Assembly (NCBI GenBank): GCA_964352425.1
Contig: CAYGRZ010000003.1
Coordinates: 21,077-85,076, forward strand
Source: an uncultured Planctomycetia bacterium
GTDB taxonomy: Bacteria; Omnitrophota; Gorgyraeia; 2-01-FULL-45-10
Reading direction: 5' to 3'
Length of the DNA: 64,000 nucleotides
Part shown: positions 1-64,000 of the stretch, piece after piece
Position numbering within the stretch: position 1 is the stretch's first letter
How the letters are laid out: the number at the start of each line of letters is the position of its first letter
Position numbers and translations under genes: made by a program
The notes under the pieces: generated by a model
Database searches by the model: none
What the model was told of the DNA's origin: nothing
Seen by the model: only the letters and a program-made list of their open reading frames with translations

Positions 1-668
1 CCGATAATAGGCGAAGCGATGCCGGCGATCTCCTTGGGCATTACGGTAACTTCGGCCGCTTTCTCAAAGATCGCAGGGTTCACCCCCATAGGAATACAGG
101 TAGTTCGAGAATTATAGGCTTTACAATATTCCACTAAATTTCTTGCCATGACAAATACTGCGTCCGCCTTCTGTAATACCTGTTTTTCATACGCGATTAT
201 TTTTTTAGCGGATCTTGAGGTTGCTGCAAAGTTGTCAGTGCAGTAGTAAATAAAAGCCTTGTGCGGTATGTTCTCTTGAATATCAAGCGCTATGGGTGTG
301 GGTATAAATGTCCATATGATAGGATTCTGAAACTGCATCACCTTGCCCCAGCGCTGCAGGGAACGTAAAATAAGAAAGCGGTTTATTATGCGCGCCAGTC
401 GTGAGTATGGGAACGGCAGGATAAGCGGGGAATATACATAAAGATTAGGCATCTCCTGACGAAAACCTTTTGTGCTTTTATGCCAATTGACGATCCTTTT
501 CCATATTCTCGAGGTATCGGAGAACCTGGGAGAGCGCACACCGGTGTTCTCGATGAACAATACACGGTTGCCGTTTTTGGCAAAGGCCGTCATGATTTCC
601 TGGTGCTGCTGCCAGATAAAATCCCAGTCAATACTTGATATGCATATAATATCTTCGCCTGTCAGCAT
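1..668 (-). CDS. Glycosyltransferase family 4 (GT-B), N-terminal part; the gene runs off the window start
   Basis: Not in the ORF track. Translating the minus strand from the ATG at 666..668 gives MLTGEDIICISSIDWDFIWQQHQEIMTAFAKNGNRVLFIENTGV..., a typical GT4 N-terminal domain. The frame stays open to position 1. Confidence 0.55.
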   Translation of the reverse strand, partial: MLTGEDIICISSIDWDFIWQQHQEIMTAFAKNGNRVLFIENTGVRSPRFSDTSRIWKRIVNWHKSTKGFRQEMPNLYVYSPLILPFPYSRLARIINRFLILRSLQRWGKVMQFQNPIIWTFIPTPIALDIQENIPHKAFIYYCTDNFAATSRSAKKIIAYEKQVLQKADAVFVMARNLVEYCKAYNSRTTCIPMGVNPAIFEKAAEVTVMPKEIAGIASPII

Positions 669-853
669 CTACTATTTTAACCCCCATATTACATACAACC
701 GGTCCGGACGACAAATCTCCAGCCCGGAACCGACAATCAGCCGGATTTTATATATTTCTTGTTGGATGCTATTATATTATTATATTAGCGTATATGCAAG
801 AGTATAAAAAGGCGGGAATAACAGGCATTAAGCAGGGCTATCGGAGGCCCTAA

Positions 854-2335
854 TTATTTAATAGGCGTCTTCGTCTTATTAAAATATGTCATGCAAAACC
901 TTAAAAAATATAATGGATTATGCAATAGCTTAAAAATGATCTTATCCAGGAACTTTTTCGGGTTTCTGACCAAATACAGGAAATATAATTTTAACTTTTC
1001 CCTAAGAACCAGGCCCATAAGTGTTTTTCGGGGCAGGCCCTTGGTTTCGAAGCTCGGATAATCGGACTTTAACCTTGCATAGTCAAGCCCATCATCGATC
1101 AATTTTAGCGATTTACAGGTTTCCAAAAGCCTTGTTCCCGGCAACGGTGTGGCATAGAAAAAATTTGTGGTATCAAGCTGCAGATTTTCAGCGAATCTGA
1201 AGGTATTTTTTAACGACTTCCTGGTTTCTCCCGGAAGACCGACTACAAAAAATCCCGAGGTTTCTAGCCCCAACGTTTTCGATTTATCAATGATCGGTTT
1301 TATCTGAGAAAGTTCGATAGGTTTTTTTATAACGTTCTTTAGCATATATTCATCGCCGGACTCTATACCTATGCTTATTGCATAGCAGCCGCTCTTCTTC
1401 ATCAGATCAAGCATCTGGCCATCAAGAGTCTGCACAGCTACGCCATTCGGCACATTCCATAATATGTTAAACTCTTTTGCGATAATACCCGAAAAAATTC
1501 TCTTTGCCCTGTCTCCGTCTAAAGTCAAATTATCGTCTTCAAATAATATCTCCTTAACCCCGAATCGCTTCATAAGATACTCGATTTCCATTAAGACGTT
1601 TTCGGCTGATCTTTTTCTGTAATTTCTTCCCCAAACATTATGGATTGAACAAAAAATGCATTCAAACGGGCACCCGCGCGATGTTATAAGCGGCAGAAAA
1701 GGCACTTTTCTTGCAGGGCTCCCATGAGGGTTGTTGATCTTGAAATATTTTTCAAGAGGGAATATGTCCCAATATGGAAATTCTATGCCGTCAAGGTTTT
1801 CGATTGGGATCCTTTTCCTGGTTATTACGGCTGTTCCGTTTTTTCTGAAACCTATTCCATCAACCTTATCTAGATCTGATCTATTTTCTACAACATCTGC
1901 AAGCTCGACAAGCGTCCTCTCCCCCTCACCGATAACGACATAATCAGTATCATTATCAGCAAGGACCCTTTTTGGCTCAGCGGAAGGATGCGCGCCTCCC
2001 AAGACTGTTATAATGCCCCTGCTTATACTTTTAGCTGCACTGCAAACTTTATACACATTTTCAGTTTGCGCAGAAAAAAGACATGAAACCCCGACCATAT
2101 CCGGTTTCAGATCATAAATTTTACGTTTAATTTCTTCGAATGTTGACCCAAACCTGATAAAGTCTTCATCCACCGGCTCTTCCTGATAAAAGCCTTCAGC
2201 CAATGCATCCATCACATGAACATCATGCTTTTTTCTAAGCGCCGATGCTAGATATGCCAATCCTAAAGGCGGATGGCATTTTTTTGTTTCTGTTTTATAG
2301 ATAGTATATGGCGGCTGAATTAAAAGGATCTTCAA
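854..2335 (-). CDS. B12-binding domain / radical SAM (class B) enzyme
   Basis: 493 aa. N-terminal cobalamin-binding-like domain (MKILLIQPPY...VLGGAHPS) and a CxxxCxxC radical SAM motif (RGCPFECIFCS). Confidence 0.8.
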   Translation of the reverse strand: MKILLIQPPYTIYKTETKKCHPPLGLAYLASALRKKHDVHVMDALAEGFYQEEPVDEDFIRFGSTFEEIKRKIYDLKPDMVGVSCLFSAQTENVYKVCSAAKSISRGIITVLGGAHPSAEPKRVLADNDTDYVVIGEGERTLVELADVVENRSDLDKVDGIGFRKNGTAVITRKRIPIENLDGIEFPYWDIFPLEKYFKINNPHGSPARKVPFLPLITSRGCPFECIFCSIHNVWGRNYRKRSAENVLMEIEYLMKRFGVKEILFEDDNLTLDGDRAKRIFSGIIAKEFNILWNVPNGVAVQTLDGQMLDLMKKSGCYAISIGIESGDEYMLKNVIKKPIELSQIKPIIDKSKTLGLETSGFFVVGLPGETRKSLKNTFRFAENLQLDTTNFFYATPLPGTRLLETCKSLKLIDDGLDYARLKSDYPSFETKGLPRKTLMGLVLREKLKLYFLYLVRNPKKFLDKIIFKLLHNPLYFLRFCMTYFNKTKTPIK

Positions 2336-2337
2336 TT

Positions 2338-3129
2338 CTATTTCTTTCTAAGTTCTGCCACGACAGTAAATCCGCACCATGTAAATGGGAACGTTTTGCC
2401 CCAATACTTTGAAATCAGGTAAGAAAGGAAGCCTAATGCTTTTTGCACCACACCAGGCATCCTGACTATCAGGCTTCCCGGCAAATAATATGACCCTATC
2501 GACTGCATTATTTCAGCATCAAAATGTTTCAGATAATCAATGAACTCAAAAGATGAATAAATATACTGATGCGTTGGATCCCAAGCATTCCATTTATAAT
2601 CTCTAACAAATGCCTCGATAATTTTGCCTTCCAGGCCTGCAAATGATATTTTATTCGGAGTTGATATATAAAGCCTTGCCCCCTTCCTGGAAATTCTCAA
2701 TAATTCACCGATAGCTTGTGTATGTTTTTCTTTTGGAAGATGCTCTAAGACTTCAAAGGCTATTACTGTATCAAAATATGCATCTTTAAAAGGCAGCTTA
2801 TAAATATCGGAGCATAAGTAATGTATTTTCGCAGATAAGTCGTCATTTACCAATTTGGCGCCATTTAAGGAAAAGAGATCTTTATCGCAAAGAACTATTG
2901 TCGAGGATCTCTCCGCATAGGTCTTTTCCAATAAGCCTATATTGCTGCCGATATCGATAGTGGCACCAAGAGTCTTGTTCTTATTTAAAATATCACTGTA
3001 AAGTTTAAATCTATATTTGTCGAAAGGACTTTCATTGAACCTGGCCTTCATCTCTTCAACATAGCTTAGGAGATCCGCATTATTATGCGAATCGCGTATT
3101 CGCTCCTCATTTTGTTTTGAGCTATGCAT
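2338..3129 (-). CDS. Class I SAM-dependent methyltransferase
   Basis: 263 aa with the Rossmann motif I-like IDIGSNIGLL and acidic motif II VIAFEVLEHL. It sits 3 nt downstream of the radical SAM gene. Confidence 0.65.
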   Translation of the reverse strand: MHSSKQNEERIRDSHNNADLLSYVEEMKARFNESPFDKYRFKLYSDILNKNKTLGATIDIGSNIGLLEKTYAERSSTIVLCDKDLFSLNGAKLVNDDLSAKIHYLCSDIYKLPFKDAYFDTVIAFEVLEHLPKEKHTQAIGELLRISRKGARLYISTPNKISFAGLEGKIIEAFVRDYKWNAWDPTHQYIYSSFEFIDYLKHFDAEIMQSIGSYYLPGSLIVRMPGVVQKALGFLSYLISKYWGKTFPFTWCGFTVVAELRKK

Positions 3130-3130
3130 G

Positions 3131-4438
3131 TCAGTACGACTCTTTTTCTACTAAATTACTTATATTCGAAGCCACGCCCTCCTCTATGCTAATGGAGGTC
3201 GCCTTAGACCTTTTAAATGACACAAAAAGCCACGCGACCACCACCGCTTCGCAAAAAAGGGTAGATAAAACCGCACCGTTAATGCCTAACCTTGGTATCA
3301 TAAAGCAATTCAAAATTACATTGCCGACAATCCCTAGAAGGTATATTTTGCAAATCAAAAATTGTTTTCTCAGCGCAAATAGCAATCTTTCGAATACAGG
3401 CTTTATGAAAAAAGGGGCCAGGAGCAGGGAAAGTGTCGCTAAATACTTACTCGCATCGTCAAATTTTGCCCCATAAACAACCCTGATAATATCGCTCCCC
3501 TTAGCATATATGGCCGCTATGAACAAAAAGCTTATCAGGACTAAAGTTAACACGGATCTTTTTATTAAGACATCAATACTATTTATAGAATCGGATAGTT
3601 TAGAAAAGACCGGGAAAAAAACTGCAGATAAAGTTACGGGAATCAAGAAAAGCTGTTCCAGAAGCTTGAAGTCCGCGCTAAACCAACCGGCCGCCATATC
3701 CCCTTTTATCAAAGTTAACATCATTATATCGATTCTAAAATTCAGAAAACCTAAAATATATATCAAGATCAACGGCGAGGAAGCCCTGAGAAGACGTCTC
3801 CATAATCCATAATCTATCGAAAACGAAATAACTTTAACATTATGTAAAAAAGCAAACAGGCTTGTTAAGCAATTAATAAAGCTGGCAACGAGCAATCCGA
3901 CAGCAATGAATACGGGCCCATGGATATTAAGATTCGTTTTGGTTATAGAGAATATGATCCCCAATTTTATAATAGACTCCAAGATCATCAGCATTCCTTC
4001 GTAGTGCATTGTTTCGTTTACCCGAAAAATATACCTGAAAAAATACATAAATGAATCTGATATTACAGAAATGCCTAAAATAAGAATTATCCAGAATTTG
4101 CCTGAACTCAATGACGTCAATTTAGCCAAAACAATAATAACTAAAATATTGGCTATGGCTAACAATACTTTTAGCGTAACAATATTATTTATGTATTTAT
4201 GAAGGAATCCCCTATTATGAGAAACGTCTCGAAGAAAGATATCAGTCAGGCCAAAATCGGCTAAAAATAGAAATACCCAGACAAAAGAAAGACAATACGA
4301 AAGTTCGCCAAAGCCGTCTACACCTAAAAATCTCGCTATCAAAATCATTACGAAAAGATTGATTATTTTAAATATCGCCTGCGAAAATATCAGGCTGGAG
4401 AAATTCGTAAATATTTTATGTATTTGTTCTTTAGTCAT
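3131..4438 (-). CDS. Polysaccharide biosynthesis protein / Wzx-type oligosaccharide flippase (MOP superfamily)
   Basis: 435 aa, about 12 hydrophobic helices, N-terminus typical of the Wzx/PST family (FKIINLFVMILIARFLGVDGFG). Confidence 0.6.
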   Translation of the reverse strand: MTKEQIHKIFTNFSSLIFSQAIFKIINLFVMILIARFLGVDGFGELSYCLSFVWVFLFLADFGLTDIFLRDVSHNRGFLHKYINNIVTLKVLLAIANILVIIVLAKLTSLSSGKFWIILILGISVISDSFMYFFRYIFRVNETMHYEGMLMILESIIKLGIIFSITKTNLNIHGPVFIAVGLLVASFINCLTSLFAFLHNVKVISFSIDYGLWRRLLRASSPLILIYILGFLNFRIDIMMLTLIKGDMAAGWFSADFKLLEQLFLIPVTLSAVFFPVFSKLSDSINSIDVLIKRSVLTLVLISFLFIAAIYAKGSDIIRVVYGAKFDDASKYLATLSLLLAPFFIKPVFERLLFALRKQFLICKIYLLGIVGNVILNCFMIPRLGINGAVLSTLFCEAVVVAWLFVSFKRSKATSISIEEGVASNISNLVEKESY

Positions 4439-5544
4439 TTTGACCCGGTTATTTTATCTTTGTCTGCGCTACTTAAAAGTTGTTCGGTGATAGTATTATA
4501 AATTACATTGGCAAAAATTGCGTGGGCGGCCTTATTAGGGTGTTCGTTTTCAGGATAAATGATCAAGTCGCCCGTATCTAACCCTTTATATAAGTCCGAT
4601 GGGTAGGTATTTACAAAATAATAGCCGTATTTTTTACACTCGGATCGCACGGTGTCCTGAAAGTCCTTATGGAAGTTCCGGGCGTGAATCGAGAACATCT
4701 TGCGAACCAACACGATGACAACCCGCACGTTTTTATCTTTGATGCTGCCTCTTATTTCGTTGAAATAGCCGGATATTTTTTTATCGCTGAACCTGGAAAG
4801 ACCCGACCCGCTGCCTGATGCATAGCTCGTCTTGTAACGGACAAGATAGTTTTTAGCATTATCCCTTAGAACTGTTAATGAATTGAGGATAAAGGAATTG
4901 GCATAAATGTTGTTGTATATTCTTTGCAAAAGGCCGGGCTTCTCAGAGCTTTCGATGAGGCTATTCTTGTTGAATGCCTCATCAGAAATAGGGAAAAAAT
5001 TCGAAGTGAGCCCAATAAGAACGACGTCAGGAGCATAGTCATTACATGCTTTCCCAAGCCGCTTAATAAGGGACTTGTTAAAGCTATCACCCGCTACTGC
5101 AAAGTTAATAACTTCAATAGTATTTATTCCTAAGCGAGAATCATCCCTTAAAAATTCATTCAATCGTTTTTCAAGGACGCTGACATAGTTATCTTTCTGA
5201 TAAACACCCGTTCCCATCGTAAAAGATTCCCCGAAACAAGCGACTCGCCATACACCGGGCTTCTTTTTCTTCTCACAATCTTGCGACTGCCAGAGTCCGT
5301 CCGCGTTAGTTCTATAGGGCTTACCGTATAAATATCCTTCTTTATCAGGCAAGAGCGCAATAAGCCCATTATCGTTAATATACGAGATTTTTTTAAGCCC
5401 GGCCGCCGGAGAATATTTCACTAAATCCAGCCCCTTGAGCCCGAAAATGTGCAGCCGAAAATACGCCTCGCCAAATAGTAAAAGAGCGAGGTTTAACCCG
5501 AAAAAAAGGAGCACAAAGAAGATGGGTCTATTTTTATTTAGCAT
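4435..5544 (-). CDS. SGNH/GDSL-like hydrolase-fold protein, probable O-acetylation partner of the MBOAT (AlgJ/AlgX/DltD-like)
   Basis: 369 aa. N-terminal TM anchor and a GDS-like block VACFGESFTMGTG. It overlaps the stop of the downstream MBOAT gene by 4 nt. Confidence 0.4.
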   Translation of the reverse strand: MLNKNRPIFFVLLFFGLNLALLLFGEAYFRLHIFGLKGLDLVKYSPAAGLKKISYINDNGLIALLPDKEGYLYGKPYRTNADGLWQSQDCEKKKKPGVWRVACFGESFTMGTGVYQKDNYVSVLEKRLNEFLRDDSRLGINTIEVINFAVAGDSFNKSLIKRLGKACNDYAPDVVLIGLTSNFFPISDEAFNKNSLIESSEKPGLLQRIYNNIYANSFILNSLTVLRDNAKNYLVRYKTSYASGSGSGLSRFSDKKISGYFNEIRGSIKDKNVRVVIVLVRKMFSIHARNFHKDFQDTVRSECKKYGYYFVNTYPSDLYKGLDTGDLIIYPENEHPNKAAHAIFANVIYNTITEQLLSSADKDKITGSK

Positions 5545-5546
5545 GT

Positions 5547-6995
5547 TTAGAATTTGAAATATATAAATTTTTGATCTACAGGAAGACTGTAAATTCCGCC
5601 GAAGATCAGTGAATAGGCAATAAAATATACGATAACCGTGCCGACAAGCACTTTTCCCCTCACGCTAAGCATCTGCAGCACCTCTAAGTCATTACGCCTA
5701 TATTGGAGATACTCCACAGCAAATATGACCAGAGAAAGGAAAACAAACAGGGAGAATTGTCTGCCTGATATGAAATTTGACAAAGAGATATTGCCGATTA
5801 AAGCCGTCAGCATGCTCCCGATCTGACTGAAAGAATTTGCCTTGAAGAGAAGCCAGCCCGCGCAGACAAGGTGGAAAAAGAATATGATGCGCAGCCACTT
5901 CCATATCTTCCCGGCAAAAATATTTTTTGGGGACGGTACGCGCGCAAGGACCGGCTCGATTATTTTATGTATGCATAGTAAAAGACCATGGTAGGCACCC
6001 CAGATGATAAATGTCCACGCAGCGCCGTGCCAGAGCCCGCCCAGAAGCATCGTAACGAAAAGGTTGCGATATGTCATCGCCCCCCCTTTTCTGTTCCCGC
6101 CCAGAGGAATATACAGGTAATCTCTGAGCCAGGTTGACAGGCTGATATGCCATCTATGCCAAAAATCGCGCGGGTTGGTAACAAAGTAGGGCAGGTTGAA
6201 ATTGACCATTATATCGAATCCCATGCACCTGCCCAATCCCATGGCGATCTGAGAATATCCGTTAAAATCACAATATATCTGTACTGTGAACGCATATATG
6301 GCCAGAAGGATCTTGGCCCCGTCGTAAGGAGGCGCCGCAGAAAAAACGGGATCGACTATTCCCGCCAAATTGTCGGCAATGAATACCTTTAGGAACAATC
6401 CCCAAAGGATCAGAAATGCTCCTCCATATACCTTGGCTAATGTTATTCTCCGGGGTGATTGTACTTGAGGCAGCAGATGTGCGCCTCTTTCGATGGGTCC
6501 TGCTATAAGCAACGGAAAAAAGGAGACGAGCAGAGCATAATCTACCAGACTTTTTACCGGAACGAGCTTCTTCCTGTAAACGTCGATTGTATAGCTCATC
6601 GTTTTAAAAGTATAAAACGATATCCCGACGGGAAGAATGATGTGCAATAAGTTAATATTGACTCTGAGTCCCAGGCTCTGCAGAAACATTTGAAAATTAG
6701 AAGCAAAAAAATTGAAATATTTAAAAAATCCCAGAATGGAAAGGTTGATGAATATGCTGATCAATAAAAAACGTTTTCTTCGCACCGCATCATCGGATGC
6801 GCATATCTTCTGGCTGCAAATAAAATCGGTTATGATGGAGGTGAACATCAAAAACAAGAACCTGTAATCCCAGCTGCCATAAAAAACACAGCTTGCCGCA
6901 AGGAGCAGCCTGTTCTGCCATTTGTGGCCCAACACAAGATACAGGCCGTAAACGATTACGAAGAATATCCCGAATTGCAAGCTGTTGAATAACAT
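5547..6995 (-). CDS. MBOAT family membrane-bound O-acyltransferase (AlgI/DltB-like)
   Basis: 482 aa, multi-TM, with the hallmark MBOAT motif FWHRWHISLSTWLRDYLYIPLGGNRKG and its catalytic His. Confidence 0.8.
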   Translation of the reverse strand: MLFNSLQFGIFFVIVYGLYLVLGHKWQNRLLLAASCVFYGSWDYRFLFLMFTSIITDFICSQKICASDDAVRRKRFLLISIFINLSILGFFKYFNFFASNFQMFLQSLGLRVNINLLHIILPVGISFYTFKTMSYTIDVYRKKLVPVKSLVDYALLVSFFPLLIAGPIERGAHLLPQVQSPRRITLAKVYGGAFLILWGLFLKVFIADNLAGIVDPVFSAAPPYDGAKILLAIYAFTVQIYCDFNGYSQIAMGLGRCMGFDIMVNFNLPYFVTNPRDFWHRWHISLSTWLRDYLYIPLGGNRKGGAMTYRNLFVTMLLGGLWHGAAWTFIIWGAYHGLLLCIHKIIEPVLARVPSPKNIFAGKIWKWLRIIFFFHLVCAGWLLFKANSFSQIGSMLTALIGNISLSNFISGRQFSLFVFLSLVIFAVEYLQYRRNDLEVLQMLSVRGKVLVGTVIVYFIAYSLIFGGIYSLPVDQKFIYFKF

Positions 6996-7018
6996 AGATA
7001 CCGGTTCCTGTTAATAGG

Positions 7019-7897
7019 CTATGCTTTAATCCTATTCGAATCATGGATTCTTTTAAGCTGGTCGTTTAATAACCCCAAACAAAAGATGGGCATAAAGCTT
7101 GCGACACATATCGCGGAGATGAGCCAAAGCCAGGCATGTTTGAAAAATATGCCATTGAGCACAAAAAGCAATATGCCGAATACGGCGTTGGCTGTCGCTA
7201 ATAATAAGAACAGTTTTATCGGATTATAGAATAATATCATCTCCACGATCATTTGAGCAGCTCTTAGAGTATCCCTAAAATGCCTTATCTTCGACTTCCC
7301 CACACGCTTCAGATATGTTATGGGGACGTATTTAATATAATGGTTGTTCAGAAAGAAAATCAGCGTTAGGGATGTGGTGAACGAAAAGCCCGTGCATAAT
7401 GAGCTGCCCAGGGGCATAACTATGCTTTTTTTAAATATTCTGAAGCCTGAATTCACATCCGCTATTTTCCTGCCGCACGCGTACTCCGCAAGGCGATTGA
7501 ACATAAAACGAGCCGGGTTTTTGAAAATGCCCTTCTTGTACTCTTTTCCGGTCCTGGCGCCGACGATCATGTCATACTGGGGATAATATTCCTTCAGACG
7601 CTTAATCTCGTTCGCCGGATAAGAGCCATCCCCATCCATGATGAGGATGCATTCGTGCTTTGATGCTGCTATCCCATCGTAAAGCGATCGTCCATACCCT
7701 AAATTTTCCACATGATTTATTATCCGGACATTCTTCATATCAGCCCGCTTAAGAACATCGATCGTATTATCCGTGGAACCGTCATTCACCACTATAATTT
7801 CATATTCTTTATAAACACTAAGCTCTTTCGCGATACTGCCCAAGACGGAGGGAAGTCCCTCCGCTTCGTTATATGCTGGAATTATGACACTTATCAT
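7019..7897 (-). CDS. Glycosyltransferase family 2 (Dpm1/GtrB-like polyprenyl-phosphate sugar transferase)
   Basis: 292 aa. MISVIIPAYNEAEGL...VVNDGSTDNT, a DxD-type GT-A N-terminal domain, plus two C-terminal TM helices. Confidence 0.75.
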   Translation of the reverse strand: MISVIIPAYNEAEGLPSVLGSIAKELSVYKEYEIIVVNDGSTDNTIDVLKRADMKNVRIINHVENLGYGRSLYDGIAASKHECILIMDGDGSYPANEIKRLKEYYPQYDMIVGARTGKEYKKGIFKNPARFMFNRLAEYACGRKIADVNSGFRIFKKSIVMPLGSSLCTGFSFTTSLTLIFFLNNHYIKYVPITYLKRVGKSKIRHFRDTLRAAQMIVEMILFYNPIKLFLLLATANAVFGILLFVLNGIFFKHAWLWLISAICVASFMPIFCLGLLNDQLKRIHDSNRIKA

Positions 7898-7918
7898 GAG
7901 ATGACCTCCCGGGTTATT

Positions 7919-9322
7919 TTACCAACTTGTCTGTAAAAAAGCCTTTGCATGTGCCAGTATCGTCCCATTCATCAGAGTCCTAAAAAAGGTTTTCGTTATA
8001 TAGCTGAAACGGAAGTAAAATGTTTTGTATGACGCGTTATAGTATTTATCTATTGTCTCCCACGAAAGATTGTCGTGGTCGTAGAGCTCTTTAGGCGAAG
8101 CAGCGAAATTATATTTATCCCAATCCCTTGTCTTGATCTGCCCTTTCTTCAGCATTGAATCGAACATCTCGGTCCCTGGCAGCGGTATCGTTATCGCGAA
8201 TTTTACGTAATCCGGGTCGAGCTTGATAGCAAAATCGATGGTCTTTTTCAGATCCTCCTCCGTCTCCGAGGGAAGGCCCAGCATAAAATAACATTCTATC
8301 TCAAGACCTGCCTCTCTAGCCGACTTAACGGCGCTCTCTGCCTGCTCAAGAGAAATATTTTTATGGATCGAATCTATTATTCGCTGGCTTCCTGACTCGA
8401 TACCAAAAGGAATCCTGTAGCAACCGGCCCTCTTCATCATCTTAAGAAGCTCGAGATTGATCCTATCCACACGTATCCCGCCTCTCGGATACCACGGGAA
8501 TTTGAGACCTCGGCGCATTATCTCTTCGCAAATAGAATGAGCCCTTTTCATATCTGCGGTAAAGACATCGTCTATTATATGTATTTCCCTGAACCCCAAT
8601 CTGAGCATCCGTTCCATCTCATCAACTACGCGGCCGACAGATTTCATCCTCAACTTATAGCCGTGTATATTTTTATTGCAAAATACACACCTGCCGTAAC
8701 ATCCCCTGGATGTTTCAATATATCCAAGAGGAGCCCTTCTGCTGGAGATCCGCGGCTGATAGTACTTCTTTATATCAAAAAGCTCATAAGCAGGAAAAGG
8801 AAGCTCGTCTAGATTCTCTATAAAATCATTTTGAATTTGAGAGGTAACGACCTCTCCTTTATCCCTGTAGGTAACATTAGGGACTCTCCGGGAAAGGCCT
8901 TCCCGCGCGATCAAATTCAATATAAAATCTCCCTCCCCCTTAACAACACCGTCTATCCTGCTTTCATTGAGGACATCTTCGGAAAGTGAGGACGGATGCG
9001 GCCCGCCGACAACGATGGTTATGCCTTCATCCATATCTTTTATTGCCTCGGCAAGATGATACGCCTTCTTAATGACCGGCGTGGTAGAGGTAATCCCAAC
9101 CAACCCGGGGCTAAACTCCGCAACCGCTTTTCGAAGCTCTTTATCGGGATCATCGCTAAGATTAAGATCCAATAATTTAACTTTATGGCCATCCCTTAAA
9201 AGCGGTGCGGCTATGCATGCCAATCCTAAAGAAGTCGTACCTCGTGAAATCGCCGATCTCACCTTAGACTTGCCGAAGATATCTTCGTAATAGTTTGGAT
9301 TGATGAGCAGGATTTCGGCCAT
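7919..9322 (-). CDS. B12-binding domain / radical SAM (class B) enzyme
   Basis: The track ORF extends to 9496. I placed the start at the ATG at 9320..9322 (MAEILLINPNYYE), which avoids overlap with the upstream gene. B12-binding-like N-terminus (ITIVVGGPHPS) and CxxxCxxC (SRGCYGRCVFCNK). Confidence 0.75.
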   Translation of the reverse strand: MAEILLINPNYYEDIFGKSKVRSAISRGTTSLGLACIAAPLLRDGHKVKLLDLNLSDDPDKELRKAVAEFSPGLVGITSTTPVIKKAYHLAEAIKDMDEGITIVVGGPHPSSLSEDVLNESRIDGVVKGEGDFILNLIAREGLSRRVPNVTYRDKGEVVTSQIQNDFIENLDELPFPAYELFDIKKYYQPRISSRRAPLGYIETSRGCYGRCVFCNKNIHGYKLRMKSVGRVVDEMERMLRLGFREIHIIDDVFTADMKRAHSICEEIMRRGLKFPWYPRGGIRVDRINLELLKMMKRAGCYRIPFGIESGSQRIIDSIHKNISLEQAESAVKSAREAGLEIECYFMLGLPSETEEDLKKTIDFAIKLDPDYVKFAITIPLPGTEMFDSMLKKGQIKTRDWDKYNFAASPKELYDHDNLSWETIDKYYNASYKTFYFRFSYITKTFFRTLMNGTILAHAKAFLQTSW

Positions 9323-9327
9323 TTTTG

Positions 9328-10698
9328 CTAACGAGCCTCCCCTGCCGTATCGCACGTGCGTCCTATCGATCCAAAAGCAACTGCCATTGCAATAAAAAAC
9401 CAAAAATGCCTCATTGTAATTATATCGATGTAAAACGCATTTAAAAGAAATCCGATAAATCCGGCCAGGAAGAACCGATATATTGTCTTTACGCATCCGT
9501 TTTCAACCCGCAGCTTTTTTCTCAAATATAAAATGAAAGCGACAAAAAACACGAGCAAGCTGCCGAGCCCGATGAATCCGGTCTCTGCGGCCCATCCAAG
9601 ATACGTAGAGTGAGGGTCATGCCCTCTTTTGTATATATCCTCGTCCTTCTTTGTCAAACCGGGATACATCATGCGATATGGCCCCTCGGCCTCGCTCCAC
9701 TTGACATACCCGGCTGATTTAACATTATACATTCCCATGCCTACTCCGATAAAAGGATGCGATTTTGCAATATCGAGCGCTGCCTTTTGCTGTATAAAAT
9801 AGGACTGATGAGTAAAATTAATATCTACCCTAACGGTCTCAGTCCCGGGGAGCCTGCTGACTTTTACGGGAAGTATCCACCAAACGGTCATAAAAAAAAC
9901 GCAGACAATAAGTGCCATAGCCATTAGAAAAGAGAGGTATTTCATAACCGATACCAGCCTGGTCCTTAATGGGAATGCGGCTAATACCAAAAATATGCTC
10001 AACATTATCCCCGCATTATCCCTGGCTTTGGTTAAATAAGCGGCCAATACGCATAGGATTATGGAAATATATACCCAAGATGTACTTCGCCGCTTCGGTA
10101 AAAGCCTTACCGCCAGAATAAAACCGAAGATTATACTGACATGCAAGTAGCATGCAAACATACCCGGATGTTGAAAAATGGATACGGCCCGATAGACCAG
10201 ATCATGGCTTGCGAAACCAAGAAGGCCATACTTGTCCAAGAGAAATGTCTCTATCCCAAAAAAAGAAAGGACGTAAGCGCCGATAGCGGTTATAGAAAGC
10301 ACCGCGCTCAACGCTACCCAGACTTCTACCAGGCGCCACCACATGTTTTCCGAAGAAACCAGCTGAGCAACCAAATAATACATACATACTAAATAAAGTA
10401 TTCCCGCAAATTCGATGCCGCTGTGCAAAACGTTTCCGGAGTTAATAAACGATAATGAAAATGCCAGCAGGACGAGAAATAGCGGATATAACGGTTCTAT
10501 CCTATGCGCAACCTTATTCCCCTTTACGATTTGCGTAAACCATAATAAAAATATTACAGCAAATACGAGGTCGGAGTACTGTATTTTATTTATCGAGCTG
10601 AAGGGGGTTATTTTCATAAGGGGGATCAGCACGATATATAGAAATAGTAATTTTTGAGTTAGCTCTGAATTTTTTAAAGAAGCGATTATTCTTTTCAT
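9328..10698 (-). CDS. O-antigen ligase / Wzy-like polymerase family membrane protein
   Basis: 456 aa, about 10-12 TM helices, and a periplasmic loop carrying the Wzy_C-like motif GHDPHSTYLGWAAETGFIGL. Confidence 0.55.
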   Translation of the reverse strand: MKRIIASLKNSELTQKLLFLYIVLIPLMKITPFSSINKIQYSDLVFAVIFLLWFTQIVKGNKVAHRIEPLYPLFLVLLAFSLSFINSGNVLHSGIEFAGILYLVCMYYLVAQLVSSENMWWRLVEVWVALSAVLSITAIGAYVLSFFGIETFLLDKYGLLGFASHDLVYRAVSIFQHPGMFACYLHVSIIFGFILAVRLLPKRRSTSWVYISIILCVLAAYLTKARDNAGIMLSIFLVLAAFPLRTRLVSVMKYLSFLMAMALIVCVFFMTVWWILPVKVSRLPGTETVRVDINFTHQSYFIQQKAALDIAKSHPFIGVGMGMYNVKSAGYVKWSEAEGPYRMMYPGLTKKDEDIYKRGHDPHSTYLGWAAETGFIGLGSLLVFFVAFILYLRKKLRVENGCVKTIYRFFLAGFIGFLLNAFYIDIITMRHFWFFIAMAVAFGSIGRTCDTAGEAR

Positions 10699-10834
10699 AA
10701 TTCCCCCGCTAAGGATGCCGCATCCCTTGAGCGTTTCATTGCAAAACGCGGATATGCCCCGTCTTCGTCATTTAAGATGTTCTAAAGATTATACTTCCCA
10801 GCAACCGTTTTGTCGATAGAATATGCCTATACAA

Positions 10835-11584
10835 CTAATTGCCTTCCTGATGGTTAGGAGATATTCTATCTATTTTTAGCGCTTTACGCGCCTCATAGAC
10901 AAGGCGCCATAAAGGCATTTGGCGGTCTGGCCTGATTACGGCGGGTTTTGATATGCTGGACAAGTTATAAAAAAAGTCCTTATAGGATATTCCATTTATC
11001 TCGATGGTGTCCACGTCTTTACCGCTTACAATAGATGGATTCTTTACGATATTGTCAATGTCGGCTATCTCTCCGGCTCCGGTCCTGAAATATATGCCGC
11101 GATAAGCATCGAAGACGCACCACTCTCCATTCAGCATTACTAACGATATATAATATCCCGATGCGCTTCTCTTGCCATATACAGCCCCATAAAAAGCAGG
11201 GATATTAGTATAGGTGCATAAAGTCGTGAACACATCCTGAAATTGCTCAGGCAAAGCATGGCCTCGTATTATTATATTCAGTATATGATCATCGCATACC
11301 GGCATGCCCGCTGGAACATCTTTCAGGTTATCCCGTGTCCATTTAAGTATAGCTAGTGTTTTTAATTCATCTGTCTTACAGCCAACCGTTATCTCTTTAG
11401 CGAGCCTGGCATACTCATAATGGCGCGATAGGAACTGAATCCACTTTACGTAAAGAGGCATGTGAACAGATCTGTAGTGGCCGTTTACGCCTACTCGGAT
11501 CGACGCATCACTATTCATCATCATAATAGCGGCAGCGAGGAGCAAAACTATTATAATAATGTTTCGACTTTTACGCGTCATCAT
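10835..11584 (-). CDS. Hypothetical secreted or membrane-anchored protein (possible transglutaminase-like fold)
   Basis: 249 aa with an N-terminal hydrophobic segment (IIIIVLLLAAAIMMM) and spaced Cys/His/Asp residues. No confident family assignment. Confidence 0.3.
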   Translation of the reverse strand: MMTRKSRNIIIIVLLLAAAIMMMNSDASIRVGVNGHYRSVHMPLYVKWIQFLSRHYEYARLAKEITVGCKTDELKTLAILKWTRDNLKDVPAGMPVCDDHILNIIIRGHALPEQFQDVFTTLCTYTNIPAFYGAVYGKRSASGYYISLVMLNGEWCVFDAYRGIYFRTGAGEIADIDNIVKNPSIVSGKDVDTIEINGISYKDFFYNLSSISKPAVIRPDRQMPLWRLVYEARKALKIDRISPNHQEGN

Positions 11585-11892
11585 GGCGCATCCATTTTTA
11601 GTTTACCAAAGCCCGCTCAAGCGCATCCAGCACGATGCTTCCCTCGTATATGTTGACCGACACTATCTCCGCATATTTTATTAAGATCACAAGCCATTGC
11701 CTGAGAACTCGCGCTAATACGGATTGCCTGAACATTATTATTAAAATCGCACGCAAACGCCGACCCGCCGCGATAATGATGCGGCTAACCCACGCCGTCT
11801 GAAAACATTTTTTACAATACGAGTCTAGCGAATTACAGGCAGATATTAACGCGCTTACAAAACTCATTACATATTTTACGAGAATGGAGCTA

Positions 11893-12417
11893 TTAATCAT
11901 TGCCATTCGAACGTCCATCGATATCAAGGATAACGCCTTTCTCAAGAGTATAGAACTCGTTATATATGGTGATCGGGGAATTTATTTTTATGGGCACATT
12001 GGTGCAGTAATATTCCCCATGCAATTTCGCACAGGCGGCCTTAATGAGCACGGTAACATCGCTCCAACCCCGAAGAACGGACAGGACCTTATCGCTGTAG
12101 ATCGCGGGTTTTCCGTCCATTGCCGTTACGTCCGCCGCCGATATAGGGACAACTTTCAAGACTTTTACAATGGTTGCCTTTCCCGCAAGAACTTTATCTC
12201 CTGACTGCAGTACTTTTTTATTATCCAGCACCTGATCTAAAACAGTAAAACGCACCTTTATAAGTTTCTCTACGGAACTGTCGCTACGTCTACCGCATAC
12301 CTTAAGCTGTAGGTTAACGATAAAACTACCGATTAAGGCAGCCACCAAGACTAAAACGAAGAGATCAATAAGATTGATCATGCCGAAGAGCCGACCTTTT
12401 CCATCCACGATTCGCAC
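11893..12417 (-). CDS. Hypothetical protein with N-terminal TM anchor
   Basis: 174 aa. Hydrophobic N-terminal helix (LIDLFVLVLVAALIGSFIV) and a beta-rich C-terminus. Its frame is followed by a 115-aa ORF (11598..11945) in another frame, so a frameshift is possible. Confidence 0.35.
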   Translation of the reverse strand: MRIVDGKGRLFGMINLIDLFVLVLVAALIGSFIVNLQLKVCGRRSDSSVEKLIKVRFTVLDQVLDNKKVLQSGDKVLAGKATIVKVLKVVPISAADVTAMDGKPAIYSDKVLSVLRGWSDVTVLIKAACAKLHGEYYCTNVPIKINSPITIYNEFYTLEKGVILDIDGRSNGND

Positions 12418-12488
12418 AAAAGACCCCCCTTATTTTGTAAACCCTTTGCATTGCATCATGGCCCGCGAAAGGAAGAAGACCTGTTCTC

Positions 12489-13769
12489 TCAACGCCTTTT
12501 GACGGCCTTGCGGCGAATTATACTATAACCATATCCTGCAAATATGGCATATCCGGGAATTACCATGCCACGATGCCGAACGAGCGCCTCCATGTTGCCG
12601 CCCGCAATCACGATCATTGATGAAAGGAACAATAATAACAGCAGCAAAGATACTATTCGAAGGTCGATTCGTCGAAACGATCCAAAGATACCGATAATAG
12701 AAAAGATTAATATGCCGTACCAGAGCATCATCTCAGGTAAGAGCAGCATCTGGCGTAATTTAAACGAGTTAAATAAGTTCGGTTCTAACATAAAGACTTC
12801 AAGCCCCCTCAGGATCATAAAGACACCATCTGCCGGCAAGATAAAAGAAAAATATAGCAGATTATTCTTTTCGGGACCGTAATATTGCTCCGGAAGTAAT
12901 TTGTATGTAAAGCCGCCATAACCCACAAAGCCAATATGGTGATTTATGGTCTCCGCCATTTTTGAATCGAAGAAATTTGAGACGGCATCACCGTATAAGG
13001 GCATGGCCAATAAGAACACTATTATCAGCATCGAGAATAGCCATCTGTACTTGCCGGTCAGGACCAGTATCGCATAAAACAGCGATGCGCCTGTCACGAT
13101 AAATGCCGCCCTGCCTCGCAGTAGAAAAAGAAACAATATGGAAATACCTACGTATATGACTCTGCGTATCTTTATAGCAGGCTTGTCGTATCGTTTAATC
13201 GTGAGCAGGCCATAGATAAGGAGCATCATGAAGAAATTGACAGAGGTGTCTCGCAGTAAGCTCGCAGAATATATAAATTGCGAGGGCAGGAGCAGTATCG
13301 ATACGAACGCTACGCGAGCGATATCCTTATTGAAAAGGTTTTTTGCCAGTAGATAGCACAGGATAGCCGTCGCAACGCTTAATACTATGTTCAAAAGCCG
13401 AAAGAGCACCGGCACATAGCCGAAGATAAAATAGAATAACCCCATCATGTATGAATAACAACCTATGCCATATTGAAAAGGTGTGGGAAGCTTCCCCGCA
13501 AAATCTGCGATAAAGACAAATAACCTGTCATTGTGCCAACATTCGGCCGGGATGTATCTGGCCGGCAGAGAGAGAAGGTTTACGCCTTTCAACACAAGGC
13601 CTATATACCATCCTACCGCCGAGTAAAATTCCCCGTCAAATGCATACAGGGGTTCTTTCGACGACAGAATAAAGGCGATGTGGTACGATAGCGCAAATAG
13701 AAATCTGGTGATTATGGCAAGCAGCGCCAGTTTTACCAGGAACATGGTGTCACGGTCTTTTATGCTCAC
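12489..13769 (-). CDS. GT-C fold membrane glycosyltransferase (ArnT/PMT/GT39-like)
   Basis: 426 aa, multi-TM, with a DGEFY (DE-type) motif in the first extracytoplasmic loop. Its start overlaps the upstream stop (ATGA). Confidence 0.45.
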   Translation of the reverse strand: MSIKDRDTMFLVKLALLAIITRFLFALSYHIAFILSSKEPLYAFDGEFYSAVGWYIGLVLKGVNLLSLPARYIPAECWHNDRLFVFIADFAGKLPTPFQYGIGCYSYMMGLFYFIFGYVPVLFRLLNIVLSVATAILCYLLAKNLFNKDIARVAFVSILLLPSQFIYSASLLRDTSVNFFMMLLIYGLLTIKRYDKPAIKIRRVIYVGISILFLFLLRGRAAFIVTGASLFYAILVLTGKYRWLFSMLIIVFLLAMPLYGDAVSNFFDSKMAETINHHIGFVGYGGFTYKLLPEQYYGPEKNNLLYFSFILPADGVFMILRGLEVFMLEPNLFNSFKLRQMLLLPEMMLWYGILIFSIIGIFGSFRRIDLRIVSLLLLLLFLSSMIVIAGGNMEALVRHRGMVIPGYAIFAGYGYSIIRRKAVKRR

Positions 13770-14980
13770 GAAAATGCCTCTGTATACATCTTTTTATATC
13801 GCGCGATTCCGTGCTCTATAGAAAAATATTTTTCCGCGGCAGCCCTGCACCGTCTCCTGAAACCAGGCTCGGAAACCAACACGCTCACTTCGCTGATCGC
13901 GCGCGCATATTCTTGTTCGGCAAAATCATTGATAACAACCCCGACACGCTCGCCAATCAATACTCCCGCGGTATCTCCCACCCCGCCCGTGACAACGACT
14001 GCCAACCCGCACGCGAGATACTCCCCTATCTTCGTCGGACAGCATGCCATCCGAGAATACCCCGGCTTGTAGAACGCAAGCCCAACCTGCGCATGCTTAA
14101 GGTGCAACGGCATATCATCATATGACACGTTCTTTATCGCCACCAGGCGCCGGTCTAATCCCGCATCCCGTATTATCTTCATAAATATCTCCGGTTCCCG
14201 GGTGCATACAAGAAGGTGCGTATCCTTAAAAGACGTGAACGCCTTCTGATAAAACTCGACTATTTGACGAGGCATATACCAGGTGCTCGCCGATCCTGAA
14301 TACACCATGTCCAGGCCGAAACCGGCGCCCGCGCTGTCCGGCGCCGCGCGATCATGCAGGGCAAATCTGCCAAGATCGACGCAGGTAGGTATATGGTCGA
14401 TATACACTGACCGATCATACGAAGAGAAGTTCTCTTCGATCTCTTTTTGTGCAGCATCGGTTAACGTGATGATCGCCTTTGCCTTACCTATAAATTTCTT
14501 TTCAAAATATTTTGCCGCCTTATACAGCCCGCCGCCCCGCTTCCAGATCCCCGCCTCCACGCGCTCATCAGCCCAAAACCCCCTCATGTCAAAGACAAAA
14601 TCCGTGCCAAGCAGCTTGTGCACAAGAAGGGCTATCATTGCCGGCACATAACTTCTAACATGGATGAAAGCGCAGTTCCTGCACATAACAAAACGCAGCG
14701 CGCAACAGCTGCCCGCCAGTATATCATACAAGGTCGAAAGAACGGGGGGACTTTTATGATACGCGAGGCGCTTCCATTCTATCCCCTCTCTTTCCAGGAG
14801 ATCGCCCAGTTCCTTACAGACCTTGATATTCAGAAGGTCGACCGGCTTTTCGAAGCTAATGATGATGAAGCGCTCCCCCTCCTTCGCCAAGCCGCGCACA
14901 TATGGTACGATCTGCGATCGGCCGAGCGGCTCAAGAATGCCGTCATAGGTGATATACAACACGGGACGCTTGCTGTCCAT
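13766..14980 (-). CDS. Glycosyltransferase family 4 (GT-B)
   Basis: 404 aa. The N-terminus MDSKRPVLYITYDGILEPLG and C-terminal domain are typical of GT4 retaining glycosyltransferases. Confidence 0.7.
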   Translation of the reverse strand: MDSKRPVLYITYDGILEPLGRSQIVPYVRGLAKEGERFIIISFEKPVDLLNIKVCKELGDLLEREGIEWKRLAYHKSPPVLSTLYDILAGSCCALRFVMCRNCAFIHVRSYVPAMIALLVHKLLGTDFVFDMRGFWADERVEAGIWKRGGGLYKAAKYFEKKFIGKAKAIITLTDAAQKEIEENFSSYDRSVYIDHIPTCVDLGRFALHDRAAPDSAGAGFGLDMVYSGSASTWYMPRQIVEFYQKAFTSFKDTHLLVCTREPEIFMKIIRDAGLDRRLVAIKNVSYDDMPLHLKHAQVGLAFYKPGYSRMACCPTKIGEYLACGLAVVVTGGVGDTAGVLIGERVGVVINDFAEQEYARAISEVSVLVSEPGFRRRCRAAAEKYFSIEHGIARYKKMYTEAFS

Positions 14981-14996
14981 ACGTTCGCTCCGGTAA

Positions 14997-15893
14997 CTAC
15001 GCCTTTTCGGCGATGATAAAGATAGACTCGCCGAGGCGCGTCATATTAAGCAGCGCGTTTGCTAAGCTCTTCGCCCACCGCAAAAAGGCGCTATTCTCAA
15101 TGGTGCCCCTTAGCTCCTGGTCTCGCACGCGGTTTTCAGGCGAGCGGGGCTTGAAAAATTTTAATAGCTCATGCGGCTCGACATTGCGCACATCGCATTC
15201 CTGTGTCCTGAACCCGTTCTTGGTTATAAAATTGCGTAACGCCTTCGGCGTAAAATAGAAGAGGTGTTCCGGATTGATCGCCCTCCACTTATCCCCTATC
15301 ATCAGCCTCGTTATAGAATTAAAATTCGGGGTTGTAAGTATCATGCAGCCCCCCTTACGCAGAACCTGGCGGGCCTTCTCTATATACTTTTCGGGATGCG
15401 TAAGATGCTCGATCACTTCAAACAAGCTGACCACATCGTAATGCTCCGGCCGTTCGTATACCAGGAGGTCCGTTTCTATGACGGGTATTTTGTATTTTTT
15501 GCATATCTGCACGGCATACGGAGCGACTTCCATACCCTCGGCAGACCATCCTGCAGCTATAGCAGTCTTTGCAAAATGGCCGGCCCCGCATCCGATATCG
15601 AGGAGCGTATTGCTCTTCCGGTATCTTTCCACCCGCATCAGGATGTCCCGGTATCTCTTTTCGTTGAGGGCGGTATAAAGCTGACCGCTGCTAAAACCCA
15701 TCTTCTCCCGGTAATAATCATAATGCGCAATGTCGTAGATTTCCGCTCCACGATCGAGGAACGCTATGCCGCAGCCCACGCACCAGCGCACATCGCCTTT
15801 ATCGATGCGGTACAGCCGCTCCGTTCGCAGGCTCGCGCACAGGGGGCATTGAGATAGCATAGTATCGTTCGTTTTGGATGCTGACGGGATCAT
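14997..15893 (-). CDS. Class I SAM-dependent methyltransferase with N-terminal zinc ribbon
   Basis: 298 aa. CPLCAS...CVGCG zinc ribbon, then LLDIGCGAGHF (motif I) and VVSLFEVIEHL (motif II). Confidence 0.65.
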   Translation of the reverse strand: MIPSASKTNDTMLSQCPLCASLRTERLYRIDKGDVRWCVGCGIAFLDRGAEIYDIAHYDYYREKMGFSSGQLYTALNEKRYRDILMRVERYRKSNTLLDIGCGAGHFAKTAIAAGWSAEGMEVAPYAVQICKKYKIPVIETDLLVYERPEHYDVVSLFEVIEHLTHPEKYIEKARQVLRKGGCMILTTPNFNSITRLMIGDKWRAINPEHLFYFTPKALRNFITKNGFRTQECDVRNVEPHELLKFFKPRSPENRVRDQELRGTIENSAFLRWAKSLANALLNMTRLGESIFIIAEKA

Positions 15894-15912
15894 CGTTCCT
15901 TTTCCTTCGTGC

Positions 15913-17391
15913 TCATAGAGAGTACCTTTCGATTAAGAGATCTCCAAAGGAGCGCGACCCTTTCAGGGTATATTTATGTTCCTTGAGAAGAGACCTGAGA
16001 TATGCGTTCTTATCCTGTAATTCCAGTTTGCCGTCATGAGTGACGAAAATAACTTCCTTTGTAAGCGCCGCCTGCAGATCAGCGTCATCGACATTCTTCT
16101 TTTGCCTGATATCGGAAAAATAATAGTCCAGAATATACCTGAATCCTTTCGATGGCGCGATAACAAGCGTTTCGGGTCCGGCGACCTCCTTCACATAGGA
16201 GTGTGCGGACTTGAAATCAAGCCCCTTGTTCTGATACATGAAAAAGAGCCTTGCGCTGAAAATGACCACCATAACGGCGAAAACGGATATCGCCAGTCTC
16301 TTTACCGGCAGTGACCGCAGGAAGATCGATACAAAAAACATCAAAAATATAAAACTGGTAAGGAAGTAATGGGACATAAGGATCATATTCCATGCGTGGT
16401 TAAGCGCGAGCGCCGTAACGAAAGGTATGACGGACAAAAGAAAGAAAAAGAGCAAAAATACCTTGTTCTCATTCTTTTCATCTTTCCGCATGACATTGAC
16501 CGCATACATGGACAGATACAATACCCCGACAACGCATATAACGGAAAAAAGCGCCGCTATCAGTCTGAGGTAGGCGAAACCGGAATATACCCGTGTAGCC
16601 ATAAATCCGGGATCAAACCCAAGCATACCTAAAAGCGCCCGTATCGCGGATCCTATGTGCAATGGCCCTATATGGAAACCGAGCCGCTGAGTCATTTGGG
16701 GATGGCCCAAATAACTGGATCGCTGCCGAATAAAGAAATGGATCCACGGCAGGTATGAGACCGCTATCGAAAGTTGAGCGAGCGCCCAGGTTGCCAGGCA
16801 TGACAGCTTCTTTCGAAAATGAACCGCCATGAATATGTTTTCCGCCACCAGAACAAGCGCCGAGAAATAGAAGGTATAGAGGGCGGCTGCCGAAAAAAAT
16901 ACATACCCTATCCATAGCCCCCGGCTGCGAATAGATCCTTGCTCATTTTTGATGATCCGCACCAGAAAATAAACAGAAAATATGATAAAAAAGTACGCCC
17001 ATGAATATGTCCTTACATATTGAGACACCCAGACAGCGCCGGGAGAAAAAGCCGTAATGACGGCAAGAAATAAGGAACCTTCCCTGCTGACCACTAGCAT
17101 ACCAATCATGTAGACAAGGACGCATAACCCCACGCCGGGGATCACGCTCAGCAATCGTAAATACGCCTCATTCATCGAAACCCTCATCCAGATATTCAGC
17201 ATATAAAAATAGAGCGGCGGATGCGTATCCTCCAGGATCGCCTGGGGGATGCTATGGAAGTGCCTGGCATCAAGAACGCTGAAATATTCATCGCCCTGGA
17301 AGCTCTTATCTATACCCGCGAGACGAAGGCCGCACGCTAATATGATGATCAGCAATATAACTGCAGCCTGTGATATCCGAGTTGCTGTCAT
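15913..17391 (-). CDS. GT-C fold membrane glycosyltransferase (family 39 / ArnT-like)
   Basis: Multi-TM protein with the motif DKSFQGDEYF...HPPLYFY characteristic of GT39/ArnT. I chose the start at ATG 17389..17391 (MTATRIS), which forms an ATGA overlap with the upstream stop. The track ORF extends to 17415. Confidence 0.5.
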   Translation of the reverse strand: MTATRISQAAVILLIIILACGLRLAGIDKSFQGDEYFSVLDARHFHSIPQAILEDTHPPLYFYMLNIWMRVSMNEAYLRLLSVIPGVGLCVLVYMIGMLVVSREGSLFLAVITAFSPGAVWVSQYVRTYSWAYFFIIFSVYFLVRIIKNEQGSIRSRGLWIGYVFFSAAALYTFYFSALVLVAENIFMAVHFRKKLSCLATWALAQLSIAVSYLPWIHFFIRQRSSYLGHPQMTQRLGFHIGPLHIGSAIRALLGMLGFDPGFMATRVYSGFAYLRLIAALFSVICVVGVLYLSMYAVNVMRKDEKNENKVFLLFFFLLSVIPFVTALALNHAWNMILMSHYFLTSFIFLMFFVSIFLRSLPVKRLAISVFAVMVVIFSARLFFMYQNKGLDFKSAHSYVKEVAGPETLVIAPSKGFRYILDYYFSDIRQKKNVDDADLQAALTKEVIFVTHDGKLELQDKNAYLRSLLKEHKYTLKGSRSFGDLLIERYSL

Positions 17392-18032
17392 GTCTGTCGT
17401 TTCCTTATCCTGCAATGGGCAAATAAGGCTACCTTGAGCGGTACGTTCAGGGGAAATGTCTTTATCTCATCTATGTCAAAATACTTTTCGGCGCTGGCAA
17501 TGATATCATCCTGGTCGACCGGATGTGCTTTTCGCGAATTGATCCCTATCATAAGGAATGCAATGTCCGTCAAAACGCTCACGACAGGAAATCCTATTAC
17601 TGCGTCACCGCCGTCTTTCAGCACTCTGGCCATTTCGCTGAATGCCTTGTCGAGATCCTTGACAAATTCAAGGACGCTGATGCATGTTACGCGGTCAAAA
17701 TACCCGTCGCGGAACGGCAGGCTCGTCGCATCGGCGTACATCAGGTCTGCTTTCACATGCTCTTTTGAAAGCATCCTCTGGACCATATCGACATTTTTAT
17801 GGATATCGACACCGTAAAGCTCGTCGCATCTGGTCGAAAGCTCCGGTAAGAAAACGCCGCCGCCATATCCTATATCGAGGAGCCTGTGGCAGTGTTCGGC
17901 ACCCAGCAACCGGAGAGCACCTGTAAGCCTCTTGTTCATGAAATAACTGATGACCGGATGGTAATGCCTGTGGATGGGATCCGTCTTACCCGTCACCCAT
18001 ACATTCTCTTTCTTCGGCAGTCTCATTTTCAT
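17388..18032 (-). CDS. Class I SAM-dependent methyltransferase
   Basis: Motif I LLDIGYGGGVF. The track ORF begins with GTG at 18056. The ATG at 18030..18032 forms an ATGA overlap with the deacetylase stop and is the more likely start. Confidence 0.6.
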   Translation of the reverse strand: MKMRLPKKENVWVTGKTDPIHRHYHPVISYFMNKRLTGALRLLGAEHCHRLLDIGYGGGVFLPELSTRCDELYGVDIHKNVDMVQRMLSKEHVKADLMYADATSLPFRDGYFDRVTCISVLEFVKDLDKAFSEMARVLKDGGDAVIGFPVVSVLTDIAFLMIGINSRKAHPVDQDDIIASAEKYFDIDEIKTFPLNVPLKVALFAHCRIRKRQT

Positions 18033-18922
18033 AGCAGCTCTTTCACGCTGTCGCACATCCGGCGCGATGTCATGACCTCGTACCGGTCTTTGAGGGATGA
18101 CAAAATTTTCCTTGCCAGGCTCAATTTCCTCGCTGCCGTTATATTCAGGCCACGGACCTTTTCAGTTATATGCACCGATTCCGTATCGACCATATCGAGC
18201 GGATGAAATAGATAATTCACGAATTGTACACCGGACGCCTTGAGCGCACGTGTCGTAACGTTCGAATATGCTGAGCCTCCCAACATGGCATAACTGAAGT
18301 GCATAGGCAGTCTCAACCACGGCATCGCCGTGACCGGCATCTCCACTACAGGGCTATCCCCTTTTCTGAAGATATCGGTGCGGGAGGGGTGATAAGGCGA
18401 GTTCGGAGCTCTCGCCATGCCCCATTTCGGATACGACAACCCGGAAAAAAATTCCATGAGAAATGCCAGCGAGGTGCCGAAGACGGACGAATCGTACAGA
18501 TAGCCGGCTGCTTCCACATCCTGCGCCATACAGCCATAAGAGGCGAATCCCGCGCTCTTGAAACCCGAGACATTCAGGCCAAGGAGATCTCCGATCAGTT
18601 TCTTACTCGAGATGATCTCGTCACGCCGGCCGGCTGCGTCGAGACTGTTAACATAAAGGTGCGCCGCACCGTGGCTCGCTATCTCATGGCCGGCCGCGGC
18701 GACCTGCCGCAGGATTTGTACCTTATCCCGGCTTTCGAGATCACGGGCCACCACAAAGAACGTTGCTTTGATATCGAATTCGTCAAATAGCTTAAGGATC
18801 CTCTTTATCCCGACCTCAAATACCGGATCGGGATCTATCGGAGCCGGCTTCCCCAGAAGTCTGCGCAGGACCCAGAGACCGTCCGCATCGACCTGTATCG
18901 TACAATAGCGCTTATCCGGCAT
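18029..18922 (-). CDS. Polysaccharide deacetylase (CE4 family)
   Basis: 297 aa with the NodB-homology motifs FDIKATFFVV and HEIASHGAAH. Confidence 0.75.
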   Translation of the reverse strand: MPDKRYCTIQVDADGLWVLRRLLGKPAPIDPDPVFEVGIKRILKLFDEFDIKATFFVVARDLESRDKVQILRQVAAAGHEIASHGAAHLYVNSLDAAGRRDEIISSKKLIGDLLGLNVSGFKSAGFASYGCMAQDVEAAGYLYDSSVFGTSLAFLMEFFSGLSYPKWGMARAPNSPYHPSRTDIFRKGDSPVVEMPVTAMPWLRLPMHFSYAMLGGSAYSNVTTRALKASGVQFVNYLFHPLDMVDTESVHITEKVRGLNITAARKLSLARKILSSLKDRYEVMTSRRMCDSVKELL

Positions 18923-19706
18923 GAAATCCGCTCATGGCGAGGAACCTTTCGACGGCTATCCTGTCATCCCTGCGCGACCGCACCAGCTGGCTGCCTATGA
19001 ACTTCAGATATCCGATAATGGTCTTGCGCCGGCGCATCTTGCTGGCACCCTCTCTCATATTACACCTGAGGATCATAGGCACCTCCGCCATCTGGAGAGG
19101 CAATCTCGCAAGCTTCACGATCATCTCGACCATGCAGACGAACCCCTTCACCTCGATGAGCCGGCCGTGATAGGCCTCGAAAGCCATCTTGAGCTTTGTG
19201 GCATTGAAAGCCCTGTAAAACGAACTATATGTATTCACGCCCTTGATCGGAAAGAATAATTTCAGCAGGGTATTGGCGCCAAAACTCAATATATGACGGT
19301 CGGCCGTTGAATTCTCCACGCCGCCGTTCTTTGCAAAACACGACGCAAGAACAACATCGTTCCCCGCCTGGATAAGGCCTATCATCTTCTTCAATATGTC
19401 CAGGTCGCTCGTATTATCCGCTTCTTTCGTAACTATGATATCCCCTTCTTTCGCGGCCTCAAGAGCCGCCTCAAAACCTTTTTTGAACGCGGCGTCGACC
19501 CCCATATTCTCATCAAATCCTATCTCTTCAAGCGGCAGATCCTTCTCAAATTGCGTACAGACCTCGCTCGTATTATCGGTTGAACCGTCGTTAACGATGA
19601 ACATCTTGTACGGGATCCCCAGGGCGCCCATGGCTTCTCCGGTGTTCTTGATAAGCAATGGAAGGTTTTTCGCTTCGTTATACGCCGGTATTATGAAGTA
19701 TACCAA
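18912..19706 (-). CDS. Glycosyltransferase family 2 (Dpm1-like)
   Basis: 264 aa: MVYFIIPAYNEAKNL...FIVNDGSTDNT. No TM helices. Confidence 0.7.
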   Translation of the reverse strand: MVYFIIPAYNEAKNLPLLIKNTGEAMGALGIPYKMFIVNDGSTDNTSEVCTQFEKDLPLEEIGFDENMGVDAAFKKGFEAALEAAKEGDIIVTKEADNTSDLDILKKMIGLIQAGNDVVLASCFAKNGGVENSTADRHILSFGANTLLKLFFPIKGVNTYSSFYRAFNATKLKMAFEAYHGRLIEVKGFVCMVEMIVKLARLPLQMAEVPMILRCNMREGASKMRRRKTIIGYLKFIGSQLVRSRRDDRIAVERFLAMSGFHAG

Positions 19707-19715
19707 TGCGACCCC

Positions 19716-21419
19716 CTACTTATCTTTCGAAATTAATATATCGCCCATTATCAGATAATCCATCTGCGTAGAGAGAAAACAATCAATTGCCTGCGCCGGG
19801 TCGCACACAATCGGCTTACCCCTTACATTAAATGATGTATTGAGGATGACCGGCACGCCTGTAAGTTTATAAAAATTGTTAATGAGTTCATAATAGAGCG
19901 AACAATCCTTCCTGGAGACAGTCTGCACCCTTCCCGTGCCGTCAACATGCGTAACGGCAGGGATCTTATTTCTTTTCTCCGGCAATACATCGTATACCAG
20001 CAACATAACAGGTGAAGGATGGTCGTGGTCGAAATATTCCGTTAAATTTTCCTCTAAAATGGAGGGTGCAAACGGACGGAAGTACTCTCTGTGTTTGACC
20101 TTTAGATTAATAATGTCCTTCATCTCCGACTGTCTCGGATCGGCTATGATGGACCTGTGCCCCAGGGCCCTTGGGCCGAACTCTATCCTGCCCTGGAACC
20201 ACCCTAAAATTTTACCGTCGGCTAGAAGTTTAGCGCCATCGGCAGTCGGATTTATGCGCCTATACGGCAGATTCCTAGCCTTAACTTCTTCCAATACCTC
20301 ATCTTCGGTAAATTCCGGACCGAGAAAAGTTATCTCATTTGAAAAAACACGGGGTTTTTTCAGGACGCAATTATGAAAATAGAGGGCCGCGCCTACGCTG
20401 CCGCCGCCGTCTCCGGATGCCGGCTGGATAAAGATATTTTTAAACCTTGATCTCTTTAGCGCATAACCGTTGGCAACCGAATTCAGCCCCACGCCTCCGG
20501 CGATACATAGATTTTTACTTTTTGTGACATCGTAAAGGTAGTTCACCATGTGCAGTATCGCCTCGTTCAAAACCTGTTGAAGGCTAGCCGCAATGGCTTC
20601 ATGCCGACTGTCGATCTCTGATTCAGGGACCCTCACAGGCCCAAATTCGTCAATAAATTTTTTCGACACCCATAATTTGACATTATTCACATGCGCCGCA
20701 TTTCTGTAATAATCGAAATACGAGAGATCCAGTTGATACCCTCCTTCCGGCGTCAGTGTCAGGATTTTCCTGAATTTATCAATATAATCCGGCTTGCCAT
20801 ATGAAGCGAGCCCCATGACCTTACCCTCACCGCTGTTTGGCTTAAAACCGAGGTATTGGGTTACGGAGGCATACAAATATCCGAGCGAGTTAGGATAGGC
20901 GATCTCTTTTATAAGTTTAATCTCGTTGTCTTTCGCATAGTACATGCCCGTGTTGGCCCATTCGCCGGAACCGTCGACTGTCAATATGGCCGATTCAGTA
21001 AAATCTGACAAAAAATAGCTGCTTGCCGCATGAGCCAGATGATGGTTTATGTAATGGAATTTGTACGTTTGTCTCTTTAAATTAAGTTCTTTTTTTATCC
21101 TATCATTGATGAAGACCATATTTGTCCATATGCCGCTGTGGGAATCAAAAAAACCTAAAGAACCGGGCAGATATTTTATAATGGACCATGCCCGATGGTG
21201 CAGCCCCAAAAACGGATCCCAGAAATAAACTACGTGTTCAATATTAGAAAAACTGATATTTTCCCGTTTTAATAAAAATTTTATGGCATTGACCGGAAAC
21301 TCTCCGGTATGCTTTCTAGCAATTATTTTTTCCTCCTCAACTGCGCCTACGAGCCTGCCATCCTTCAGCAACGCTGCAGAGCTATCGCTCTGAAAAGCAG
21401 AGATTCCTAAAATGTACAT
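19716..21419 (-). CDS. Carbamoyltransferase, NodU/CmcH family
   Basis: 567 aa. The N-terminus MYILGISAFQSDSSAALLKDGRLVGAVEEEK and later blocks match the NodU/CmcH O-carbamoyltransferases. Confidence 0.8.
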   Translation of the reverse strand: MYILGISAFQSDSSAALLKDGRLVGAVEEEKIIARKHTGEFPVNAIKFLLKRENISFSNIEHVVYFWDPFLGLHHRAWSIIKYLPGSLGFFDSHSGIWTNMVFINDRIKKELNLKRQTYKFHYINHHLAHAASSYFLSDFTESAILTVDGSGEWANTGMYYAKDNEIKLIKEIAYPNSLGYLYASVTQYLGFKPNSGEGKVMGLASYGKPDYIDKFRKILTLTPEGGYQLDLSYFDYYRNAAHVNNVKLWVSKKFIDEFGPVRVPESEIDSRHEAIAASLQQVLNEAILHMVNYLYDVTKSKNLCIAGGVGLNSVANGYALKRSRFKNIFIQPASGDGGGSVGAALYFHNCVLKKPRVFSNEITFLGPEFTEDEVLEEVKARNLPYRRINPTADGAKLLADGKILGWFQGRIEFGPRALGHRSIIADPRQSEMKDIINLKVKHREYFRPFAPSILEENLTEYFDHDHPSPVMLLVYDVLPEKRNKIPAVTHVDGTGRVQTVSRKDCSLYYELINNFYKLTGVPVILNTSFNVRGKPIVCDPAQAIDCFLSTQMDYLIMGDILISKDK

Positions 21420-21434
21420 GCCATTTCTCCTTTA

Positions 21435-22271
21435 CTATCCATTTTCACCATAGGCACACCAGGTATTGTTGTTACGTTTCTTTATTCGAAAATTCACGAG
21501 TCCAGATTCCGAAAACCATTTCTCAATGTCATCTTTTGTAAAAAAATAAATTATCGGGGTGGACAAAAAATCCAATATGACCGCCTGGCGATAGGTGAAT
21601 CCGTTGCGATACAAATACAGAAAATACTCGATCTTGTTTTTTGCGCCTGACAACCCAAAAATTTTAGTGCCCCAATAGCATATCCATACAAAGACGGACA
21701 ATAATATATTAACCATTAAAGCAATGTAATACCTTACCGTTGCGCCCTGTTTATAAGTGAGCTTCCTTAGGATATTTACCAGTTCCATCGTCCGACGGCT
21801 ATCTTCCTTTGCGTAAATCAGGATCTCTATTTTTCCTCCGGGCGCAAGATAGCGTGCCAGATTTAAAAATCCCATGCGCGGATCCGGGGTATGGTGCAGG
21901 ACCCCGAAGGCGGTAATTATGTCAAACTTCGCGTTAAAAGGCAGCCTATTTAAATCCGACTGCACTATGAATGCATTTGCATTGTCAGCGTTGTTTTTCC
22001 TGGCGGCGTGTACGCTTGGGCTGATATCCACGCCGATCGCAAGACTTGCATCCTGTTTTGCGACAAGATCAGTGACCCTTCCGGTGCCACATCCCGCATC
22101 AAGCACTACCTTTTTGGAAAAATCTTCTTTTTTAATAAACGGGCTTAGCTCATCGAACTCTTTTGAAAAATCAGCGTACAGCCGGTCCTTAAATTTATCG
22201 TTAATTAAGTTCCATTGAAATCCAAACCGTTCTTTGGTTTGATCTATCTTTTCTTTATTCTCTTCGGCCAC
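21435..22271 (-). CDS. Class I SAM-dependent methyltransferase
   Basis: 278 aa. Motif I VLDAGCGTGRVT and motif II ITAFGVLHH. Confidence 0.6.
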   Translation of the reverse strand: MAEENKEKIDQTKERFGFQWNLINDKFKDRLYADFSKEFDELSPFIKKEDFSKKVVLDAGCGTGRVTDLVAKQDASLAIGVDISPSVHAARKNNADNANAFIVQSDLNRLPFNAKFDIITAFGVLHHTPDPRMGFLNLARYLAPGGKIEILIYAKEDSRRTMELVNILRKLTYKQGATVRYYIALMVNILLSVFVWICYWGTKIFGLSGAKNKIEYFLYLYRNGFTYRQAVILDFLSTPIIYFFTKDDIEKWFSESGLVNFRIKKRNNNTWCAYGENG

Positions 22272-23247
22272 AGCTCTCCTTCAAAGTTATTTCCACCGCC
22301 CGTTTAAATTTCACCGTAGGTTGATATTTTAAAATCTTCCTGGCCTTCGCAAGGTCCGGAATTCTTCTGGCTATCTCTTTGTAATCTCCAAAAACATTCT
22401 TCATTGGCGTGTGTACTATTCTTGAACGTTTTGCCCTGCTTGTAATTTTTTTGGCGGCGCCTATAATAATTTCTGCCGACTTTTTCACGCTTACCTCTTC
22501 GTCGGATCCGATATTTATTATCTGGCCGACCGCTTTATCATTTTCTATTGCAAGGAGCGTGCCCAGTACAACATCTGCTACATGAGCCATCGAACGCGTC
22601 TGGATGCCGTCTCCATGCACAGGTATAGGTTCTCCCTTAAGAACTTTATCTATGAACAAAGGCACATGGCCACCGCTCGGGCCATAGTTCGACCTGGAGC
22701 CAAAACAACCGAAATAACGCAGCACCACTACCGGGAGCTTGTATTCCTGATGATACGCGAAGACCAGGTGCTCGCAATAGAGCTTCGATGCGGCATACGA
22801 CCAGCGCTTTATATACGAAGGTCCAAGAACGACATTGCCGTCTTCCCGGAACGGCAGGTCTCTCGATGCTCCGTAGACATCCGATGTGGAGGCAAATACG
22901 AACTTCGCCTTATGTTTCCTGGCAAGGTCGAGCATATTCACGGTGGATTCCACATTGTTCGTAAGAACGTCGAGGCTGGAACCCGTCTCGCCTATCTTTT
23001 TCGAAGCGGCCATGTGGACGACGATATCGAATTTTATGCCCTTAAGCTTATTACAAATCCGCCCTTTTCCGGATATATCGATCTTCTTGAATGTAAAATT
23101 CCTGTTCTTCAGTGCTATTTTTAAATTCGACATCCTGCCGGCAGAAAGATTGTCCACCCCAAAAACGCGATAGCCGTTTTCTAACAATGTATCCGCAAGA
23201 TGCGAGCCGATGAGTCCCGCAACGCCGGTGATAAGGGCCCTCTTCAT
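22255..23247 (-). CDS. NAD-dependent epimerase/dehydratase (SDR family)
   Basis: 330 aa. GxxGxxG Rossmann motif (ITGVAGLIGSHL) and a YxxxK catalytic pair (YAASK). Confidence 0.75.
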   Translation of the reverse strand: MKRALITGVAGLIGSHLADTLLENGYRVFGVDNLSAGRMSNLKIALKNRNFTFKKIDISGKGRICNKLKGIKFDIVVHMAASKKIGETGSSLDVLTNNVESTVNMLDLARKHKAKFVFASTSDVYGASRDLPFREDGNVVLGPSYIKRWSYAASKLYCEHLVFAYHQEYKLPVVVLRYFGCFGSRSNYGPSGGHVPLFIDKVLKGEPIPVHGDGIQTRSMAHVADVVLGTLLAIENDKAVGQIINIGSDEEVSVKKSAEIIIGAAKKITSRAKRSRIVHTPMKNVFGDYKEIARRIPDLAKARKILKYQPTVKFKRAVEITLKESCGRRE

Positions 23248-24338
23248 CTTTTTTTCCTCAATTGACCGACCGTTATTTCAAGTATCTTCCTGGCAGAAGA
23301 AAGATCGCTATAGGACCCTCTCTTATCGCGTCGGTTTTTTCTCGATGCAAAATGCGCGAGTGCCTTGGCGATTTTGCGTTTGTCGACACCGGCAAGGATG
23401 TTCCATCCGGATTCGACGGTCTCGACCCACTCGGTCTCTTCCCTTAAGGTTACGCAGGGTATCTTCAGAAAATACGCCTCTTTCTGCACCCCGCCCGAAT
23501 CTGTGAGTATCGCGGCGGCGTTCATCTCAAGCATCAGCATATCGACATACGGGACCGGCTCTATGCCAACGATATTGCCAGCCAGGCGTATCCCGTGCTT
23601 TGCGATGATATGCTTCGTCCTGGGGTGGACAGGAAATATGACCGGCTTAGCGAGCGCTCCGAACGCTTCAATAAGACGTTTCAGCCTTGCTATATCGTCG
23701 GTATTGTAGGACCTGTGGACAGTCGCAAGATAATACGCCCCCTTCACGAGCCTAAGGCGCCTCAGGACACCCGACCGCCTCTCGGCGATCCTCGAGTACC
23801 GGACAAGCATATCGAGCATGACATCCTCGACCCGGAACACCCCGTTCGTTATGCCTTCGGCCCGCAGATTTTCGATCGCCGTCTTTGTCGGGCAGATCAT
23901 GATATCCGACACGCTGTCCGTCATAATCCTGTTTATCTCCTCCGGCATAGAACGGTTAAAGCTCCTCAGGCCTGCCTCAATATGCACGAGCTTAGCGCCG
24001 GCCTTTTTCGCCGCGACGGCGCCGGCAAGCGTAGAGTTGGTATCGCCATAAACGACAACGGCATCCGGCCTCTCTTTTGCGAATATCACGCCGAGCCCTT
24101 TTATCATCTTCGCTATCTGCTGTGTGCCGGGCCCGGACCCGACACCCAGATTGTACGCAGGCTTGCGCATCTTCAGCTGTCTGAAAAAGACATCGGACAT
24201 GTTGCAATCATAGTGCTGTCCCGTATGGACGACGACGGTCCGTATACAGCCGATGTTTCTGGCCGCGTCGGTCACGAGCGCCATCTTGACGAACTGGGGA
24301 CGCGCCCCTACAACATGCAGTATCTTATAACGTTTCAT
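23244..24338 (-). CDS. wecB: UDP-N-acetylglucosamine 2-epimerase (non-hydrolysing; WecB/WbpI family)
   Basis: YKILHVVGARPQFVKMA...HTGQHYD, typical of this family. I placed the start at ATG 24336..24338 (MKRYKIL), which forms an ATGA overlap with the upstream stop. The track ORF extends to 24422. Confidence 0.8.
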   Translation of the reverse strand: MKRYKILHVVGARPQFVKMALVTDAARNIGCIRTVVVHTGQHYDCNMSDVFFRQLKMRKPAYNLGVGSGPGTQQIAKMIKGLGVIFAKERPDAVVVYGDTNSTLAGAVAAKKAGAKLVHIEAGLRSFNRSMPEEINRIMTDSVSDIMICPTKTAIENLRAEGITNGVFRVEDVMLDMLVRYSRIAERRSGVLRRLRLVKGAYYLATVHRSYNTDDIARLKRLIEAFGALAKPVIFPVHPRTKHIIAKHGIRLAGNIVGIEPVPYVDMLMLEMNAAAILTDSGGVQKEAYFLKIPCVTLREETEWVETVESGWNILAGVDKRKIAKALAHFASRKNRRDKRGSYSDLSSARKILEITVGQLRKKR

Positions 24339-25273
24339 CACAGAGGGAATGACCTTTTCTCCGTCTTCCCGAAGTGATCCAGCGCCTTCAACAGCTCTTT
24401 CTCCGGAAGGTTCTTGTACCAATCGATAGTGATTTTAAGGCCCTTATCGAAAGGAGTGAAATCATCGACCTTCAGGACATCCTTGAGCGCAGTGGTATCG
24501 GCGGCGATGTTCGACCTCTCCGGCTCGCCCGCCCTCATCGGAAGATGTTTCAGCTTGGATTTTGACTTCGTGATCTTGATGATCATCCCCGCAAGCTCGT
24601 TGACCGTTATCGGCAGACCAGTGCCGACGTCTATGACCTTGCCTATCTTGCCGCAGTTGCGCGTAGCGTTAATTGCGATCTTGGCGATATCGGTCACATA
24701 GATCATATCGACCGTCTGATTGCCGTCGCCGAACACCTCGAGGGGCTTATTGTACAAAGCCTGGGCGATGAAGAGCGGCACGGCTTTCCTCACGGGATAG
24801 AGATGCTGCCTCGGGCCGTACGCGTTAAACCACTTGAGGCACGCGATAGACATGCCGAAGTTCTTTATGAACATCATGCAGAACTGCTCTGCGGCGAATT
24901 TGGTTATCGAATACGTGTTCAGCCAATCATTCGGTTTTGTCGGATGGAATACCCTCTTGACGCCGGAAAGCTTCGCAGCCTTGAGCGCGTTAATGGCGCC
25001 ACCTATATTGACGTCGACGGCTCTCGAGTTCGAGAACATGAGCTCGTTCGTGCCGAGGACGCCGGCTATATCATACAGCTCGTCAACTCCCTGCATGGCC
25101 GATATAAGCGTCGCTATATACCGCGTATCGCCGTCAAAATATTCCACGTTCTCCGGAAGCTCGAAATCGGGTTTAGCGATATCATAGATAATAACCTTAT
25201 GCCCTTCCCGCGTAAGCTCCTCTACTACAAAACTTCCGATAAACCCGGAACCTCCCGTAACAAGACACTTCAT
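24338..25273 (-). CDS. NAD-dependent epimerase/dehydratase (SDR family)
   Basis: 311 aa. MKCLVTGGSGFIGSFV Rossmann motif and a YSITK catalytic motif. Confidence 0.75.
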   Translation of the reverse strand: MKCLVTGGSGFIGSFVVEELTREGHKVIIYDIAKPDFELPENVEYFDGDTRYIATLISAMQGVDELYDIAGVLGTNELMFSNSRAVDVNIGGAINALKAAKLSGVKRVFHPTKPNDWLNTYSITKFAAEQFCMMFIKNFGMSIACLKWFNAYGPRQHLYPVRKAVPLFIAQALYNKPLEVFGDGNQTVDMIYVTDIAKIAINATRNCGKIGKVIDVGTGLPITVNELAGMIIKITKSKSKLKHLPMRAGEPERSNIAADTTALKDVLKVDDFTPFDKGLKITIDWYKNLPEKELLKALDHFGKTEKRSFPL

Positions 25274-25331
25274 GATGCTTCTCCTTTCGAATTTTCGTAG
25301 AAAATTCGTTCTGCGGCTCGAGCCACAGGGC

Positions 25332-26723
25332 CTATTCCCCCACTACTATTTCCCGCTTTACGGTCTGGCGCTCGTTTAACGCCAGAAAGCGGTCCACCAC
25401 CTCTTTGTTAATATGCTTGTTCAATACCGTCGTCGCGCTCTGCGCGTAATAGTCCGTCCACAGGTCCTCGGGGAAGTCTATTCCCGCCCCTTTCATCCTG
25501 TCCCAGAGCTCCGAGCCTATATGCGGCGTAGCCACGCTCAGGCTCACATACGCCGGCTCGATCTCTTTGAGGAGATCATATGTCATCTCGACATCCTCCG
25601 GCTCTTCGACGGGCATCCCGAGAAGAATATAGATGGTCATCTCTATGCCGGCCTTCTCGATAAGCCGCACCGTTTCGCGGACGTCCTCTACGGTGATGCC
25701 TTTCTTCATGTATGCAAGGATCTTGTCGCTGCCGGATTCTACGCCGAGCTTTATGCGTTTGCATCCGGCTTCTTTCATGAGCTTCAGCATCTCCTCATCG
25801 AAAGATCCTACACGGGCTTCGCAGCTCCACGCCAGGTCCCACTTCTTGGCTATGATGCGCCTGCAAAGCTCTTTGCCGAACTTTTTGTTAATGCTGATAT
25901 TGTCGTCGCAGAAATAGTAGCGCTTGACGCCGTATTTATCGTGCCTGAAGGCCAGTTCTTCCATTATGTTGTCCACAGACCTGAAGCGGACCCTCTTATT
26001 CCATAGGCGCGGGCTAGAACAGAATATGCAATTCAGCGAACACCCCCTGCTCGAGGTTATCATGCCGAAATTGTTCTTGAGGTCCCTGACCTTTATAAGT
26101 TGATAATCCGGTTCCGGGAACGGCAGGCTATCCAGGTCCTTCATGAGCTCCCGCGGCTTATTGTGGCTGCATTTACCAGAGCTATCCTTGAACGACAGGC
26201 CATGTATGCTCTCGAGCGGATCGCCACGAACGAGTTCGAGCATCGTGTGCTCACCTTCCTGGCGCGCAACGTAGTCGACCCAATCCTTTGTGATCGTATC
26301 CTCATAGACCATAGTCGCATGCGGCCCGCCGACTATGACCTTGATATCCTTATTGACCTCACGGGCAAGCCGCGCTATATTCTCCGCGCACTTAAGCGTC
26401 GCGAAGAGGACTACGGCAATGCCGATCAGGTCCGGGTTATAATCAGCAATCTTTTTCTTTATATCAAGCCACAGCGGATGATCGATATCGTTTATGACCC
26501 TGCGGTAATTGTCATAGCCTTCAAATACTTCTTTCAGGCTCAGGTCCCTGTCCTTCTCCTCATAATCGGCGTTCAGGATCATCGCCTGGAACCCGTTCTT
26601 GTTCAGGTAACTGGCAATATACCCCAGGCCAAGCTGGATCCAGTTGTTCTTTCCGCCCATGAGCCTGTAGAACGGCGGCACGACCAGAAGTATCTTCTTG
26701 AACCGGGGGCTATTTTCCTTCAC
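25332..26723 (-). CDS. B12-binding domain / radical SAM (class B) enzyme
   Basis: 463 aa. B12-binding-like N-terminus (KVIVGGPHAT) and CxxxCxxC (SSRGCSLNCIFCSS). Confidence 0.8.
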   Translation of the reverse strand: MKENSPRFKKILLVVPPFYRLMGGKNNWIQLGLGYIASYLNKNGFQAMILNADYEEKDRDLSLKEVFEGYDNYRRVINDIDHPLWLDIKKKIADYNPDLIGIAVVLFATLKCAENIARLAREVNKDIKVIVGGPHATMVYEDTITKDWVDYVARQEGEHTMLELVRGDPLESIHGLSFKDSSGKCSHNKPRELMKDLDSLPFPEPDYQLIKVRDLKNNFGMITSSRGCSLNCIFCSSPRLWNKRVRFRSVDNIMEELAFRHDKYGVKRYYFCDDNISINKKFGKELCRRIIAKKWDLAWSCEARVGSFDEEMLKLMKEAGCKRIKLGVESGSDKILAYMKKGITVEDVRETVRLIEKAGIEMTIYILLGMPVEEPEDVEMTYDLLKEIEPAYVSLSVATPHIGSELWDRMKGAGIDFPEDLWTDYYAQSATTVLNKHINKEVVDRFLALNERQTVKREIVVGE

Positions 26724-26738
26724 AGATGATCCCCTGCA

Positions 26739-27452
26739 TTATTTCCTGCATACAGCGATGAGCATCTTCGAATAGATCCTGGGCCTGTCACAACCAAGCT
26801 CTACCAGATAAATAAGCTTTAAGATCAAAAACCACACACGAAGAGCAATGGCGCGTAGAAGCGAAAATATACCGAAATTTATCGGATATTTATTACCGGT
26901 TATCCTGACGTTCTTAAAACCGGCCATTGAAAGCACCTGCTCCAGGCTGTATTCGGTATATGCTATCTCATGAGTGAAATCTTTGTACCGTATATACATG
27001 CCCCCGAGCGTACTAAAATTCACCGTTCGCAGTAACAGGATCCCGCCCTCCTTCAGCGACAGCCTGATCGCCTTTACTATGCCGACCGTGTCCTTTTTCG
27101 GCAGATGTTCCAGGGTGTCATTAAGCACTATGAAATCAAATGTGCCGGCTTTCTGTGACAGGTACTCAACGACATCTCTGACCAGCTCGACATTCGCGAT
27201 ATTTTGCTTCCTGCAGAAATCGACCATCTCGGATGAAACGTCAACACCGGATACATTGCTGTATTTCTTCGTTCGAAGATATGTGATGAATTCTCCCATG
27301 CCGCATCCGATATCCAGTATCCTGGCACCGGTATCACGAGGCAAGTACGCAGCATATTCGCTCTCATAGAACTTATAGGCCACTGCCCTGTTCCTGGGGT
27401 CCGTAAAACGTGCCGTTGACAGATAATTCTCGAAATATTCTTCGCTCTTCAT
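26739..27452 (-). CDS. Class I SAM-dependent methyltransferase
   Basis: Motif I ILDIGCGMGEF and motif II FIVLNDTLEHL. I chose the start at ATG 27450..27452 (MKSEEYF). The track ORF extends to 27608 and would overlap the next gene by about 150 nt. Confidence 0.6.
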   Translation of the reverse strand: MKSEEYFENYLSTARFTDPRNRAVAYKFYESEYAAYLPRDTGARILDIGCGMGEFITYLRTKKYSNVSGVDVSSEMVDFCRKQNIANVELVRDVVEYLSQKAGTFDFIVLNDTLEHLPKKDTVGIVKAIRLSLKEGGILLLRTVNFSTLGGMYIRYKDFTHEIAYTEYSLEQVLSMAGFKNVRITGNKYPINFGIFSLLRAIALRVWFLILKLIYLVELGCDRPRIYSKMLIAVCRK

Positions 27453-27459
27453 GCAGATC

Positions 27460-28464
27460 TCACAATAATTTCTCTGCCAGCGCCTCCGCAGGCAAATGCG
27501 CATATTCCCATCCATGGAAGATCGGAGGACATACATGGTTGGCTTTGATAAATTCAGCGTTCGGGAATTCCCCTCCCAGGCCCATAAACTCATGACAAAG
27601 CTCTCCATACACCTTACCGGTCTCTATCTTAAGCTTTTTTTCAAAAGCTATATACTTGTAATAGCCGGATTCCATGCCTGCCGGGAACATGACCCTCCTG
27701 GGAAAGATCCTGTCGTATTTTTTTGCCAGGTCTCTTTTCCATTTTAATATCTCCGGCAATCTTTCGAACTGGACGATCCCCAGGGCGGCGGTAAATTCGC
27801 TCATCCTGAAGTTAAAGGCCTTGATCTTATAATCGAATTTTCCGTAATTCCTGAATTTCTTTACAAACTCGTACAACCCCTCGTCTTTTGTCACCACCAT
27901 CCCGCCCTCACCCGTCGTCATCGTCTTGGTCGCATAGAAAGAATAGCCCCCGCCCACACCGAATGAACCGGCAGAGCGTCCCATGAACGTGGCGCCGTGC
28001 GCATGTGCGCAGTCTTCCAGGAGGGTTATCTTGTGCGCGTCACAGATCTCTTTTATCTTTAATATGTCAAACGCTATATGGCCGCCTATATGGACGACCA
28101 TGACCGCTTTCGTATTCTTGGTGATCCTCTTCTCCAGGTCCCCGGCGCTCATGCAGAGATCTTCCCTATTGCAGTCGCAGAAGACCGGCGTACCCCCTGC
28201 CCATTGGACCGCAAGCGGAGTCGCCATAAAAGTGTTCGTCGGCACGATCACCTCTTTCCCCTGCACGCCGACATATTCCAGGAGAGCCAGGAGTGCTGCT
28301 CCGCCGTTCGTAACACCAAGCGCTTTCAAACCGACGAATTCGCCAAAGCGCTTCTCGAGCTCCTTGATCGCATCGCCTTCAGACCAAAAGCTTGACGCAA
28401 ATACCCTGTCGAGTAACTTATAGTAATTTTTCTTACTCCTGTCGTCAAAAGGTATGGTGAACAT
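27460..28464 (-). CDS. DegT/DnrJ/EryC1/StrS family PLP-dependent sugar aminotransferase
   Basis: 334 aa with a typical DegT-family core (VVHIGGHIAFD, NFRMSEFTAALG). Confidence 0.75.
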   Translation of the reverse strand: MFTIPFDDRSKKNYYKLLDRVFASSFWSEGDAIKELEKRFGEFVGLKALGVTNGGAALLALLEYVGVQGKEVIVPTNTFMATPLAVQWAGGTPVFCDCNREDLCMSAGDLEKRITKNTKAVMVVHIGGHIAFDILKIKEICDAHKITLLEDCAHAHGATFMGRSAGSFGVGGGYSFYATKTMTTGEGGMVVTKDEGLYEFVKKFRNYGKFDYKIKAFNFRMSEFTAALGIVQFERLPEILKWKRDLAKKYDRIFPRRVMFPAGMESGYYKYIAFEKKLKIETGKVYGELCHEFMGLGGEFPNAEFIKANHVCPPIFHGWEYAHLPAEALAEKLL

Positions 28465-28478
28465 CGCGTATATCTCCT

Positions 28479-29318
28479 TTACATCTTTGTTATGGTAACT
28501 ACCAGCTTGGAACCGAAATATTTTAAGACCCTATTATTTTTAAGCCCGTAAGAAAAAAACCGCAATCTGTCGCAGATATTCGCGCGGCTTCCCAGGATGG
28601 GCATATTAACAGGAAGCAGGACGTTGTACCCCTTCACCCTGAAATCAAGCCCTGTCTTCTTGAGCGCACGCAGCATCCTGAGCGGCGAGATGAGGCGAAA
28701 GTTGATCTTCTCGGGAGCAGCCTTAAAATGAGTCTTAAACCCCAGAGATCGCTTGCATTCTTTCAGCCACCGTATGGCCCTGAAACCGAGCTGGCTTCCC
28801 TCGAGGAATCGATACCAGTAATTTGTGATCTGGGAAATGTGCCACGGATTCATGAAGTCAAACACCACCATGCCGCCTTTTTTAGTAACACGCAGCATTT
28901 CACGGATGGCTTTCGGCACAGCGTCCACATAGGGCATAACGCCGATGGCAAATGTAATGTCGAACGACCCTTCCCTGAACGGGATATTATTGACGTCGGC
29001 CAAACTGAGCCGTACCGGCATACGCTCGCTGTGAAAACGTTTTTGGCAATCGCTCAGCAGATTACCGCAGAAATCGATGCCATATACTGCTTTGCCGCCC
29101 CGCGCAAGGCCGAGGGCAAAAAACTCGCCCGTTCCTATGCCGCACTCCAGCACCTTGGCGCCCCGCGCATCAAGGATCGTGTTCAAGGTATCCTGGAAGT
29201 GGTCCTTCTTATAATAGTCCGAGACGAGCCTCTGCGAGCTGGCAGTAAGCCATTGGTCGGAATATTCGATCTTATTATAGGCCTCGCGTTCCTTGCCTTT
29301 TAATACGACCTCTTTCAT
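28479..29318 (-). CDS. Class I SAM-dependent methyltransferase
   Basis: 279 aa. Motif I VLECGIGTGEFF and motif II ITFAIGVMPY. Confidence 0.6.
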   Translation of the reverse strand: MKEVVLKGKEREAYNKIEYSDQWLTASSQRLVSDYYKKDHFQDTLNTILDARGAKVLECGIGTGEFFALGLARGGKAVYGIDFCGNLLSDCQKRFHSERMPVRLSLADVNNIPFREGSFDITFAIGVMPYVDAVPKAIREMLRVTKKGGMVVFDFMNPWHISQITNYWYRFLEGSQLGFRAIRWLKECKRSLGFKTHFKAAPEKINFRLISPLRMLRALKKTGLDFRVKGYNVLLPVNMPILGSRANICDRLRFFSYGLKNNRVLKYFGSKLVVTITKM

Positions 29319-30457
29319 TGCGCTTTTCCTCCGGCTCCCGCAAGCAGCCGATACGTGTTCTCAAGCCTTGAGAAGTTCTTTGAGAAATCCGCATCCGATT
29401 CTATCTTTTTAATATTGTTCCCGGACATCCGCACGCGGAGATCGTCGTCTTTCAGCAATCTGTTGATGCCTTTCGATATGGAAACGGGATCGGACTTCTT
29501 CACCACGATGCCGTTCACGCCGTCTTTTACCCATTCCATATTCCCCGGTATATCGGTTACCACTGCCGGAAGGCCGCACGCCATCGCCTCGAGCAGTGAT
29601 GAGCTTGAGCCATCCATCAAAGACGTCGAAACATATATATCGGACGCGTTAATGTATTTGACGACTTCACGCTGCGGCACATAGCCTGTCCAATGGATAA
29701 AACCATCCAAAGCAAGATCGGACGCGAGGTCCTTCAAGTCGTTCTCAATAGGCCCATATCCCAGCATCAGCACCCGCGCCTCCGGGTTCGCTTCTTTCAC
29801 TGCCGGAAGCGCTTTTATAAAATCTTCTATTCCGTATGCCGGCCTGAATATTCGCATCATCAGCAATACTTTTCTACCCGTAAACCCCAATTTTTCTTTG
29901 AGCGCCGGATCATTATTGCTCTTACGAAAGACCTGAAGGTCGACATCCCACGGCATGACCACGACCTTTCCCTCGGGGTACTTAAAATCATCGGCCAGTA
30001 TCCGCTTTTCATACTCGCAGTCACACGTGATCATATCAGCGCGCGATATCGCATATCCGGCAATAATCCTGTTCCTCACGGAGCTCTTCGCGTAATACAT
30101 AATATCCGACCCCCATGGCATAAGAAGATAGGGGTGAAACCCCGAGAGCGCCGCCACGAGGCCCGAAGTCAATATCCATCCCGCATGGAGCACATCGGGC
30201 TTTTCGGCCCTGATGATCCGCTTGATCTCCATAATTCGCCTGAAAATGTTTACCGCGGTATTATCGGCAAGTCCGGGGCTGTGAACAATCTTCAGTCCTT
30301 TGATATTTCTTACGTCATAATGCCTTGATTCCATCCCCGCCGCGTCAAGATCTTTCCTGTGCGTGAGCAGTGTGACATTATACCCTCGTGCGATGTCCAT
30401 GCTCAGGAATCTGTAGTCATGAGGCCCGAGCATCTCCGAAAGATAAAGGATCTTCAT
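29315..30457 (-). CDS. Glycosyltransferase family 4 (GT-B)
   Basis: 380 aa with the GT4 C-terminal signature EAMACGLPAVVTDIPG. ATGA overlap with the upstream gene. Confidence 0.75.
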   Translation of the reverse strand: MKILYLSEMLGPHDYRFLSMDIARGYNVTLLTHRKDLDAAGMESRHYDVRNIKGLKIVHSPGLADNTAVNIFRRIMEIKRIIRAEKPDVLHAGWILTSGLVAALSGFHPYLLMPWGSDIMYYAKSSVRNRIIAGYAISRADMITCDCEYEKRILADDFKYPEGKVVVMPWDVDLQVFRKSNNDPALKEKLGFTGRKVLLMMRIFRPAYGIEDFIKALPAVKEANPEARVLMLGYGPIENDLKDLASDLALDGFIHWTGYVPQREVVKYINASDIYVSTSLMDGSSSSLLEAMACGLPAVVTDIPGNMEWVKDGVNGIVVKKSDPVSISKGINRLLKDDDLRVRMSGNNIKKIESDADFSKNFSRLENTYRLLAGAGGKAQ

Positions 30458-31864
30458 CTATGTGAAAACACTCCTGATGCGCGCGATCTCGGCTTTTGTA
30501 ATAACGCCTGCCATAAGCAGGGCACCGGCATAGATCGCCGCGCCAATGACAATCAGAGCCAATGGATTCAACCATCCGCAGAGAGGCAACAGGATCAACC
30601 CCATCAGAAAGGCAGCGGCACATGGTTTCACCGCCAGCTTAATAAGAGGCAGCCGCACAATATCCCTCGCGAAAAAGATCGACAGCGCGAGTATCACGAC
30701 CTCCGCAAGCACCAGCGCGATCGACGGCGCAAGATAACCGATAAACGGTATGGCGATAACGTTAAAAACGACATTCAGTAAAGTGGCATACATGAGAATA
30801 CGCAGATATACAGATTGCCTGTCGAAGGCCACAAGCGCATAGCTGAGAATATAATCCACGAGATTCAGCATTACGGCCCATGCCATTATCTGGAGCGGCG
30901 CGCCTGCCTTACTATACGAGACACCATACACAAGAGTAATGAGCCTGGGCCCGAGCAAAAGCCCGCCGACCGCTATGGGCAGCCCTATAAGCACCGCGGC
31001 CTTGATGCAATAGTTTATGAACTCCTGTAATTGTTCACGAGATTCATGATAAAGCCTGGATATGACCGGAAACGTAACCGCCACCAGCGTATCGCTTAAC
31101 GCATAGCAAAATAATATCAACTTAAAAGCGGCGCCGTAAATGCCGACGACCTGTTCATTCTTGGCAAAGCCGAGCGCCACGGTACCGAAATTGAGATACG
31201 CGATAAAAAGGCCCGATGACACAAAAAGCTGCAGCGATGTCGGCAAAAGCGAGAACCATCTTTTAATATCAAAATGCAGTTTCACCTGTCCGAATTTTCT
31301 TGAAAAATTGACATAATAGAATATGCTGCTGATAAAATCCGCCAGGATCGTTATCGCCGCGACTTTCAATATGTCCTCGGGCTTCCTTACGAACATAATA
31401 ATGAGCCCCGCGTATAACACAGCGTTTATTATCTTCCCGTACGCATTATACTTCATACGCTCGATACCCCTGAAGACCCATTCAACGGACAGCGCATACG
31501 GGAAAAGGGTAAATCCGAATGCGATGAGCAGATATCTGGTATGCGGCATCTTGCGCAATGTGCATGCAATGACCAGGAGGGCTAAAAAGGAGATCGCGGA
31601 AGCGGTAAGCCTTATGGAAACGATCGTCTCAACAATATCCTTAACATCTTTTTTTCGCGCTATCTCCCTCACGCCCAACTCTCCTAACCCCAGGTTTGTC
31701 GCCAATAAGAAATACGACAATAGGGCAAGAGAAAAGCTGATGGAGCCGAAGCCGGAGACCCCCAGCATCCTGGCGAGATAAATGACAGCGATAAAATGGC
31801 ATACGCGCGCTACGATCTCGCCTGTAAACAGGGCTGCAAAATTAGTGACTATTCTCTTTATCAT
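30458..31864 (-). CDS. Wzx-type flippase / polysaccharide biosynthesis protein (MOP superfamily)
   Basis: Multi-TM, Wzx-like N-terminus (MIKRIVTNFAALFTGEIVARV). I chose the start at ATG 31862..31864. The track ORF extends to 31957 into the neighbouring gene. Confidence 0.65.
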   Translation of the reverse strand: MIKRIVTNFAALFTGEIVARVCHFIAVIYLARMLGVSGFGSISFSLALLSYFLLATNLGLGELGVREIARKKDVKDIVETIVSIRLTASAISFLALLVIACTLRKMPHTRYLLIAFGFTLFPYALSVEWVFRGIERMKYNAYGKIINAVLYAGLIIMFVRKPEDILKVAAITILADFISSIFYYVNFSRKFGQVKLHFDIKRWFSLLPTSLQLFVSSGLFIAYLNFGTVALGFAKNEQVVGIYGAAFKLILFCYALSDTLVAVTFPVISRLYHESREQLQEFINYCIKAAVLIGLPIAVGGLLLGPRLITLVYGVSYSKAGAPLQIMAWAVMLNLVDYILSYALVAFDRQSVYLRILMYATLLNVVFNVIAIPFIGYLAPSIALVLAEVVILALSIFFARDIVRLPLIKLAVKPCAAAFLMGLILLPLCGWLNPLALIVIGAAIYAGALLMAGVITKAEIARIRSVFT

Positions 31865-31871
31865 AGTACTC

Positions 31872-33002
31872 TTACCTGGACAGGAACTCCCTGATCTTGC
31901 CGACGACATAGTCTTTCTGCTGCACGGCCAATTCCGCATAGACCGGCAATGAGACAACTTCCTTCATGGCCTTTTCAGACTCAGGGAAGTCGCCTTCTTT
32001 ATACCCAAGACTCTTAAAGCACTCCTGAAGGTGAAGCGGTATGGGATAATATGTACGGGCCTCCACACCATTATCGTTCAAAAATTTCATCAAACCGTCC
32101 CTCACGCCGGGAACTCTGATCGTATACTGATGATAGACATGCGTACAGTATTCCGGGACAAACGGAGTGACAAGCGGCAGGCCCTTAAGTTGCTCATTGT
32201 AATACGCGGCATTCTCCTGCCTCTTTTTCGTCCATCCGTCAAGATATTTCAATTTGACCAGCAAAATAGCCGCCTGCAGATTGTCAAGACGGCTGTTGAT
32301 GCCGACCATCTCGTGGACGTACTTTGATTTTGAACCGTGGACCCTCAGCTTCTTAATCACCTCGGCGAGTTTTTCGTCATTCGTCACGACCGCTCCCGCA
32401 TCGCCGAACGCGCCGAGGTTCTTCCCGGGGAAAAAACTTATGCCGCCGGCGCCTCCCATCGAACCCGCGACCTTGCCTTTGTATGTCGCGCCGATCGCCT
32501 GCGCATTGTCCTCTACCACCTTAAGGCCGTTCTTGCGCGCAACGGCGTTTACGCTGTCCATGTCCGCGCACAGTCCATAGAGATGCACCGGCATGATTGC
32601 CTTCGTCTTCTTCGTGATGTGCTTCCCTATTTTCTGGGGATCGATGTTATAGGTTTTAGGGTCGATGTCGCACAATACGGGGCGCGCGCCTGCGTTATGA
32701 ATAGCTCCGCCGGTCGCTATGAACGTGAACGGGGTGGTTATGACCTCGTCACCCTGGCCTATCCCCATCGCCTTCAGGGCCAGGTAAAGGGCATCCGTCC
32801 CGGACGCTACGCCGACAGCGAAGGCCGTCCCGCAATACCGCGCAATTTCCCGCTCCAGGTCTATGACTTCCTGCCCCAGGATAAAGCTCTGGGCATCGAG
32901 GATGCGCTGGATGGCATCGCCTATCTCGGCGCGCATCGGCTTGTACTGCGCCTTAAGGTCCAGAAGAGGTATTTTCATCTTTGCGGTATTTTTTGTGATC
33001 AT
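31872..33002 (-). CDS. DegT/DnrJ/EryC1/StrS family sugar aminotransferase (WbpE/PglE-like)
   Basis: 376 aa with the canonical DegT N-terminus KIPLLDLKAQYKPMRAEIGDAI. The PLP-Lys region is conserved. Confidence 0.8.
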   Translation of the reverse strand: MITKNTAKMKIPLLDLKAQYKPMRAEIGDAIQRILDAQSFILGQEVIDLEREIARYCGTAFAVGVASGTDALYLALKAMGIGQGDEVITTPFTFIATGGAIHNAGARPVLCDIDPKTYNIDPQKIGKHITKKTKAIMPVHLYGLCADMDSVNAVARKNGLKVVEDNAQAIGATYKGKVAGSMGGAGGISFFPGKNLGAFGDAGAVVTNDEKLAEVIKKLRVHGSKSKYVHEMVGINSRLDNLQAAILLVKLKYLDGWTKKRQENAAYYNEQLKGLPLVTPFVPEYCTHVYHQYTIRVPGVRDGLMKFLNDNGVEARTYYPIPLHLQECFKSLGYKEGDFPESEKAMKEVVSLPVYAELAVQQKDYVVGKIREFLSR

Positions 33003-33592
33003 TTTTTCCTTTCCACGGTTTCATTCTTTTTAATGTAGCTCTTTTCGCACGACCCGCAGGTCGCCCTCTCATGCTTGAACGACAGCTTCTCGCCGCATTC
33101 GCACATCCAGCCCCGCGGCTTTGCCGGATTGCCGTAGACAAGCGCGTGGTCGGCAACGTCACGCGTCACGACCGATCCCGCGCCAACGAACGAATGGCGT
33201 CCCAGAGTCACGCCGCACACTATCGTGGCGTTCGCTCCAATGCTCGAGCCCGTGCGCAAGACCGTCTTCCTGAAAAAATCAGGTGTGTTTCTGGGGTGCG
33301 CAGATCGGGGATTGAATATATTAGTAAAAACACACGAGGGTCCGCAGAAAACATCGTCTTCGAGGACCGCGCCTTCGTAAAGCGAGACGTTATTCTGTAT
33401 CTTGACATTATCACCGATAATGACATTTGGGGCTATATACACATTCTGGCCAAGCTTGCAGCCTTTCCCGATCCTGGCCCCGGCCGCGATATGGCTGAAA
33501 TGCCAGATCTTGGTGCCCTCGCCAATTTCGGCGCCCTCATCCACAACCGCTGTTTCGTGCACAAAATATTTCTTTTCCATATAGCCAACCAT
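32999..33592 (-). CDS. Hexapeptide-repeat (left-handed beta-helix) sugar N-acetyltransferase (WbpD/PglD-like) with C-terminal zinc ribbon
   Basis: 197 aa. Imperfect [LIV]-G-x-x-x-x hexapeptide repeats run through the middle of the protein. The C-terminus carries a zinc ribbon, CECGEKLSFKHERATCGSCEKS. 4-nt overlap with the DegT gene. Confidence 0.7.
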   Translation of the reverse strand: MVGYMEKKYFVHETAVVDEGAEIGEGTKIWHFSHIAAGARIGKGCKLGQNVYIAPNVIIGDNVKIQNNVSLYEGAVLEDDVFCGPSCVFTNIFNPRSAHPRNTPDFFRKTVLRTGSSIGANATIVCGVTLGRHSFVGAGSVVTRDVADHALVYGNPAKPRGWMCECGEKLSFKHERATCGSCEKSYIKKNETVERKK

Positions 33593-33623
33593 CCTTATTA
33601 TTTGCCTTCCTGCAAGAAAAGCC

Positions 33624-34649
33624 CTACACTCCTCTGTACCCCATGTCCCCTTCAGCGAATGTCAGATGCCAATCCGTATCCGACGCGCTTCGGAAAGCAT
33701 TATTCGTATCGGCAAGGAAGAAAGGCCTCCCCTTTCTATTTGTGGAAACATACCCCACACTTCCAAGGGCAGCCACATGATCCGGATGTGAGGCCAAAGT
33801 TGAAATAACAGCACACCCTTTTTTCCTAAAAAAATCCTCAACTTTATTCAACACGGACGCCCATACATCTGCATTGTCGCCAAGATATGAAATATGCACG
33901 ATCCTGCCGGTAAAAACATTGTTTTTCCGATCGATATAACATATAACAATACCGATCGGATCGTCACGACATTTTATCGTGAACGCATGCGCTTCAATGA
34001 TCGACGGGCAATCCAGCAGCCAATTAACGCAACCCCTATTTTCTGTGTTATGAACGATCGATCCATGCCTGCGGCCCTGCACACCAATCTCCCTGTCGTA
34101 GGCATCAAGCTTGATGTCCCCGGCACAGATTGCGGGACGCCTGTTTTTCAAAGCTCCTGCCGCCAGGAATATGGTTTTGAGCATCTTTTTTGAAAAAGAA
34201 TCGCTCATCGTCCGCATGTACCTTCGTGGATCCAGAAGCTTACAATATTCTTTGATGTGAAACCTAAAATTAAGGTTAAAACGCGGGTAGAGCGTACGCG
34301 TCCGGGGCTCACCGCCGATAATAAAGCTAAAATCACCGTAACCAAGCGCTTTTTTCATGAGCTGCACCCCGACCCCCTTACCTCGGTAATCGGGATCGAC
34401 TATCCAGAAAATCGGATGCACCCCCATAAATGTCGAACGACCATAGCCATACTCAGATGCTGCAAAACCGACATGGCCGATTATCTTGTCTTCGGCTATT
34501 GCCACGAATGATCTGCTTGTGCGATCACGCAAAGGATACAAAAGAGCCCATCGCAATTCATCGCCGCTTATCTTGCCTGAATAGAGCATCCTGACAGGCT
34601 CTATGTCATTTTCGGTCGTATCTCGCAGGATAACCGCGCTCACCGGCAT
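33624..34649 (-). CDS. GNAT-like acetyltransferase domain protein (hypothetical)
   Basis: 341 aa with a GNAT-like acetyl-CoA site R/Q-x-x-G-x-G/A (YRGKGVGVQLMKKAL). Family assignment is uncertain. Confidence 0.35.
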   Translation of the reverse strand: MPVSAVILRDTTENDIEPVRMLYSGKISGDELRWALLYPLRDRTSRSFVAIAEDKIIGHVGFAASEYGYGRSTFMGVHPIFWIVDPDYRGKGVGVQLMKKALGYGDFSFIIGGEPRTRTLYPRFNLNFRFHIKEYCKLLDPRRYMRTMSDSFSKKMLKTIFLAAGALKNRRPAICAGDIKLDAYDREIGVQGRRHGSIVHNTENRGCVNWLLDCPSIIEAHAFTIKCRDDPIGIVICYIDRKNNVFTGRIVHISYLGDNADVWASVLNKVEDFFRKKGCAVISTLASHPDHVAALGSVGYVSTNRKGRPFFLADTNNAFRSASDTDWHLTFAEGDMGYRGV

Positions 34650-35665
34650 AGCGCCATCTGATTATTGAAAAAAGGCGCGGCTCCGGATAAGGTCACGCCC
34701 TTTACGCCGTACTCTTTCGCTGTCTTGAGCACATAGAGTATTTTCTCTTTAATATTTTTTAAACGCTCCTCGCTATCGGAATAGGGCGAGCCACCCAGCA
34801 ACAGCTCGTTTGAATGGAGCATGAAATTGATTAAAGGAATATCCGATTGAAAAAGGTCGCGAGTAATTTTTTGAAAAACTTTTAACGGTAAATTCCAGTA
34901 CGAAGGCCTGAAGGACATGTCCTCTGTCTTATCATATCCTAACCTGTTACACACATACCGCAACCTGCCTATACCTTTAATTCTCAAGCGGCTCAGAAAA
35001 TCTCCCTTGATCCCCGTCACAGGTATCTCAAGGATATTCATAGCATTCTTTGTCTTTGACGCATCTTTTGTGATGTCATCGGAATCAGGAAAATAGGGAT
35101 AGTTCGGGGCAAAATACGTATCTGTTGTAACATGCCCCCGGACTCCTTTTGTGCCAGTATACGAATTATACGGACAGACAGAGCTATCGACCAGATAGCC
35201 GTTTTTTTCAAGCCATACCAGTGTTCTTTTATCTATACTCCATCTTCCTGCCCTATGCGAGGTAGGTCTGACCCCAAAAATATGTTCGATAGCCTCGTGA
35301 AGCGACTGCATTTTTGCTTCGAATACATTATCCCGCAATTCAGACTGGATCCCGTCGATCCACTGCTCGTCCACACCATAAGGATTGCGATTTTCAAAGG
35401 GAGGGGTGCTCCAAATATGCAAATGGTGCCCAATTTCACATGCGCCGTGCTTCAAAAAATCCCTCAGAATTGTTGCCGAGCAATCGTTGATCGCGACTTC
35501 GTAGGTGACGAGATAGGTCGGGGGCATATCATATTTCGAGCAGGCCTCCTGAAGAAAATGAAGCTCGCCGATAGAAGTGACTTTGTTAAACCGGCTGTCA
35601 AACCAATCCGATTCGGTATCAACAGTTATAACAAAAAGTTTCTCCGCCATGGCATAACGCTCCAA
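34640..35665 (-). CDS. Hypothetical protein, possibly polysaccharide-deacetylase-like (WalW-like)
   Basis: 341 aa. The N-terminal FVITVDTESDW resembles divergent CE4 / WalW-like proteins found in LPS loci. Weak. Confidence 0.3.
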   Translation of the reverse strand: MERYAMAEKLFVITVDTESDWFDSRFNKVTSIGELHFLQEACSKYDMPPTYLVTYEVAINDCSATILRDFLKHGACEIGHHLHIWSTPPFENRNPYGVDEQWIDGIQSELRDNVFEAKMQSLHEAIEHIFGVRPTSHRAGRWSIDKRTLVWLEKNGYLVDSSVCPYNSYTGTKGVRGHVTTDTYFAPNYPYFPDSDDITKDASKTKNAMNILEIPVTGIKGDFLSRLRIKGIGRLRYVCNRLGYDKTEDMSFRPSYWNLPLKVFQKITRDLFQSDIPLINFMLHSNELLLGGSPYSDSEERLKNIKEKILYVLKTAKEYGVKGVTLSGAAPFFNNQMALCR

Positions 35666-35675
35666 TAAACGGATC

Positions 35676-36689
35676 CTACGGCAGCAAAGAAATTCTTGCG
35701 CCGTCGTTGTCCAGGGACTTCTGTGCCCCTTCGAGGACCTTCAGCACCTCTATGCCGTTATCGACATCAGCGAGCGGCTGCCGGTTATGCCTGACGCAAT
35801 TCAGGAACTCCCGGCATTCTATCTTCAGCGGCTCTTCCATCTTAATGGTAGGCGCGAGCACATCGCCGGACCTGAGCGTGAGGAAGGTTTCGTATGAGTT
35901 CCTGTCTACGGTCTTGTCGACGCCCTTGTCGTATATCTTGAGTTTTTCGTCGCTCGACATATCGTCGAAGACGGCCATGCGTTTTGTGCCGACCACGGTA
36001 AGCTGCCGTATCTTATGCGGATCCAACCAGCTGGCGTGGACGTGAGCCATGCAGTCATTCTTGAAATTGAGGCTTAAGAACACGACATCGTGGACGTTCT
36101 TTCGCAGATACGCCTCGCCGCTAGCCGAAACGCTGACAGGATGTTTTCCCAGCAGATACATGATGACGGAGATATCGTGAGACGTGAGGCTCCAGAGCGC
36201 GTTCTCTTCTTTCCTGACCTGGCCGAGGTTGACCCTGGTCGTGTAGATATAGCAGATATCCCCCAGGAATCCGTCGTCGATATACTTTCTTAACGCCACC
36301 ACGGCGGGATGGTACAGCAGGATATGGCCTACCATGCAGATCTTCTTATGCCTGGCCGCGGCCTTCTTTATCTCCAGGCCCTCTTTGACGCTCATGGCAA
36401 GCGGCTTCTCTATAAAAACGTGCTTCCCGCTCTCGATCGCTCTTATGGCAAGCTCTGCGTGAGTATCCGGAAGCGTTGCTATAACGACGGCGCCTATCTC
36501 AGCGTCCTTAAAAATATCCTCCGGATCGGTGGTCTGAGCGATCTCGCCCTTATAGTCGCGCTCAACGCCGTCCAACAGGGCCTTGTTCTTGTCGCAGCAT
36601 ATCTTGACCTTGCAATCACCAAGGTTTGCATAGTTCCTCAGGTGGTTTTTGCCCCATACGCCTATACCTATTTGAGATAATATTATCAT
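35676..36689 (-). CDS. Gfo/Idh/MocA family NAD(P)-dependent oxidoreductase (WbpB-like UDP-sugar 3-dehydrogenase candidate)
   Basis: 337 aa. MIILSQIGIGVWGKNHLRNYANL Rossmann N-terminus and the GKHVFIEKPLA motif. Confidence 0.8.
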   Translation of the reverse strand: MIILSQIGIGVWGKNHLRNYANLGDCKVKICCDKNKALLDGVERDYKGEIAQTTDPEDIFKDAEIGAVVIATLPDTHAELAIRAIESGKHVFIEKPLAMSVKEGLEIKKAAARHKKICMVGHILLYHPAVVALRKYIDDGFLGDICYIYTTRVNLGQVRKEENALWSLTSHDISVIMYLLGKHPVSVSASGEAYLRKNVHDVVFLSLNFKNDCMAHVHASWLDPHKIRQLTVVGTKRMAVFDDMSSDEKLKIYDKGVDKTVDRNSYETFLTLRSGDVLAPTIKMEEPLKIECREFLNCVRHNRQPLADVDNGIEVLKVLEGAQKSLDNDGARISLLP

Positions 36690-36908
36690 GATAGTTATAA
36701 TATAATATTATATAATGCCGGAAAAGTCAACCAAATGAGAGGGCCTTGTCAAGCCAAAATAGAGGGCCTGTTGCGCCGAATAAGTGTTATATGGCATCCG
36801 GTATGGTGTAAAGTATAAGCGCGAGGTTAGATGTCAGGTTATTTGCGAAGTAGACTGAGCTCGGAGAGCGCGATGGCCGGATAGATGAATGTGACTTTCA
36901 CGTCTTTC

Positions 36909-37850
36909 TTATCCGCTGATGGATCTGAAATAGGCTACGGTCCGCTCGAGCCCGGTCGCGAGATCCACCTTCGGCGCCCAGCGCAGAAGCTTCTTCGCCT
37001 TTGTGATGTCCGGACACCGGACCTTGGGATCGTCGACAGGCAGGCCCTCGAACACGATTTTGCTCTTGCTACGGGAAATCTTGATGATCGCATGAGCCAG
37101 CTCAAGCAGCGTCATCTCGTTCGGGTTGCCGATATTCACGGGATAATGCGCGCTTGAGAGGAACAGCTTGTAGATACCGCTGACGAGGTCCGATACGTAA
37201 CAGAAGCTGCGCGTCTGCCGGCCGCTGCCGTAGACAGTAATGGGTCTATTCTTGAGCGCTTGGCCGATAAAGTTCGGTATCGCCCTGCCATCCTCTTCCC
37301 GCATCCTTTCGCCGTATGTATTGAATATGCGCACGATCCTGGTGTCGACGCCGTGGTACCGGTGGTACGCCATCGTCATCGCCTCGGCGAAACGCTTCGC
37401 CTCGTCGTAGACGCCGCGGGGGCCGATGGGATTGACGTTCCCCCAGTATTCCTCGTACTGCGGATTGACCAGCGGATCGCCGTAGACTTCGCTCGTCGAT
37501 GCCAGGAGGAATCGCGCTCTCTTCTCTTTCGCCACGCCCAGGGCGTTATGCGTGCCGAGCGAGCCGACCTTGAGGGTCTGGATGGGAAGCTTGAGATAAT
37601 CGATCGGGCTTGCAGGCGAGGCAAAATGCAGGACATAGTCGACCCGCCCCTTCACGTCGATATACGTCGTGACATTATGCTTGGCGAACTCGAAATCGCG
37701 GTTCTTCAGGTTGTGCCGGATATTCTCCATCTTTCCCGTCAGGAGATTGTCCATACAGATGACGCGATGGCCCTTCGCGAGGAAGAGGTCGCACAGATGG
37801 CTTCCTATGAATCCCGCGCCGCCCGTTATCAATACTGTTTTTTTCGCCAC
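36909..37850 (-). CDS. UDP-glucuronate decarboxylase (UDP-xylose synthase, UXS/ArnA-decarboxylase-like SDR)
   Basis: 313 aa with a GTG start. [18 protein letters not shown]...YDEAKRFAE is a near-canonical UXS signature. Confidence 0.75.
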
Positions 37851-37943
37851 CCCACACCTTCTTATCTTTTAACAATACAAACTATTTTCTTTGCAGCATA
37901 CGCACCCAAACCATTCCCTGTGAAAACAAAAGAAGGTGTGGGG
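37850..37943 (-). repeat. Perfect 14-bp inverted repeat (ccccacaccttctt / aagaaggtgtgggg) bracketing the whole intergenic spacer
   Basis: Arms at 37850..37863 and 37930..37943. One arm abuts the epimerase stop codon and the other contains the SD (AAGAAGG) and the first base of the GTG start of the UXS gene. Confidence 0.7.
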
Positions 37944-38876
37944 TTATTTGTTCCTGAACCACTCGACCGTGCGCGCGAGCCCTTCCTCAAATCCTATTAT
38001 TTTTTTCATCCGCAGCATGCGCTTCATCCTGCTGATATCGGCATACGTCTTGCGCACGTCACCCCGCCTTTTCGGCGCATATTTCGGCTTGATATCCGTC
38101 CCGAGTATTTTGTTAAGCTCATTGACGATGTCAATGACCGATACGGTCGTGCCGCAGGCGACATTGAATACCTCGCCCGATATCCCGGGCACGACACATG
38201 AATTCAGGTTCGCCGCAACGACATTTCCCACGAACGTGAAGTCCCTGGACTGCTTGCCGTCCCATTCGACGATCGGAGACTTGCCCTTCATTATCTCGAA
38301 GAGGAATGCCGGTATGACCGCGGAGTACTTCGACTCCGGATTCTGCCGGGGGCCGAAGACGTTGAAGTAGCGCAGCGAGACCGTCTCGAGACCGAATGTC
38401 CTGGCGAATGTAATGCAGTAATTCTCGGCGGCCAGTTTCGAAACACCGTACGGTGAGATCGGCTTCGGCAGGTCGGTCTCTTTCTGGGGAAAGCTCCTGG
38501 CGTCACCATAGGCAGAACTTGACGAGGCATACACGACCCGTTTTACACCCGCCGCCTTGGCTTCGAATAGGACATTTAACGTACCGTTCACATTAATATC
38601 ATTGGTCGTGAATGGATCATCGACAGATTTCGGGACTGAGCGGAGCGCCGCCTGGTGGATGACGTAGTCGACGCCTCTCAGGGCCTTCCTAAGCGTACTC
38701 CTGTTCCTTATATCCCCCTTAATGAACGTGATCTTTCCCGAAAAAGGCTTCAGGTTCTCCATCTTTCCGGTGATAAGGCTGTCGATAACCCTGACTCTCT
38801 TCTTCCGCCTTACGAGCTCCTCGACGATATTCGAACCTATGAATCCGGCTCCGCCGGTAACGAGATAGTGTGCCAT
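37944..38876 (-). CDS. NAD-dependent sugar epimerase (UDP-GlcNAc/UDP-glucose 4-epimerase-like, WbpP/CapD-like)
   Basis: 310 aa. [21 protein letters not shown] and YGVSKLAAE (YxxxK). Confidence 0.75.
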   Translation of the reverse strand: MAHYLVTGGAGFIGSNIVEELVRRKKRVRVIDSLITGKMENLKPFSGKITFIKGDIRNRSTLRKALRGVDYVIHQAALRSVPKSVDDPFTTNDINVNGTLNVLFEAKAAGVKRVVYASSSSAYGDARSFPQKETDLPKPISPYGVSKLAAENYCITFARTFGLETVSLRYFNVFGPRQNPESKYSAVIPAFLFEIMKGKSPIVEWDGKQSRDFTFVGNVVAANLNSCVVPGISGEVFNVACGTTVSVIDIVNELNKILGTDIKPKYAPKRRGDVRKTYADISRMKRMLRMKKIIGFEEGLARTVEWFRNK

Positions 38877-38878
38877 AG

Positions 38879-41647
38879 TTATAGTTTTATGATGCTCTTC
38901 CTTTCCTTCTGGTTCTTCAGGACGTTCCGCGTATCGACGATCAGTTTCGAATGCTCGACGATAAAATCGTAGTCGACGTCCGTGTGATCGGTCACGATGA
39001 CGACGCAGTCCGCGCCCCTGAACGTTTCTTTATCGAATTTGGCAAGGTCAAGATTGATCTCGCCTATCTTAAGATACGGGAAGAGCGCGTCGTAGTACGA
39101 GACATCGGCGCCCTTATGCATGAGGAACTCTATGATCTCAAGCGCGGGAGACTCGCGCAGGTCCTTCACGTCCTTCTTGTACGCCACGCCGACGACGAGG
39201 ACCTTCGATCCGTTCAGCGCCTTCTTATGGTTGTTCAGGCCTTCGGTCACTTTGGAGACGACATAGTGCGGCATCTCGGAGTTGACCTGGGCGGCGAGGT
39301 CGATGAACCGCGCCTCGAACCCGTACATCCTCGCCTTCCACGAAAGATAGATGGGATCGACGGGTATACAGTTATGCGTCAATACACCGTACGACGTCAC
39401 GAAGGTATTTGTGTCACGCACTTCCATCGAATAAACATTATCCGCGTTCGAACGGGATATGCTCTTTATTTTAACGGCGGCAAAATCTTTATATAGTTTG
39501 AATGACTTGTTTGAAACCACTCGTTTTTTATTCTTAAAGTAAGTCCCTATCTTTTTTGATTTCTCTCCGAGGAATACAGTTTTGAGCATTTTCAACTGCT
39601 CACTGCCGAATATATTGAGCAGATTCTTCCTTTTCTTAAGGGTCGGAACAAACCCGAGGTCCTGCAATAGCAGCAGCACTTGATTAAAGAGAATGTCGCT
39701 TGAGGTGAAATAATTTACCACTGCGGCATTGTTATTGTGGCAATACTTTTTGCCCCTCTTAAAATAAGTCCTTTGCAGGTTTGAGTAATCTACGCCTCCG
39801 TCGCCGCGCAAGATGCCCATGAGGAGATTCAGCTTCAATTCTTTCGGAAAAAGCAGAAACCTGTCCGGTATTTTCATCGCGTAGGAATTGATACCGCATT
39901 TTAAGATATCCCTTAAAAGATATCCAAAAATAGAAGATGATATCTTAATACATGCGCTTTTCCATATCTTTGATTTATATACCGAGTAAGTTATGCCTCT
40001 TTCTTTTAAGAATAAAATGACATCCGTGATATATTCCGTCTCGTTCGAATTAAACGTCAGCCTGGTTCTTATCGAACCATCCAGAGTTATACATCCTTCA
40101 CTTAAATAGTAGCCGATGAATCTGCTGAAATCTTCGTCTATCTCAATAACGGCCGGAACGCTCTGGAATGATGGGCCTCTACCTGTAACTAATAAGAGAT
40201 CTTCCCTATCAACTGCCCAGGACGTCTTCTTCTCTAGCGACAGGTAAACGCTTAATGGTAGAGAGTTGTCCCTTATGTAATCGCGCACCTTATCTTTTTC
40301 AGAAGGCTCAGTATTTTTGTATATAACATCTCTATAGGACGACCATTCAAAGTCTTTGCCTTTCAAGCGGACGCCTTTCACGAGATCGTTATCTCTTAAA
40401 AAATCTATCATATCTATCCGCAAGTCGCTCGATTTTGTCAACGATTTTGGCATGGTAAGAATTACGGGTATCTCATCGTTAATTTCAAGCTCTTCGGCGA
40501 ATTTAACCCCCATAGCGCCGTCTTTCGCGACCATCACCGGATGCTTTGGAGTAACGCAAAATTCACGCCTGTCCGCCAGCATGATATTCAACATATCGCC
40601 TTTATAAGGCCTTTCGGAAAGTATGCCTATCTCCTTAAAACAAGGCTCTGCCTTTACCACATCGTAAGAAAATATTTCTTTCGCATTAGGCCTTATAAAT
40701 GTTGTGCCTCTGAGATCGTGCATTCGGGATTGGGGGTCATCCTTAGACTCCTTAACAAAATCCGATATTTTAATAACTCGTAACTCGCTACCATCCTTCT
40801 CTTTCACGAATATTTGCTCGTCTTTACCAAGGCAGTGCCCACCTACCCCGGGCCCCGGATAGAACGGCATGAAGCCGTAGGGCTTCGTCTTGGCCGCGTC
40901 GATCACTTCCCACACGTCGATCTTGAGCCTGTCGCACATGAGCATGAGCTCGTTCACCATGCCGATATTGACGATCCTGAACGTGTTCTCGAGGAGCTTC
41001 ACCATCTCGGCGACTTTTGCCGACGAGACGGGGACTATCTTCTCAAGCGCCTGCTCGTAGAGGAGCTTCGCCAGGTCCGTAGAGTTCTTCGAAATGCCGC
41101 CGATGATCTTCGGCGTGTTCTTCGTATCATACTTCGGATTACCGGGATCGATGCGCTCGGGTGAGAAGGCAAGATAAAAATCCTTCCCTTCCTTCCAGAG
41201 GTCCTCTTCAAGGATCGGGAGCATAACCTCCTCGGTCGTTCCGGGATACGTCGTGGATTCAAGAACGATTATCTGGCCACGCTTCATGTGCCTCTTTATG
41301 TTCCTGACCGCAGAGACGATGAACGAGACATCCGGCTCTTTCGTCTTATAGAGCGGTGTCGGCACGCAGATGATCACCGCGTCGAGGTCTTTTATTACGC
41401 TGAAATCGGTCGTGACCGCGAGCGACTTGTTCTTCCTGACCAGGATGAGATCCGACTGCTGCACGTCGAGGATGTATGACTCGCCCTTCTGGATCTTTGC
41501 CACCCGGTCCTTGTCGATGTCTATTCCGTGTACCTTAAACCCGCACTTCGCGAATGTCACGGCAAGCGGTAGCCCCACATAGCCGAGGCCGATGATGCCG
41601 ATCTTCGCCTTCTTGCTTGAAATCTTCTTCTTCAGTTCATTTAACAT
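38879..41647 (-). CDS. UDP-N-acetyl-D-hexosamine (ManNAc/GlcNAc) 6-dehydrogenase, WecC/WbpA/Cap5O family, with an intein inserted at the catalytic Cys
   Basis: 922 aa. The N-extein (1-271) has the NAD-binding KIGIIGLGYVGLPLAV motif and ends ...GPGVGGH. The C-extein (760-922) starts CIPVDPIYLSW. Joined, these give the family signature GVGGHCIPVDP. Combined extein length is 434 aa. Confidence 0.8.
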   Translation of the reverse strand: MLNELKKKISSKKAKIGIIGLGYVGLPLAVTFAKCGFKVHGIDIDKDRVAKIQKGESYILDVQQSDLILVRKNKSLAVTTDFSVIKDLDAVIICVPTPLYKTKEPDVSFIVSAVRNIKRHMKRGQIIVLESTTYPGTTEEVMLPILEEDLWKEGKDFYLAFSPERIDPGNPKYDTKNTPKIIGGISKNSTDLAKLLYEQALEKIVPVSSAKVAEMVKLLENTFRIVNIGMVNELMLMCDRLKIDVWEVIDAAKTKPYGFMPFYPGPGVGGHCLGKDEQIFVKEKDGSELRVIKISDFVKESKDDPQSRMHDLRGTTFIRPNAKEIFSYDVVKAEPCFKEIGILSERPYKGDMLNIMLADRREFCVTPKHPVMVAKDGAMGVKFAEELEINDEIPVILTMPKSLTKSSDLRIDMIDFLRDNDLVKGVRLKGKDFEWSSYRDVIYKNTEPSEKDKVRDYIRDNSLPLSVYLSLEKKTSWAVDREDLLLVTGRGPSFQSVPAVIEIDEDFSRFIGYYLSEGCITLDGSIRTRLTFNSNETEYITDVILFLKERGITYSVYKSKIWKSACIKISSSIFGYLLRDILKCGINSYAMKIPDRFLLFPKELKLNLLMGILRGDGGVDYSNLQRTYFKRGKKYCHNNNAAVVNYFTSSDILFNQVLLLLQDLGFVPTLKKRKNLLNIFGSEQLKMLKTVFLGEKSKKIGTYFKNKKRVVSNKSFKLYKDFAAVKIKSISRSNADNVYSMEVRDTNTFVTSYGVLTHNCIPVDPIYLSWKARMYGFEARFIDLAAQVNSEMPHYVVSKVTEGLNNHKKALNGSKVLVVGVAYKKDVKDLRESPALEIIEFLMHKGADVSYYDALFPYLKIGEINLDLAKFDKETFRGADCVVIVTDHTDVDYDFIVEHSKLIVDTRNVLKNQKERKSIIKL
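39371..40834 (-). mobile_element. Intein (488 aa) with LAGLIDADG homing-endonuclease domain
   Basis: It begins with Cys (CLGKDEQIFVKEKDGSELRVI, block A) and has block B TPKHPV. It carries two LAGLIDADG-like motifs (FIGYYLSEGC and LLMGILRGDGG). It ends ...YGVLTHN (blocks F/G) and is followed by the +1 Cys of the extein. Confidence 0.7.
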
Positions 41648-41677
41648 ATAATCCCTCTTAAGATTGCTTCGTCAGCA

Positions 41678-41760
41678 TAGAAGCCAACTACGGCTTCCTC
41701 GCAATGACGGTTATTTTAAATAGAAGCCGGTAACAGCTTCCCCGCAATGACGGTTATTTC
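41678..41760 (-). repeat. Tandem duplication of a 40-nt element (hairpin plus conserved 20-mer) overlapping the rmlD stop
   Basis: Copy 1 (41678..41717) is tagaagccaactacggcttcctcgcaatgacggttatttt. Copy 2 (41721..41760) is tagaagccggtaacagcttccccgcaatgacggttatttc. Each has a gaagc/gcttc stem with a variable loop. Confidence 0.6.
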
Positions 41761-42701
41761 GACAAATATTCCTTGAGCGCCGCCTTCCAGCCGCGCATCC
41801 GGTATCCGGTAAATTTCCTGAACTTCGCGTTATCCATGACCGACATCGCCGGCCGCTTCGCGGGCCTCTTCAACTCCGACGACGTGATCGGCGCGACCTT
41901 CGCCTTCGACTTCACTATCTTCAGGATCTGCCTGGCATACTCGAACCACGATACTTTCCCGGAGTTTGATACATGATAAATCCCATAGCCCTTAGCCCTA
42001 AGCTCTTGGCCCTCAGCCCTTAGCCCTTCGCCCTTCGCCCTCAGCCCTTCGCCCTTAGCTATCTTATTGAGCAACGCATGGATCGCCTTCGCCAGATCCT
42101 TCGTATACGTCGGCGAACCGACCTGGTCGTCGACGACCTTCAGCGCCTTCCCGGCCTTCGCCCTGGCCGTGATCGTATCTACAAAATTCTTGCCGCGCTT
42201 GCCGTAGAGCCAGCTTGTGCGCAGGATATAATATTTTTCGAGCGTCTCCTGGACGGCCCTCTCGCCCTTCAGCTTCGAATCGCCATATATGCCCAGCGGC
42301 GCGACCGCGTCGGTCTCTCGATATGGCTTCTTCTTCCTGCCATCGAATACAAAATCGGTGCTGATGTAAATGAGCGCTGCATGGGCATTCTTACATGCAA
42401 GAGCAACGCTCCTCGTCCCCTCGCTATTTACCGCATAAGCCTTGTCAGGATCGAGCTCGCACCCGTCGACATCGGTCCACGCGGCCGCATGCACGACAAG
42501 ATCCGGCCTCGCCTCTTCGATCATATCCGCAACTGCCTTGCCGTCAGTGATATTGCCTTTATAAAACTTGTGTACACTTGACAGCGGGCTGCGGATCACA
42601 TCCAGCCCTGCGAGATCATAGTCAGCGGCGAGTTCACGAGAAAGATCTATCCCGAGCATCCCGCTCGAGCCCGTTATCAATACTTTATATCTTGTCGGCA
42701 T
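41754..42701 (-). CDS. rmlD: dTDP-4-dehydrorhamnose reductase (RmlD) with an internal 3x7-aa repeat insertion
   Basis: YKVLITGSSGMLG, ...HAAAWTDVDGCE and YGDSKLKGE match RmlD. I placed the start at ATG 42699..42701 (MPTRYKVL). The track ORF starts at GTG 42743. The sequence KGEGLRAKGEGLRAEGQELRA is inserted near the C-terminus. Confidence 0.75.
   Translation of the reverse strand: MPTRYKVLITGSSGMLGIDLSRELAADYDLAGLDVIRSPLSSVHKFYKGNITDGKAVADMIEEARPDLVVHAAAWTDVDGCELDPDKAYAVNSEGTRSVALACKNAHAALIYISTDFVFDGRKKKPYRETDAVAPLGIYGDSKLKGERAVQETLEKYYILRTSWLYGKRGKNFVDTITARAKAGKALKVVDDQVGSPTYTKDLAKAIHALLNKIAKGEGLRAKGEGLRAEGQELRAKGYGIYHVSNSGKVSWFEYARQILKIVKSKAKVAPITSSELKRPAKRPAMSVMDNAKFRKFTGYRMRGWKAALKEYLSK
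41986..42060 (-). repeat. In-frame tandem 21-nt repeat (gcccttRgccctYagcYctt-like units) inside rmlD
   Basis: The DNA tagcccttagccctaagctcttggccctcagcccttagcccttcgcccttcgccctcagcccttcgcccttagc encodes KGEGLRA three times on the minus strand. Confidence 0.6.
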
Positions 42702-43657
42702 ACAAGCAACCGGTCCCACCACGCCTTGTTGGACTGATACCACTCAACAGTGAGTTCGAGCGCCGTCCTAAATTCATGCCGCGGCTTCCAGCCCAGAGCG
42801 GAAAGCTTCGATATGTCGAGGGCGTAACGCTTGTCGTGGCCGGGCCTGTCTTTGACATATTCGATGGAGCTTTCGTCCTTGCCGAGGATCTTCAGGAGCG
42901 TATGCGTGAGCTCCATATTCGTGATCTCGCTTCCCGCCCCGATATTGTATATCTCGCCTGCCTTGCCTTTATGCATCACTACGTCGATGGCCTCGCAGTT
43001 ATCGGCCACAAAGAGCCAGTCGCGCACGTTCATTCCGTCGGCATAGAGCGGCACCTTCTTGCCGACCATCAGGTTCGTTATAAAGAGAGGTATAACCTTT
43101 TCCGGGTACTGGTAGGGCCCGAAATTGTTTGAACTGCGGGTTATGATGACCGGTAATTTGAAGGTGACAAAATAGGATCTGGCCAGAAGATCCGCGCCCG
43201 CCTTAGTGGCAGAATATGGGCTGTTGGGTTCAAGCGGATCGCCCTCTTTTGAATAGCCCCGAGCGATGCTGCCGTAGCACTCATCCGTTGAGATTTGTAT
43301 GACCAGCTCGATGCCGGACTTCTTAGCCGCCTCTAAAAGCGTGTAGGTCCCAAAGACGTTCGTCCTGACGAATTCGGACGCGTCCTGTATGGACCTGTCC
43401 ACATGCGATTCGGCCGCGAAGTTGATGATTGAGTCGCAGCCCTTGACAAGCTTCTCGACCGTCTGCTTGTCGGTGATGTCGCCTTTGACGAACCGGTACT
43501 GCCTGTTCTTCTCGACGTCACGCAGGTTCTCCAGATTGCCGCAATAGGTGAGCTTGTCGAGGTTCGTGACGTGATAGTCGGGATATTTTCCGAGGATGTG
43601 CCGGATGAAATTTGACCCTATGAAACCGGCGCCGCCGGTGACGAGAAGTGTCTTCAT
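42677..43657 (-). CDS. rmlB: dTDP-glucose 4,6-dehydratase (RmlB)
   Basis: 326 aa. [22 protein letters not shown], ...ISTDECYG and YSATKAGADLLARSY are all canonical for RmlB. Confidence 0.85.
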   Translation of the reverse strand: MKTLLVTGGAGFIGSNFIRHILGKYPDYHVTNLDKLTYCGNLENLRDVEKNRQYRFVKGDITDKQTVEKLVKGCDSIINFAAESHVDRSIQDASEFVRTNVFGTYTLLEAAKKSGIELVIQISTDECYGSIARGYSKEGDPLEPNSPYSATKAGADLLARSYFVTFKLPVIITRSSNNFGPYQYPEKVIPLFITNLMVGKKVPLYADGMNVRDWLFVADNCEAIDVVMHKGKAGEIYNIGAGSEITNMELTHTLLKILGKDESSIEYVKDRPGHDKRYALDISKLSALGWKPRHEFRTALELTVEWYQSNKAWWDRLLVCRQDIKY

Positions 43658-43658
43658 T

Positions 43659-44399
43659 TTACAGTACGCATTTCTGCGCGGGCCGTTTCGCGACGAGGTT
43701 ATTCGCCTTTAAGAGCGATTCGAACGTCCCGGCGTCGGTCCACCAGCCGTCGAGGACGCTGTATTCGAGCTCACCCCGCTTCAGGTACGCGGAATTAACA
43801 TCCGTTATCTCGAGCTCTCCGCGGTGCGAGGGTTTGAGCGTCTTTATGATATCGAAGACCTTGTTATCGTACATATAGATGCCGGTCACGGCGTATTTCG
43901 ATTTCGGCCGCTTCGGCTTCTCTTCGATCGAAGAAAGCTCCTTGCCCTTGAAGCCCACGACGCCGAACCGTTCCGGGTCCGGGACTTTCTTTATAAGGAT
44001 CCTCGCGCCCTTCTTCTGCGCCCTGAAGGCGTCGACGTGTTTTGCGATTGTTTTTTCGATGATGTTGTCGCCGAGCATGACGACGATCCTGTCATTGTCC
44101 GCGAAATGGCGCGCCAGCCCGAGGGCCTGCGCGATGCCGCCCTCGCCTTCCTGGTAGGTGTAATTGATATGCATCAGGCCGAATTCTTTACCGTCGCCCA
44201 GCAGGCGCAGGAACTCGCCGGCATGCATACCGCCGGTCACGATAAGGATGTCCTTTATCCCGGCGTCGACCAGCGTCTGGATCGGGTAATAGATCATCGG
44301 CTTATTAAAAACTGGCAATAGATGTTTGTTGCTTATTTTTGTAAGCGGAGCCAACCTCGTCCCCAGGCCGCCGGCAAGAATGACGCCTTTCAGTCCCAT
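43659..44399 (-). CDS. rmlA: Glucose-1-phosphate thymidylyltransferase-like sugar nucleotidyltransferase (RmlA, short form)
   Basis: 246 aa. MGLKGVILAGGLGTRLAPLTKISNKHLLPVFNKPMIYYPI is a canonical RmlA N-terminus. Confidence 0.7.
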   Translation of the reverse strand: MGLKGVILAGGLGTRLAPLTKISNKHLLPVFNKPMIYYPIQTLVDAGIKDILIVTGGMHAGEFLRLLGDGKEFGLMHINYTYQEGEGGIAQALGLARHFADNDRIVVMLGDNIIEKTIAKHVDAFRAQKKGARILIKKVPDPERFGVVGFKGKELSSIEEKPKRPKSKYAVTGIYMYDNKVFDIIKTLKPSHRGELEITDVNSAYLKRGELEYSVLDGWWTDAGTFESLLKANNLVAKRPAQKCVL

Positions 44400-44402
44400 G
44401 TG

Positions 44403-44497
44403 CTATTTCCTCCAGTCATAAAATAGGGGACAGCGCCCTATTTTCCAGTCCTATTTAGAGAAAATAGGGCGCTGTCCCCTATTTTCCCCAGTCATAG
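44403..44497. repeat. Perfect 25-bp palindrome with 16-nt spacer, flanked by 9-bp direct repeats (MITE/REP-like or operator array)
   Basis: Arms at 44420..44444 (aaaataggggacagcgccctatttt) and 44461..44485 (exact reverse complement). Direct repeat ccagtcata at 44412..44420 and 44489..44497. The motif ctattttcc(cc)agtc recurs three times. Confidence 0.7.
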
Positions 44498-44925
44498 GGT
44501 ATATCGTTATCATACGCGTCGACCCTGTATTCGTCAGGAACTTTAGCATTATACGGGACCGTCACCGTATTGATAACGACCGCCTCGGTGGAGCTGGCAC
44601 ACTTGAAACCGTGGTAGACCAGCTTCGGTATGTGGATGAGCATCGGGTCATCCGGGCTTACGACGAATTCGTTCACCTCGCCGAACGTCGGCGAGCCCGG
44701 TCTGGCGTCGTAGAGGGCGAGCTTCATCCGCCCCGATATGCAGGTAAAATTATCGTCCTGCTTCTTGTGGAAATGCCAGGCCTTGACCACGCCGGGCAGC
44801 GCCGTCGTCATATAGACCTGGCCGAACTTCTCGAACATCTCGTCGTCGCAGCGCAGGATCTCCATCAGGCGCCCGCGGTCGTCCGGAACAACTTTAAGCT
44901 TTTTGACCTTCACACCTTCTATCAT
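44479..44925 (-). CDS. rmlC: Cupin-fold dTDP-sugar epimerase/isomerase (RmlC / FdtA-like)
   Basis: 148 aa small cupin with an HFH motif (VKAWHFHKKQDDNF). It is in operon context with rmlA, rmlB and rmlD. Shorter than typical RmlC. Confidence 0.5.
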   Translation of the reverse strand: MIEGVKVKKLKVVPDDRGRLMEILRCDDEMFEKFGQVYMTTALPGVVKAWHFHKKQDDNFTCISGRMKLALYDARPGSPTFGEVNEFVVSPDDPMLIHIPKLVYHGFKCASSTEAVVINTVTVPYNAKVPDEYRVDAYDNDIPYDWGK

Positions 44926-44941
44926 AACTCCCAGCTCCTGA

Positions 44942-46237
44942 TTACCTGCGCCCCATCCCCTCGTAGGTAAATCCGAGCGCCTTAACTTCGTCAGGGTCGT
45001 AAATATTCCTGCCGTCGACTATCACCGGCTGCCGCATCAGCTTCTTGACTTTCTTAAGATCCAGCTCCTTGAACTCGCTCCACTCGGTGGCGATGACGAG
45101 GCAATCGCAGCCCCGGGCCGTATCATACACATCCTTGCAGAATTTCACACCGCTCTTCAGTATAACCTTTGCCTTGTTCATCGCGACGGGATCATACACC
45201 TTCACCCTGACGCCCTGCTCCCGGAGCACTTCGATCACATCGAGGGCGGGCGCATAACGAAGATCGTCGGTGTTCGGCTTGAACGCCAGCCCGAGCACGC
45301 CAACGGTCTTGCCGGACAGGTTCCATATCGCATTCTCGACCTTCTTTATCAGCGCGAGCTTCTGGCCGTCGTTTATCTTCTGCACTTCCTTCAGGAGGGC
45401 GAAGTCGTAGCCTGCCTTCTCGGCTATCCTGATGAACGCCGCAAGATCCTTCGGGAAGCAGAACCCGCCGAAACCGAGGCCGGCGTTCAGGAACTTGTCG
45501 CCGATCCTCTTGTCGAGCCCGATGCCCTTCGCGACCTCGACGACGTCGGCACTCAGCTTATCGCAGACGTTCGCGATCGCATTGATGAATGATACCTTCA
45601 TGGCGAGGAACGAATTGGCGGCGTGCTTGATGAGCTCGGCAGATTTTATATCGGTCACCACGATCTCGGCCTTGAGCGGCCTGTATATCTCGGAGAGGAT
45701 CTCGGCGGCCTTCCTGGACTTAACGCCCAGGACGATCCTGTCCGGGTTCATAAAATCCTCTATGGCGGAACCTTCTCTTAAGAATTCCGGGTTGGACGCG
45801 ACGTCGAACTTCACGCCGCGCTTACTGAACGTCTTGATCGTATGCTCGACCCATTCGCCGGTATTGACGGGTACGGTCGATTTTTCCACGACCACCTTGT
45901 ATGACTGCATGGATCCGGCGATCTCTTTGCAGACGCCCTCGACGAAGCTCAAGTCAGCCTCGCCGTTGTCCTTCGGAGGCGTCCCGACCGCTATGAATAT
46001 GACGTCGGACTTTACAACACCGTCCTTCACGTGCAGAGCGAAAGAGAGCCTGCCCTTCTTGACGTTCCGTTTCACGAGCTCAGCAAGGCCCGGCTCGTAA
46101 ATGGGCATGACGCCGCCTTTAAGCTTCCTGATCTTTGACAGATCGTTATCGACACAGATGACCTTGTTGCCGAGCTCGGCAAAACAGGCCCCGGTCACCA
46201 GCCCTACGTATCCCGCACCGACCATGCATATATTCAT
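44942..46237 (-). CDS. ugd: UDP-glucose 6-dehydrogenase
   Basis: 431 aa. MNICMVGAGYVGLVTGACFAELGNKVICVDND and the catalytic-Cys motif GLGFGGFCFPKD. Confidence 0.85.
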   Translation of the reverse strand: MNICMVGAGYVGLVTGACFAELGNKVICVDNDLSKIRKLKGGVMPIYEPGLAELVKRNVKKGRLSFALHVKDGVVKSDVIFIAVGTPPKDNGEADLSFVEGVCKEIAGSMQSYKVVVEKSTVPVNTGEWVEHTIKTFSKRGVKFDVASNPEFLREGSAIEDFMNPDRIVLGVKSRKAAEILSEIYRPLKAEIVVTDIKSAELIKHAANSFLAMKVSFINAIANVCDKLSADVVEVAKGIGLDKRIGDKFLNAGLGFGGFCFPKDLAAFIRIAEKAGYDFALLKEVQKINDGQKLALIKKVENAIWNLSGKTVGVLGLAFKPNTDDLRYAPALDVIEVLREQGVRVKVYDPVAMNKAKVILKSGVKFCKDVYDTARGCDCLVIATEWSEFKELDLKKVKKLMRQPVIVDGRNIYDPDEVKALGFTYEGMGRR

Positions 46238-46265
46238 TTATCCGTCCTCTTCTATAATTGAGAAA

Positions 46266-46295
46266 ATTATATCATGATAGTAATAATCGGCACAA
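46266..46295 (-). promoter_or_regulatory. Candidate sigma70-type promoter for the ugd-led operon
   Basis: On the minus strand: ttgtgc, an 18-nt spacer, then tataat, about 30 nt upstream of the ugd ATG. An RBS-like agaggacgg is adjacent. Confidence 0.3.
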
Positions 46296-46296
46296 G

Positions 46297-46346
46297 GGAA
46301 AAATGAGGGTTGTGAGACCCGCTGGCGCACCTGCTGCGGGCGGGTG
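46297..46346 (-). terminator. Candidate intrinsic terminator downstream of lptD
   Basis: GC-rich stem acccgc...gcgggt (46317..46346) followed on the minus strand by tcacaaccctcatttttccc. Confidence 0.35.
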
Positions 46347-46351
46347 AAGTG

Positions 46352-48547
46352 CTAATTGCCCGTTCCGGCGTCGCCGAAGCGCGGCGTCGAGTAGGTCTGC
46401 TTGAGGCCGACAGGATAGTCGGGGAAGGCCTTCAGCTTCATGACAAAGAAAAGGCCCTGGGTCATGAGATTGTTGCCGATGCTGTAGGTGAGCTCCGCGA
46501 CCCAGCAATGCAGGTCCCTGGAGACAGTGAACTGCAGCTCCTCCTGCTTCTTGGAATTGAGGTCGAACCGCTCGTAGGCGCGGAGAGACCATTTCTCGTT
46601 GATCTTGTACCTGATGTCCATCGTGACGAGCGTGCTCTGCAGGGATTCCGTATCCGCGTACCTGAGGCCCGTCGACACCGACCATTTTTCTCCACCGTTG
46701 GCGACAAGGTCGATGCCCACCTCGTCCATCAGGTATTTCTTGGTATTGACATGGGCGGTCGATACCATGTACATCCACGAATAAGGGATCAGTTCCAGCC
46801 TGAAATCGATGCCGTCGAATTTGTTGGACTTCGTGTCCCAGTTATTCTTATCCAGCCTGAACTTGTAGTCGGTGCTGACTAAGAGCGTCGCGAGGTCGAC
46901 CGACTGCATGTTGTCGGCCGTCCCGCGCTTGGTCTGCAGCCTGTTCTCGAGAGCAAGCCTCACGCCATTGTCGGTATCGAACGCGTCGATCTCGTCGAAC
47001 TGGTTCAGGTTTTCCGGGGCTATCGTCGGCTGATGGCGGTGGTAGTAATTCGCCGTCGGCGTGATGATATGCCTGACTTTGTTTATGTCGAGCCCCATAA
47101 AATTCGTCTGGACGTCATACACCTTGTAGAATTTTATCGACGTATCGACGCCTTCCTGGAAGATCGTCCTCACCAGGTTGGTATCGCCCCATATGTTCCT
47201 GGAATAGTACGTCTCGCGTATGCCGGCGTACGGCGTGACGCTCAGCGCATTGAAGAACCGCGCGGCGTACGAGATCTGGTTATACGCGTCGAACCGTATC
47301 GTGCTGACGTCCTTCTGCGACAGGGCGGACGGGTACGTGTGGTTGAGGAAGACGCCGCTCGCGTTTGCGGTATAGTAAAAGTTCGTGTCCTTGATTTTGT
47401 AGTTCAGGATATCGATCTTGTATTCCGGCAGCCTTTCGACATAGTCAAGGAAGTTGTCGAAACGCTTCCTGACGAGAAGCTGGGTCGTGTAATCGCGCTT
47501 TGACGTGATGACGGAGATATAATTATCGGGCGTATCGCCGATCTCCTCGTATTCGTTGTAGAAATAATCCTTGATCACATCGACATCGCTCAGCTTGTTG
47601 AACTCGACTACGGCCGCCGTATCGAGGTTCGGCATATCCCACCGGTGCCTGTACTGGTAGCGGTAGCGTGTCGTCTCGGCGCCGGACTTGTCGTAGGCGA
47701 GGTTGCTGTTTTCGTCGATGTAATAGACCTTGAACGCGCCCTTGCCAACGTCCTTGCTGTCCAGATAATGGTGTATGCCCGCCGCCAGGCCCTTCTTCGA
47801 CCTGTAGTCCAGCAGTATGTCGCCTTTGGAATTTTCATTGATATAGTACCGGTAGGCGGTAAGGGCGTAACAGCCCCAGTCTTTGCTCTGGCCGGGGATC
47901 ACGGTAATGTGGGTCTTGCGCTCTTTGCCGAGCGCCTGCACGTAGTAGGGCAGCCATGCAACCGGTACTGTGCCGATGTACACCAGGACGTTCTTCGCGA
48001 CGATCTTGTCGTCGAGGTACACATTGACCTGCTGGGCCTGGATGCGGTAGTGCGTGTTGTCGTAATCGCAGGTGGTGACATATCCTTCGCTCATCCCGTA
48101 CTCGTCTTTGTTGGCCGCCTTCCCCAGATCGCTCGCCTTCCCGTAAAAAGGCTTCGCGTTCAGGTAGCCGTTCGAGACCGAGCCTTTGCGCGTCTCGAAA
48201 TTGTAGAGGACCCTGTCGCCGGTGAAATAGGCGTCTTTCTGGGTGATTTTGACGTTGCCGATGGCTTCGGCGTCGCGCGTCTCGAGGTTGACGATTATCT
48301 TGTCGCAGGTGAGGACGATGTCTTTGTAGGTTATCGAAATATTGCCGGTGCCGGTGACCTCTTTCTGCTCCTGGAAATACACGACGCTGTCGCCGTTGAC
48401 GACGATCGCCTCTTTACCGGGGATCACCTGTTCGGCGCCGGCGCCGGAAGCGGCGAGCATCACCATCAGTATCAGGATGATCTTACTTTTGAGGGAGCTG
48501 GCCTGGCTGATCTTGTGTACGTTCGCGGTATCTATGGACAGCTTCAT
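46352..48547 (-). CDS. lptD: LPS-assembly outer membrane protein LptD (OstA family)
   Basis: 731 aa. N-terminal signal or TM region (KIILILMVMLAASGAGA), an OstA-like N-domain, and a large beta-rich C-terminal region ending in aromatic residues. Confidence 0.6.
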   Translation of the reverse strand: MKLSIDTANVHKISQASSLKSKIILILMVMLAASGAGAEQVIPGKEAIVVNGDSVVYFQEQKEVTGTGNISITYKDIVLTCDKIIVNLETRDAEAIGNVKITQKDAYFTGDRVLYNFETRKGSVSNGYLNAKPFYGKASDLGKAANKDEYGMSEGYVTTCDYDNTHYRIQAQQVNVYLDDKIVAKNVLVYIGTVPVAWLPYYVQALGKERKTHITVIPGQSKDWGCYALTAYRYYINENSKGDILLDYRSKKGLAAGIHHYLDSKDVGKGAFKVYYIDENSNLAYDKSGAETTRYRYQYRHRWDMPNLDTAAVVEFNKLSDVDVIKDYFYNEYEEIGDTPDNYISVITSKRDYTTQLLVRKRFDNFLDYVERLPEYKIDILNYKIKDTNFYYTANASGVFLNHTYPSALSQKDVSTIRFDAYNQISYAARFFNALSVTPYAGIRETYYSRNIWGDTNLVRTIFQEGVDTSIKFYKVYDVQTNFMGLDINKVRHIITPTANYYHRHQPTIAPENLNQFDEIDAFDTDNGVRLALENRLQTKRGTADNMQSVDLATLLVSTDYKFRLDKNNWDTKSNKFDGIDFRLELIPYSWMYMVSTAHVNTKKYLMDEVGIDLVANGGEKWSVSTGLRYADTESLQSTLVTMDIRYKINEKWSLRAYERFDLNSKKQEELQFTVSRDLHCWVAELTYSIGNNLMTQGLFFVMKLKAFPDYPVGLKQTYSTPRFGDAGTGN

Positions 48548-49959
48548 GGCGTATTATTATAATCTTTTTTGTATTCGCATACAACATTTTTTCCTGATTT
48601 TTTTGCCTCATACAACGCCTGGTCGGCCCTGTCGATCAGGTCCTTCATCTCGAAGGCGTCTTCGGGGTATACCGCGATGCCGGTGCTTATCGTCAGCTGC
48701 AGCCGCTCGTCATACGCCTTGAAGACGTTCTCCGCGATCCTCTTGCGGACCCTGTCCGCCACGGCGCGCGCATTCTCGGCCTGCGTTTCGGGCAGCACGA
48801 CCGAGATCTCCTCGCCCCCGTAGCGCGCGACGATATCTATTTCGCGGACGTTCTCCCTGATGATACGCGCGATCTCCTTCAGGACGAAGTCGCCGACGAG
48901 GTGGCCGTAGGTATCATTGCAGCGCTTGAAATCGTCGATGTCTATCATCAGGAACGCGAACGGGAAGCCGTACCGCTTCGAGCGCTGCAGCTCCTCGGTA
49001 AACCTTTCGTAGAAATAACGCCTGACGTAGAGGCCGGTGAGCGAGTCGGTTATGGCCATCTTCTCAACCATCTCATACAGGAGGACCTTCTTTATCTCAA
49101 GGGCGAACTGCATCGAAAGGATGACGAACCGTTCAAGGTCGGCCTTCGGCAGGTTTTCCACGGCGAGGATGCCGACGAGCTTGCGCTCGCTTAAGAGCGG
49201 CAGGACGGCCATCGTGGCGACCGCGTCGTTATCGATGCCGAGGTTCTTGAACGCCTGGGCGTTGGCGTCCCGCGCGATATAGACATCCCTGAAGCCCGCC
49301 GAAAAGAGCGCTATCAGCCTGTCGCGGTCGGCCTGCTTGCCTCCCAGATCCTTCACCCCCTGCCGCCATACGCTGTATTCCCTCTCGACGCGCAGCTTCT
49401 CACCGTCGCGCTTCAGGATCAGCAGGTCGCACTTCCTGAATACGAACGTATCCTTCAGGAGCGCGCTGAACGCTCCGAACATGTCCTCGAACGTGAGGTG
49501 CTCGGACATCTTCTTCGTGATCTCATAGAGGTTGACGATCGAGAGCTCCTTTGCCTTGATGCCGTTCTCGAACCTCGACGCTTTTTCGCAGGTCTCCGTC
49601 AGGGCCTCTTCCCTTTCCTCCCGTTCCCGTAATTCCCGGACCCTGCGCCTGTTCTCGCGGTAGAAGAGCTTCTTATGCCAGATAAATATCGCCTGAAGCG
49701 CGTTGAATATCAGGATCGGGAGAGATGCGTTGAGCGGATCGACCCGGTAGACGATGATGCAGGCCGGGCAGAGCACGGCCCATGACAGCGCGGCGATCGC
49801 ATACGAGACGGATTCCGGGTAGACGTATCCGCTGGGCGCTATCAACAGGAGGAAAAAGATGATGGAGGCATACGGGATCACGCGGCCGGTGTAGAGGACA
49901 TGGAATACCAGCATCGACAGCGGGATCCATACAATATACGCGCTCTTCAGCTTGAACAA
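48544..49959 (-). CDS. Diguanylate cyclase (TM + GAF + GGDEF)
   Basis: 471 aa. N-terminal TM helices, a GAF-like middle domain, and a GGDEF domain with active-site RYGGEEISVVL and FLMIDIDDFKRCND. ATGA overlap with lptD. Confidence 0.75.
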   Translation of the reverse strand: MFKLKSAYIVWIPLSMLVFHVLYTGRVIPYASIIFFLLLIAPSGYVYPESVSYAIAALSWAVLCPACIIVYRVDPLNASLPILIFNALQAIFIWHKKLFYRENRRRVRELREREEREEALTETCEKASRFENGIKAKELSIVNLYEITKKMSEHLTFEDMFGAFSALLKDTFVFRKCDLLILKRDGEKLRVEREYSVWRQGVKDLGGKQADRDRLIALFSAGFRDVYIARDANAQAFKNLGIDNDAVATMAVLPLLSERKLVGILAVENLPKADLERFVILSMQFALEIKKVLLYEMVEKMAITDSLTGLYVRRYFYERFTEELQRSKRYGFPFAFLMIDIDDFKRCNDTYGHLVGDFVLKEIARIIRENVREIDIVARYGGEEISVVLPETQAENARAVADRVRKRIAENVFKAYDERLQLTISTGIAVYPEDAFEMKDLIDRADQALYEAKKSGKNVVCEYKKDYNNTP

Positions 49960-51380
49960 ACCCTGTCTCTCCCTTCGGCCTTTGCCTTGTAGAGCCGCGT
50001 GTCGGCGGCCCTGATCATATCTTCCTCGGAAACGGCGTCTTCCGGGTACGTCGCGACGCCTATCGACACCGTAAGGGTCGCCTCTTCCCGGCGCAGCGTA
50101 AGAGGATGCTCTTTTATCATCGCGCGTATCTTTTCGGCCTCGGCAGCAGCCTCCCGGGCGCCTCTGCCGCAGAGCAGGATCGCGATCTCCTCGCCGCCGT
50201 ACCGGCCGACGACGTCATCTTCATGCACGAGCGACGTGATGCTCGCGGCCAGATGCTTCAGGATGATGTCGCCGGCGGTGTGGCCGTACGTATCGTTATA
50301 TTGTTTGAAGTGGTCTATGTCCAGCATCAGGACCGAAAGCCTCTCACGCTTGCGCGACGCCCTCTTTATCTCGCGGTGGAGGCTCTCCATAAAGAAACGG
50401 CGGACCTTCAGCCCGGTCAGGCCGTCCCGTATCGCGAGCTCCTGGGTCCTGGCGTAGAGGTAGGCGTTCTCGACGGCGGCGGCGGCGATGTTGGCGATGA
50501 TATCGAGAAGCCTGAGGTCGTCCTGCGTGTAGATGGACTCGCCCGGAGCGTCCATCCTGAGGATCCCGATGACCTTGTTCTCGCTGGAAAGCGGCGTAGC
50601 GATGAGCGACCCGAAGGTCTCTTTCGCGGCCTCGATCTCGTGTAAAGGAAAGCGGAAGTCCTTGATCACGTCTTCGACGAGCAGCGACCTCCGGTGCCTC
50701 AGCACCCAGCTGTCGAAGATATCGCCCTTCTTCGTCTTTATGACCGAGTCGTCCCCTACGCTGGAGGCCGAGAGCGTCAGCTCCTGCCTGTCGGCATCGA
50801 CGAGGAAGAGGAGCGCCCTGCCGGGCTTGCCGATCGTCTTCAGCGTCTTCCCGATGATAAGCCTGTTGATCTCATCGAGGAGGAGAACGGTGCTGAGCGC
50901 CTCGGCGACCTCTCTCAGTACGGAATACTTCATCAGCTTCTCCTCGAACGCGCCGATCGCCTTGTTCTTCTGGCTGGTATCGTTGCGCAGGATATTGATC
51001 TCTTCGTCGAGCTTCTCCGATTTCAGCACATACAGCTGGTTAATCTTATGCCTGGCGTTCGCGAACGCGTAGCCCAGGTATGCGGTAAAGATGAACGGCA
51101 GCGAGAATACGTAGTACCCGTGACGGCCCATCCTGAAGTCCAGCAGCAGGACGATGATGACACAAGCGGAGGTCACGGTGACGCCGCCGATCATGCCGAA
51201 TCCCATCCAGGCAAGCAGTATCGGAATGTTGAAACCGGATATGGCCGTCGCCAGTAACGTGAGGTAGAACAGGGAGCCTGAACTTACCTTGAACGAGAGG
51301 TTGGATGAGAAAAAGGCGAGCGCGATCAGGAACGTCAGTGAGAGGACGCCGGCAATCGGCCTACCGCGAGAAGAGATCAT
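49947..51380 (-). CDS. Diguanylate cyclase (TM + GAF + GGDEF)
   Basis: 477 aa. GGDEF domain with LMLDIDHFKQYNDTYGH and RYGGEEIAILL. Confidence 0.75.
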   Translation of the reverse strand: MISSRGRPIAGVLSLTFLIALAFFSSNLSFKVSSGSLFYLTLLATAISGFNIPILLAWMGFGMIGGVTVTSACVIIVLLLDFRMGRHGYYVFSLPFIFTAYLGYAFANARHKINQLYVLKSEKLDEEINILRNDTSQKNKAIGAFEEKLMKYSVLREVAEALSTVLLLDEINRLIIGKTLKTIGKPGRALLFLVDADRQELTLSASSVGDDSVIKTKKGDIFDSWVLRHRRSLLVEDVIKDFRFPLHEIEAAKETFGSLIATPLSSENKVIGILRMDAPGESIYTQDDLRLLDIIANIAAAAVENAYLYARTQELAIRDGLTGLKVRRFFMESLHREIKRASRKRERLSVLMLDIDHFKQYNDTYGHTAGDIILKHLAASITSLVHEDDVVGRYGGEEIAILLCGRGAREAAAEAEKIRAMIKEHPLTLRREEATLTVSIGVATYPEDAVSEEDMIRAADTRLYKAKAEGRDRVCSS

Positions 51381-51394
51381 CTTATTTTCCGGAC

Positions 51395-52498
51395 TTAGAT
51401 GATAGTTGTGTCCGTCGATTTGTCGAAGAAGTGGACTTTAGACATATCGAACACTAAATCCATGTCCTGGTTAATGGTGGGCTTGTCATGGCCGCCGACC
51501 TTGGCGATAAGCGCGCTCTTGCCGGTATTCAAATACAGGTATGCCTCGGCGCCCATTGGTTCTATCACCTCGCATGTCGCCCTGATCGTGTTCTCCGGCG
51601 CGGCCTCAGAGACGAAGAGCTTATCGTATATGTCCTCCGGCCGTATGCCGAACGTCACTTCCCTGTCGAGGTACGGCGTGACCGCCCTGGCCATCGCGTC
51701 TATGATCTTTACCTGGAACCTGCCCTCGTTGAAATAGAGCTTGGCATCCTTCCTGATGATGGTGCCGCTCACGAAGTTCATCGGCGGCGTGCCGATAAAG
51801 CCGGCGACGAACCTGTTGACCGGCTTGTCGTACAGGGTTATCGGGTCGGCAATCTGCTGGATCAGGCCGTCTTTCATCACGACGATCCTGTCGCCCATCG
51901 TCATCGCCTCGACCTGGTCATGGGTGACGTATATCATCGTCGTCTGGAGCCTTATGTGCAGCTTCTTTATCTCGGTCCTCATCTGCACGCGCATCTTCGC
52001 GTCGAGGTTCGAGAGGGGTTCGTCGAAAAGGAACACGAGCGGCTTGCGGACGATCGCCCTGCCGACCGCCACGCGCTGGCGCTGGCCGCCGGAGAGCTCC
52101 CGCGGCTTGCGGTGCAGGAGCGTCTCGATGCCGAGGATCGTGGCGGCATCCTTTACGCGCGAGGCGATCTCCGCCTTCGGGTATTTCCGCAGCTGCAGGC
52201 CGAACGCCATGTTCTCGTAGACCGACATGTGCGGGTAGAGAGCGTAGTTCTGGAAGACCATCGCGATGTTCCTGTCCTTCGGCGGGATATCGTTGACGAG
52301 CTGGTTGCCTATGTAGACATCGCCTCCGGTCGCCTCTTCGAGGCCGGCGATGATCCGGAGCGTCGTGGATTTGCCGCATCCGGAAGGGCCGACGAAGACG
52401 ACGAATTCCCTGTTCTCAATGCCCAGGTTGATATCGCGTATTGCCCAGACATTTCCGGAGAAGCATTTCGAGACATTCTTCAGGCTTACCTGTGCCAT
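51395..52498 (-). CDS. ABC transporter ATP-binding protein, MalK/UgpC/MsiK-type (sugar importer ATPase)
   Basis: 367 aa. Walker A GPSGCGKST, Q-loop, signature LSGGQRQR, Walker B FLFDEPLS, and a MalK-like C-terminal regulatory domain. Confidence 0.85.
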   Translation of the reverse strand: MAQVSLKNVSKCFSGNVWAIRDINLGIENREFVVFVGPSGCGKSTTLRIIAGLEEATGGDVYIGNQLVNDIPPKDRNIAMVFQNYALYPHMSVYENMAFGLQLRKYPKAEIASRVKDAATILGIETLLHRKPRELSGGQRQRVAVGRAIVRKPLVFLFDEPLSNLDAKMRVQMRTEIKKLHIRLQTTMIYVTHDQVEAMTMGDRIVVMKDGLIQQIADPITLYDKPVNRFVAGFIGTPPMNFVSGTIIRKDAKLYFNEGRFQVKIIDAMARAVTPYLDREVTFGIRPEDIYDKLFVSEAAPENTIRATCEVIEPMGAEAYLYLNTGKSALIAKVGGHDKPTINQDMDLVFDMSKVHFFDKSTDTTII

Positions 52499-52537
52499 AT
52501 CGCCCTCTATTGTAACATACCCACTACGACCGCGTAA

Positions 52538-53380
52538 TCAAAAATACGTCAGGAGCTTCGTCAGCGTATCCTTCATGTTCTTCCTGTGCACGATCATGTC
52601 GATCAGGCCGTGGCTGAGCAGGAATTCCGATTTCTGGAAGCCGGGCGGGAGCTTCTGCCGTATCGTCTGCTCTATGACGCGCGGGCCGGTGAAGCCTATC
52701 AGGGCCTTCGGCTCCGCTATGATGAAGTCGCCGAGCGACGCGAAACTCGCCATGATGCCTGCCATCGTCGGGTTTGTCAGTACCGAGATGAAGAGCCCGC
52801 CTGAGCGGTCGAGGCGGCTTAAGGCCGCCGACGTCTTCGCCATCTGCATCAGCGAGTACATCCCCTCGTACATCCTCGCCCCTCCGCCGGAACCGGAGAC
52901 TATGATGAGCGGTTGCTTTTCTTTCGTCGCTTTCTCGATGGCCCGCGTAAGCTTTTCTCCGACAACGGAGCCCATCGAACCCATGATGAACCGCGCATCC
53001 GTCACGCCGATGACCACGCCGCGGCCGCTCAACTTGCCGGTGCCCGTGACCACGGCGTCCTTCAAACCTGTGGCCTCCTGGTCCTGCCTGATCTTTTCCT
53101 TATACGTCTTGGGGCCTTCGAACAAGAGCGGGTCGAGCGACTGCATCCCCTCGTCGGCCTCCTTGAATGTCCCGTCGTCTACCAGGAGCCGTATCCTCGC
53201 GTGTGCGTCGAGATTGAAATGGTAGCTGCACTTGTGGCACACCCGCAGGTTCTCGTCGAGTTTCTTGTTGTAGATCAGTTCGCCGCAGTCGGCGCACTTC
53301 GTCCAGAGGTTGCCGGGGATATCGCGCTTCTTCGAGACCTTTACGATAGTGTATTTCGGTTTCCTGGGGAATAGCGGCAT
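52538..53380 (-). CDS. accD: Acetyl-CoA carboxylase carboxyltransferase beta subunit
   Basis: 280 aa. N-terminal zinc ribbon CADCGELIYNKKLDENLRVCHKCSYH followed by a carboxyltransferase domain. Confidence 0.85.
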   Translation of the reverse strand: MPLFPRKPKYTIVKVSKKRDIPGNLWTKCADCGELIYNKKLDENLRVCHKCSYHFNLDAHARIRLLVDDGTFKEADEGMQSLDPLLFEGPKTYKEKIRQDQEATGLKDAVVTGTGKLSGRGVVIGVTDARFIMGSMGSVVGEKLTRAIEKATKEKQPLIIVSGSGGGARMYEGMYSLMQMAKTSAALSRLDRSGGLFISVLTNPTMAGIMASFASLGDFIIAEPKALIGFTGPRVIEQTIRQKLPPGFQKSEFLLSHGLIDMIVHRKNMKDTLTKLLTYF

Positions 53381-53385
53381 ATATG

Positions 53386-54063
53386 TTATTTCTTCAGCAT
53401 CTCTCTGGCTTTGTCCACCGCGCTCGCCGCGTCCTTCGCGTAGCCGTCCGCGCCGATCGCGGAGGCGAAATCCTGCGTGATCGGCGCCCCTCCGACCATC
53501 ACCTTTACCCTGTCGCGGATACCGGCGACCTTGAGCGCGCTGATCGTATCCCTCATCGCGTTCATCGAGGTGGTCAAGAGGCTCGACATCGCCAGTATGT
53601 TCACGTCCTTGGCCCTGGCGGCGTCGACGAACTTCTGGGGGCTGACGTCTATGCCGAGGTCGTCGATCTCAAAACACCCGCCCTTCAGCATCATGCTGAC
53701 GATATTCTTGCCTATATCGTGCAGGTCGCCCTTGACGGTGCCGATCACGACCTTGCCGGCCGGCTTTATGCCGTGTTTCGTGAAATGCGGCTCAAGCACC
53801 GCCATGCCGGCATGCATCGCCTTCGCGGATATCAGCACCTCGGGGATGAATATCTCGTTACGCTTGAATTTTCCGCCGACGACCTCCATCGCCGCTATGA
53901 GCGCATTTTCCATGATGTCCTTGATCGCCAACCCCTGGTCGAGGGCAAGCTTTGTGGCGCCGACGACTCCGCTACGGTCACCTTTCATGAGAGCCGTTTT
54001 TATATCACTAAATATTTTTTCTTTCATTTCACGTCCCCTGATAGTAGATATCACTTCATCCAT
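53386..54063 (-). CDS. Cobalamin (B12)-binding domain protein, corrinoid protein type (MtbC/MtmC-like)
   Basis: 225 aa. Helical cap domain plus a Rossmann B12-binding domain with DxHxxG (GDLHDIGKNIV) and SSLLTTSM. Confidence 0.75.
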   Translation of the reverse strand: MDEVISTIRGREMKEKIFSDIKTALMKGDRSGVVGATKLALDQGLAIKDIMENALIAAMEVVGGKFKRNEIFIPEVLISAKAMHAGMAVLEPHFTKHGIKPAGKVVIGTVKGDLHDIGKNIVSMMLKGGCFEIDDLGIDVSPQKFVDAARAKDVNILAMSSLLTTSMNAMRDTISALKVAGIRDRVKVMVGGAPITQDFASAIGADGYAKDAASAVDKAREMLKK

Positions 54064-55937
54064 GTATCATACCACATCTCGAACATAAATAGCGCCCAAA
54101 TTTCTTTTCGTGTATCATTTTTGTTGCTTAGGAATTCCCGGACAAGCCGCTCTATGTAACTGTGATCGAATATTCCTTCCCGCTCGATCTTCGTCTTGCT
54201 GAACGCATCCATCATCAATGGCTTCAGGTCTTCCTTGAGCCATTGAGCAACGGGAACTGCGAACCCCTGCTTTGATTTGGTCAGCGTCTCATCGGGAAGC
54301 TTGCCTCTGAGCGCATCCTTTAATATCCATTTTGCAGTAAAATTCTTCAGTTTGAAAGATGCGGGAATGCCGGCGGCAAAAGCGGCAAATTCGGTGTCGA
54401 GGAATGGCGCGCGCACCTCGAGCGAATTTGCCATGCTCGCGCGGTCAACCTTTGTCAATATATCGTCCGTCATATAAGTCCTGGCGTAAATGTATATTGC
54501 CTTGTCCAATGGGTTAAGGCTTTTCGCGTCGCGATAAAGACGCGCCGTCAGTTCATACACGTCGGAAATATCCGCCGTTACCGTACCGGGAAGGAACAGG
54601 AATCTCTGTTCGGGTGGTGTAAAAGACCCTATCCATACCTGATGGCGGACCGCCTCCGGGTAGTCAAGACCTCTCAGGAACCGCTTCATTTTGAAATTCA
54701 TGCTCATGTAATTGTTGGAAGGTTTTACGCACTGCGTTAATAATTGCAACGGCAGTCTCTTTAAGAACGGCGGGACAAAAGCCAAGCAGGTATTTATCTT
54801 ATGTGCGAGGAATGACGGATATCCGAGAAAGAACTCATCACCGCCGTCCCCGCCGAGCGCGACTTTTACATGTTTTCGGGTAAATGCCGAAACCAAATAG
54901 GTCGGCAGGATCGAAGAATCGGCAAACGGTTCATCGAGCATATCCACTATCTTCGGGAACACGTTAAGCATCACTGACGAGCTCAGGATCTCCTCCCTGT
55001 GGTCGGTCCCGAAATATTTTGCCACGCGCCGCGCATCGCCGGACTCGTCGAACGACCTCTCCTTGAATCCGATGGAGAACGTCTTAATATCCCTGGGATC
55101 CATCAACTCTGCCATCATTGCCACGATGGCTGACGAATCGATGCCTCCGCTCAGGAATACGCCGAGCGGCACATCGCTTATGAGCCGCCTCCTGACCGAT
55201 TCTCTCAGCAGGTCAAGAAGGCGGGTTTTCGCTTCGTGCTCGTCAAACCGTTTCTCAATATTGAACGAGAGGTCCCAGTAACGCTCTGTCGCAAAACTGC
55301 CGCCCTTCAACACAAGCCTGGAACCGGCTTCAAGTTTGTAGATATTCTTGAATATGGAATATGGCGAGGGAACGTATTCGTACGCCAGATACTTGCTCAA
55401 GGCATTGAGGTCGATCTGCCTTCTGACCGAAGGATGTTTTAGCAGCGCTTTCAGCTCTGATCCGAATATGAACTGATTGTCGAACGCGGCATAATAGAGC
55501 GGCTTTTTACCGAACCTGTCCCGGGCGAGAAATAAGGCCTTCTTCCTCGAATCCCATACTGCGAAAGCGAACATGCCGTTAAAGTGCTTAACGCAATCCT
55601 CGCCGTATTCTTCATAGGCCTGCAGGACGACCTCTGTATCGGAGTTCGTCGCAAATCGCCGTCCCTTGCCCAGCAGCACTGTCTTCAGTTCGGGGAAATT
55701 ATAGACCTCGCCGTTGTAGACGATCGCCACGGCGCCGTCGGCGCTCAGCATGGGCTGGTGGCCGGTCTTCAGATCTATGATGGACAACCTGCAATGGCCG
55801 AGAGCAATATTGTCCTTGATGAACACGCCCGCATCGTCAGGGCCCCGGGGGACGATAGTATCCATCATCGATCTCAGGACGGCCTCCGACGGCCGCCTAT
55901 CACTGTCAAAGTGTATATAGCCGCAGATTCCGCACAT
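54051..55937 (-). CDS. asnB: Asparagine synthase (glutamine-hydrolysing), AsnB family amidotransferase
   Basis: I placed the start at ATG 55935..55937 (MCGICGYI, N-terminal nucleophile Cys2). The track ORF extends 47 codons further. Synthetase domain SGGIDSS present. Confidence 0.85.
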   Translation of the reverse strand: MCGICGYIHFDSDRRPSEAVLRSMMDTIVPRGPDDAGVFIKDNIALGHCRLSIIDLKTGHQPMLSADGAVAIVYNGEVYNFPELKTVLLGKGRRFATNSDTEVVLQAYEEYGEDCVKHFNGMFAFAVWDSRKKALFLARDRFGKKPLYYAAFDNQFIFGSELKALLKHPSVRRQIDLNALSKYLAYEYVPSPYSIFKNIYKLEAGSRLVLKGGSFATERYWDLSFNIEKRFDEHEAKTRLLDLLRESVRRRLISDVPLGVFLSGGIDSSAIVAMMAELMDPRDIKTFSIGFKERSFDESGDARRVAKYFGTDHREEILSSSVMLNVFPKIVDMLDEPFADSSILPTYLVSAFTRKHVKVALGGDGGDEFFLGYPSFLAHKINTCLAFVPPFLKRLPLQLLTQCVKPSNNYMSMNFKMKRFLRGLDYPEAVRHQVWIGSFTPPEQRFLFLPGTVTADISDVYELTARLYRDAKSLNPLDKAIYIYARTYMTDDILTKVDRASMANSLEVRAPFLDTEFAAFAAGIPASFKLKNFTAKWILKDALRGKLPDETLTKSKQGFAVPVAQWLKEDLKPLMMDAFSKTKIEREGIFDHSYIERLVREFLSNKNDTRKEIWALFMFEMWYDTWMK

Positions 55938-55945
55938 AGGCAGGT

Positions 55946-57202
55946 TTAATGTTTGTTGATGACCACGCCGGAAATCGGCTTCGGGTAAAAGTACGTCGCC
56001 TTCCTCGGCATCTTCTCGCCCAGCCTCGCGATCCGCTTGACCTCCGCGACCTTCGTCGGGTTGAGAAAAAAGGCGCACGTGAACTTCCCCGTATCGACAG
56101 AAGAGGCCGCCTCCCGCGGGCTCTTGACAAATTCGATATTATCGTCGTCGTCGGCTATCCCCAAGACATGCTGAAATATAAAGAGATGGAGTATCGACAC
56201 GTCGAGCCTCCTCCAGGCCTTCGGCTTGTGCCTGATCGCCGCATCGACCGCTTTTATGTCTTTCAATATGAGGACATAGAACCCGCCTTTTCCGAGACAC
56301 ATACCGAACGCGTGCTTATCGCGCAGCCTGCCCAGCTTCGCCATCACGGCTTTTACGCCTGAGGCCTTCTCGATCCGGAACCATTTTTCGAGGCGGCTCC
56401 TGATCTCCTCTTTCGTAAGGCCTCCCGTATCGATGACGAGCCTGTGCGCGGGAAGGACGGTGAGCATCTTCTCGTTCGATTCGACAAAATATACCATCAC
56501 GTATTTCGAGCCCTCGCCGGGGGCCTCGCGCGAATACATCCGGGAGACCTCGAAACGGTGGTGGCCGTCGGCGATGAACGTGTCCTTGCTCGCCATCAGG
56601 CGCGCCACCTTCCTGATATCGGCCTCGGCGTCCATCCTCCAGGCCCTGTTCCTGGCCCCTTCGAAGACGACATCGATGAAAGGCCTCTTCCGGGCGGCCG
56701 TTTTTTTGAGCATGCCGAGGATCGCGTGGGAGGCGTCATCGTAGAGGACAAATATCGGGCTTAAGTTCGCCTTCACCTCGCGCATCAGGTTGAGCCGGTC
56801 GGTCTTCGGCGCCAGAAGCGTGTTCTCGTGCGGGAGGACCGACTTACCCTTCGGTTCAACTTCCATCAGACCGATGAACCCTATCCGCTCGACGTCCTTA
56901 CCGCCGGCCTTGTATTTCTGGGAATAGACGTATATCGCCGGCTTTCCGTCCTGTACCATCACGCCGCTCTTCAGCCACGCGTCGAACAGTTTCCCGGCGC
57001 GCGTGTACCTGTTGTCGCGGGCATTATCGGACTGAGTTTTCTTGTTCAGCTCGATCCTCACAAAATTATACGGGCTTGCGCGGTAGAGCCGGTCCTGCAT
57101 ATTCTTCGGGATGATATCGTAGGGCGGGGCGACGACGGGTGCCAGGTTCTTTATCTTTTTTTGGTTATACACTACTCCTTTGAACGGCCTTATCTGCGGC
57201 AA
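55946..57202 (-). CDS. DUF1015 domain-containing protein
   Basis: 418 aa. The N-terminus MPQIRPFKGVVYNQ...VAPPYDIIP matches the conserved DUF1015 opening. Confidence 0.6.
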   Translation of the reverse strand: MPQIRPFKGVVYNQKKIKNLAPVVAPPYDIIPKNMQDRLYRASPYNFVRIELNKKTQSDNARDNRYTRAGKLFDAWLKSGVMVQDGKPAIYVYSQKYKAGGKDVERIGFIGLMEVEPKGKSVLPHENTLLAPKTDRLNLMREVKANLSPIFVLYDDASHAILGMLKKTAARKRPFIDVVFEGARNRAWRMDAEADIRKVARLMASKDTFIADGHHRFEVSRMYSREAPGEGSKYVMVYFVESNEKMLTVLPAHRLVIDTGGLTKEEIRSRLEKWFRIEKASGVKAVMAKLGRLRDKHAFGMCLGKGGFYVLILKDIKAVDAAIRHKPKAWRRLDVSILHLFIFQHVLGIADDDDNIEFVKSPREAASSVDTGKFTCAFFLNPTKVAEVKRIARLGEKMPRKATYFYPKPISGVVINKH

Positions 57203-57204
57203 GG

Positions 57205-57612
57205 CTACCCCCTTCTCCCTTTGCTGTCACCGATGTAAAGAAATATGCCCGCAAGCGAGCCGGCGCAATCTGCGAGATAATCGAAGAGGTCGCACGACCT
57301 GCCCGGGACTGCGCGCTGATACAATTCATCAATGGCGCCGTAGCACAATGCTATGATTATAGCCAAAATCGATAATTTTGCAAGACCGACGTTAAAATCG
57401 CTCTTGTTGATCACGAGCGCAGCCGAGTGATCAAAGGCTCTGATCAGCAAAACACCGAGGACAAAGTACTCGACCAGGTGGAAGATCTTGTCGGCGTGGG
57501 GTATCCCTACACTCGGCAGGTCCTGGCCCGGGGTCGCGGAGAAATTGTGTATGACGAGGACCCAGGCGATGAGCGGCACCCAGAATATGAGTATCGTCCT
57601 TAAGGGCCTCAC
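57205..57612 (-). CDS. VanZ family membrane protein
   Basis: 135 aa, 4 TM helices, and a VanZ-like motif HADKIFHLVEYFVLG. Confidence 0.55.
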   Translation of the reverse strand: MRPLRTILIFWVPLIAWVLVIHNFSATPGQDLPSVGIPHADKIFHLVEYFVLGVLLIRAFDHSAALVINKSDFNVGLAKLSILAIIIALCYGAIDELYQRAVPGRSCDLFDYLADCAGSLAGIFLYIGDSKGRRG

Positions 57613-57875
57613 GCGCTGTCTTTGCTCTTCGGACAGCCCTTGCAGCCGTCGCTTTTGGAACCCGGGCAGGAATCGCCCGATGCGGGAGGCGACTTCTTCT
57701 TATAATCGGTCTCGTAGAAACCGCTGCCTTTGAAAATGATCCCGCCGCCCGAGCCTATCAGGCGGTGCACGGTGCCGCCGCACTTCGGGCAGGCTTTAAG
57801 CAGCTCGTCTGTCATCTTCTGGAATTGTTCGAACCGGTCGCCGCATGTATCGCACTGGTAGTCGTAGGTGGGCAT
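57609..57875 (-). CDS. FmdB family zinc-ribbon protein
   Basis: 88 aa. MPTYDYQCDTCGDRFE...CPKCGG is a canonical FmdB putative regulatory zinc ribbon. Confidence 0.7.
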   Translation of the reverse strand: MPTYDYQCDTCGDRFEQFQKMTDELLKACPKCGGTVHRLIGSGGGIIFKGSGFYETDYKKKSPPASGDSCPGSKSDGCKGCPKSKDSA

Positions 57876-57905
57876 GTTGTTCTCCTTGCGGACTATTGAC
57901 TAACA

Positions 57906-59072
57906 CTACCGAAACATCCTTCGCATCTTCTCCAGAAATGATCTCGCAAGCGGCCCCGACCCTTCGCCGGATACCCTGGCAAACTCTTTCAGTGTGCGCT
58001 TCTGCTCCGCCGTCAGGTCCGTGGGGACATCGACCTGGACCTTGACGAGCTGGTCGCCCCTGCCCGTATCGTGCAGATGGGTAATACCTTTGTTCCTCAG
58101 CCTGAAGGTCCTGCCGCCCTGCGTACCCGACGGTATCTTCATCATGATCTTGCCTTCGATCGTCGGCACCTCGATCTCGCCGCCGAAGACGGCCGTCGCA
58201 AAACTTATCGGCACTTCGCAGTATATATCGGCGTCGTGCCGCTCGAATATCTCGTGGGCCCTCACGTATATCAGGATGTAAAGGTCTCCGCGCCGGGCGC
58301 CGCGCTCGCCGGCCTCTCCCTCGCCGTGGATCCTGAGCCGCGAGCCCGAATCGACGCCCGCGGGGATCTTCACCTTGATGTTGCGCTTCGTCTTGACCCG
58401 CCCCCTGCCGCCGCACCCGGGGCACGGCGTCTTTACTACCGTCCCTTCGCCGCCGCACGTCCCGCACGTCTGGATCAGGTTGAAGAACCCGCTCGACGCG
58501 CTCACCTGCCCGCGGCCGCCGCAGTCCGGGCAACGCTCGCGCTTTGAGCCTGCCTTCGCGCCCGTGCCGCCGCACTGCTCGCACGTCTCGTAACGCGGTA
58601 TCGATATCGTCTTCTCGGTGCCGAACGCGGCGTCCTCAAAGCTTATCTCCATTTGGAACTCGAGGTCCGAGCCGCGCCGGCCCCCCGCGCGCCGGCCGCT
58701 GCCATAGGACTCGCCGAAAATATCCCCGCCTACGCCGAACCCCCTGAAGAGGTCGCTTACGTCGATCCCGCCGAATATGTCTTTAAGGTCATCGAAGTGG
58801 TGGAAGTCCTGCCAGCTGAACCCGCCCTGCTTAAACTGGTTCTCGACGCCGGCGTGGCCGTACTGGTCGTAGTTCTGGCGCTTCTGCGGGTCGATCAGGA
58901 CCTCATACGCCTCGGACATCTCCTTGAACTTCTCCTCCGCCTCTTTCTTCTTATCGGCGGAGACCCTGTCAGGATGGTATTTGAGCGCAAGGTTCCGGTA
59001 GGCTTTCTTCACCCCGTCGGCGCCCGCGGTCTTCGCAATGCCGAGGACCTCGTAATAGTCGCGTTTTGACAT
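57906..59072 (-). CDS. dnaJ: Molecular chaperone DnaJ
   Basis: 388 aa. J-domain (YYEVLGI...YHPDR), G/F region and four CxxCxGxG repeats. 1-nt stop/start overlap with dnaK. Confidence 0.9.
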   Translation of the reverse strand: MSKRDYYEVLGIAKTAGADGVKKAYRNLALKYHPDRVSADKKKEAEEKFKEMSEAYEVLIDPQKRQNYDQYGHAGVENQFKQGGFSWQDFHHFDDLKDIFGGIDVSDLFRGFGVGGDIFGESYGSGRRAGGRRGSDLEFQMEISFEDAAFGTEKTISIPRYETCEQCGGTGAKAGSKRERCPDCGGRGQVSASSGFFNLIQTCGTCGGEGTVVKTPCPGCGGRGRVKTKRNIKVKIPAGVDSGSRLRIHGEGEAGERGARRGDLYILIYVRAHEIFERHDADIYCEVPISFATAVFGGEIEVPTIEGKIMMKIPSGTQGGRTFRLRNKGITHLHDTGRGDQLVKVQVDVPTDLTAEQKRTLKEFARVSGEGSGPLARSFLEKMRRMFR

Positions 59073-61009
59073 TATTTCTTCTTTTTCTTTCCGTCCTCAT
59101 CCTCGGCCGTATACTCAGCGTCGATGATATCCTCTTTCTTGCCGCCGGCTGCCTGCTGTTCGGGCCCTGCCTCTTCGCGCGGCCCTTCCTGCCGCGCTCC
59201 CGCCCCGGGCGGCGCCCCGGCCTTCGAATCGCCGGCTGTCTTTTTGTAGATCTCTTCGGCGAGCTTGTGCGACACCTTGGTAAGCTCATCCATGCCGCGC
59301 TTGACGCTGGCGATATTCTTATCCTTCATCGCCTGCTTCAGGTCGTTGATCCTCGACTCTATTTCAGCCCGCTCGCCCTGGCCGACCTTCTCGCCGAACT
59401 CCTTGAGCGATTTTTCGGTCGCGTAGACCAGCGAATCCGCCTGGTTTATCGTCTCGATCTCTTCCTTCTTCTTCGTGTCCTCGGTCGCGAACTTCTCGGC
59501 CTCCTTGACCATCTTGTTTATCTCTTCCTTCGACAGTTTTCTCGGAGCCGTTATCTTTATCGACTGCTCTTTTCCGGTGCCGAGATCCTTGGCGGAGACG
59601 TGGACGATGCCGTTGACGTCTATGTCGAACGTCACCTCCACCTGCGGGACGCCTCTCGAGGCCGGCGGTATGCCGATCAGGTCGAACCTGCCCAGCTCCA
59701 CGTTGCCTTCGGCATCCGCCATCGGGCGCTCGCCCTGGATAACGCGGATCGTGACCGCCGTCTGGTTATCGGCCGCCGTCGAGAATATCTGGCTCTTTCT
59801 CGTCGGGACCGTCGTATTCCTCTCTATCAGTTTCGTATCGACACCGCCGAGCGTCTCTATGCCGAGCGAGAGCGGCGTGACGTCGAGAAGGAGCACTTCT
59901 TTGGTCTCGCCCTTCATGATCGCCGCCTGTATCGCGGCGCCGAGTGCCACGCATTCCATCGGGTCGACGCCGCGCTCTATCTTCTTCCCGACGTAATCTT
60001 CGACGAACTTCTGGACGATCGGCATTCTCGTGGGGCCGCCGACCAGGATCACCTTATCCACGTTCTTGGCCGCGATCTTCGCGTCAGAGAGCGCTTGCTC
60101 GATGGGCCCGCGACAGCGGTCGATGATCGGCCCGATCAGCTCTTCGAGCTTCGAGCGGTTGAGCGACATCGTGAGATGCTTCGGCCCCGTCTGGTCAGCC
60201 GTTATGAACGGGAGGTTCATGTCGGTCGAGAGGGTGCTCGAAAGCTCCACCTTCGCCTTCTCCGCCGCCTCGCGTATGCGCTGCATCGCCATCTTGTCGT
60301 TCTTCAGGTCTATGCCGGTATCCCTCTTGAACTCCTTGGCGATGTAGTCGACGAGCGTGTTATCCATGTCGGTGCCGCCGAGCTGCGTATCGCCCGAGGT
60401 CGACATTACCTCAAACGTCGCCGCCTTATGCTCGTCGTCCCATCCCATCTCGAGTATTGTGACGTCAAGCGTACCGCCGCCGAAGTCGAAGACCATTATC
60501 TTCTGTTCCTTGCCGGCCTTGTCAAGCCCGTATGCCAGGCACGCGGCCGTCGGCTCGTTGATGATCCTTAAGACCTTTAAGCCCGCTATCTCGCCGGCGT
60601 CTTTCGTGGCCTGCCGCTGGTTGTCGTTGAAATACGCCGGGCACGTGATGACGGCCTCGTCGATCTTGTCGCCCAGGTACGCCTCGGCATCCTGCTTTAT
60701 CTTCTGCAGGATAAACGCCGAGATCTGCTGCGGCGTGTACTCTTTCCCGTATACCTTATATGTATGGTCGGTGCCCATCTTTCTCTTTGCCGCGAAGATC
60801 GTGCCCTCGGGATTTATCGAGGCCTGCCTCTTCGCCGGCTCACCGACGAGCCGAGTGCCGTCCTTCGTGAACGCGACAAACGACGGGAACGCCTTGCCGC
60901 TGGCGACCCCGGCGCCCTCTGCCGACGGTATGATGACCGGCCGGCCCGCTTCCATGTACGCCGCGGCGGAATTTGATGTCCCTAAATCAATACCTATGAC
61001 CTTAGCCAT
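59072..61009 (-). CDS. dnaK: Molecular chaperone DnaK (Hsp70)
   Basis: I placed the start at ATG 61007..61009 ([14 protein letters not shown]), preceded by SD AAGGAGG at 61016..61022. Canonical Hsp70 motifs throughout. Confidence 0.95.
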
Positions 61010-61022
61010 ACTTAACCTCCTT

Positions 61023-61199
61023 TGTAAAATGTTAAATGTCAAAGCACAAATGACAATTGAAGTCCAAAGATCAAAGTCCTCAGTTCAAAATTAAAGTTTA
61101 GAGTCAAAAGTTTTAAACTTTGGACTGTCACTTTGAACTTTGACTTTTGAACTTTGAACTTGCTTTGTCATTCGAATTTTGTCATTTGTCATTCTGTCT
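61023..61199 (-). repeat. AT-rich intergenic region with dense short repeats (TTCAAAGT / TGTCATT families) between grpE and dnaK
   Basis: On the plus strand: ...tttgaactttgacttttgaactttgaacttgc... and tgtcattcgaattttgtcatttgtcattctgtc. About 35% GC versus about 60% GC in the flanking genes. Confidence 0.5.
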
Positions 61200-61754
61200 T
61201 TAAGGCCTCTTTACTATCCTCACCATCGCCGGCCTGAGAAGCCTCCCGTTAAACCTGTAGCCGGGCTTCAGCTCCGCGACGATAAGCCCATCCTCCCCGT
61301 CTTTCGACTCCTCGGTCTCGATCGCCTCATGCATGTGCGGGTCGAACTTCTCGCCGACCGCCTTGATCCGCTCCAGGCCGATGTCTTTCAGGAACTTCTG
61401 GATCTGGAGCTGTATCATGTCGACGCCTTCCTGCACCGCCTTGAAATCCTTGGCCTGGGCTATGTGCTTTTCGGCCATCTCCAGATTGTCGATGATCGGC
61501 AGGAATTCGATCAGAAGGCCTTCGTTGGCGTACCTGACAAAATCGGTCTTCTCTTTCTCCATGCGCTTGCGCACATTCTCGAACTCGGCGTGGGCCCGCA
61601 CAAACTGGTCGTAGTAACCGTCCCGCTCGTCAGCTTTCGCCTTGAGCGCGTCGTACTCCTGCAGCGGAAGCGTCACGGTCTCACCGGCGGGCTGCTGTGT
61701 GGCCTTCTCGTCCTTGCCGTTACCGCTATCGCTCTTATTGTTCTTATGGGGCAT
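61200..61754 (-). CDS. grpE: Nucleotide exchange factor GrpE
   Basis: 184 aa. The coiled-coil region and C-terminal beta domain (AEFENVRKRMEKEK, LKPGYRFNGRLLRPAMV) match GrpE. Confidence 0.85.
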   Translation of the reverse strand: MPHKNNKSDSGNGKDEKATQQPAGETVTLPLQEYDALKAKADERDGYYDQFVRAHAEFENVRKRMEKEKTDFVRYANEGLLIEFLPIIDNLEMAEKHIAQAKDFKAVQEGVDMIQLQIQKFLKDIGLERIKAVGEKFDPHMHEAIETEESKDGEDGLIVAELKPGYRFNGRLLRPAMVRIVKRP

Positions 61755-61756
61755 CG

Positions 61757-62497
61757 CTATTTGATCTCCAGTTCATCGAGTATGTGCGTCACGGTATCGG
61801 CCAAAAATTCAACGGCCGGGATGACCCTCTCATAGACCATCCTCTTCGGGCCGATCACGCCGAGCCTGCCGGAGACCTTTCCTTTCACCTTATAACCCTT
61901 CGTCACGACACTGCAGTCGGATAAGGAGCTCGTCACATTCTCCTTGCCGATGTGGATGGTAAGCTTATCGCTGTCGAAGTCGTGGCTCAGCAGGCTCAGG
62001 AGGTCGCGCTTCTGTTCGAGGCACCGCAGGAGGGCATGCAATTTCTTCAGGTCATGGAACTCGGGCTGCTCGACGATGTGGCTCGCCCCGTCGAGATAGA
62101 GCCGGTCGTACTGCGCGAACAGCGTCAGCCCGACATAGTTGGTCATGTCCGACATCAGATGCGTGGTGCGCTGCAGGACGTCTTCAAGGGATCGTACCGC
62201 GCAGGAATACTCGTCGTGGACCGACCTGGCAGAGCGCTCATTCAGGTGCTTTAGATGCATCAGTGAGTCGATGAAATAACGGTAGCCGCGGTCGGTAGGG
62301 ATCCTCCCCGCGGAGGTATGCGGCTGCGCGATCAGCCCCATGTCTTCGAGATCGGCCATGACATTACGGATCGTGGCGCTCGAAAGGTCGAGCTTGCGCG
62401 AGATATAACGCGAACCTACCGGCTCCGCCGTCTCGACGTAGTGGCGCACGATCATCCCGAGCACTTCCTGCTGCCGTGTATTGAGCTCTTTTAGCAT
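61757..62497 (-). CDS. hrcA: Heat-inducible transcription repressor HrcA (short form)
   Basis: 246 aa. N-terminal winged HTH LTERQQEVL...VETAEPVGSR and C-terminal ...GVIGPKRMVYERVIPAVEFL match HrcA. Confidence 0.8.
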   Translation of the reverse strand: MLKELNTRQQEVLGMIVRHYVETAEPVGSRYISRKLDLSSATIRNVMADLEDMGLIAQPHTSAGRIPTDRGYRYFIDSLMHLKHLNERSARSVHDEYSCAVRSLEDVLQRTTHLMSDMTNYVGLTLFAQYDRLYLDGASHIVEQPEFHDLKKLHALLRCLEQKRDLLSLLSHDFDSDKLTIHIGKENVTSSLSDCSVVTKGYKVKGKVSGRLGVIGPKRMVYERVIPAVEFLADTVTHILDELEIK

Positions 62498-62519
62498 CGC
62501 AACCCTCTTCTTGCCTCTA

Positions 62520-62546
62520 TTGGCACTCTACATATTTGAGTGCTAA
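62520..62546 (-). promoter_or_regulatory. CIRCE operator (HrcA binding site) upstream of hrcA
   Basis: tTGGCACTC-tacatattt-GAGTGCTAA is a 9-N9-9 inverted repeat matching the CIRCE consensus TTAGCACTC-N9-GAGTGCTAA. It lies 23 nt upstream of the hrcA start. Confidence 0.7.
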
Positions 62547-63039
62547 TTGTCAAGGAAATTGTGAAATTTTTACTCGATTCTCAGGGCGGCGCCTACTTTT
62601 GTGCTTGCCTTCCGCTTGTTCGGCTTTACTTAAGGGCGTTTACTTTCGGAAGGTGCCTTCGCTTGCCGCTCACTTCGATTAGGCATCTCGTTCGCTGTCG
62701 CTGCGGCACGCATCCGAAAGTTCCGCCACTCTATGAAAGCCGAACAATCTTCGGCTACTTCTTGGATGGCGGCACGTATGCACGCCGCCCGCATCCCACC
62801 AAGCCCGGAGGCCTGGGTGCTAAAGCGGGGCCTAAAAATTGCGAGCGGGCATGGATCCGCCGAAGCCAATCTCTCACCTACACATGCAACGGCGAAGGCG
62901 GAGAGCGAGCAATTTTTCCGGAGTGTGGGTTTCCACGCCGGGGAGAACCACACGTCCCCGCGAGGCGCCCAGGCCGCAAGGGCTTGCTCAACAAGCGAAG
63001 GCGACAGCACAAGTGCCGCCTTACTCGAGAGCTAAATAC

Positions 63040-64000
63040 TTACACGCTCTTCTCGAGCATCTCTTTGAGGCGGAGCGGGACTTCGGCTTCGATATAGAGC
63101 CAGTCGCCCTCATACTCCTGCCTGCGGATAAAGCCGTTCTCGTGGATAAGATTGAGCGTCCTGGCGTCACCGGCGGGTATCTTGATAGTGATGATGGCCG
63201 TCGTGCCCTCCATGTGGCGCAGGATGCGCGCTATCAGCGTGTCGAACCCCTGCCTCTTGAGCGCCGATATCGCTATCGCGTCATTGAAATGGCCTTTGAG
63301 GCGCTCGACCGCTTCGCCCGCCTGGACCTTATCTATCTTGTTCAACGCGGTGATCACCGGCTTGTCGCTGGCGCCTATCTGGCCGAGCACGTCAAAGACG
63401 GCCGAGGCCTGCTCGAGGGCCTTCGGGTGGCTCGCGTCGACCAGGTGCAGGAGCACGTCCGCCTCGACGACCTCCTCGAGCGTCGCCTTGAACGCCTCGA
63501 CGAGGTGGTGCGGCAGCTCCTTGATAAACCCGACCGTATCGACGAAGAGGACCTTCTGGTTGTTTGGCATTACGAACTTTCTCACGGTCGGGTCGAGCGT
63601 CGCAAACAGCTTGTCACGGACGATGACGTCCGAATCGGTAAGCGCGTTTAAGAGCGTCGACTTGCCGACGTTCGTATACCCGATCAGAGCGACCGTAAGG
63701 ACTGAAAAACGCGACCGCTTCTTGCGCATCATCGCGCGGCGGCCTTCGAGGTCCCGGAGGCCCTTCTTCAGGAGCGTTATCCTGTCGCGTATACGGCGCC
63801 TGTCGACCTCGAGCTTCTGTTCCCCGGGGCCGCTCGTCCCGATGCCGCCGCCCGGCCTCGACATCATCACGCCCTTGCCGGTCAGCCGCGGCAGCAGGTA
63901 GCTGAGCTGTGCAAGCTCCACCTGCAGCTTGCCTTCATTTGAATGGGCGCGCCGCGCGAAGATTTGAAGGATGAGCTGCGTCCTGTCGACCGTCTTGACG
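63040..64000 (-). CDS. hflX: GTPase HflX (3' portion; the gene continues beyond the window end)
   Basis: G1 motif [15 protein letters not shown] and G3 DTVGF. Translating the minus strand to the window edge gives ...[34 protein letters not shown] with no stop. The track's start at 63921 is an internal GTG. Confidence 0.8.

Follow-up and report, generated by a model that had tools for sequence, protein, structure and literature searches.

The rfb cluster of Salmonella enterica (galactose-initiated set) consists of segments of unequal GC content, all under the genome average (28–37 % vs. 51–52 %), with wzx, wzy and the glycosyltransferase genes lowest at 15–23 points below the genome, and has been interpreted as put together, at various times, from sources of lower GC content (PMC3715488). 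From an Omnitrophota chromosome and episome, a hyper-variable cassette of the O-antigen/capsule type (about 26 kb) has been described, which has 70–86 % nucleotide identity and conserved gene order and codes for O-antigen ligase, AlgI-type (MBOAT) acyltransferases and glycosyltransferases (bioRxiv 10.64898/2026.05.20.726742). UDP-glucose/NDP-sugar dehydrogenases are a listed class of intein host proteins (PMC2874743). The window analyzed here, i.e., the whole stretch of 64,000 nucleotides, harbours a sugar-gene cluster of more than 45 kb, which together with its extension in the independent contig L002 amounts to at least about 50 kb and adjoins a syntenic housekeeping block. The window probably covers part of a surface-heteropolysaccharide locus of the Wzx/Wzy type in Omnitrophota, similar to those for O-antigen, capsule or EPS, with imported modules distal to a spacer (Table 1).

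GC content is not uniform within noise, the variance among 1-kb windows being 15.4 times as large as expected under a binomial model; within 1–46 kb, 26 of 46 such windows lie more than 2 sd under the core mean, and GC3 per gene spans 0.375–0.844. Permutation-tested segmentation of GC3, in which every split beat all 200 permutations, yielded nine segments. The method is validated by its finding the true intein borders within 10–36 nt, and apart from the intein borders there are six change points, four of which are located no farther than 110 nt from the end of a gene (p about 0.03). In GC3, the glycan locus forms a graded trough and does not alternate between two states: leaving the core (46.3–64 kb, 57 % GC, GC3 0.81), the tiers descend from 0.74 (35.7–46.2 kb) via 0.64, 0.60 and 0.49 to 0.40 (0.85–4.5 kb), and GC3 climbs again past the left window edge. 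The trough contains three further, sharper dips, at 19.7–23.2 kb, at 33.6–35.7 kb and in the 1,464-bp intein. Codon bias as well as dinucleotide and tetranucleotide signatures all track these tiers. The low-GC parts do not share the codon usage of the core (Karlin B 0.65–0.92 for distal genes vs. 0.18–0.31 inside the core). Relative to the core of the window, the distal segments have dinucleotide δ* values of 175, 139, 107, 146, 84 and 133, compared to 23 for 35.7–46.3 kb (35700–46350, intein removed) and to a null maximum among core chunks of 65–119, and the tetranucleotide correlation with the core is 0.45–0.56 at 1–12 kb and 0.88–0.94 at 36–64 kb. Effects of protein family are excluded, since paralogues of one family differ in GC3: 0.41, 0.49 and 0.70 for the three B12-radical-SAM genes, 0.40 and 0.59 for the two Wzx genes, and 0.52 and 0.65 for two GT2 genes. 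In the distal tiers, GC1 (0.41–0.46 vs. 0.556) and the FYMINK amino acid fraction (0.35 vs. 0.29) are shifted too, which argues for a long stay in AT-richer genomes.

Measured against these values, the block map of an earlier note needs redrawing in part. Its low-GC block at 1–13000 was about right (41.9 %; 500-bp range 31.6–49.4 %), as was the low GC content of the intein (40.9 %). The low carbamoyltransferase block placed at 19700–21400 was about right in GC content (44.7 %) and reaches on through a methyltransferase and an SDR gene to 23247, and within the proposed low block 33600–36700 only GNAT and its neighbour X are low, but not the Gfo/Idh/MocA gene (52.9 %, GC3 0.70). Two blocks put at 58–68 % GC are poorer than claimed, 22000–33000 having 50.5 % (500-bp maximum 56.6 %) and 42000–64000 having 56.5 % (45–68 %), and the native GC content, given as roughly 60 %, is about 57–58 % with a GC3 of 0.81, judged on 18 kb of core sequence.

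Table 1 Position, strand and composition or basis of assignment of features in the window
Feature	Position	Strand	Composition, basis or remark
GT4-DUF218 gene (618 aa), 5' part	1–668	-	continues past window
Trough bottom	854–5544	-	GC3 0.375–0.465
Module M4	5547–10698	-	Pfam; GC3 0.47–0.53
Module M3	10835–17415	-	Pfam, composition
Module M2	17388–24338	-	Pfam, NCBIfam
M2 dip (carbamoyltransferase, methyltransferase, SDR)	19716–23247	-	GC3 0.47–0.53
Module M1, twelve genes	24338–36689	-	Pfam; collinear with L131
X-GNAT dip	33624–35650	-	46.4 % GC, GC3 0.50
Spacer, 219 bp	36690–36908	.	synteny with relatives ends, variable region begins
Proximal glycan part	36909–46237	-	Pfam, NCBIfam, synteny
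Intein, 488 aa	39371–40834	-	LAGLIDADG-type homing-endonuclease domain
Native core block	46352–63921	-	56.9 % GC; GC3 0.81 without AsnB
Asparagine-synthase-like gene (AsnB)	54051–55937	-	GC3 dip (0.642) inside core
Wbp-like WecB-type 2-epimerase	23244–24338
Wbp-like DegT aminotransferase	31872–33002
Wbp-like hexapeptide N-acetyltransferase	32999–33580
Wbp-like Gfo/Idh/MocA 3-dehydrogenase-like enzyme	35676–36689
Wbp-like NDP-sugar 6-dehydrogenase	38879–41647
GC3 segment	854–4519		0.395
GC3 segment	4522–12996		0.492
GC3 segment	12999–20202		0.594
GC3 segment	20205–23352		0.487
GC3 segment	23355–33536		0.646
GC3 segment	33539–35697		0.499
GC3 segment	35700–39404		0.732
GC3 segment	39407–40844		0.471
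GC3 segment	40847–63919		0.778

The core block codes, according to Pfam, for an LptD-like outer-membrane protein, two GGDEF proteins, ABC ATPase, AccD, a B12-binding protein, AsnB, DUF1015, VanZ and Zn-ribbon proteins, DnaJ, DnaK, GrpE, HrcA and a HflX-like GTPase, in an order common to the Omnitrophota MAGs L004, L005, L006 and L030. The label lptD, used in the earlier note, is kept tentatively on the strength of sub-threshold matches; of the 36 MAGs with matches to this gene, 25 are deposited under Omnitrophota or one of its named candidate genera and 11 as "uncultured Planctomycetia", all taxon names of relatives being those deposited with the MAGs. Compared to its flanking genes, the AsnB-like gene has a significantly lowered GC3 (chi-square p=2e-7), with a further decrease to 0.45 at the 3' end; L005 and L006 have the gene at this site, L004 and L030 lack it.

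The adjoining proximal part (ugd, rmlC, rmlA, rmlB, rmlD, the intein-containing NDP-sugar dehydrogenase gene and two genes for SDR epimerases/dehydratases) is vertically inherited and native in composition. Its order recurs in L004, L006 and L129 at 58–87 % amino acid identity, and its GC3 is 0.74 (35676–46237, intein removed, adjacent Gfo gene included; single genes 0.69–0.79). The intein interrupts the catalytic-Cys motif of the dehydrogenase (GGH|C...THN|CIPVDP) and has a GC3 of 0.477, compared to 0.786 for both exteins. It was not found in the dehydrogenase orthologues of L004, L006, L016, L020, L023 and L029, and elsewhere many dehydrogenases about 900 aa long are occupied at the same insertion site. 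The intein is an independent and certain case of mobile DNA, likewise low in GC. It also provides an internal calibrator (positive control) of recently mobile DNA in this genome.

The spacer holds a 23-nt tandem repeat in two copies (36726–36769); the motif ATTATWACTATCATGATA occurs in two copies, one of which runs from the spacer across the called Gfo start (36684–36701). Gene order matches L004 and L006 down to the SDR gene at 36909, after which each has different genes. Module M1 begins beyond the spacer and codes in order for a Gfo/Idh/MocA enzyme (3-dehydrogenase-like), X (336 aa, without family assignment), GNAT, hexapeptide acetyltransferase, DegT, Wzx, GT4, a methyltransferase, a short DegT, another methyltransferase, a B12-radical-SAM enzyme and an SDR. 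It is gene-for-gene collinear with L131 (47–87 % amino acid identity), a contig of 55 % GC and GC3 0.66–0.81; in the window GC3 is about 0.64–0.70 except for X and GNAT. The edges of the X-GNAT dip are sharp, with steps 24–41 nt from gene ends. The Gfo-X-GNAT trio is also found in L129, L131 and L133 at GC3 0.61–0.79, where X and GNAT share 46–70 % identity with the window's copies, below the flanking genes; their closest known homologues are located in the same gene order on contigs of 54–61 % GC. The dip could represent allelic replacement from an unsampled lineage or in-situ change.

Module M2 comprises genes for WecB 2-epimerase, SDR, methyltransferase, carbamoyltransferase, GT2, polysaccharide deacetylase and a further methyltransferase. 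L047 (48 % GC) has carbamoyltransferase, GT2 and deacetylase in M2 order (81/68/55 % identity), and L045 (36.5 % GC) has WecB, SDR, methyltransferase, GT2 and carbamoyltransferase (53/50/59/49/74 %), the carbamoyltransferase at 74 % standing out from its neighbours with only 49–59 %. The M2 dip differs from the neighbouring genes (p=5e-5 and 5e-4); since the L047 carbamoyltransferase gene also dips slightly (GC3 0.57 vs. 0.62–0.65), the dip may be carried along by the module instead of reflecting an event of its own in the window. Across M3 (two PMT_2-like membrane glycosyltransferases, a methyltransferase, GT4, DUF4330 and two proteins without family assignment), GC3 drops from about 0.6 to 0.45. 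The M4 order of Wzy-like polymerase, B12-radical-SAM enzyme, GT2 and MBOAT recurs at 41/46/43/61 % amino acid identity in L049 (360 kb, uniformly 39 % GC), presumably a contig of Omnitrophica. The trough bottom encodes a GDSL acylhydrolase, a Wzx flippase (36.0 % GC), a methyltransferase and a B12-radical-SAM enzyme, whose best named homologues are Omnitrophica proteins, many of them methyltransferase-radical-SAM fusions. Beyond the GT4-DUF218 gene, GC3 in L002 is 0.475, 0.569, 0.675 and 0.635, the last for a WecA-like Glycos_transf_4 gene, which is followed by a second Wzy_C gene.

The earlier view of a mosaic of modules with separate histories agrees with composition, with the synteny stop at the spacer and with the collinearity of three modules with three outside contigs; outside contigs collinear with separate modules have GC contents of 55 %, 36–48 % and 39 %. 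Contigs with the closest homologues of distal genes have, where checkable, 36–48 % GC, and at the same core genes the GC3 of Omnitrophota relatives is mostly 0.42–0.70 (lower, 0.26–0.32, in L022). The likely donors are lower-GC Omnitrophota, and nothing exotic is needed. The AT-richer donors postulated earlier stand insofar as lower-GC sources are likely, mainly among other Omnitrophota; for GNAT and X, no AT-rich donor is demonstrated. The variable region distal to the spacer (36.7–36.9 kb) probably comprises at least four or five modules of separate histories. With respect to direction, timing and mechanism of transfer, we infer that these would be swapped or added by recombination, for which conserved genes and conserved junctions between modules serve as anchors. 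The DNA taken up would have been long resident in lower-GC genomes, mainly of other Omnitrophota, and because of this past would still carry donor codon usage, amino acid bias and dinucleotide signature. Graded GC3 may reflect different times since arrival or different sources, with the Wzx/Wzy centre probably being the most foreign part. No donor above 61–81 % amino acid identity was found for any module.

A trough of this shape might also form if the low-GC genes had resided here for long and their GC content had either never risen or dropped again, an unlikely course. The GC3-raising force (biased gene conversion or codon selection) would then be weak in a hypervariable, recombination-poor and probably weakly expressed centre, leaving AT-biased mutation to dominate. 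Compatible with such residence are the smooth shape of the trough, which has its centre at Wzx/Wzy and rises on both sides, the position of this lineage at the top of its phylum's GC3 range, and the relative L004, which has a GC3 of 0.555 at 77 % amino acid identity with GC1 and GC2 almost unchanged. X and GNAT, moreover, share neighbours with high-GC relatives yet are more divergent and lower in GC3, and mobility genes (integrase, transposase) are lacking; a tRNA gene and flanking direct repeats were not seen in the window either. However, the different genes at this position in L004 and L006 imply that the distal genes are not ancestral in the window, and L129 has the Gfo-X-GNAT trio, yet only after three unrelated genes past the break. 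The shift reaches beyond synonymous sites into GC1 and amino acid composition, GC3 steps of 0.15–0.2 coincide with gene ends, and weakly expressed core genes (GGDEF proteins) are still at GC3 0.81. The dinucleotide signature of the first 4.5 kb is far closer to low-GC Omnitrophota than to the host core (δ* of 1–4500: 39 to L049, 175 to the window's own core), and in this respect the block, the richest in AT, resembles DNA of low-GC Omnitrophota.

An origin of the cassettes in unrelated AT-rich phyla outside Omnitrophota, which the earlier note would imply if taken literally, is improbable as well. It would fit the best named matches of the carbamoyltransferase in Acidobacteriota (58 %) and Aureabacteria (53 %), compared to 43–44 % for the Omnitrophota copies in L016 and L023, the named X homologues in Anaerolineae (59 %), Cloacimonetes and Nitrospinota, and the resemblance of the intein to archaeal inteins (NCBIfam). 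The closest matches overall, however, are metagenome contigs with Omnitrophota-style neighbours and gene order, 9 of the 13 named top matches of the trough-bottom radical-SAM enzyme are from Omnitrophica or Omnitrophota, and whole sub-modules are shared with L129 (Omnitrophica) and L049.

Logan contigs from two sequencing runs, 99.98–100 % identical to the window, span 1–16574, 16583–30242, 30015–38667, 41096–46828 and 55688–60644; a chimeric contig is unlikely, because these independent assemblies reproduce the main junctions. Mis-assembly of high-GC and low-GC populations, for which the metagenomic source, strain variants (L042 differs at 14 of 2665 nt) and missing independent contig cover at 16575–16582 and 38668–41095 might speak, can be dismissed almost entirely, as the per-run assemblies cross the steps at 4.5, 13, 20.2, 23.4, 33.5 and 35.7 kb and the core/locus junction, the 8-nt gap lies inside one PMT_2 ORF (15913–17415) aligning end-to-end to a single L045 homologue (480 of 500 residues), L004, L006 and L129 keep the gene order across the second gap, on both sides of which the exteins match in composition, and the change is graded, with no single junction.

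The Wbp pathway of Pseudomonas aeruginosa (WbpA/B/E/D/I) makes UDP-2,3-diacetamido-2,3-dideoxy-mannuronic acid. Five Wbp enzyme families co-occur in the window, matched at family level; among the five, the equivalog cut-off is reached only by wecB and the NDP-sugar dehydrogenase subfamily, and unlike the Wbp set, the window's set encloses two extra genes, X and GNAT. The intein shares with known NDP-sugar dehydrogenase inteins the catalytic-Cys site, Cys1, the C-terminal His-Asn, the +1 Cys and the LAGLIDADG-type domain, with nothing essential being different. The top 50 %-identity cluster representatives matching it are mostly 860–940 aa long and match near residues 260–340, the window's insertion site, and all five scanned with Pfam are NDP-sugar dehydrogenases.

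The Omnitrophota cassette (bioRxiv 10.64898/2026.05.20.726742) belongs to the same phylum and was described with a co-sampled mobile element and coverage evidence, whereas the evidence for the present locus is compositional and comparative; mobile element, integrase and episomal copy were not seen here. Different from rfb are the host, an uncultured member of Omnitrophota with a GC-rich core (57 %), the far larger size (no less than about 50 kb, including two Wzx genes and two or more Wzy_C genes), and an unusual richness in methylation genes (three B12-radical-SAM enzymes and about seven SAM methyltransferases). A Wzz gene and gnd/galF-type flanks were not seen, and assignment to the LPS type is putative. 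As in enterobacterial rfb clusters, conserved rml and other nucleotide-sugar genes adjoin the housekeeping flank and GC content grades down from flank to centre. The offset of 14–22 GC points below the core, previously termed extreme, is comparable to that of Salmonella rfb and hence typical; such patchwork is an ordinary hallmark of surface-polysaccharide loci swapping modules between lineages.

The heterogeneity of GC content across the window is real. At a whole-window GC of 50.4 %, values over 1-kb windows range from 34 % to 63 % with a variance of 15.4x the binomial expectation, and the GC3 of individual genes, all credible ones located on the minus strand, ranges from 0.375 to 0.844. Recursive likelihood-ratio segmentation on third-codon positions, with a permutation test for each split, yielded nine segments (see table); together they describe a trough that deepens by degrees and has three further dips set into it. 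Of the six change points outside the intein, four are no more than 110 nt away from a gene end (p about 0.03), and the intein borders found by segmentation lie within 10–36 nt of those read from the protein. Past the left edge, GC3 rises (0.475, 0.569, 0.675 and 0.635 on the independent contig L002), the last value belonging to a WecA-like gene that is followed by a second Wzy_C gene. The earlier note, whose observation was partly confirmed, had described sharply alternating low and high blocks; its low values were roughly right (1–13000, 41.9 % GC; 19700–21400, 44.7 %; intein, 40.9 %), but the 58–68 % assigned to the high blocks was wrong, with 50.5 % measured for 22000–33000 (highest 500-bp window, 56.6 %) and 56.5 % for 42000–64000. 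The Gfo/Idh/MocA gene (Gfo), which had been placed in a low block, has a GC3 of 0.70 and thus lies outside.

Coordinates and composition of the features discussed (delta*, dinucleotide relative-abundance distance to own core, with the interval in brackets)
Feature	Position	Strand	GC3	delta*
GC3 segment	854-4519		0.395	175 (1-4.5 kb)
GC3 segment	4522-12996		0.492	139 (4.5-13 kb)
GC3 segment	12999-20202		0.594	107 (13-20.2 kb)
GC3 segment	20205-23352		0.487	146 (20.2-23.35 kb)
GC3 segment	23355-33536		0.646	84 (23.35-33.5 kb)
GC3 segment	33539-35697		0.499	133 (33.5-35.7 kb)
GC3 segment	35700-39404		0.732	
GC3 segment	39407-40844		0.471	
GC3 segment	40847-63919		0.778	
Interval with intein removed	35.7-46.35 kb			23
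Housekeeping core	46352-63921	-		
Proximal glycan genes	36909-46237	-		
Module M1 (twelve genes)	24338-36689			
Module M2	17388-24338			
Module M3	10835-17415			
Module M4	5547-10698			
GNAT + X dip	33624-35650		0.50	
Gfo gene	35676-36689			
Spacer, 219 bp	36690-36908			
Intein, 488 aa	39371-40834	-	0.477	
AsnB-like gene	54051-55937	-	0.64	
B12-radical-SAM/methyltransferase, adjacent pair	854-3129 (2338-3129 + 854-2335)	-		
B12-radical-SAM enzyme	7919-9496	-		
B12-radical-SAM enzyme	25332-26723	-		
Wzx-type flippase, 82 bits	3131-4438			
Wzx-type flippase, 112 bits	30458-31957			
Wzy_C gene	9328-10698			
Short DegT gene	27460-28464			
CTAAGGG array in rmlD, 11 copies, 78 % matches	41982-42059	-		
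18-nt motif, copy upstream of ugd	46270-46287	-		
18-nt motif, copy at head of variable region	36684-36701	-		
Perfect 26-nt hairpin, rmlC-rmlA spacer	44420-44485			
Two tandem 43-nt hairpin units, rmlD/dehydrogenase gene spacer	41677-41759			
23-nt x2 repeat in the 219-bp spacer	36726-36769			
TTTGAAC array, about 7 copies, grpE-dnaK spacer	61112-61161			

A chimeric assembly is unlikely, because independent contigs span all major steps and both gaps between them are accounted for. These metagenome contigs (runs ERR3804373 and ERR3804374, retrieved by exact-protein look-up) are 99.98–100 % identical to the window and cover 1–16574 (plus 4.45 kb past the left edge), 16583–30242, 30015–38667, 41096–46828 and 55688–60644; between them they run across all the larger changes in composition as well as the border of core and glycan locus. 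Two gaps are uncovered: 16575–16582 (8 nt) locates inside one ORF, 480 of whose 500 residues align to a single homologue, and 38668–41095 is bridged by a gene order kept in relatives, with extein GC3 on either side of the intein of 0.786 and 0.785. One contig from ERR3804373 (L042) differs from the window at 14 of 2665 nt (44839–47503), as against at most one position in the other independent contigs, an indication that strain variants co-exist in the region of ugd and the LptD-like gene.

The low-GC parts also differ from the core in codon usage and oligonucleotide signature, a check that had been proposed for the lateral origin of the cassettes. Karlin codon bias versus the core amounts to 0.18–0.31 for core genes (leave-one-out), 0.24–0.42 for the proximal glycan genes, 0.31–0.57 for most of the middle tier, 0.62–0.76 for its two embedded dips and 0.65–0.92 for 854–13769. 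Delta*, which is normalised for base composition, reaches a maximum of 65–119 in equal-size core chunks, and tetranucleotide correlations give the same order of tiers. Paralogues sitting in different tiers diverge in the same direction, and protein family is therefore not the cause of the low GC; an amino-acid bias of membrane proteins was ruled out, since the tiers are equally seen in GC3 and in soluble paralogues. GC1 (0.41–0.46) and the share of FYMINK residues (0.35) also deviate in the two lowest tiers, which fits long residence in AT-richer genomes.

A search with the LptD-like protein yielded 36 genome loci, the closest being that of a Tibetan MAG (L004; 77 % amino acid identity). Common to L004, L005, L006 and L030 are dnaJ, DUF1015, (AsnB), B12-binding, accD, ABC ATPase, two GGDEF and the LptD-like gene. 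In the three loci reaching past the latter (L004, L005 and L006), ugd and rml genes come next, and in L004 and L006 the order extends via the dehydrogenase and both SDRs to position 36909. Directly after this SDR gene, other genes, different in each of the two, occupy the position of the distal genes, as expected for lateral acquisition; in a further locus (L129), three unrelated genes follow before Gfo, the gene for a 336-aa protein (X) and GNAT return. Judging from this split in gene content, the 219-bp spacer is the boundary of inherited and variable parts.

The same core genes have a GC3 of 0.42–0.70 in most relatives, 0.26–0.32 in L022 and 0.77–0.83 in the window. Across eight aligned core genes (46352–59072), GC1/GC2/GC3 are 0.544/0.375/0.816 in the window and 0.517/0.354/0.555 in L004 at 77 % amino acid identity, GC1 and GC2 being almost alike, unlike GC3. 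Within Omnitrophota, this gap represents a large shift in synonymous GC that is specific to the lineage, and the relatives' lower GC3 at the same genes places the window lineage at the GC-rich extreme of the phylum. Contigs of similar GC and like gene order are L129 (Omnitrophica, 54 %) and the metagenome contigs L131 (55 %) and L133 (61 %). The "low" GC of the cassettes is no more than an ordinary level elsewhere in Omnitrophota. A Muto-Osawa-type argument for a core out of equilibrium was set aside, the compared relatives sharing proteins and hence constrained GC1 and GC2. Within the core, GC3 of the AsnB-like gene deviates from its flanks (0.77–0.78; p=2e-7) and falls to 0.45 towards its 3' end; L005 and L006 have the gene at the corresponding site, L004 and L030 lack it, and it may have been recombined or re-acquired.

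Module limits were taken from outside contigs and are independent of composition. M1 is gene-for-gene collinear with L131 (47–87 % amino acid identity; GC3 there 0.66–0.81). For M2, the order carbamoyltransferase-GT2-deacetylase recurs in L047 (48 % GC; 81, 68 and 55 % identity) and the order WecB-SDR-methyltransferase-GT2-carbamoyltransferase in L045 (uniform 36.5 % GC), where the carbamoyltransferase is 74 % and its neighbours are 49–59 % identical. The order of M4 (Wzy, radical-SAM, GT2, MBOAT) is kept in L049 (uniform 39 % GC; 41–61 % identity). Best named homologues of the radical-SAM enzyme at the trough bottom are mostly from Omnitrophica, many of them methyltransferase-radical-SAM fusions, and one carrier (L132) has 39 % GC. 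The closest module homologues are 61–81 % identical and reside on contigs of 36–48 % GC for the distal modules and of 54–61 % for M1 and X-GNAT. A metagenome scan with a single-protein query returned no match and was repeated with an alignment query. No tRNA gene, Rfam family, integrase/transposase domain (Pfam) or flanking repeat pair was detected in the window; the lack of such mobility hallmarks is usual in glycan loci changing by flank recombination.

The dip formed by GNAT and X is sharp (step versus the Gfo gene, p=8e-8). An AT-rich donor, as the earlier note had assumed for the low-GC cassettes, is unsupported here, because the closest known homologues of X sit in GC-rich contigs with the same gene order (L129, 70 % identity; L131, 63 %; L133, 62 %), in which X and GNAT have a GC3 of 0.61–0.79. 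This dip may stem either from allelic replacement, with a lower-GC lineage not yet sampled as the source, or from local in-situ change. The recurrence of Gfo-X-GNAT in these contigs also ruled out a de novo insertion of GNAT and X into a WbpB-WbpD operon. A PDB relative of X was not found.

The third dip is an intein (GGH|CLGKDE...VLTHN|CIPVDP) that interrupts the NDP-sugar dehydrogenase at its catalytic-Cys motif. The intein possesses Cys1, the C-terminal His-Asn and a +1 Cys, and its removal leaves the extein motif unbroken. Supporting matches are TIGR01445 intein_Nterm (34.1 bits, cut-off 24.5), PF14890 and, for a predicted endonuclease domain, PF14528 LAGLIDADG_3 (32.2 bits, cut-off 22.5). 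Dehydrogenase orthologues in six Omnitrophota loci are intein-free. Many proteins of ~900 aa contain a related intein at roughly this position, and all five of those scanned (Pfam) are NDP-sugar dehydrogenases; in the best match (P0361, 922 aa), the same residues hold an intein of 78 % identity, and no exact-match record of the intein-containing protein was found. With its GC3 far from the 0.786 of the exteins, the intein is an internal positive control for the look of mobile DNA in this genome. A 900-aa carbamoyltransferase homologue from Nanoarchaeota (P0022) contains a LAGLIDADG domain and is probably another intein-bearing glycan enzyme.

Module exchange is the probable explanation of the trough; the lateral assembly proposed in the earlier note holds in outline, with its details corrected. 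The main rival reading, in which some of the trough formed locally and the locus centre was spared the force that keeps GC3 high in these genomes, is unlikely; the 1–4.5 kb interval has a delta* of 39–53 to low-GC contigs (L049, L045 and L005). Lower still ranks the proposal that the trough mainly records not the arrival of DNA from AT-rich donors but a rapid increase of synonymous GC in this lineage alone. Biased gene conversion linked to recombination would have driven the increase, and the non-homologous, recombination-cold centre of the hypervariable locus would have been left out of it. The proposal rests on the GC3 of 0.82 here versus 0.56 in the 77 %-identical relative and, if true, would mean that the low GC of surface-polysaccharide loci partly maps local recombination rate, not donor identity.

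Pfam/NCBIfam assignments for the core (46.3–64 kb) comprise two GGDEF proteins, ABC ATPase, AccD, B12-binding protein, AsnB, DUF1015, DnaJ, DnaK, GrpE, HrcA and an HflX-like GTPase; of the lptD reported there, an LptD-like protein is present, with sub-threshold matches only. Precursor genes of the glycan locus are ugd, rmlC/A/B/D, the intein-bearing NDP-sugar dehydrogenase and several SDRs, joined by Gfo, two DegT aminotransferases, hexapeptide acetyltransferase, GNAT, WecB, carbamoyltransferase, polysaccharide deacetylase and an MBOAT and GDSL pair. Transferases are encoded by two GT2 genes, GT4 genes and PMT_2-like genes, so that nucleotide-sugar precursors and several glycosyltransferases occur together, as in Wzx/Wzy clusters. 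Both Wzx-type flippases match PF01943 (cut-off 28.2). The putative polymerase matches PF04932 Wzy_C (33.2 bits, cut-off 31.7), a family that also includes WaaL ligases, and has no NCBIfam match. No initiating polyprenyl-phosphate sugar-phosphate transferase is encoded within the window; an initiating Glycos_transf_4 (WecA/WbpL-type, 118.7 bits) locates on L002 (19937–20980), 3.4 kb past the left edge. Wzz, Wza and Wzc families were absent from Pfam scans of 53 window ORFs (>=150 aa) and of the L002 extension genes, and such a gene could reside elsewhere in the genome. The short DegT gene is not a frameshifted pseudogene, as L131 has the same 333-aa form (81 % identity).

All five families of a WbpA/B/E/D/I-type set, known from Pseudomonas aeruginosa, are represented together in the locus by family-level matches. 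The wecB model (276.6 bits vs 210) and the NDP-sugar dehydrogenase subfamily (448 vs 190) are the sole two above curated cut-offs; the UDP-GlcNAc 3-dehydrogenase model scores 180 (cut-off 450). A WbpA/B/E/D/I-type pathway leads to a 2,3-diacetamido uronic acid. The three B12-radical-SAM enzymes and about seven SAM methyltransferases suggest C- or O-methylated sugars and, together with the carbamoyltransferase and the MBOAT/GDSL pair, point to a heavily methylated and acylated glycan. The adjacent radical-SAM/methyltransferase pair is the counterpart of single fused proteins of ~768 aa in other Omnitrophica.

Several repeats accompany these genes. The heptanucleotide array in rmlD encodes an extra loop (AKGEGLRAKGEGLRAEGQELRAKG), which is mostly or wholly missing in L004, L006 and L129 (0–9 residues); phase variation is conceivable, because slippage by one 7-nt unit would put the gene out of frame. 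The 18-nt motif ATTATWACTATCATGATA occurs in exactly two copies (0.01 expected by chance), the one upstream of ugd resembling an extended -10 element (TGATATAAT) and the other overlapping the called Gfo start. It is absent at the corresponding sites in relatives and, beyond the window's own contigs, was found at one unrelated site in L016 only. The hairpin of the rmlC-rmlA spacer (79 bp; rmlC stop, 44479; rmlA start, 44399) overlaps the last bases of rmlC with its upstream arm.

Omnitrophota are a poorly known, uncultured phylum, whose cells are believed to be of very small size and perhaps dependent on hosts. The present locus suggests that surface-glycan diversification through module exchange operates in this phylum too. 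In MAGs of Omnitrophota, such loci will be flagged or broken up by binning or HGT screens that rely on composition. Their "foreign" GC level is simply the one common in the rest of the phylum. Neither content nor architecture of the locus alters established concepts, and hypervariability of a polysaccharide cassette was already reported from an Omnitrophota genome in a preprint (2026, bioRxiv 10.64898/2026.05.20.726742). The window adds a well-delimited example of the enterobacterial architecture, i.e., a conserved sugar-precursor flank, a modular hypervariable centre and low-GC Wzx/Wzy. In Salmonella, Reeves and co-workers described segments unequal in GC and all under the genome average, a gradient from flank to centre in the rml genes, and wzx, wzy and glycosyltransferase genes of 28–37 % GC in a genome of 51–52 %, read as transfers from lower-GC sources at different times (PMC3715488). 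The pattern of the window is the same, and since its offset of 14–22 GC points equals that of Salmonella in size, the case is typical and not, as had been proposed, extreme.

What the first reader, a model, noticed from the sequence alone, without database searches (positions are those of the whole stretch)
854..3129. B12-dependent radical SAM enzyme tightly coupled to a SAM methyltransferase inside a glycan locus (pair 1 of 2)
A class B (cobalamin-binding) radical SAM gene is followed 3 nt later by a class I methyltransferase and then a Wzx flippase. A second such rSAM-MT pair sits at 25332..27452. A third B12-rSAM (7919..9322) lies between a GT2 and the Wzy-like gene. Known class B rSAMs catalyse methylation or other chemistry at unactivated carbons in antibiotic and cofactor pathways. 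Three of them among glycosyltransferases, flippases and nucleotide-sugar enzymes suggests radical tailoring of a sugar or glycan, for example C-methylated or branched sugars. I believe no function has been shown for these rSAM genes in polysaccharide loci, but I ran no search.
Basis: partly seen in the sequence, partly recalled or inferred. Interest (0 to 1): 0.8.

Follow-up and report, generated by a model that had tools for sequence, protein, structure and literature searches.

The report
Cobalamin radical SAM enzymes in glycan locus
The window carries three real vitamin-B12-type radical SAM enzyme genes inside a cell-surface polysaccharide gene cluster; they belong to large uncharacterised families, common in uncultured anaerobes, that most likely decorate sugars by radical chemistry, but the neighbouring methyltransferase is an optional companion, not an obligatory partner.

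Summary
On the minus strand, 854..2335 encodes a 493-aa protein with a B12-binding domain, a radical SAM core, a CxxxCxxC motif and conserved cobalamin motifs. A class I methyltransferase (2338..3129) lies 2 nt upstream and a Wzx flippase lies before that. The second pair and the third rSAM are also real.

- **Glycan role: well supported.** Homologues occur in many uncultured anaerobes. They mostly sit among glycosyltransferases, often 2-4 paralogues per locus. Some are fused to GT2, a sugar nucleotidyltransferase or a class I methyltransferase.
- **Tight coupling to the methyltransferase: not supported.** The 2-nt gap is typical of this operon. MT1 orthologues are few and never fused. One relative has Wzx-MT1-GT4/DUF218 with no rSAM, and most rSAM1 orthologues lack MT1.
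- **Conserved partner.** This is the downstream ~620-aa GT4-DUF218 glycosyltransferase, adjacent in 10 of 14 orthologous loci.
- **Pair 2.** Its conserved core is aminotransferase-rSAM-SDR. MT2 is replaced in an 85%-identical relative.

No curated family cutoff is met; the best match is Sden_1168, at 296 of 575 bits. The chemistry is inferred, not shown. C-methylation is most likely, rearrangement is possible, and P-methylation is unsupported. Two reviews (2022, 2026) mention no polysaccharide role.

The parts
854..2335 (-). rSAM1: 493-aa cobalamin-type (class B) radical SAM protein, TTG start
   Evidence: Pfam B12-binding 94.1 bits and Radical_SAM 76 bits. AF2 model pLDDT 92.7. Foldseek to AprD4, MgmA, TsrM, CysS, TokK and OxsB, TM 0.61-0.70. 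2524 homologues at E<=1e-10.
1901..2302 (-). B12-binding Rossmann domain of rSAM1 (residues 12-145), with G82-x-S84-x-L86, G113-G114 and G136-E137
   Evidence: Pfam. Motif conservation in A1, A2 and A3. Motif definitions from PMC9204698.
1649..1672 (-). [4Fe-4S] cluster motif C222-x3-C226-x2-C229 of rSAM1
   Evidence: invariant in 139 sequences.
2338..3129 (-). MT1: 263-aa class I SAM methyltransferase ('type A'), 2 nt upstream of rSAM1
   Evidence: Pfam Methyltransf_11 48.4 bits. AF2 pLDDT 89.1. Generic class I MT fold matches, including the sugar O-MT RebM. 17 orthologues, none fused.
3..668 (-). N-terminal 222 aa of the 618-aa GT4-DUF218 glycosyltransferase (runs off the window start); the conserved partner of rSAM1
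   Evidence: Translation is identical to the L003 gene. Pfam Glyco_trans_1_4 plus DUF218 93.7 bits. Orthologues are 47-65% identical over the full length.
3131..4438 (-). Wzx-type flippase
   Evidence: Polysacc_synt 82.4 bits.
4435..6995 (-). GDSL/SGNH protein (4435..5544) and MBOAT/DltB-like O-acyltransferase (5547..6995)
   Evidence: The same rSAM3-GT2-MBOAT-GDSL order occurs in Omnitrophica L058.
7019..7897 (-). GT2 glycosyltransferase
   Evidence: Glycos_transf_2 102 bits.
7919..9322 (-). rSAM3: B12-domain radical SAM paralogue (CYGRCVFC); best NCBIfam match is HpnJ at 199.6 bits, below the cutoff
   Evidence: A 46% orthologue in L058 has the same downstream genes.
9328..10698 (-). Wzy-like polymerase
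   Evidence: Wzy_C 33.2 bits against a cutoff of 31.7.
25332..26723 (-). rSAM2: B12-domain radical SAM paralogue (CSLNCIFC)
26739..27452 (-). MT2: class I methyltransferase next to rSAM2, not conserved there in relatives
   Evidence: Replaced by a 358-aa non-MT gene in L085.
27460..28464 (-). Short DegT-family aminotransferase; with SDR 24338..25273 it forms the conserved flank of rSAM2
   Evidence: DegT-rSAM-SDR is conserved in L085 and L086.
24338..25273 (-). SDR epimerase/dehydratase-family protein downstream of rSAM2

Best explanation
rSAM1 is a cobalamin-dependent (class B) radical SAM tailoring enzyme of a Wzx/Wzy-type surface-glycan pathway.

Shown:
- It has the three-cysteine cluster site, the radical SAM core, and an N-terminal Rossmann domain with the GxSxL, GG and GE cobalamin motifs.
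- Its orthologues sit immediately upstream of a conserved ~620-aa GT4-DUF218 glycosyltransferase in glycan loci.
- The wider family is repeatedly fused to glycan enzymes.
- rSAM1 is an optional insert in an otherwise conserved Wzx-MT-GT4/DUF218 module.

Inferred:
- It acts on the sugar residue made or used by GT4-DUF218, probably at the lipid-linked oligosaccharide stage.
- The 5'-deoxyadenosyl radical abstracts a hydrogen from an unactivated sugar carbon, and methylcobalamin delivers a methyl group. This gives a C-methylated sugar, as GenK and GenD1 do on aminoglycosides. A second SAM re-methylates cob(I)alamin.
- Class I methyltransferases (MT1 upstream, or a different MT fused C-terminally in relatives) add independent O- or N-methyl groups to the same residue.
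- rSAM2 and rSAM3 are distant paralogues doing analogous but distinct tailoring. rSAM2 sits in a conserved aminotransferase-rSAM-SDR cassette, which suggests an amino-sugar substrate.
For: - Domains and motifs: read against the motif definitions in PMC9204698.
- Fold: AF2 pLDDT 92.7. The nearest solved structures are class B rSAMs and AprD4.
- Glycan linkage: GT4-DUF218 lies directly downstream in 10 of 14 orthologous loci. The GT4-DUF218 proteins are 47-65% identical.
- Among the 47 family loci of at least 15 kb, 36 have at least one recognisable GT and 26 have at least two B12-rSAMs.
- Pfam-confirmed fusions to GT2, NTP_transferase, a DegT fragment, FemAB/GNAT and class I MT.
- Optional-module pattern: L092 has MT1 and GT4-DUF218 but no rSAM.
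- Methylase preference: methylation is the commonest class B activity (PMC11659888 abstract; PMC12931638). The closest curated family is the P-methylase Sden_1168. 18 of the 66 closest homologues carry a fused class I MT, which suggests a methylation-rich tailoring step.
- DUF218 proteins SanA and ElyC act on Und-P-linked envelope polymer balance (PMC12176290).
Against: - No experiment exists on any member, and every close homologue comes from an uncultured MAG or SAG.
- No sequence or structural feature used here separates methylases from non-methylating class B enzymes. The top Foldseek hit, AprD4, is a non-B12 diol dehydratase. HpnJ, BchE and OxsB are non-methylases with comparable scores.
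- 8 of the 47 longer family loci, all at 41% identity or less, showed no recognisable glycan gene with my limited reference set.
- The substrate stage (NDP-sugar or lipid-linked) is not resolved. The NTP_transferase and DegT fusions in distant members point to the NDP-sugar level.
Confidence: 0.5

Rival explanations
1. rSAM1 tailors the glycan by non-methylating radical chemistry. Candidates are ring contraction or rearrangement (as proposed for HpnJ and shown for OxsB), dehydration/deoxygenation (AprD4-like), oxidation or epimerisation. The class I MTs supply all the methyl groups.
For: HpnJ and BchE are the second- and third-best NCBIfam matches for rSAM1 and the best for rSAM2 and rSAM3. 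One family member in a locus reaches E=4e-131 to HpnJ. AprD4, which acts on an aminoglycoside sugar, is the top structural match, and OxsB is also matched. Abundant class I MTs in these loci could account for all methylation.
Against: All HpnJ, BchE and AprD4 scores are far below the family cutoffs. AprD4 lacks cobalamin, whereas the GxSxL, GG and GE motifs are conserved here. Methylation is the predominant known class B activity.
Confidence: 0.25
2. rSAM1 is a P-methyltransferase like Sden_1168 or PhpK. It would make a methylphosphinate or methylphosphonate decoration on the glycan.
For: NF038361 (Sden_1168 family P-methyltransferase) is clearly the best curated match: 296 bits, against 190 for the next. 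64 of 88 locus paralogues match it at E<=1e-50.
Against: The score is about half the 575-bit cutoff, and none of the 88 reaches it (best E 2.8e-101). No ORF in the fetched loci has the PEP mutase motif EDKx5NS. No phosphonate gene turned up among the main ORFs of window 854-61042 scanned with Pfam. The physiological substrate of SD_1168 is itself unknown (PMC9204698).
Confidence: 0.05
3. MT1 and rSAM1 form an obligate two-enzyme unit, the first reader's 'tight coupling'. For example, MT1 makes an O-methyl group that rSAM1 extends, as CysS does on a methoxy group, or the MT serves the rSAM directly.
For: The 2-nt spacing. The MT1 orthologue lies directly upstream of the rSAM1 orthologue in L026. 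18 of the 66 closest homologues are rSAM-MT fusions, and L081 has the free-standing form of that fusion MT. The CysS structures with methoxy and ethoxy substrates show the chemical precedent.
Against: L092 keeps MT1 and GT4-DUF218 without any rSAM. Nine of 14 orthologous loci have no adjacent MT. The fusion MT is a different type, 23% identical to MT1 and C-terminal. MT1-family proteins are never fused. The 2-nt gap is ordinary for this operon.
Confidence: 0.1
4. The rSAMs do not act on the glycan at all. Their targets might be a lipid, cofactor or peptide, and their position in the locus would be incidental or due to horizontal co-transfer.
For: Class B rSAMs modify lipids (HpnP/R, ladderane candidates) and peptides. 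Eight longer family loci lacked recognisable glycan genes, including tandem arrays of 3-5 rSAMs plus an MT in L040 and L057 (L048 and L080 carry similar arrays). The low-GC 1-12 kb segment looks like a mobile or variable cassette.
Against: Covalent fusions to GT2, NTP_transferase and a DegT fragment. There is conserved operonic placement between Wzx or GT2 and GT4-DUF218 across phyla. Three paralogues sit in one glycan operon.
Confidence: 0.1

Closest known systems
GenK / GenD1 (gentamicin) and Fms7, MoeK5: cobalamin-dependent rSAM C-methyltransferases acting on sugars of glycosylated antibiotics
   Same: Class B architecture, a sugar substrate in an assembled glycoside, and work alongside class I N/O-methyltransferases, aminotransferases and dehydrogenases. 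Pair 2 here is DegT-MT-rSAM-SDR, which resembles the GenS2/GenN/GenD1/GenD2 logic (that comparison is from my own knowledge; the enzymes are listed in PMC9204698).
   Different: Those are secondary-metabolite pathways of actinomycetes. Here the context is a Wzx/Wzy surface polysaccharide with a GT4-DUF218 partner. Sequence relatedness to GenK or GenD1 could not be tested, because no model or sequence was available in the tools.
Sden_1168 (SD_1168) / PhpK family B12-rSAM P-methyltransferases (NCBIfam NF038361, TIGR04479)
   Same: Best curated profile match: 296 bits over residues 2-407.
   Different: Below the 575-bit cutoff. No phosphonate biosynthesis genes were found nearby. The native substrate of SD_1168 is unknown.
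HpnJ (hopanoid cyclitol ether formation) and OxsB (oxetanocin): non-methylating B12-rSAMs that contract sugar rings
   Same: Class B fold, and a sugar moiety as substrate. HpnJ is the best profile for rSAM2 and rSAM3 (197-200 bits). OxsB is a structural match.
   Different: Scores are far below the HpnJ cutoff of 577.6. There are no hopanoid genes, and the context is a polysaccharide.
AprD4 (apramycin C3' deoxygenation; radical SAM diol dehydratase)
   Same: Top Foldseek match (E 1.6e-25, TM 0.69-0.70) and the second sequence match in the PDB. It acts on an aminoglycoside sugar.
   Different: As I recall, the N-terminal domain of AprD4 does not bind cobalamin. rSAM1 keeps the GxSxL, GG and GE cobalamin motifs. 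The NCBIfam AprD4 score is 83 bits against a cutoff of 500.
CysS / TokK: iterative class B methylases that extend an existing methyl or methoxy group
   Same: Structural matches. The logic of a class I O-methylation followed by B12-rSAM methylation could explain the rSAM-MT fusions.
   Different: Their substrates are carrier-bound small molecules. Identity is about 17%, and there is no evidence for alkyl ether sugars here.
TIGR04295 'B12_rSAM_oligo' family (B12-rSAM of a glycosyltransferase-rich conserved cluster, function hypothetical)
   Same: A curated but uncharacterised B12-rSAM family that I recall as linked to oligosaccharide genes.
   Different: rSAM1 scores 79 bits against a cutoff of 400, so it is not a member.

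Membership tests
Radical SAM superfamily | CxxxCxxC motif for the [4Fe-4S] cluster within a partial TIM-barrel core | tested here: met
   C222/C226/C229 are invariant in 139 sequences. Pfam PF04055 76 bits against a cutoff of 29.5. AF2/Foldseek matches to rSAM structures.
Class B (cobalamin-dependent) radical SAM | N-terminal Rossmann B12-binding domain | tested here: met
   PF02310 94.1 bits against a cutoff of 32.1, residues 12-145. The model has alternating strands and helices over residues 2-151.
Class B (cobalamin-dependent) radical SAM | Base-off cobalamin motifs: downstream GxSxL-type motif, Gly-Gly on beta4, Gly-Glu at alpha5 (as defined in PMC9204698) | tested here: met
   G82-V-S84-C-L86, G113-G114 and G136-E137. 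GG occurs in 128 of 139 and GE in 123 of 139 relatives. rSAM2 has GIAVV, GG and QE; rSAM3 has GITST, GG and GE.
Class B (cobalamin-dependent) radical SAM | Actual cobalamin binding and cobalamin-dependent turnover | not testable with these tools
   Needs protein biochemistry.
Sden_1168 family P-methyltransferase (NF038361) | Whole-protein score at or above the curated cutoff of 575 bits | tested here: not met
   296 bits. The best of 88 locus paralogues has E 2.8e-101.
Sden_1168 / PhpK P-methyltransferases | Phosphonate/phosphinate pathway context (PEP mutase) | tested here: not met
   No EDKx5NS motif in any ORF of the fetched loci. No such Pfam family among the main ORFs of window 854-61042.
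HpnJ (TIGR03471) | Score at or above 577.6 bits; hopanoid gene context | tested here: not met
   rSAM1 176, rSAM2 196.7 and rSAM3 199.6 bits. No hopanoid genes in the window.
BchE (TIGR02026), the label given by several sources | Score at or above 481 bits | tested here: not met
   190 bits. The JGI names 'Mg-protoporphyrin IX monomethyl ester cyclase' on homologues are over-annotations.
GenK/GenD1-type sugar C-methyltransferases | Sequence clustering with GenK or GenD1; methyl transfer to a sugar carbon | not tested
   No profile or sequence for these enzymes is available in the libraries used.
Class I SAM-dependent methyltransferase (MT1) | Rossmann-like MT fold with a SAM-binding motif | tested here: met
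   PF08241 48.4 bits against a cutoff of 21.2. AF2 pLDDT 89.1, with Foldseek matches to many class I MTs at E about 1e-13. The substrate is not deducible.
Wzx/Wzy-dependent glycan assembly locus | Flippase, polymerase, glycosyltransferases and an initiating phosphoglycosyl transferase | tested here: met
   Wzx x2, Wzy, GT2 x2, GT4 x2 and GT-C x2 in the window. A WecA-family Glycos_transf_4 gene, a second Wzy and a GT9 lie just beyond the window start on the source contig L003.

The most novel reading that the evidence does not exclude
A large, phylogenetically broad family of cobalamin-dependent radical SAM enzymes installs C-alkyl or other radical-derived modifications on cell-surface glycans. 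The family was confirmed at 483 places in the scan of one genome per species: Omnitrophota, Planctomycetota including anammox relatives, Desulfobacterota, Nitrospirota, Methanoperedens, Hadarchaeota and DPANN archaea. The enzymes would work as plug-in modules around a GT4-DUF218 glycosyltransferase. Many uncultured anaerobes would then display sugars with chemistry, such as C-methylated or ring-rearranged residues, not yet recorded for surface polysaccharides. Several such enzymes per locus (2-4 counted here) would generate combinatorial glycan diversity.
Probability: 0.4. Interest if true: 0.75.

Novelty: new variant of a known kind. Interest (0 to 1): 0.55.

Why it matters
Known cobalamin-dependent radical SAM enzymes that touch sugars come from antibiotic or hopanoid pathways. 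Neither review checked (2022 and 2026) mentions a role in polysaccharide or glycan assembly.

If these enzymes modify surface glycans, three things follow:
- A new substrate class opens up for class B rSAM chemistry.
- It would explain why anaerobic, cobalamin-rich lineages carry several such genes per glycan locus.
- Glycomics of these organisms would need to look for C-methyl or rearranged sugars, which MS alone would misread as O-methyl. For example, the Kuenenia S-layer glycan is heavily methylated and the methyl positions are unresolved (PMC5088730).

The natural with/without-rSAM locus pair and the conserved GT4-DUF218 partner make the question directly testable.

Tried and rejected
1. 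The rSAM-MT fusions as a Rosetta stone for MT1. Rejected: the fused MT is C-terminal, 23% identical to MT1, and has its own free-standing orthologue in L081 at 51% identity.
2. P-methylation suggested by the Sden_1168 best hit. No PEP mutase motif or phosphonate genes were found, and the scores are below the cutoff.
3. Reading the genomic context of SD_1168 from Allen & Wang 2014. The paper (PMC4362910) is not held, and a search for 'Sden_1168' found nothing.
4. Identifying the source organism. The exact-protein look-ups gave only Logan or NCBI contig ids without taxon names. The best-hit taxonomy points to Omnitrophota or PVC relatives, but this is not established.
5. A Foldseek search of the MT1 model to infer its substrate. 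It returned only generic class I MT matches, including RebM/AtmM sugar O-MTs, TleD and CmoM, so it does not discriminate.
6. An Rfam scan for riboswitches or RNA genes found nothing in the 64 kb.
8. One Pfam call failed on a mis-framed reference.
9. Literature searches for B12-rSAM with polysaccharide, O-antigen, capsule or DUF218 returned no relevant study.
10. Structure prediction of GT4-DUF218 was not possible, because only 222 aa of it lie in the window.
Full report
**1. What is in the sequence**

All relevant genes lie on the minus strand in one densely packed operon-like array.

- ORF 854..2335 (TTG start) encodes 493 aa. It has a Pfam B12-binding domain (94.1 bits, residues 12-145) and a Radical_SAM domain (76 bits, residues 217-382). 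It carries the motif C222-PFE-C226-IF-C229.
- The TTG start is the correct one. Homologues align from residue 1 (MKILLIQPP...), and P8, P9 and P23-L24-G25 are invariant in a 39-sequence family alignment. Public gene calls of 452 and 468 aa therefore start too late.
- MT1 (2338..3129, 263 aa) is a class I methyltransferase (Methyltransf_11, 48.4 bits). Its stop codon ends 2 nt before the TTG.
- Upstream again is a Wzx flippase (3131..4438). In transcription order the array runs Wzx, MT1, rSAM1, then a 185-nt gap, then a gene that runs off the window start (3..668).
- That last gene is the N-terminus of a 618-aa protein with a GT4-type glycosyltransferase domain and a C-terminal DUF218 domain. 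It is seen in full on the source contig L003.
- The second pair is real: rSAM2 25332..26723 and MT2 26739..27452. So is the third rSAM, 7919..9322, between GT2 and Wzy.
- The rest of 1-45 kb is a very large glycan locus. It holds two Wzx genes, one Wzy, GT2/GT4/GT-C transferases, six class I MTs, a carbamoyltransferase, a deacetylase, an MBOAT plus SGNH pair, aminotransferases and rml genes.

**2. Is it more than chance?**

Three B12-domain rSAM genes in 33 kb of glycan genes is clearly non-random. The MT adjacency is not, if judged inside this window alone.

- With 6 MTs among about 32 genes, a given rSAM has about a 0.36 chance of an MT neighbour. Two of three doing so has a chance of about 0.3 (my estimate from the gene list).
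- The 2-nt spacing is typical of the whole array, where gaps run from -4 to +23 nt.
- The three rSAMs are only 27-32% identical. MT1 and MT2 share nothing beyond the fold. The two 'pairs' are therefore independent, not a duplicated module.

**3. What rSAM1 is**

- It meets the defining features of a class B rSAM that can be checked by sequence.
- Besides the cluster motif, it has the three cobalamin motifs described from the OxsB, TsrM and TokK structures (PMC9204698). These are G82-x-S84-x-L86, G113-G114 and G136-E137, all conserved in the family.
- The AlphaFold model is confident (pLDDT 92.7).
- Its closest solved folds have TM 0.61-0.70. They are AprD4, the MCR glutamine methylase MgmA, TsrM, CysS, TokK and OxsB.
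- No curated family claims it. The best NCBIfam match is the Sden_1168 P-methyltransferase family at 296 bits (cutoff 575). It is followed by BchE (190/481), HpnJ (176/578) and PhpK (138/600).
- The JGI names calling homologues 'Mg-protoporphyrin cyclase' are over-annotation.

**4. Relatives and their neighbourhoods**

- The protein search found 2524 homologues at E<=1e-10. The closest are 57-63% identical. The few that carry a source name are labelled Omnitrophota or Omnitrophica MAGs, and none is characterised.
- A scan of one genome per species confirmed 483 places that encode a relative. The best 80 come from Omnitrophota, Planctomycetota (including an anammox MAG), Desulfobacterota, Nitrospirota, Methanoperedens, Hadarchaeota and DPANN archaea. 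All are MAGs or SAGs.
- I annotated the loci against the window's own Pfam-labelled proteins. Of the 47 loci of at least 15 kb, 36 carry at least one recognisable glycosyltransferase. Thirty carry at least three glycan genes, and 26 carry at least two B12-rSAM paralogues (up to four counted).
- Pfam confirms covalent fusions of family members. Partners are a GT2 (L008), a sugar nucleotidyltransferase (L063/L064), a DegT fragment (L073), a FemAB/GNAT domain (L074) and a second rSAM (L076).
- Eighteen of the 66 closest homologues are rSAM plus class I MT fusions of about 766 aa.
- Together this is strong genomic evidence that the family works on glycans or nucleotide sugars.

**5. The real partner**

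- Fourteen loci hold an orthologue at 50% identity or more with downstream sequence available.
- In 10 of them the ~620-aa GT4-DUF218 gene follows directly. These are the window/L003, L001, L006, L007, L026, L058, L088, L090 and L091, plus L081 with one MT in between. It does not follow in L004, L005, L008 or L089.
- These GT4-DUF218 proteins are full-length orthologues, 47-65% identical.
- A methyltransferase is adjacent or fused in only 5 of the 14, and two unrelated MT types are used.
  - 'Type A' (MT1) sits upstream in the window and in L026, at 43% identity.
  - 'Type B' is fused C-terminally in P0024 and P0037 and is free-standing in L081. It is 51% identical to the fusion domain and only 23% identical to MT1.
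- MT1's own family is tiny: 17 orthologues among 5.8 billion proteins, never fused.
- The best-conserved relative, L092, reads Wzx, MT1 (52%), GT4-DUF218 (65%), DUF4330, with no rSAM at all.
- rSAM1 is therefore an optional insert into a conserved Wzx/MT/GT4-DUF218 scaffold. That is the signature of a tailoring enzyme, not of an obligate MT-rSAM unit.
- DUF218 proteins (SanA, ElyC) affect the balance of undecaprenyl-phosphate-linked envelope polymers. The paralogue YdcF binds SAM (PMC12176290). This fits a role at the lipid-linked stage but does not prove it.

**6. Pair 2 and rSAM3**

- rSAM2 has close relatives at 69-85% identity. Across three loci the conserved core is short DegT aminotransferase, then rSAM2, then SDR.
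- In the 85%-identical relative L085, the MT2 position is occupied by a 358-aa non-MT gene. In L086 (50%) an MT follows the SDR. MT2 is therefore not a fixed partner.
- The aminotransferase, rSAM, SDR and optional MT set resembles the logic of garosamine formation in gentamicin. That comparison is from my own knowledge and was not tested by sequence.
- rSAM3 has a 46% orthologue in Omnitrophica L058 with the same rSAM-GT2-MBOAT-GDSL order.

**7. Mechanism**

- Shown: the cofactor sites, the fold, the glycan-locus linkage, the optional-module behaviour and the GT4-DUF218 partnership.
- Inferred: hydrogen abstraction from an unactivated sugar carbon by the 5'-deoxyadenosyl radical, followed by methyl transfer from methylcobalamin. 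The class I MTs would add separate O- or N-methyl groups.
- I prefer methylation for three reasons. It is the predominant class B activity. The nearest curated family is a methylase. The family is also repeatedly fused to an additional methyltransferase.
- Nothing I could compute separates methylases from HpnJ/OxsB-type rearrangements or AprD4-type dehydration, so that rival keeps substantial weight.
- P-methylation is unlikely. No PEP mutase motif occurs in any fetched locus, and no phosphonate gene appears among the window ORFs scanned.

**8. Literature and novelty**

- Full-text searches combining B12 or radical SAM with polysaccharide, O-antigen, capsule, DUF218 or Omnitrophota found no study of such enzymes.
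- The 2022 review lists GenK, GenD1, Fms7, MoeK5 and HpnJ as the sugar-related members and calls SD_1168's substrate unknown. The 2026 review contains no mention of polysaccharide or glycan.
- The S-layer O-glycan of the anammox planctomycete Kuenenia carries up to five methyl groups on six sugars. The positions were assigned only by mass (PMC5088730). This is circumstantial, but it shows that methyl-rich glycans exist in a phylum (Planctomycetota) that also carries such genes, and that C- versus O-methyl has not been examined.
- I rate the finding a new variant of a known kind. It is an uncharacterised, widespread class B rSAM clade recruited to surface-glycan assembly. Its chemistry is still to be shown.

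Noticed in passing
window 38879..41647 (-): A 922-aa UDP-glucose/GDP-mannose dehydrogenase is interrupted by an intein with a LAGLIDADG homing-endonuclease domain (Intein_splicing 41 bits, LAGLIDADG_3 32 bits). An intein-free paralogue lies at 44942..46237.
   Followed up: no
window 1..12000 versus the rest: G+C is 0.38-0.45 in the first 12 kb (rSAM1 to Wzy) against 0.49-0.61 in most bins beyond 14 kb. This low-GC block is the part syntenic with the Omnitrophota loci, which suggests a horizontally exchanged or hypervariable cassette.
   Followed up: partly
L092 6001..8695; compare window 3..3129: This is a natural rSAM-less version of the module: Wzx, an MT1 orthologue, GT4-DUF218 and DUF4330, with only 32 nt between the MT and the GT.
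   Followed up: yes
L063/L064 9167..11482; L008 11502..13715; L074 5994..8417; L076 9980..12760: Single ORFs fuse a B12-rSAM to a sugar nucleotidyltransferase (archaeal MAGs), to a GT2, to a FemAB/GNAT domain, and to a second radical SAM domain.
   Followed up: partly
L040, L048, L057, L080: Tandem arrays of three to five B12-rSAM paralogues are seen; in L040, L048 and L057 they are followed by a small class I MT. L040 and L057 had no glycan genes recognisable with my reference set. This may be a different use of the family.
   Followed up: no
window 27460..28464 (-) and L085 5903..6916: The DegT-family aminotransferase next to MT2/rSAM2 is short (334-337 aa) and covers only profile positions 5-256 of 360. 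It is conserved at that length in a relative, so it is probably not a pseudogene.
   Followed up: partly
window 10835..11584 (-) and 11893..12417 (-): A 249-aa protein with no Pfam or NCBIfam match and a DUF4330 protein recur near rSAM1/GT4-DUF218 modules in other loci: L005, L006, L026, L088, L091 and L092.
   Followed up: no
window 53386..54063 (-): A stand-alone corrinoid protein (B12-binding plus B12-binding_2 cap) lies between an acetyl-CoA carboxylase carboxyltransferase-like gene and an asparagine synthase-like gene, outside the glycan locus.
   Followed up: no
window 46352..48547 (-) and 48544..51380 (-): A 731-aa ORF with no Pfam match is followed by two GGDEF diguanylate cyclases, one with a GAF domain, directly beside the glycan locus. 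This may be c-di-GMP control of polysaccharide production.
   Followed up: no
window 854..2335; P0001, P0243: Public gene calls for rSAM1 start 25 or 41 codons too late (468 and 452 aa). They miss the conserved N-terminus, which begins at a TTG.
   Followed up: yes
L088 8361..10386: CysD/CysN-like sulfate adenylyltransferase genes lie directly after the rSAM1-GT4/DUF218 pair in one orthologous locus. This hints at sulfated glycans there.
   Followed up: no

What the first reader, a model, noticed from the sequence alone, without database searches (positions are those of the whole stretch)
25332..27452. Second B12-radical SAM + methyltransferase pair, adjacent to a DegT aminotransferase
It has the same architecture as 854..3129: a class B rSAM (CSLNCIFC motif) followed after 16 nt by a class I methyltransferase. 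This pair sits immediately upstream of a DegT sugar aminotransferase, another methyltransferase and a GT4. Duplicated rSAM-MT modules with different neighbours suggest two distinct radical tailoring steps on amino sugars. The two rSAMs are clearly different sequences (paralogs, not a recent duplicate).
Basis: partly seen in the sequence, partly recalled or inferred. Interest (0 to 1): 0.7.

Follow-up and report, generated by a model that had tools for sequence, protein, structure and literature searches.

The report
Radical SAM amino-sugar tailoring cassette
Two intact genes, a vitamin-B12-type radical SAM enzyme and a small methyltransferase, sit in a huge cell-surface sugar cluster of an uncultured Omnitrophota-like bacterium; the radical enzyme's conserved partners are the neighbouring aminotransferase and dehydrogenase rather than the methyltransferase, and together they probably make a modified amino sugar whose chemistry is untested.

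Summary
25332-26723(-) encodes an intact 463-aa radical SAM protein with a B12-type domain (CSLNCIFC). 26739-27452(-) encodes a 237-aa class I methyltransferase (MT), 15 nt upstream. Because both genes are on the minus strand, the MT precedes the rSAM, and the pair lies downstream of DegT, not upstream.

The "duplicated rSAM-MT module" reading fails. The rSAMs share 27-32% identity, and the two partner MTs share only the fold.

In 50 loci carrying orthologs, a DegT aminotransferase touches the rSAM in 36 and a short SDR lies within 1.4 kb in 34. In 60 loci of other B12-rSAMs the counts are 2 and 1 (p about 1e-15). A class I MT touches the rSAM in 1 of the 50.

The MT belongs to a narrow Omnitrophota clade. 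It occupies a variable slot that can hold an MT, a GDSL-like gene, both, or nothing.

All sequence motifs for cobalamin binding are present. No curated family cut-off is reached.

Best reading: a conserved DegT-rSAM-SDR(-GT4) cassette that tailors an amino sugar, most likely by cobalamin-dependent C-methylation as in gentamicin GenS2/GenN/GenD1. The MT would be an optional extra methylation. The chemistry is inferred, not shown. It is an uncharacterised member of a known enzyme class and of moderate interest.

The parts
25332..26723 (-). Class B (cobalamin-type) radical SAM enzyme, 463 aa; the core of the finding
   Evidence: Pfam PF04055 103 bits and PF02310 66.4 bits. AF2 model with pLDDT 93 shows an N-terminal Rossmann domain followed by a TIM barrel. 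Foldseek best matches are MgmA, TsrM, AprD4, OxsB, CysS and TokK. No NCBIfam cut-off is reached; the best is HpnJ at 196.7 bits against a cut-off of 577.6.
26019..26042 (-). CxxxCxxC [4Fe-4S] motif CSLNCIFC (C228, C232, C235)
   Evidence: Read directly from the sequence. Invariant in 45 homologs.
26406..26423 (-). Downstream cobalamin-binding motif, G101-I-A-V-V-L106, on the beta3-alpha3 loop; family consensus is G-x-[S/T]-x-L
   Evidence: Alignments A1 and A2. Secondary structure. Motif definition from PMC9204698.
26325..26330 (-). Gly-Gly motif (G132-G133) at the end of beta4 of the cobalamin domain
   Evidence: Invariant in the family. beta4 spans residues 128-132 in the model. Aligns with the GGPH of TokK. 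Motif definition.
26250..26255 (-). Gly-Glu motif (G157-E158) at the start of alpha5 of the cobalamin domain
   Evidence: E156 and E158 are invariant and G157 is conserved in at least 90%. The helix spans 158-166. Aligns with the GEGE of TokK and MgmA. Motif definition.
26739..27452 (-). Class I SAM-dependent methyltransferase, 237 aa; an accessory gene specific to a narrow Omnitrophota clade, sitting in the variable slot between DegT and the rSAM
   Evidence: Pfam Methyltransf_23/25/11. Only about 17 orthologs at 55-66% identity were found; the named or traced ones are from Omnitrophota-type contigs. Contexts are shown. The fold is generic; the nearest named enzymes are phosphoethanolamine N-methyltransferases.
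27460..28464 (-). DegT/DnrJ/EryC1-family PLP aminotransferase, 334 aa, with catalytic Lys180 at 27925-27927; a conserved partner of the rSAM
   Evidence: Pfam 258.8 bits. SFYATK aligns with SFFGNK of GDP-perosamine synthase 3BN1. Adjacent to the rSAM in 36 of 50 ortholog loci against 2 of 60 controls, Fisher p 3e-15.
24338..25273 (-). Short extended SDR, 311 aa, with GGSGFIG, Asp31 and Y121-xxx-K125; a conserved partner of the rSAM
   Evidence: Pfam Epimerase 117 bits. Within 1.4 kb of the rSAM in 34 of 50 ortholog loci against 1 of 60 controls, p 5e-15. No T-D-E dehydratase motif, and D31 is conserved. PDB neighbours are GalE-type epimerases, Pal and UXS. It is 85-91% identical in L002-L004.
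29315..30457 (-). GT4 glycosyltransferase that travels with the cassette
   Evidence: Pfam. GT4 genes 33-42% identical to this one flank the cassette in many ortholog loci, for example L009, L012, L098, L103, L114, L137 and L164.
28479..29318 (-). Second class I methyltransferase (MT2), between GT4 and DegT; also specific to the Omnitrophota clade
   Evidence: Pfam. Present in L002, L004, L169, L172 and L173; absent in L003.
22255..24422 (-). WecB-type UDP-GlcNAc 2-epimerase (23244-24422) and an ArnA-C/UXS-like SDR (22255-23247); syntenic with the cassette only in the Omnitrophota clade
   Evidence: TIGR00236 scores 276 bits, above its cut-off of 210; PRK11908 scores 137.6 bits, below its cut-off. 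Synteny in L002-L004, L086 and L173. The same genes are present in L170, which lacks the cassette.

Best explanation
The rSAM at 25332-26723 belongs to an uncharacterised subfamily of cobalamin-type (class B) radical SAM enzymes. Its conserved genomic partners are a DegT-family PLP aminotransferase and a short NAD-type SDR, usually with a GT4 glycosyltransferase. Together they form a 3-4 gene cassette that appears inside cell-surface glycan clusters of Omnitrophota, Chloroflexota, Planctomycetota, Nitrospinales and archaea.

Proposed mechanism. Every chemical step below is inferred; only the gene content, its conservation and the sequence motifs are shown.
1. The SDR oxidises a secondary alcohol of a nucleotide- or lipid-linked hexose to a ketone. 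Alternatively a 4,6-dehydratase elsewhere supplies a 4-keto sugar.
2. DegT transaminates the ketone to an amine.
3. The rSAM reductively cleaves SAM at its [4Fe-4S] cluster. The 5'-deoxyadenosyl radical abstracts H from an unactivated sugar carbon, and methyl-cobalamin delivers a methyl group, giving a C-methyl-branched amino sugar.
4. GT4 installs the sugar in the glycan.

The class I MT at 26739-27452 is not an obligate partner. It is an accessory gene of one Omnitrophota clade, in a variable slot between DegT and the rSAM. It most plausibly adds an N- or O-methyl group to the same sugar. This parallels gentamicin A2 to X2, where GenD2 (oxidoreductase), GenS2 (aminotransferase), GenN (N-methyltransferase) and GenD1 (cobalamin rSAM C-methyltransferase) act in turn.

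Sub-confidences: cassette and context claim about 0.85; cobalamin binding about 0.75; C-methylation specifically about 0.5.
For: Genes and domains.

Cassette conservation:
- DegT adjacent in 36 of 50 ortholog loci against 2 of 60 loci of other B12-rSAMs, p 3e-15.
- SDR within 1.4 kb in 34 of 50 against 1 of 60, p 5e-15.
- Both gene orders occur: DegT > rSAM > SDR, and rSAM > DegT > SDR > GT4.
- Hosts include Methanoperedens, Thermoplasmatota, Chloroflexi, Omnitrophota, Nitrospinales and Planctomycetia.

Modularity: an otherwise syntenic Omnitrophota cluster (L170) lacks just DegT-rSAM-SDR.

Nucleotide-sugar context: in L150 the cassette sits between an NTP-transferase and a bona fide GDP-mannose 4,6-dehydratase.

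Partner enzymes: DegT keeps its catalytic Lys. The SDR keeps S/T-Y-K and Asp31, pointing to NAD, and has no dehydratase T-D-E motif.

Cobalamin motifs, as defined in PMC9204698, are present and conserved:
- G-x-[S/T]-x-L on the beta3-alpha3 loop
- GG on beta4
- GE at the start of alpha5
- a long loop without His in place of the 'His loop'

The N-domain alone finds OxsB, TokK and corrinoid proteins, but not AprD4. HMM similarity that extends into the B12 domain is to HpnJ, BchE, PhpK, Sden_1168 and MgmA.

Precedent for the four-enzyme logic: PMC4340712.

MT as accessory.
Against: - No biochemical datum exists for any member of this subfamily.
- No curated family cut-off is reached.
- The best PDB sequence hit and the highest TM-score are to AprD4, a non-methylating diol dehydratase.
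- The best HMM hit, HpnJ, is itself a proposed non-methylase.
- In the window's own protein the Ser/Thr of the downstream cobalamin motif is Ala.
- The role of the SDR is ambiguous. In L150 a separate Gmd already supplies the keto sugar.
- The cassette contains no N-acyltransferase, which is unusual for glycan amino sugars.
- In L172 the MT stays immediately 5' of the rSAM although DegT has moved downstream. Some MT-rSAM coupling within that clade therefore cannot be excluded.
- GenD1, GenK and MoeK5 could not be compared directly.
Confidence: 0.5

Rival explanations
1. The cassette is the same, but the rSAM is not a methylase. It would perform a radical dehydration, deamination, epimerisation or ring contraction on the amino sugar, in the manner of AprD4 (diol dehydratase), DesII (deaminase) or HpnJ (ring contraction). 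The SDR would then reduce the resulting ketone, or DegT would transaminate it. The outcome would be a deoxy-amino or rearranged sugar.
For: - AprD4 is the best PDB sequence hit (83.6 bits) and has the highest TM-score (0.72).
- HpnJ, a proposed ring-contracting enzyme that acts on a glucosamine moiety, is the best NCBIfam hit (PMC9204698).
- AprD4 works with a partner reductase, AprD3 (PMC5461906). This gives the conserved SDR a clear role.
- In L150 a separate Gmd provides the 4-keto sugar, so the SDR is not needed as an oxidase there.
- The DegT + rSAM pairing recalls DesI/DesII (own knowledge).
Against: - AprD4 aligns only with the rSAM core (residues 216-431). It is not found with the N-domain alone, whereas cobalamin-binding proteins are.
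- The GG, GE and G-x-S/T-x-L cobalamin motifs are conserved. AprD4-type or DesII-type chemistry would have no obvious need for them.
- AprD3 is NADPH-dependent, whereas the cassette SDR has the conserved Asp31 typical of NAD binders.
- The AprD4 model scores 86 bits against a cut-off of 500. The DesI model scores 154.7 against 650 for the DegT.
Confidence: 0.3
2. The MT and the rSAM form an obligate two-enzyme module, the same kind of module as 854-3129, present twice in the cluster with different neighbours.
For: - Both pairs have the order MT then rSAM on the minus strand, with short spacers of 15 nt and 2 nt.
- In four Omnitrophota loci (window, L004, L172, L173) the MT is immediately 5' of the rSAM. 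In L172 it stays there although DegT has moved.
- Homologs of the first rSAM are often fused to a class I MT domain.
Against: - The two MTs share only the fold: 31% over 86 residues, E 1.6e-4. The rSAMs are 28% identical.
- An MT is adjacent in 1 of 50 ortholog loci, which is background level (3 of 60 controls). None of 10 otherwise unannotated neighbouring ORFs scanned with Pfam is an MT.
- None of the top 120 homologs is an MT fusion.
- The MT is absent or replaced in L002, L003 and L086, and is separated from the rSAM position by a GDSL-like gene in L169.
- A 43% identical MT homolog occurs in a cluster without any rSAM (L170).
- Even for the first pair, the fused MT domain is only 23% identical to MT 2338-3129, and contexts vary.
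Confidence: 0.08
3. The rSAM acts on something other than a sugar, such as a lipid, peptide or cofactor. Its position in a glycan cluster would then be incidental.
For: The nearest curated families act on hopanoids, chlorophyll precursors, phosphinates, RiPPs and MCR. Class B rSAMs are functionally very diverse (PMC9204698).
Against: Linkage to DegT, SDR and GT4 is highly specific and holds across phyla and in both gene orders. The cassette is embedded between Wzx, glycosyltransferases and nucleotide-sugar enzymes in every locus examined.
Confidence: 0.05

Closest known systems
Gentamicin A2 to X2 enzymes: GenD2 (oxidoreductase), GenS2 (DegT-type aminotransferase), GenN (class I N-methyltransferase), GenD1 (cobalamin-dependent rSAM C-methyltransferase) (PMC4340712)
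   Same: The same four enzyme types are encoded side by side: an oxidoreductase, a DegT-family aminotransferase, a class I MT and a B12-rSAM. The logic would be the same: alcohol to ketone to amine, then N-methylation and radical C-methylation on an amino sugar.
   Different: GenD2 is not an extended SDR (own knowledge). The gentamicin substrate is a pseudotrisaccharide antibiotic intermediate, whereas this is a cell-surface glycan cluster with Wzx, Wzy and glycosyltransferases. Sequence relatedness to GenD1 was not tested. Here the MT is dispensable across the family.
MgmA / QCMT, the methyl-coenzyme M reductase glutamine C-methyltransferase (PDB 9CCB; TIGR04014)
   Same: It is the best Foldseek E-value (1.6e-23; TM 0.66/0.73). 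The phmmer alignment runs from the B12 domain (GGP...GEGE) through the rSAM core. It is a cobalamin-dependent sp3 C-methylase.
   Different: Identity is 20%. The TIGR04014 score is 122 bits against a cut-off of 360. The substrate is a protein side chain, and the genomic context is unrelated.
AprD4 / AprD3, radical SAM diol dehydratase and its NADPH-dependent reductase for C3' deoxygenation of an aminoglycoside sugar (PDB 6FD2; PMC5461906)
   Same: It is the best PDB sequence hit and has the highest TM-score. It acts on an amino sugar and works with a partner reductase, as the rSAM + SDR here might.
   Different: Only the rSAM core aligns. The N-domain similarity goes to cobalamin binders, not to AprD4. 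NF033070 scores 86 bits against 500. The partner SDR here looks NAD-type rather than NADPH-type.
HpnJ (TIGR03471), the hopanoid-associated B12-rSAM proposed to contract the glucosamine ring of BHT-glucosamine. In the published sequence-similarity network it groups with Fom3 and the sugar C-methylase MoeK5 (PMC9204698)
   Same: It is the highest-scoring curated family (196.7 bits, residues 109-415). Its substrate is an amino-sugar moiety.
   Different: The score is far below the cut-off of 577.6. No hopanoid genes are nearby. HpnJ has no DegT or SDR partnership (own knowledge).
DesI / DesII (own knowledge): a DegT-type 4-aminotransferase plus a radical SAM deaminase in desosamine biosynthesis
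   Same: A DegT aminotransferase is directly coupled to a radical SAM enzyme acting on a nucleotide sugar.
   Different: DesII has no B12 domain. The DegT here scores 154.7 bits against the 650 cut-off of the DesI model. No DesII-type model appears among the 25 best of the 32 families the rSAM matched.

Membership tests
Radical SAM superfamily | CxxxCxxC cluster motif and a PF04055 core above the gathering score | tested here: met
   C228/C232/C235 in CSLNCIFC, invariant in 45 homologs. PF04055 scores 103 bits against 29.5. A GGE-like GVESGS is present at residues 327-332.
Cobalamin-dependent (class B) radical SAM enzymes | N-terminal Rossmann-type B12-binding domain (PF02310) | tested here: met
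   PF02310 scores 66.4 bits against 32.1. The AF2 model has five parallel strands at residues 10-15, 46-51, 99-103, 128-132 and 151-153. The N-domain alone retrieves OxsB, TokK and corrinoid-binding proteins.
Cobalamin-dependent (class B) radical SAM enzymes | Gly-Gly motif on beta4 and Gly-Glu motif at the start of alpha5 (PMC9204698) | tested here: met
   G132-G133 lie at the end of beta4. G157-E158 lie at the start of helix 158-166. All are invariant or nearly invariant in the family.
Cobalamin-dependent (class B) radical SAM enzymes | Downstream cobalamin-binding motif G-x-S/T-x-(L/N/R/Y) on the beta3-alpha3 loop, and a long 'His loop' without His | tested here: met
   The family consensus is G-I-[S/T]-x-L (for example GISVL, GITML). 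The window protein has G101-I-A-V-V-L, with Ser/Thr replaced by Ala. The beta1-alpha1 loop is 15 residues (PPFYRLMGGKNNWIQ) with no His.
Cobalamin-dependent (class B) radical SAM enzymes | Actual binding of, and dependence on, cobalamin | not testable with these tools
   Requires purified protein, followed by UV-vis spectroscopy, cofactor extraction and an activity assay.
Cobalamin-rSAM sugar C-methyltransferases (GenD1, GenK, MoeK5 type) | Sequence or phylogenetic grouping with characterised members | not tested
   Sequences and models of GenD1, GenK and MoeK5 were not available in the tools. The only curated C-methylase models score far below their cut-offs: KedN5 71.8 against 700, RiPP C-MT 110 against 282, MgmA 122 against 360.
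Cobalamin-rSAM sugar C-methyltransferases (GenD1, GenK, MoeK5 type) | Methyl transfer to an unactivated sugar carbon, giving SAH plus 5'-deoxyadenosine and a +14 Da product | not testable with these tools
   Biochemical assay needed.
HpnJ (TIGR03471) | Score at or above the curated cut-off of 577.6 bits, with a hopanoid gene context | tested here: not met
   196.7 bits. No hopanoid genes were seen in the window; the scanned neighbours are glycan-cluster enzymes.
BchE (TIGR02026) | Score at or above the curated cut-off of 481 bits | tested here: not met
   168.7 bits. The 'anaerobic Mg-protoporphyrin cyclase' labels that JGI gives to homologs are therefore over-annotations.
AprD4 family diol dehydratases (NF033070) | Score at or above the cut-off of 500 bits over the full length | tested here: not met
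   86 bits, covering residues 220-426 only. The PDB alignment to 6FD2 also covers only 216-431.
Fused or obligately paired MT + B12-rSAM module (as seen for homologs of 854-2335) | The MT domain is fused to, or consistently adjacent to, the rSAM across the family | tested here: not met
   0 of 120 top homologs carry an MT domain. An MT is adjacent in 1 of 50 ortholog loci against 3 of 60 controls. The slot is variable within the closest clade.
DegT/DnrJ/EryC1 sugar aminotransferases (for the partner gene 27460-28464) | PF01041 above its cut-off, with the PLP-binding Lys present (not the His of ColD-type dehydratases) | tested here: met
   258.8 bits against 19.8. Lys180 in SFYATK aligns with the catalytic Lys of perosamine synthase. 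No specific equivalog is reached: LegC 180 against 420, PseC 168 against 423, DesI 155 against 650.
NDP-hexose 4,6-dehydratases (for the partner SDR 24338-25273) | Catalytic T-D-E motif upstream of YxxxK | tested here: not met
   The window has H-P-T...Y121-S-I-T-K125 and the family consensus is A-S-S...Y..SK, with no Asp/Glu pair. LegB scores 118 against 475 and RmlB 105 against 365.

The most novel reading that the evidence does not exclude
The DegT-rSAM-SDR(-GT4) cassette would be a widespread, so far unrecognised cobalamin-dependent radical step in the biosynthesis of cell-envelope glycans of anaerobic bacteria and archaea. Hosts include Omnitrophota, Chloroflexota, Planctomycetota, Nitrospinales, Methanoperedens and Thermoplasmatota. 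The product would be a sugar type not yet described in polysaccharides. Candidates are an amino sugar C-methylated at an unactivated carbon, or a ring-contracted or carbocyclic amino sugar made in the manner proposed for HpnJ. It would be the first class B radical SAM enzyme assigned to primary surface-glycan assembly rather than to antibiotic, cofactor or lipid tailoring.
Probability: 0.35. Interest if true: 0.7.

Novelty: new member of a known kind. Interest (0 to 1): 0.42.

Why it matters
- Class B radical SAM enzymes are among the largest pools of unassigned enzymology. Sugar-modifying examples are known almost only from aminoglycoside and moenomycin pathways.
- This work defines a testable unit of three conserved genes plus a glycosyltransferase, found across several phyla of uncultured anaerobes. 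That turns "a B12-rSAM of unknown function in a glycan cluster" into a concrete experiment with a short list of candidate substrates.
- If the product is a new branched or rearranged amino sugar, the known chemical repertoire of microbial surface glycans would grow. Surface-glycan synthesis in these organisms would also become dependent on cobalamin supply.
- For genome annotation: adjacency of an MT and an rSAM is not in itself a functional module, and the 'BchE' and 'YgiQ' labels on these proteins are wrong.

Tried and rejected
- **Pseudogene or frameshift:** rejected. The ORFs are intact. The identical rSAM protein and 72-85% orthologs exist in syntenic loci. The shortened DegT (334 aa) keeps the same length (333-338 aa) in five relatives.
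- **Duplicated module:** rejected.
- **DegT as a ColD-type dehydratase:** rejected, because the Lys is retained.
- **Cassette SDR as a 4,6-dehydratase:** rejected, because there is no T-D-E motif.
- **L169 as a fifth case of MT directly followed by rSAM:** wrong. The partial ORF after the MT is 67% identical to the GDSL-like gene of L002.
- **Hidden divergent MTs next to orthologs:** a sensitive HMM/phmmer search and a Pfam scan of 10 of the 12 unannotated neighbouring ORFs found none.
- **MT substrate class:** PDB sequence and fold searches gave only generic class I folds, with phosphoethanolamine N-methyltransferases as the nearest named enzymes. This is not diagnostic.
- **Non-coding features:** no Rfam family or tRNA in the window, and promoter and terminator counts match shuffled controls. 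Antisense ORFs have no family match.
- **Literature:** searches for cobalamin radical SAM enzymes in O-antigen or capsule synthesis found nothing relevant.
- **Organism or protein names:** the exact-sequence cluster look-up returned none.


Full report
**1. What is there**

All long ORFs from about 850 to 57,000 lie on the minus strand and form one very large cell-surface glycan cluster. The cluster encodes:
- two Wzx-type flippases and a Wzy-like protein
- GT2, GT4 and PMT_2 glycosyltransferases
- six class I methyltransferases
- several SDRs, two DegT aminotransferases and a WecB epimerase
- RmlA-, RmlB- and RmlD-like enzymes
- a carbamoyltransferase, an MBOAT/GDSL pair and three B12-type radical SAM genes

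Around the finding, the order of transcription is:

| Gene | Coordinates |
|---|---|
| Wzx | 30458-31957 |
| GT4 | 29315-30457 |
| MT2 | 28479-29318 |
| DegT | 27460-28464 |
| MT | 26739-27452 |
| (15-nt spacer) | 26724-26738 |
| B12-rSAM | 25332-26723 |
| short SDR | 24338-25273 |
| WecB | 23244-24422 |
| ArnA-C/UXS-like SDR | 22255-23247 |
| MT | 21435-22271 |
| carbamoyltransferase | 19716-21419 |

- the rSAM scores 103 bits for Radical_SAM and 66.4 bits for B12-binding, and carries CSLNCIFC at residues 228-235
- the MT hits Methyltransf_23/25/11 at E 1e-16 to 5e-21

The spacer is 15 nt, not 16. Antisense ORFs have no family match. There are no RNA families, no tRNAs and no excess of promoter or terminator signals.

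**2. Not pseudogenes, and not a duplicated module**

The identical rSAM protein is on record in public assemblies. Orthologs of 72-85% identity lie in syntenic clusters.

The three rSAMs of the window are 27-32% identical to one another. MT 26739-27452 and MT 2338-3129, the partner in the "first pair", align over only 86 residues at 31% identity (E 1.6e-4), which is nothing beyond the shared fold.

**3. Which neighbours are conserved**

I collected ortholog loci by exact-protein look-ups and by scans of genome and metagenome collections. Their ORFs were annotated by BLASTP against the window's own proteins.

Fifty loci carry a full-length ortholog (at least 34% identity) with at least 1.3 kb on both sides. 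Sixty loci of other B12-rSAMs (36% identity or less), fetched by the same genome scan, served as controls. Results:

| Neighbour of the rSAM | Ortholog loci (n=50) | Control loci (n=60) | Fisher p |
|---|---|---|---|
| DegT-family gene within 150 bp | 36 | 2 | 3e-15 |
| SDR within 1.4 kb | 34 | 1 | 5e-15 |
| Class I MT within 150 bp | 1 | 3 | 0.62 |

A more sensitive MT search (an HMM of the MT family plus phmmer with all six window MTs) did not change the count. A Pfam scan of 10 of the 12 otherwise unannotated adjacent ORFs found glycosyltransferases, a SPASM rSAM, an asparagine synthase, classical SDRs and a VTT protein, but no MT.

Both gene orders occur. The Omnitrophota clade has GT4 > (MT2) > DegT > (slot) > rSAM > SDR. 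Elsewhere the order is (GT4 >) rSAM > DegT > SDR > GT4. The hosts named in the genome records are Methanoperedens, Thermoplasmatota, Dehalococcoidaceae/Chloroflexi, Omnitrophota, Nitrospinales and Planctomycetia. A GT4 that is 33-42% identical to the window's GT4 commonly accompanies the trio.

L170 is an Omnitrophota cluster with otherwise the same synteny (Wzx, GT4, MTs, WecB, SDR2, MT, GT2, PMT_2), but it lacks exactly DegT-rSAM-SDR. The trio therefore behaves as an insertable module.

**4. Status of the methyltransferase**

MT 26739-27452 has only about 17 close orthologs (55-66% identity), from Omnitrophota-type contigs.
- In the window, L004 and L173 it lies between DegT and the rSAM.
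- In L172 the order is MT2 > MT > rSAM > DegT > SDR, so it stays 5' of the rSAM although DegT has moved.
- In L169 it is followed by a membrane-anchored GDSL-like gene instead.
- In L002 only that GDSL-like gene is present.
- In L003 and L086 the slot is empty.
- No rSAM ortholog of 55% identity or less has an adjacent MT.
- None of the top 120 rSAM homologs carries an MT domain.

The MT is thus a clade-specific accessory decoration gene, not the defining partner.

The first rSAM (854-2335) behaves differently. About 20 of its 50 best homologs are roughly 768-aa fusions with a C-terminal class I MT domain. That domain is only 23% identical to MT 2338-3129, and the contexts of unfused homologs vary.

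**5. What the rSAM is**

No NCBIfam cut-off is reached. The best scores are HpnJ 196.7 (cut-off 577.6), BchE 168.7 (481), PhpK 161.8 (600), ApyD 156.7 (750), Sden_1168 137.1 (575), MgmA-type 122 (360) and AprD4 86 (500, core only).

The AF2 model is confident (pLDDT 93.1). It shows a five-stranded Rossmann domain, a TIM-barrel core and a C-terminal helical part. Foldseek places it among MgmA, TsrM, AprD4, OxsB, CysS and TokK, with TM-scores of 0.62-0.72 and 14-20% identity.

The sequence criteria for cobalamin binding in class B enzymes are set out in PMC9204698. All are met and conserved in the family:
- Downstream motif G-x-S/T-x-L on the beta3-alpha3 loop. The family has GISVL or GITML. The window has G101-I-A-V-V-L.
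- GG at the end of beta4 (G132-G133).
- GE at the start of alpha5 (G157-E158).
- A 15-residue beta1-alpha1 loop without His.

The N-terminal 215 residues alone retrieve OxsB, TokK and corrinoid-binding proteins, but not AprD4. AprD4 aligns only over the rSAM core. I therefore treat cobalamin binding as likely. The hydrophobic residue on the lower face of the cofactor resembles the solvent-excluding arrangement of TokK more than the Asn/water arrangement of OxsB. This is only a weak hint towards methyl-cobalamin chemistry.

**6. The partners**

DegT, 334 aa. Its C-terminal part is shorter than the roughly 377 aa of most cassette DegTs, but the length is conserved at 333-338 aa in the clade. It keeps the PLP lysine: SFYATK aligns with SFFGNK of GDP-perosamine synthase, its best PDB match. 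It is therefore an aminotransferase, not a ColD-type dehydratase. It reaches no equivalog cut-off.

Cassette SDR, unusually short at 282-311 aa. It keeps GxxGxxG, an Asp at the end of beta2 (D31, conserved in at least 90%), and S/T...YxxxK. It lacks the T-D-E motif of 4,6-dehydratases. Its PDB neighbours are GalE-type epimerases, Pal and UXS. I infer an NAD-dependent oxidoreductase or epimerase.

In L150, from the 35% identity group, the cassette lies between an NTP-transferase and a bona fide GDP-mannose 4,6-dehydratase (448 bits). This places the chemistry on nucleotide sugars. It also shows that the short SDR is not always needed to make the keto group.

**7. Mechanism**

Best-supported model, with all chemical steps inferred:
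1. The SDR, or an external 4,6-dehydratase, provides a keto sugar.
2. DegT makes the amine.
3. The rSAM generates a 5'-deoxyadenosyl radical and abstracts H from an unactivated sugar carbon. Methyl-cobalamin then delivers the methyl group.
4. GT4 transfers the sugar.
5. MT and MT2 add optional heteroatom methyl groups.

The gene set matches the four enzyme types that convert gentamicin A2 to X2: GenD2, GenS2, GenN and GenD1 (PMC4340712).

The main rival keeps the cassette but makes the rSAM a non-methylase, acting like AprD4 (dehydration), DesII (deamination) or HpnJ (ring contraction), with the SDR as ketoreductase.
- For the rival: AprD4 is the best PDB hit, HpnJ is the best HMM hit, and AprD4 has a reductase partner (PMC5461906).
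- Against the rival: the cobalamin motifs are conserved, the AprD4 similarity is restricted to the core, and the SDR appears NAD-type whereas AprD3 uses NADPH.

**8. Novelty**

The enzyme class and the type of pathway logic are known. This subfamily has no characterised member and no curated model. Its public labels ('BchE cyclase', 'YgiQ') are wrong. I found no paper in the searchable library linking cobalamin radical SAM enzymes to O-antigen or capsule synthesis.

I classify it as a new, uncharacterised member of a known kind. What was added here is the definition of its conserved cassette. Interest is moderate.

**9. Limits**
- Locus annotation relied on simple ORF calling and on BLASTP or HMM probes drawn from the window.
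- Many metagenome contigs are short.
- The sampled loci are not phylogenetically independent.
- Regiochemistry, the nucleotide carrier, and the order of the steps cannot be derived from sequence.

Noticed in passing
window 38879-41647(-); intein at 39371-40834: The UDP-glucose/GDP-mannose dehydrogenase-family gene is interrupted by a 488-aa intein carrying a LAGLIDADG homing endonuclease. The intein sits exactly at the catalytic-Cys motif: GVGGH | C...THN | CIPVD.
   Followed up: partly
window 854-2335(-) and 2338-3129(-): About 20 of the 50 best homologs of the first B12-rSAM are roughly 768-aa fusions with a C-terminal class I MT domain. The best curated hit is the Sden_1168 'P-methyltransferase' family (296 bits, below its cut-off). 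The fused MT is only 23% identical to MT 2338-3129, and the contexts of unfused homologs vary (L166, L167).
   Followed up: partly
window 7919-9496(-): A third B12-rSAM (525 aa) lies between a GT2 and a Wzy-like gene, with no MT next to it. Its ORF overlaps the Wzy ORF (9328-10698) by 169 nt, so one of the start codons is probably called too far upstream.
   Followed up: no
window 1-14000 compared with the rest: GC content is 38-46% in the first 14 kb and 42-61% elsewhere. There are also two Wzx flippases (3131-4438 and 30458-31957). Together these suggest two or more glycan loci joined in tandem, one possibly acquired horizontally.
   Followed up: no
window 31872-36689(-): A WbpB/WbpD/WbpE-like set lies here: GFO/IDH/MocA oxidoreductase (35676-36689), hexapeptide acetyltransferase (32999-33592) and DegT2 (31872-33002). 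A GNAT-like ORF and a 341-aa ORF with no family match lie among them. The same trio recurs beside the rSAM cassette in distant loci (L009, L012, L128, L131).
   Followed up: partly
L002 7730-8806; L169 6699-7331: A membrane-anchored, weakly GDSL/SGNH-like 358-aa gene occupies the slot between DegT and the rSAM in some Omnitrophota relatives. It appears alone in L002 and after the MT in L169. The two copies are 67% identical.
   Followed up: partly
L170 (GCA_043805735.1), 1-12717: This Omnitrophota glycan cluster is syntenic with the window on both sides but lacks DegT-rSAM-SDR. It has two tandem MTs, one of them 43% identical to MT 26739-27452. It would be a natural minus-cassette comparator.
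   Followed up: partly
L086 1205-2583: A 72-84% identical rSAM ortholog is split by an in-frame stop into ORFs 1205-2275 and 2278-2583. This is either a sequencing error or a decaying copy.
   Followed up: no
window 19716-22271(-): A carbamoyltransferase (NodU/CmcH type, 567 aa) and the adjacent MT are present in the window. In the close relatives L002 and L004 they are replaced by a 225-aa weakly GNAT-like ORF. This is another variable decoration slot.
   Followed up: partly
window 26739-26870(-), MT residues about 195-219: The MT model has a long hydrophobic C-terminal helix (FSLLRAIALRVWFLILKLIYLVELG). It may anchor the enzyme to the membrane, which would hint at action on a lipid-linked glycan.
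   Followed up: no
window 46352-56078(-): Beyond the glycan genes lie an LptD/OstA-like protein (weak hits only), two GGDEF diguanylate cyclases (one with a GAF domain), a MalK-type ABC ATPase and an asparagine synthase-like amidotransferase.
   Followed up: no
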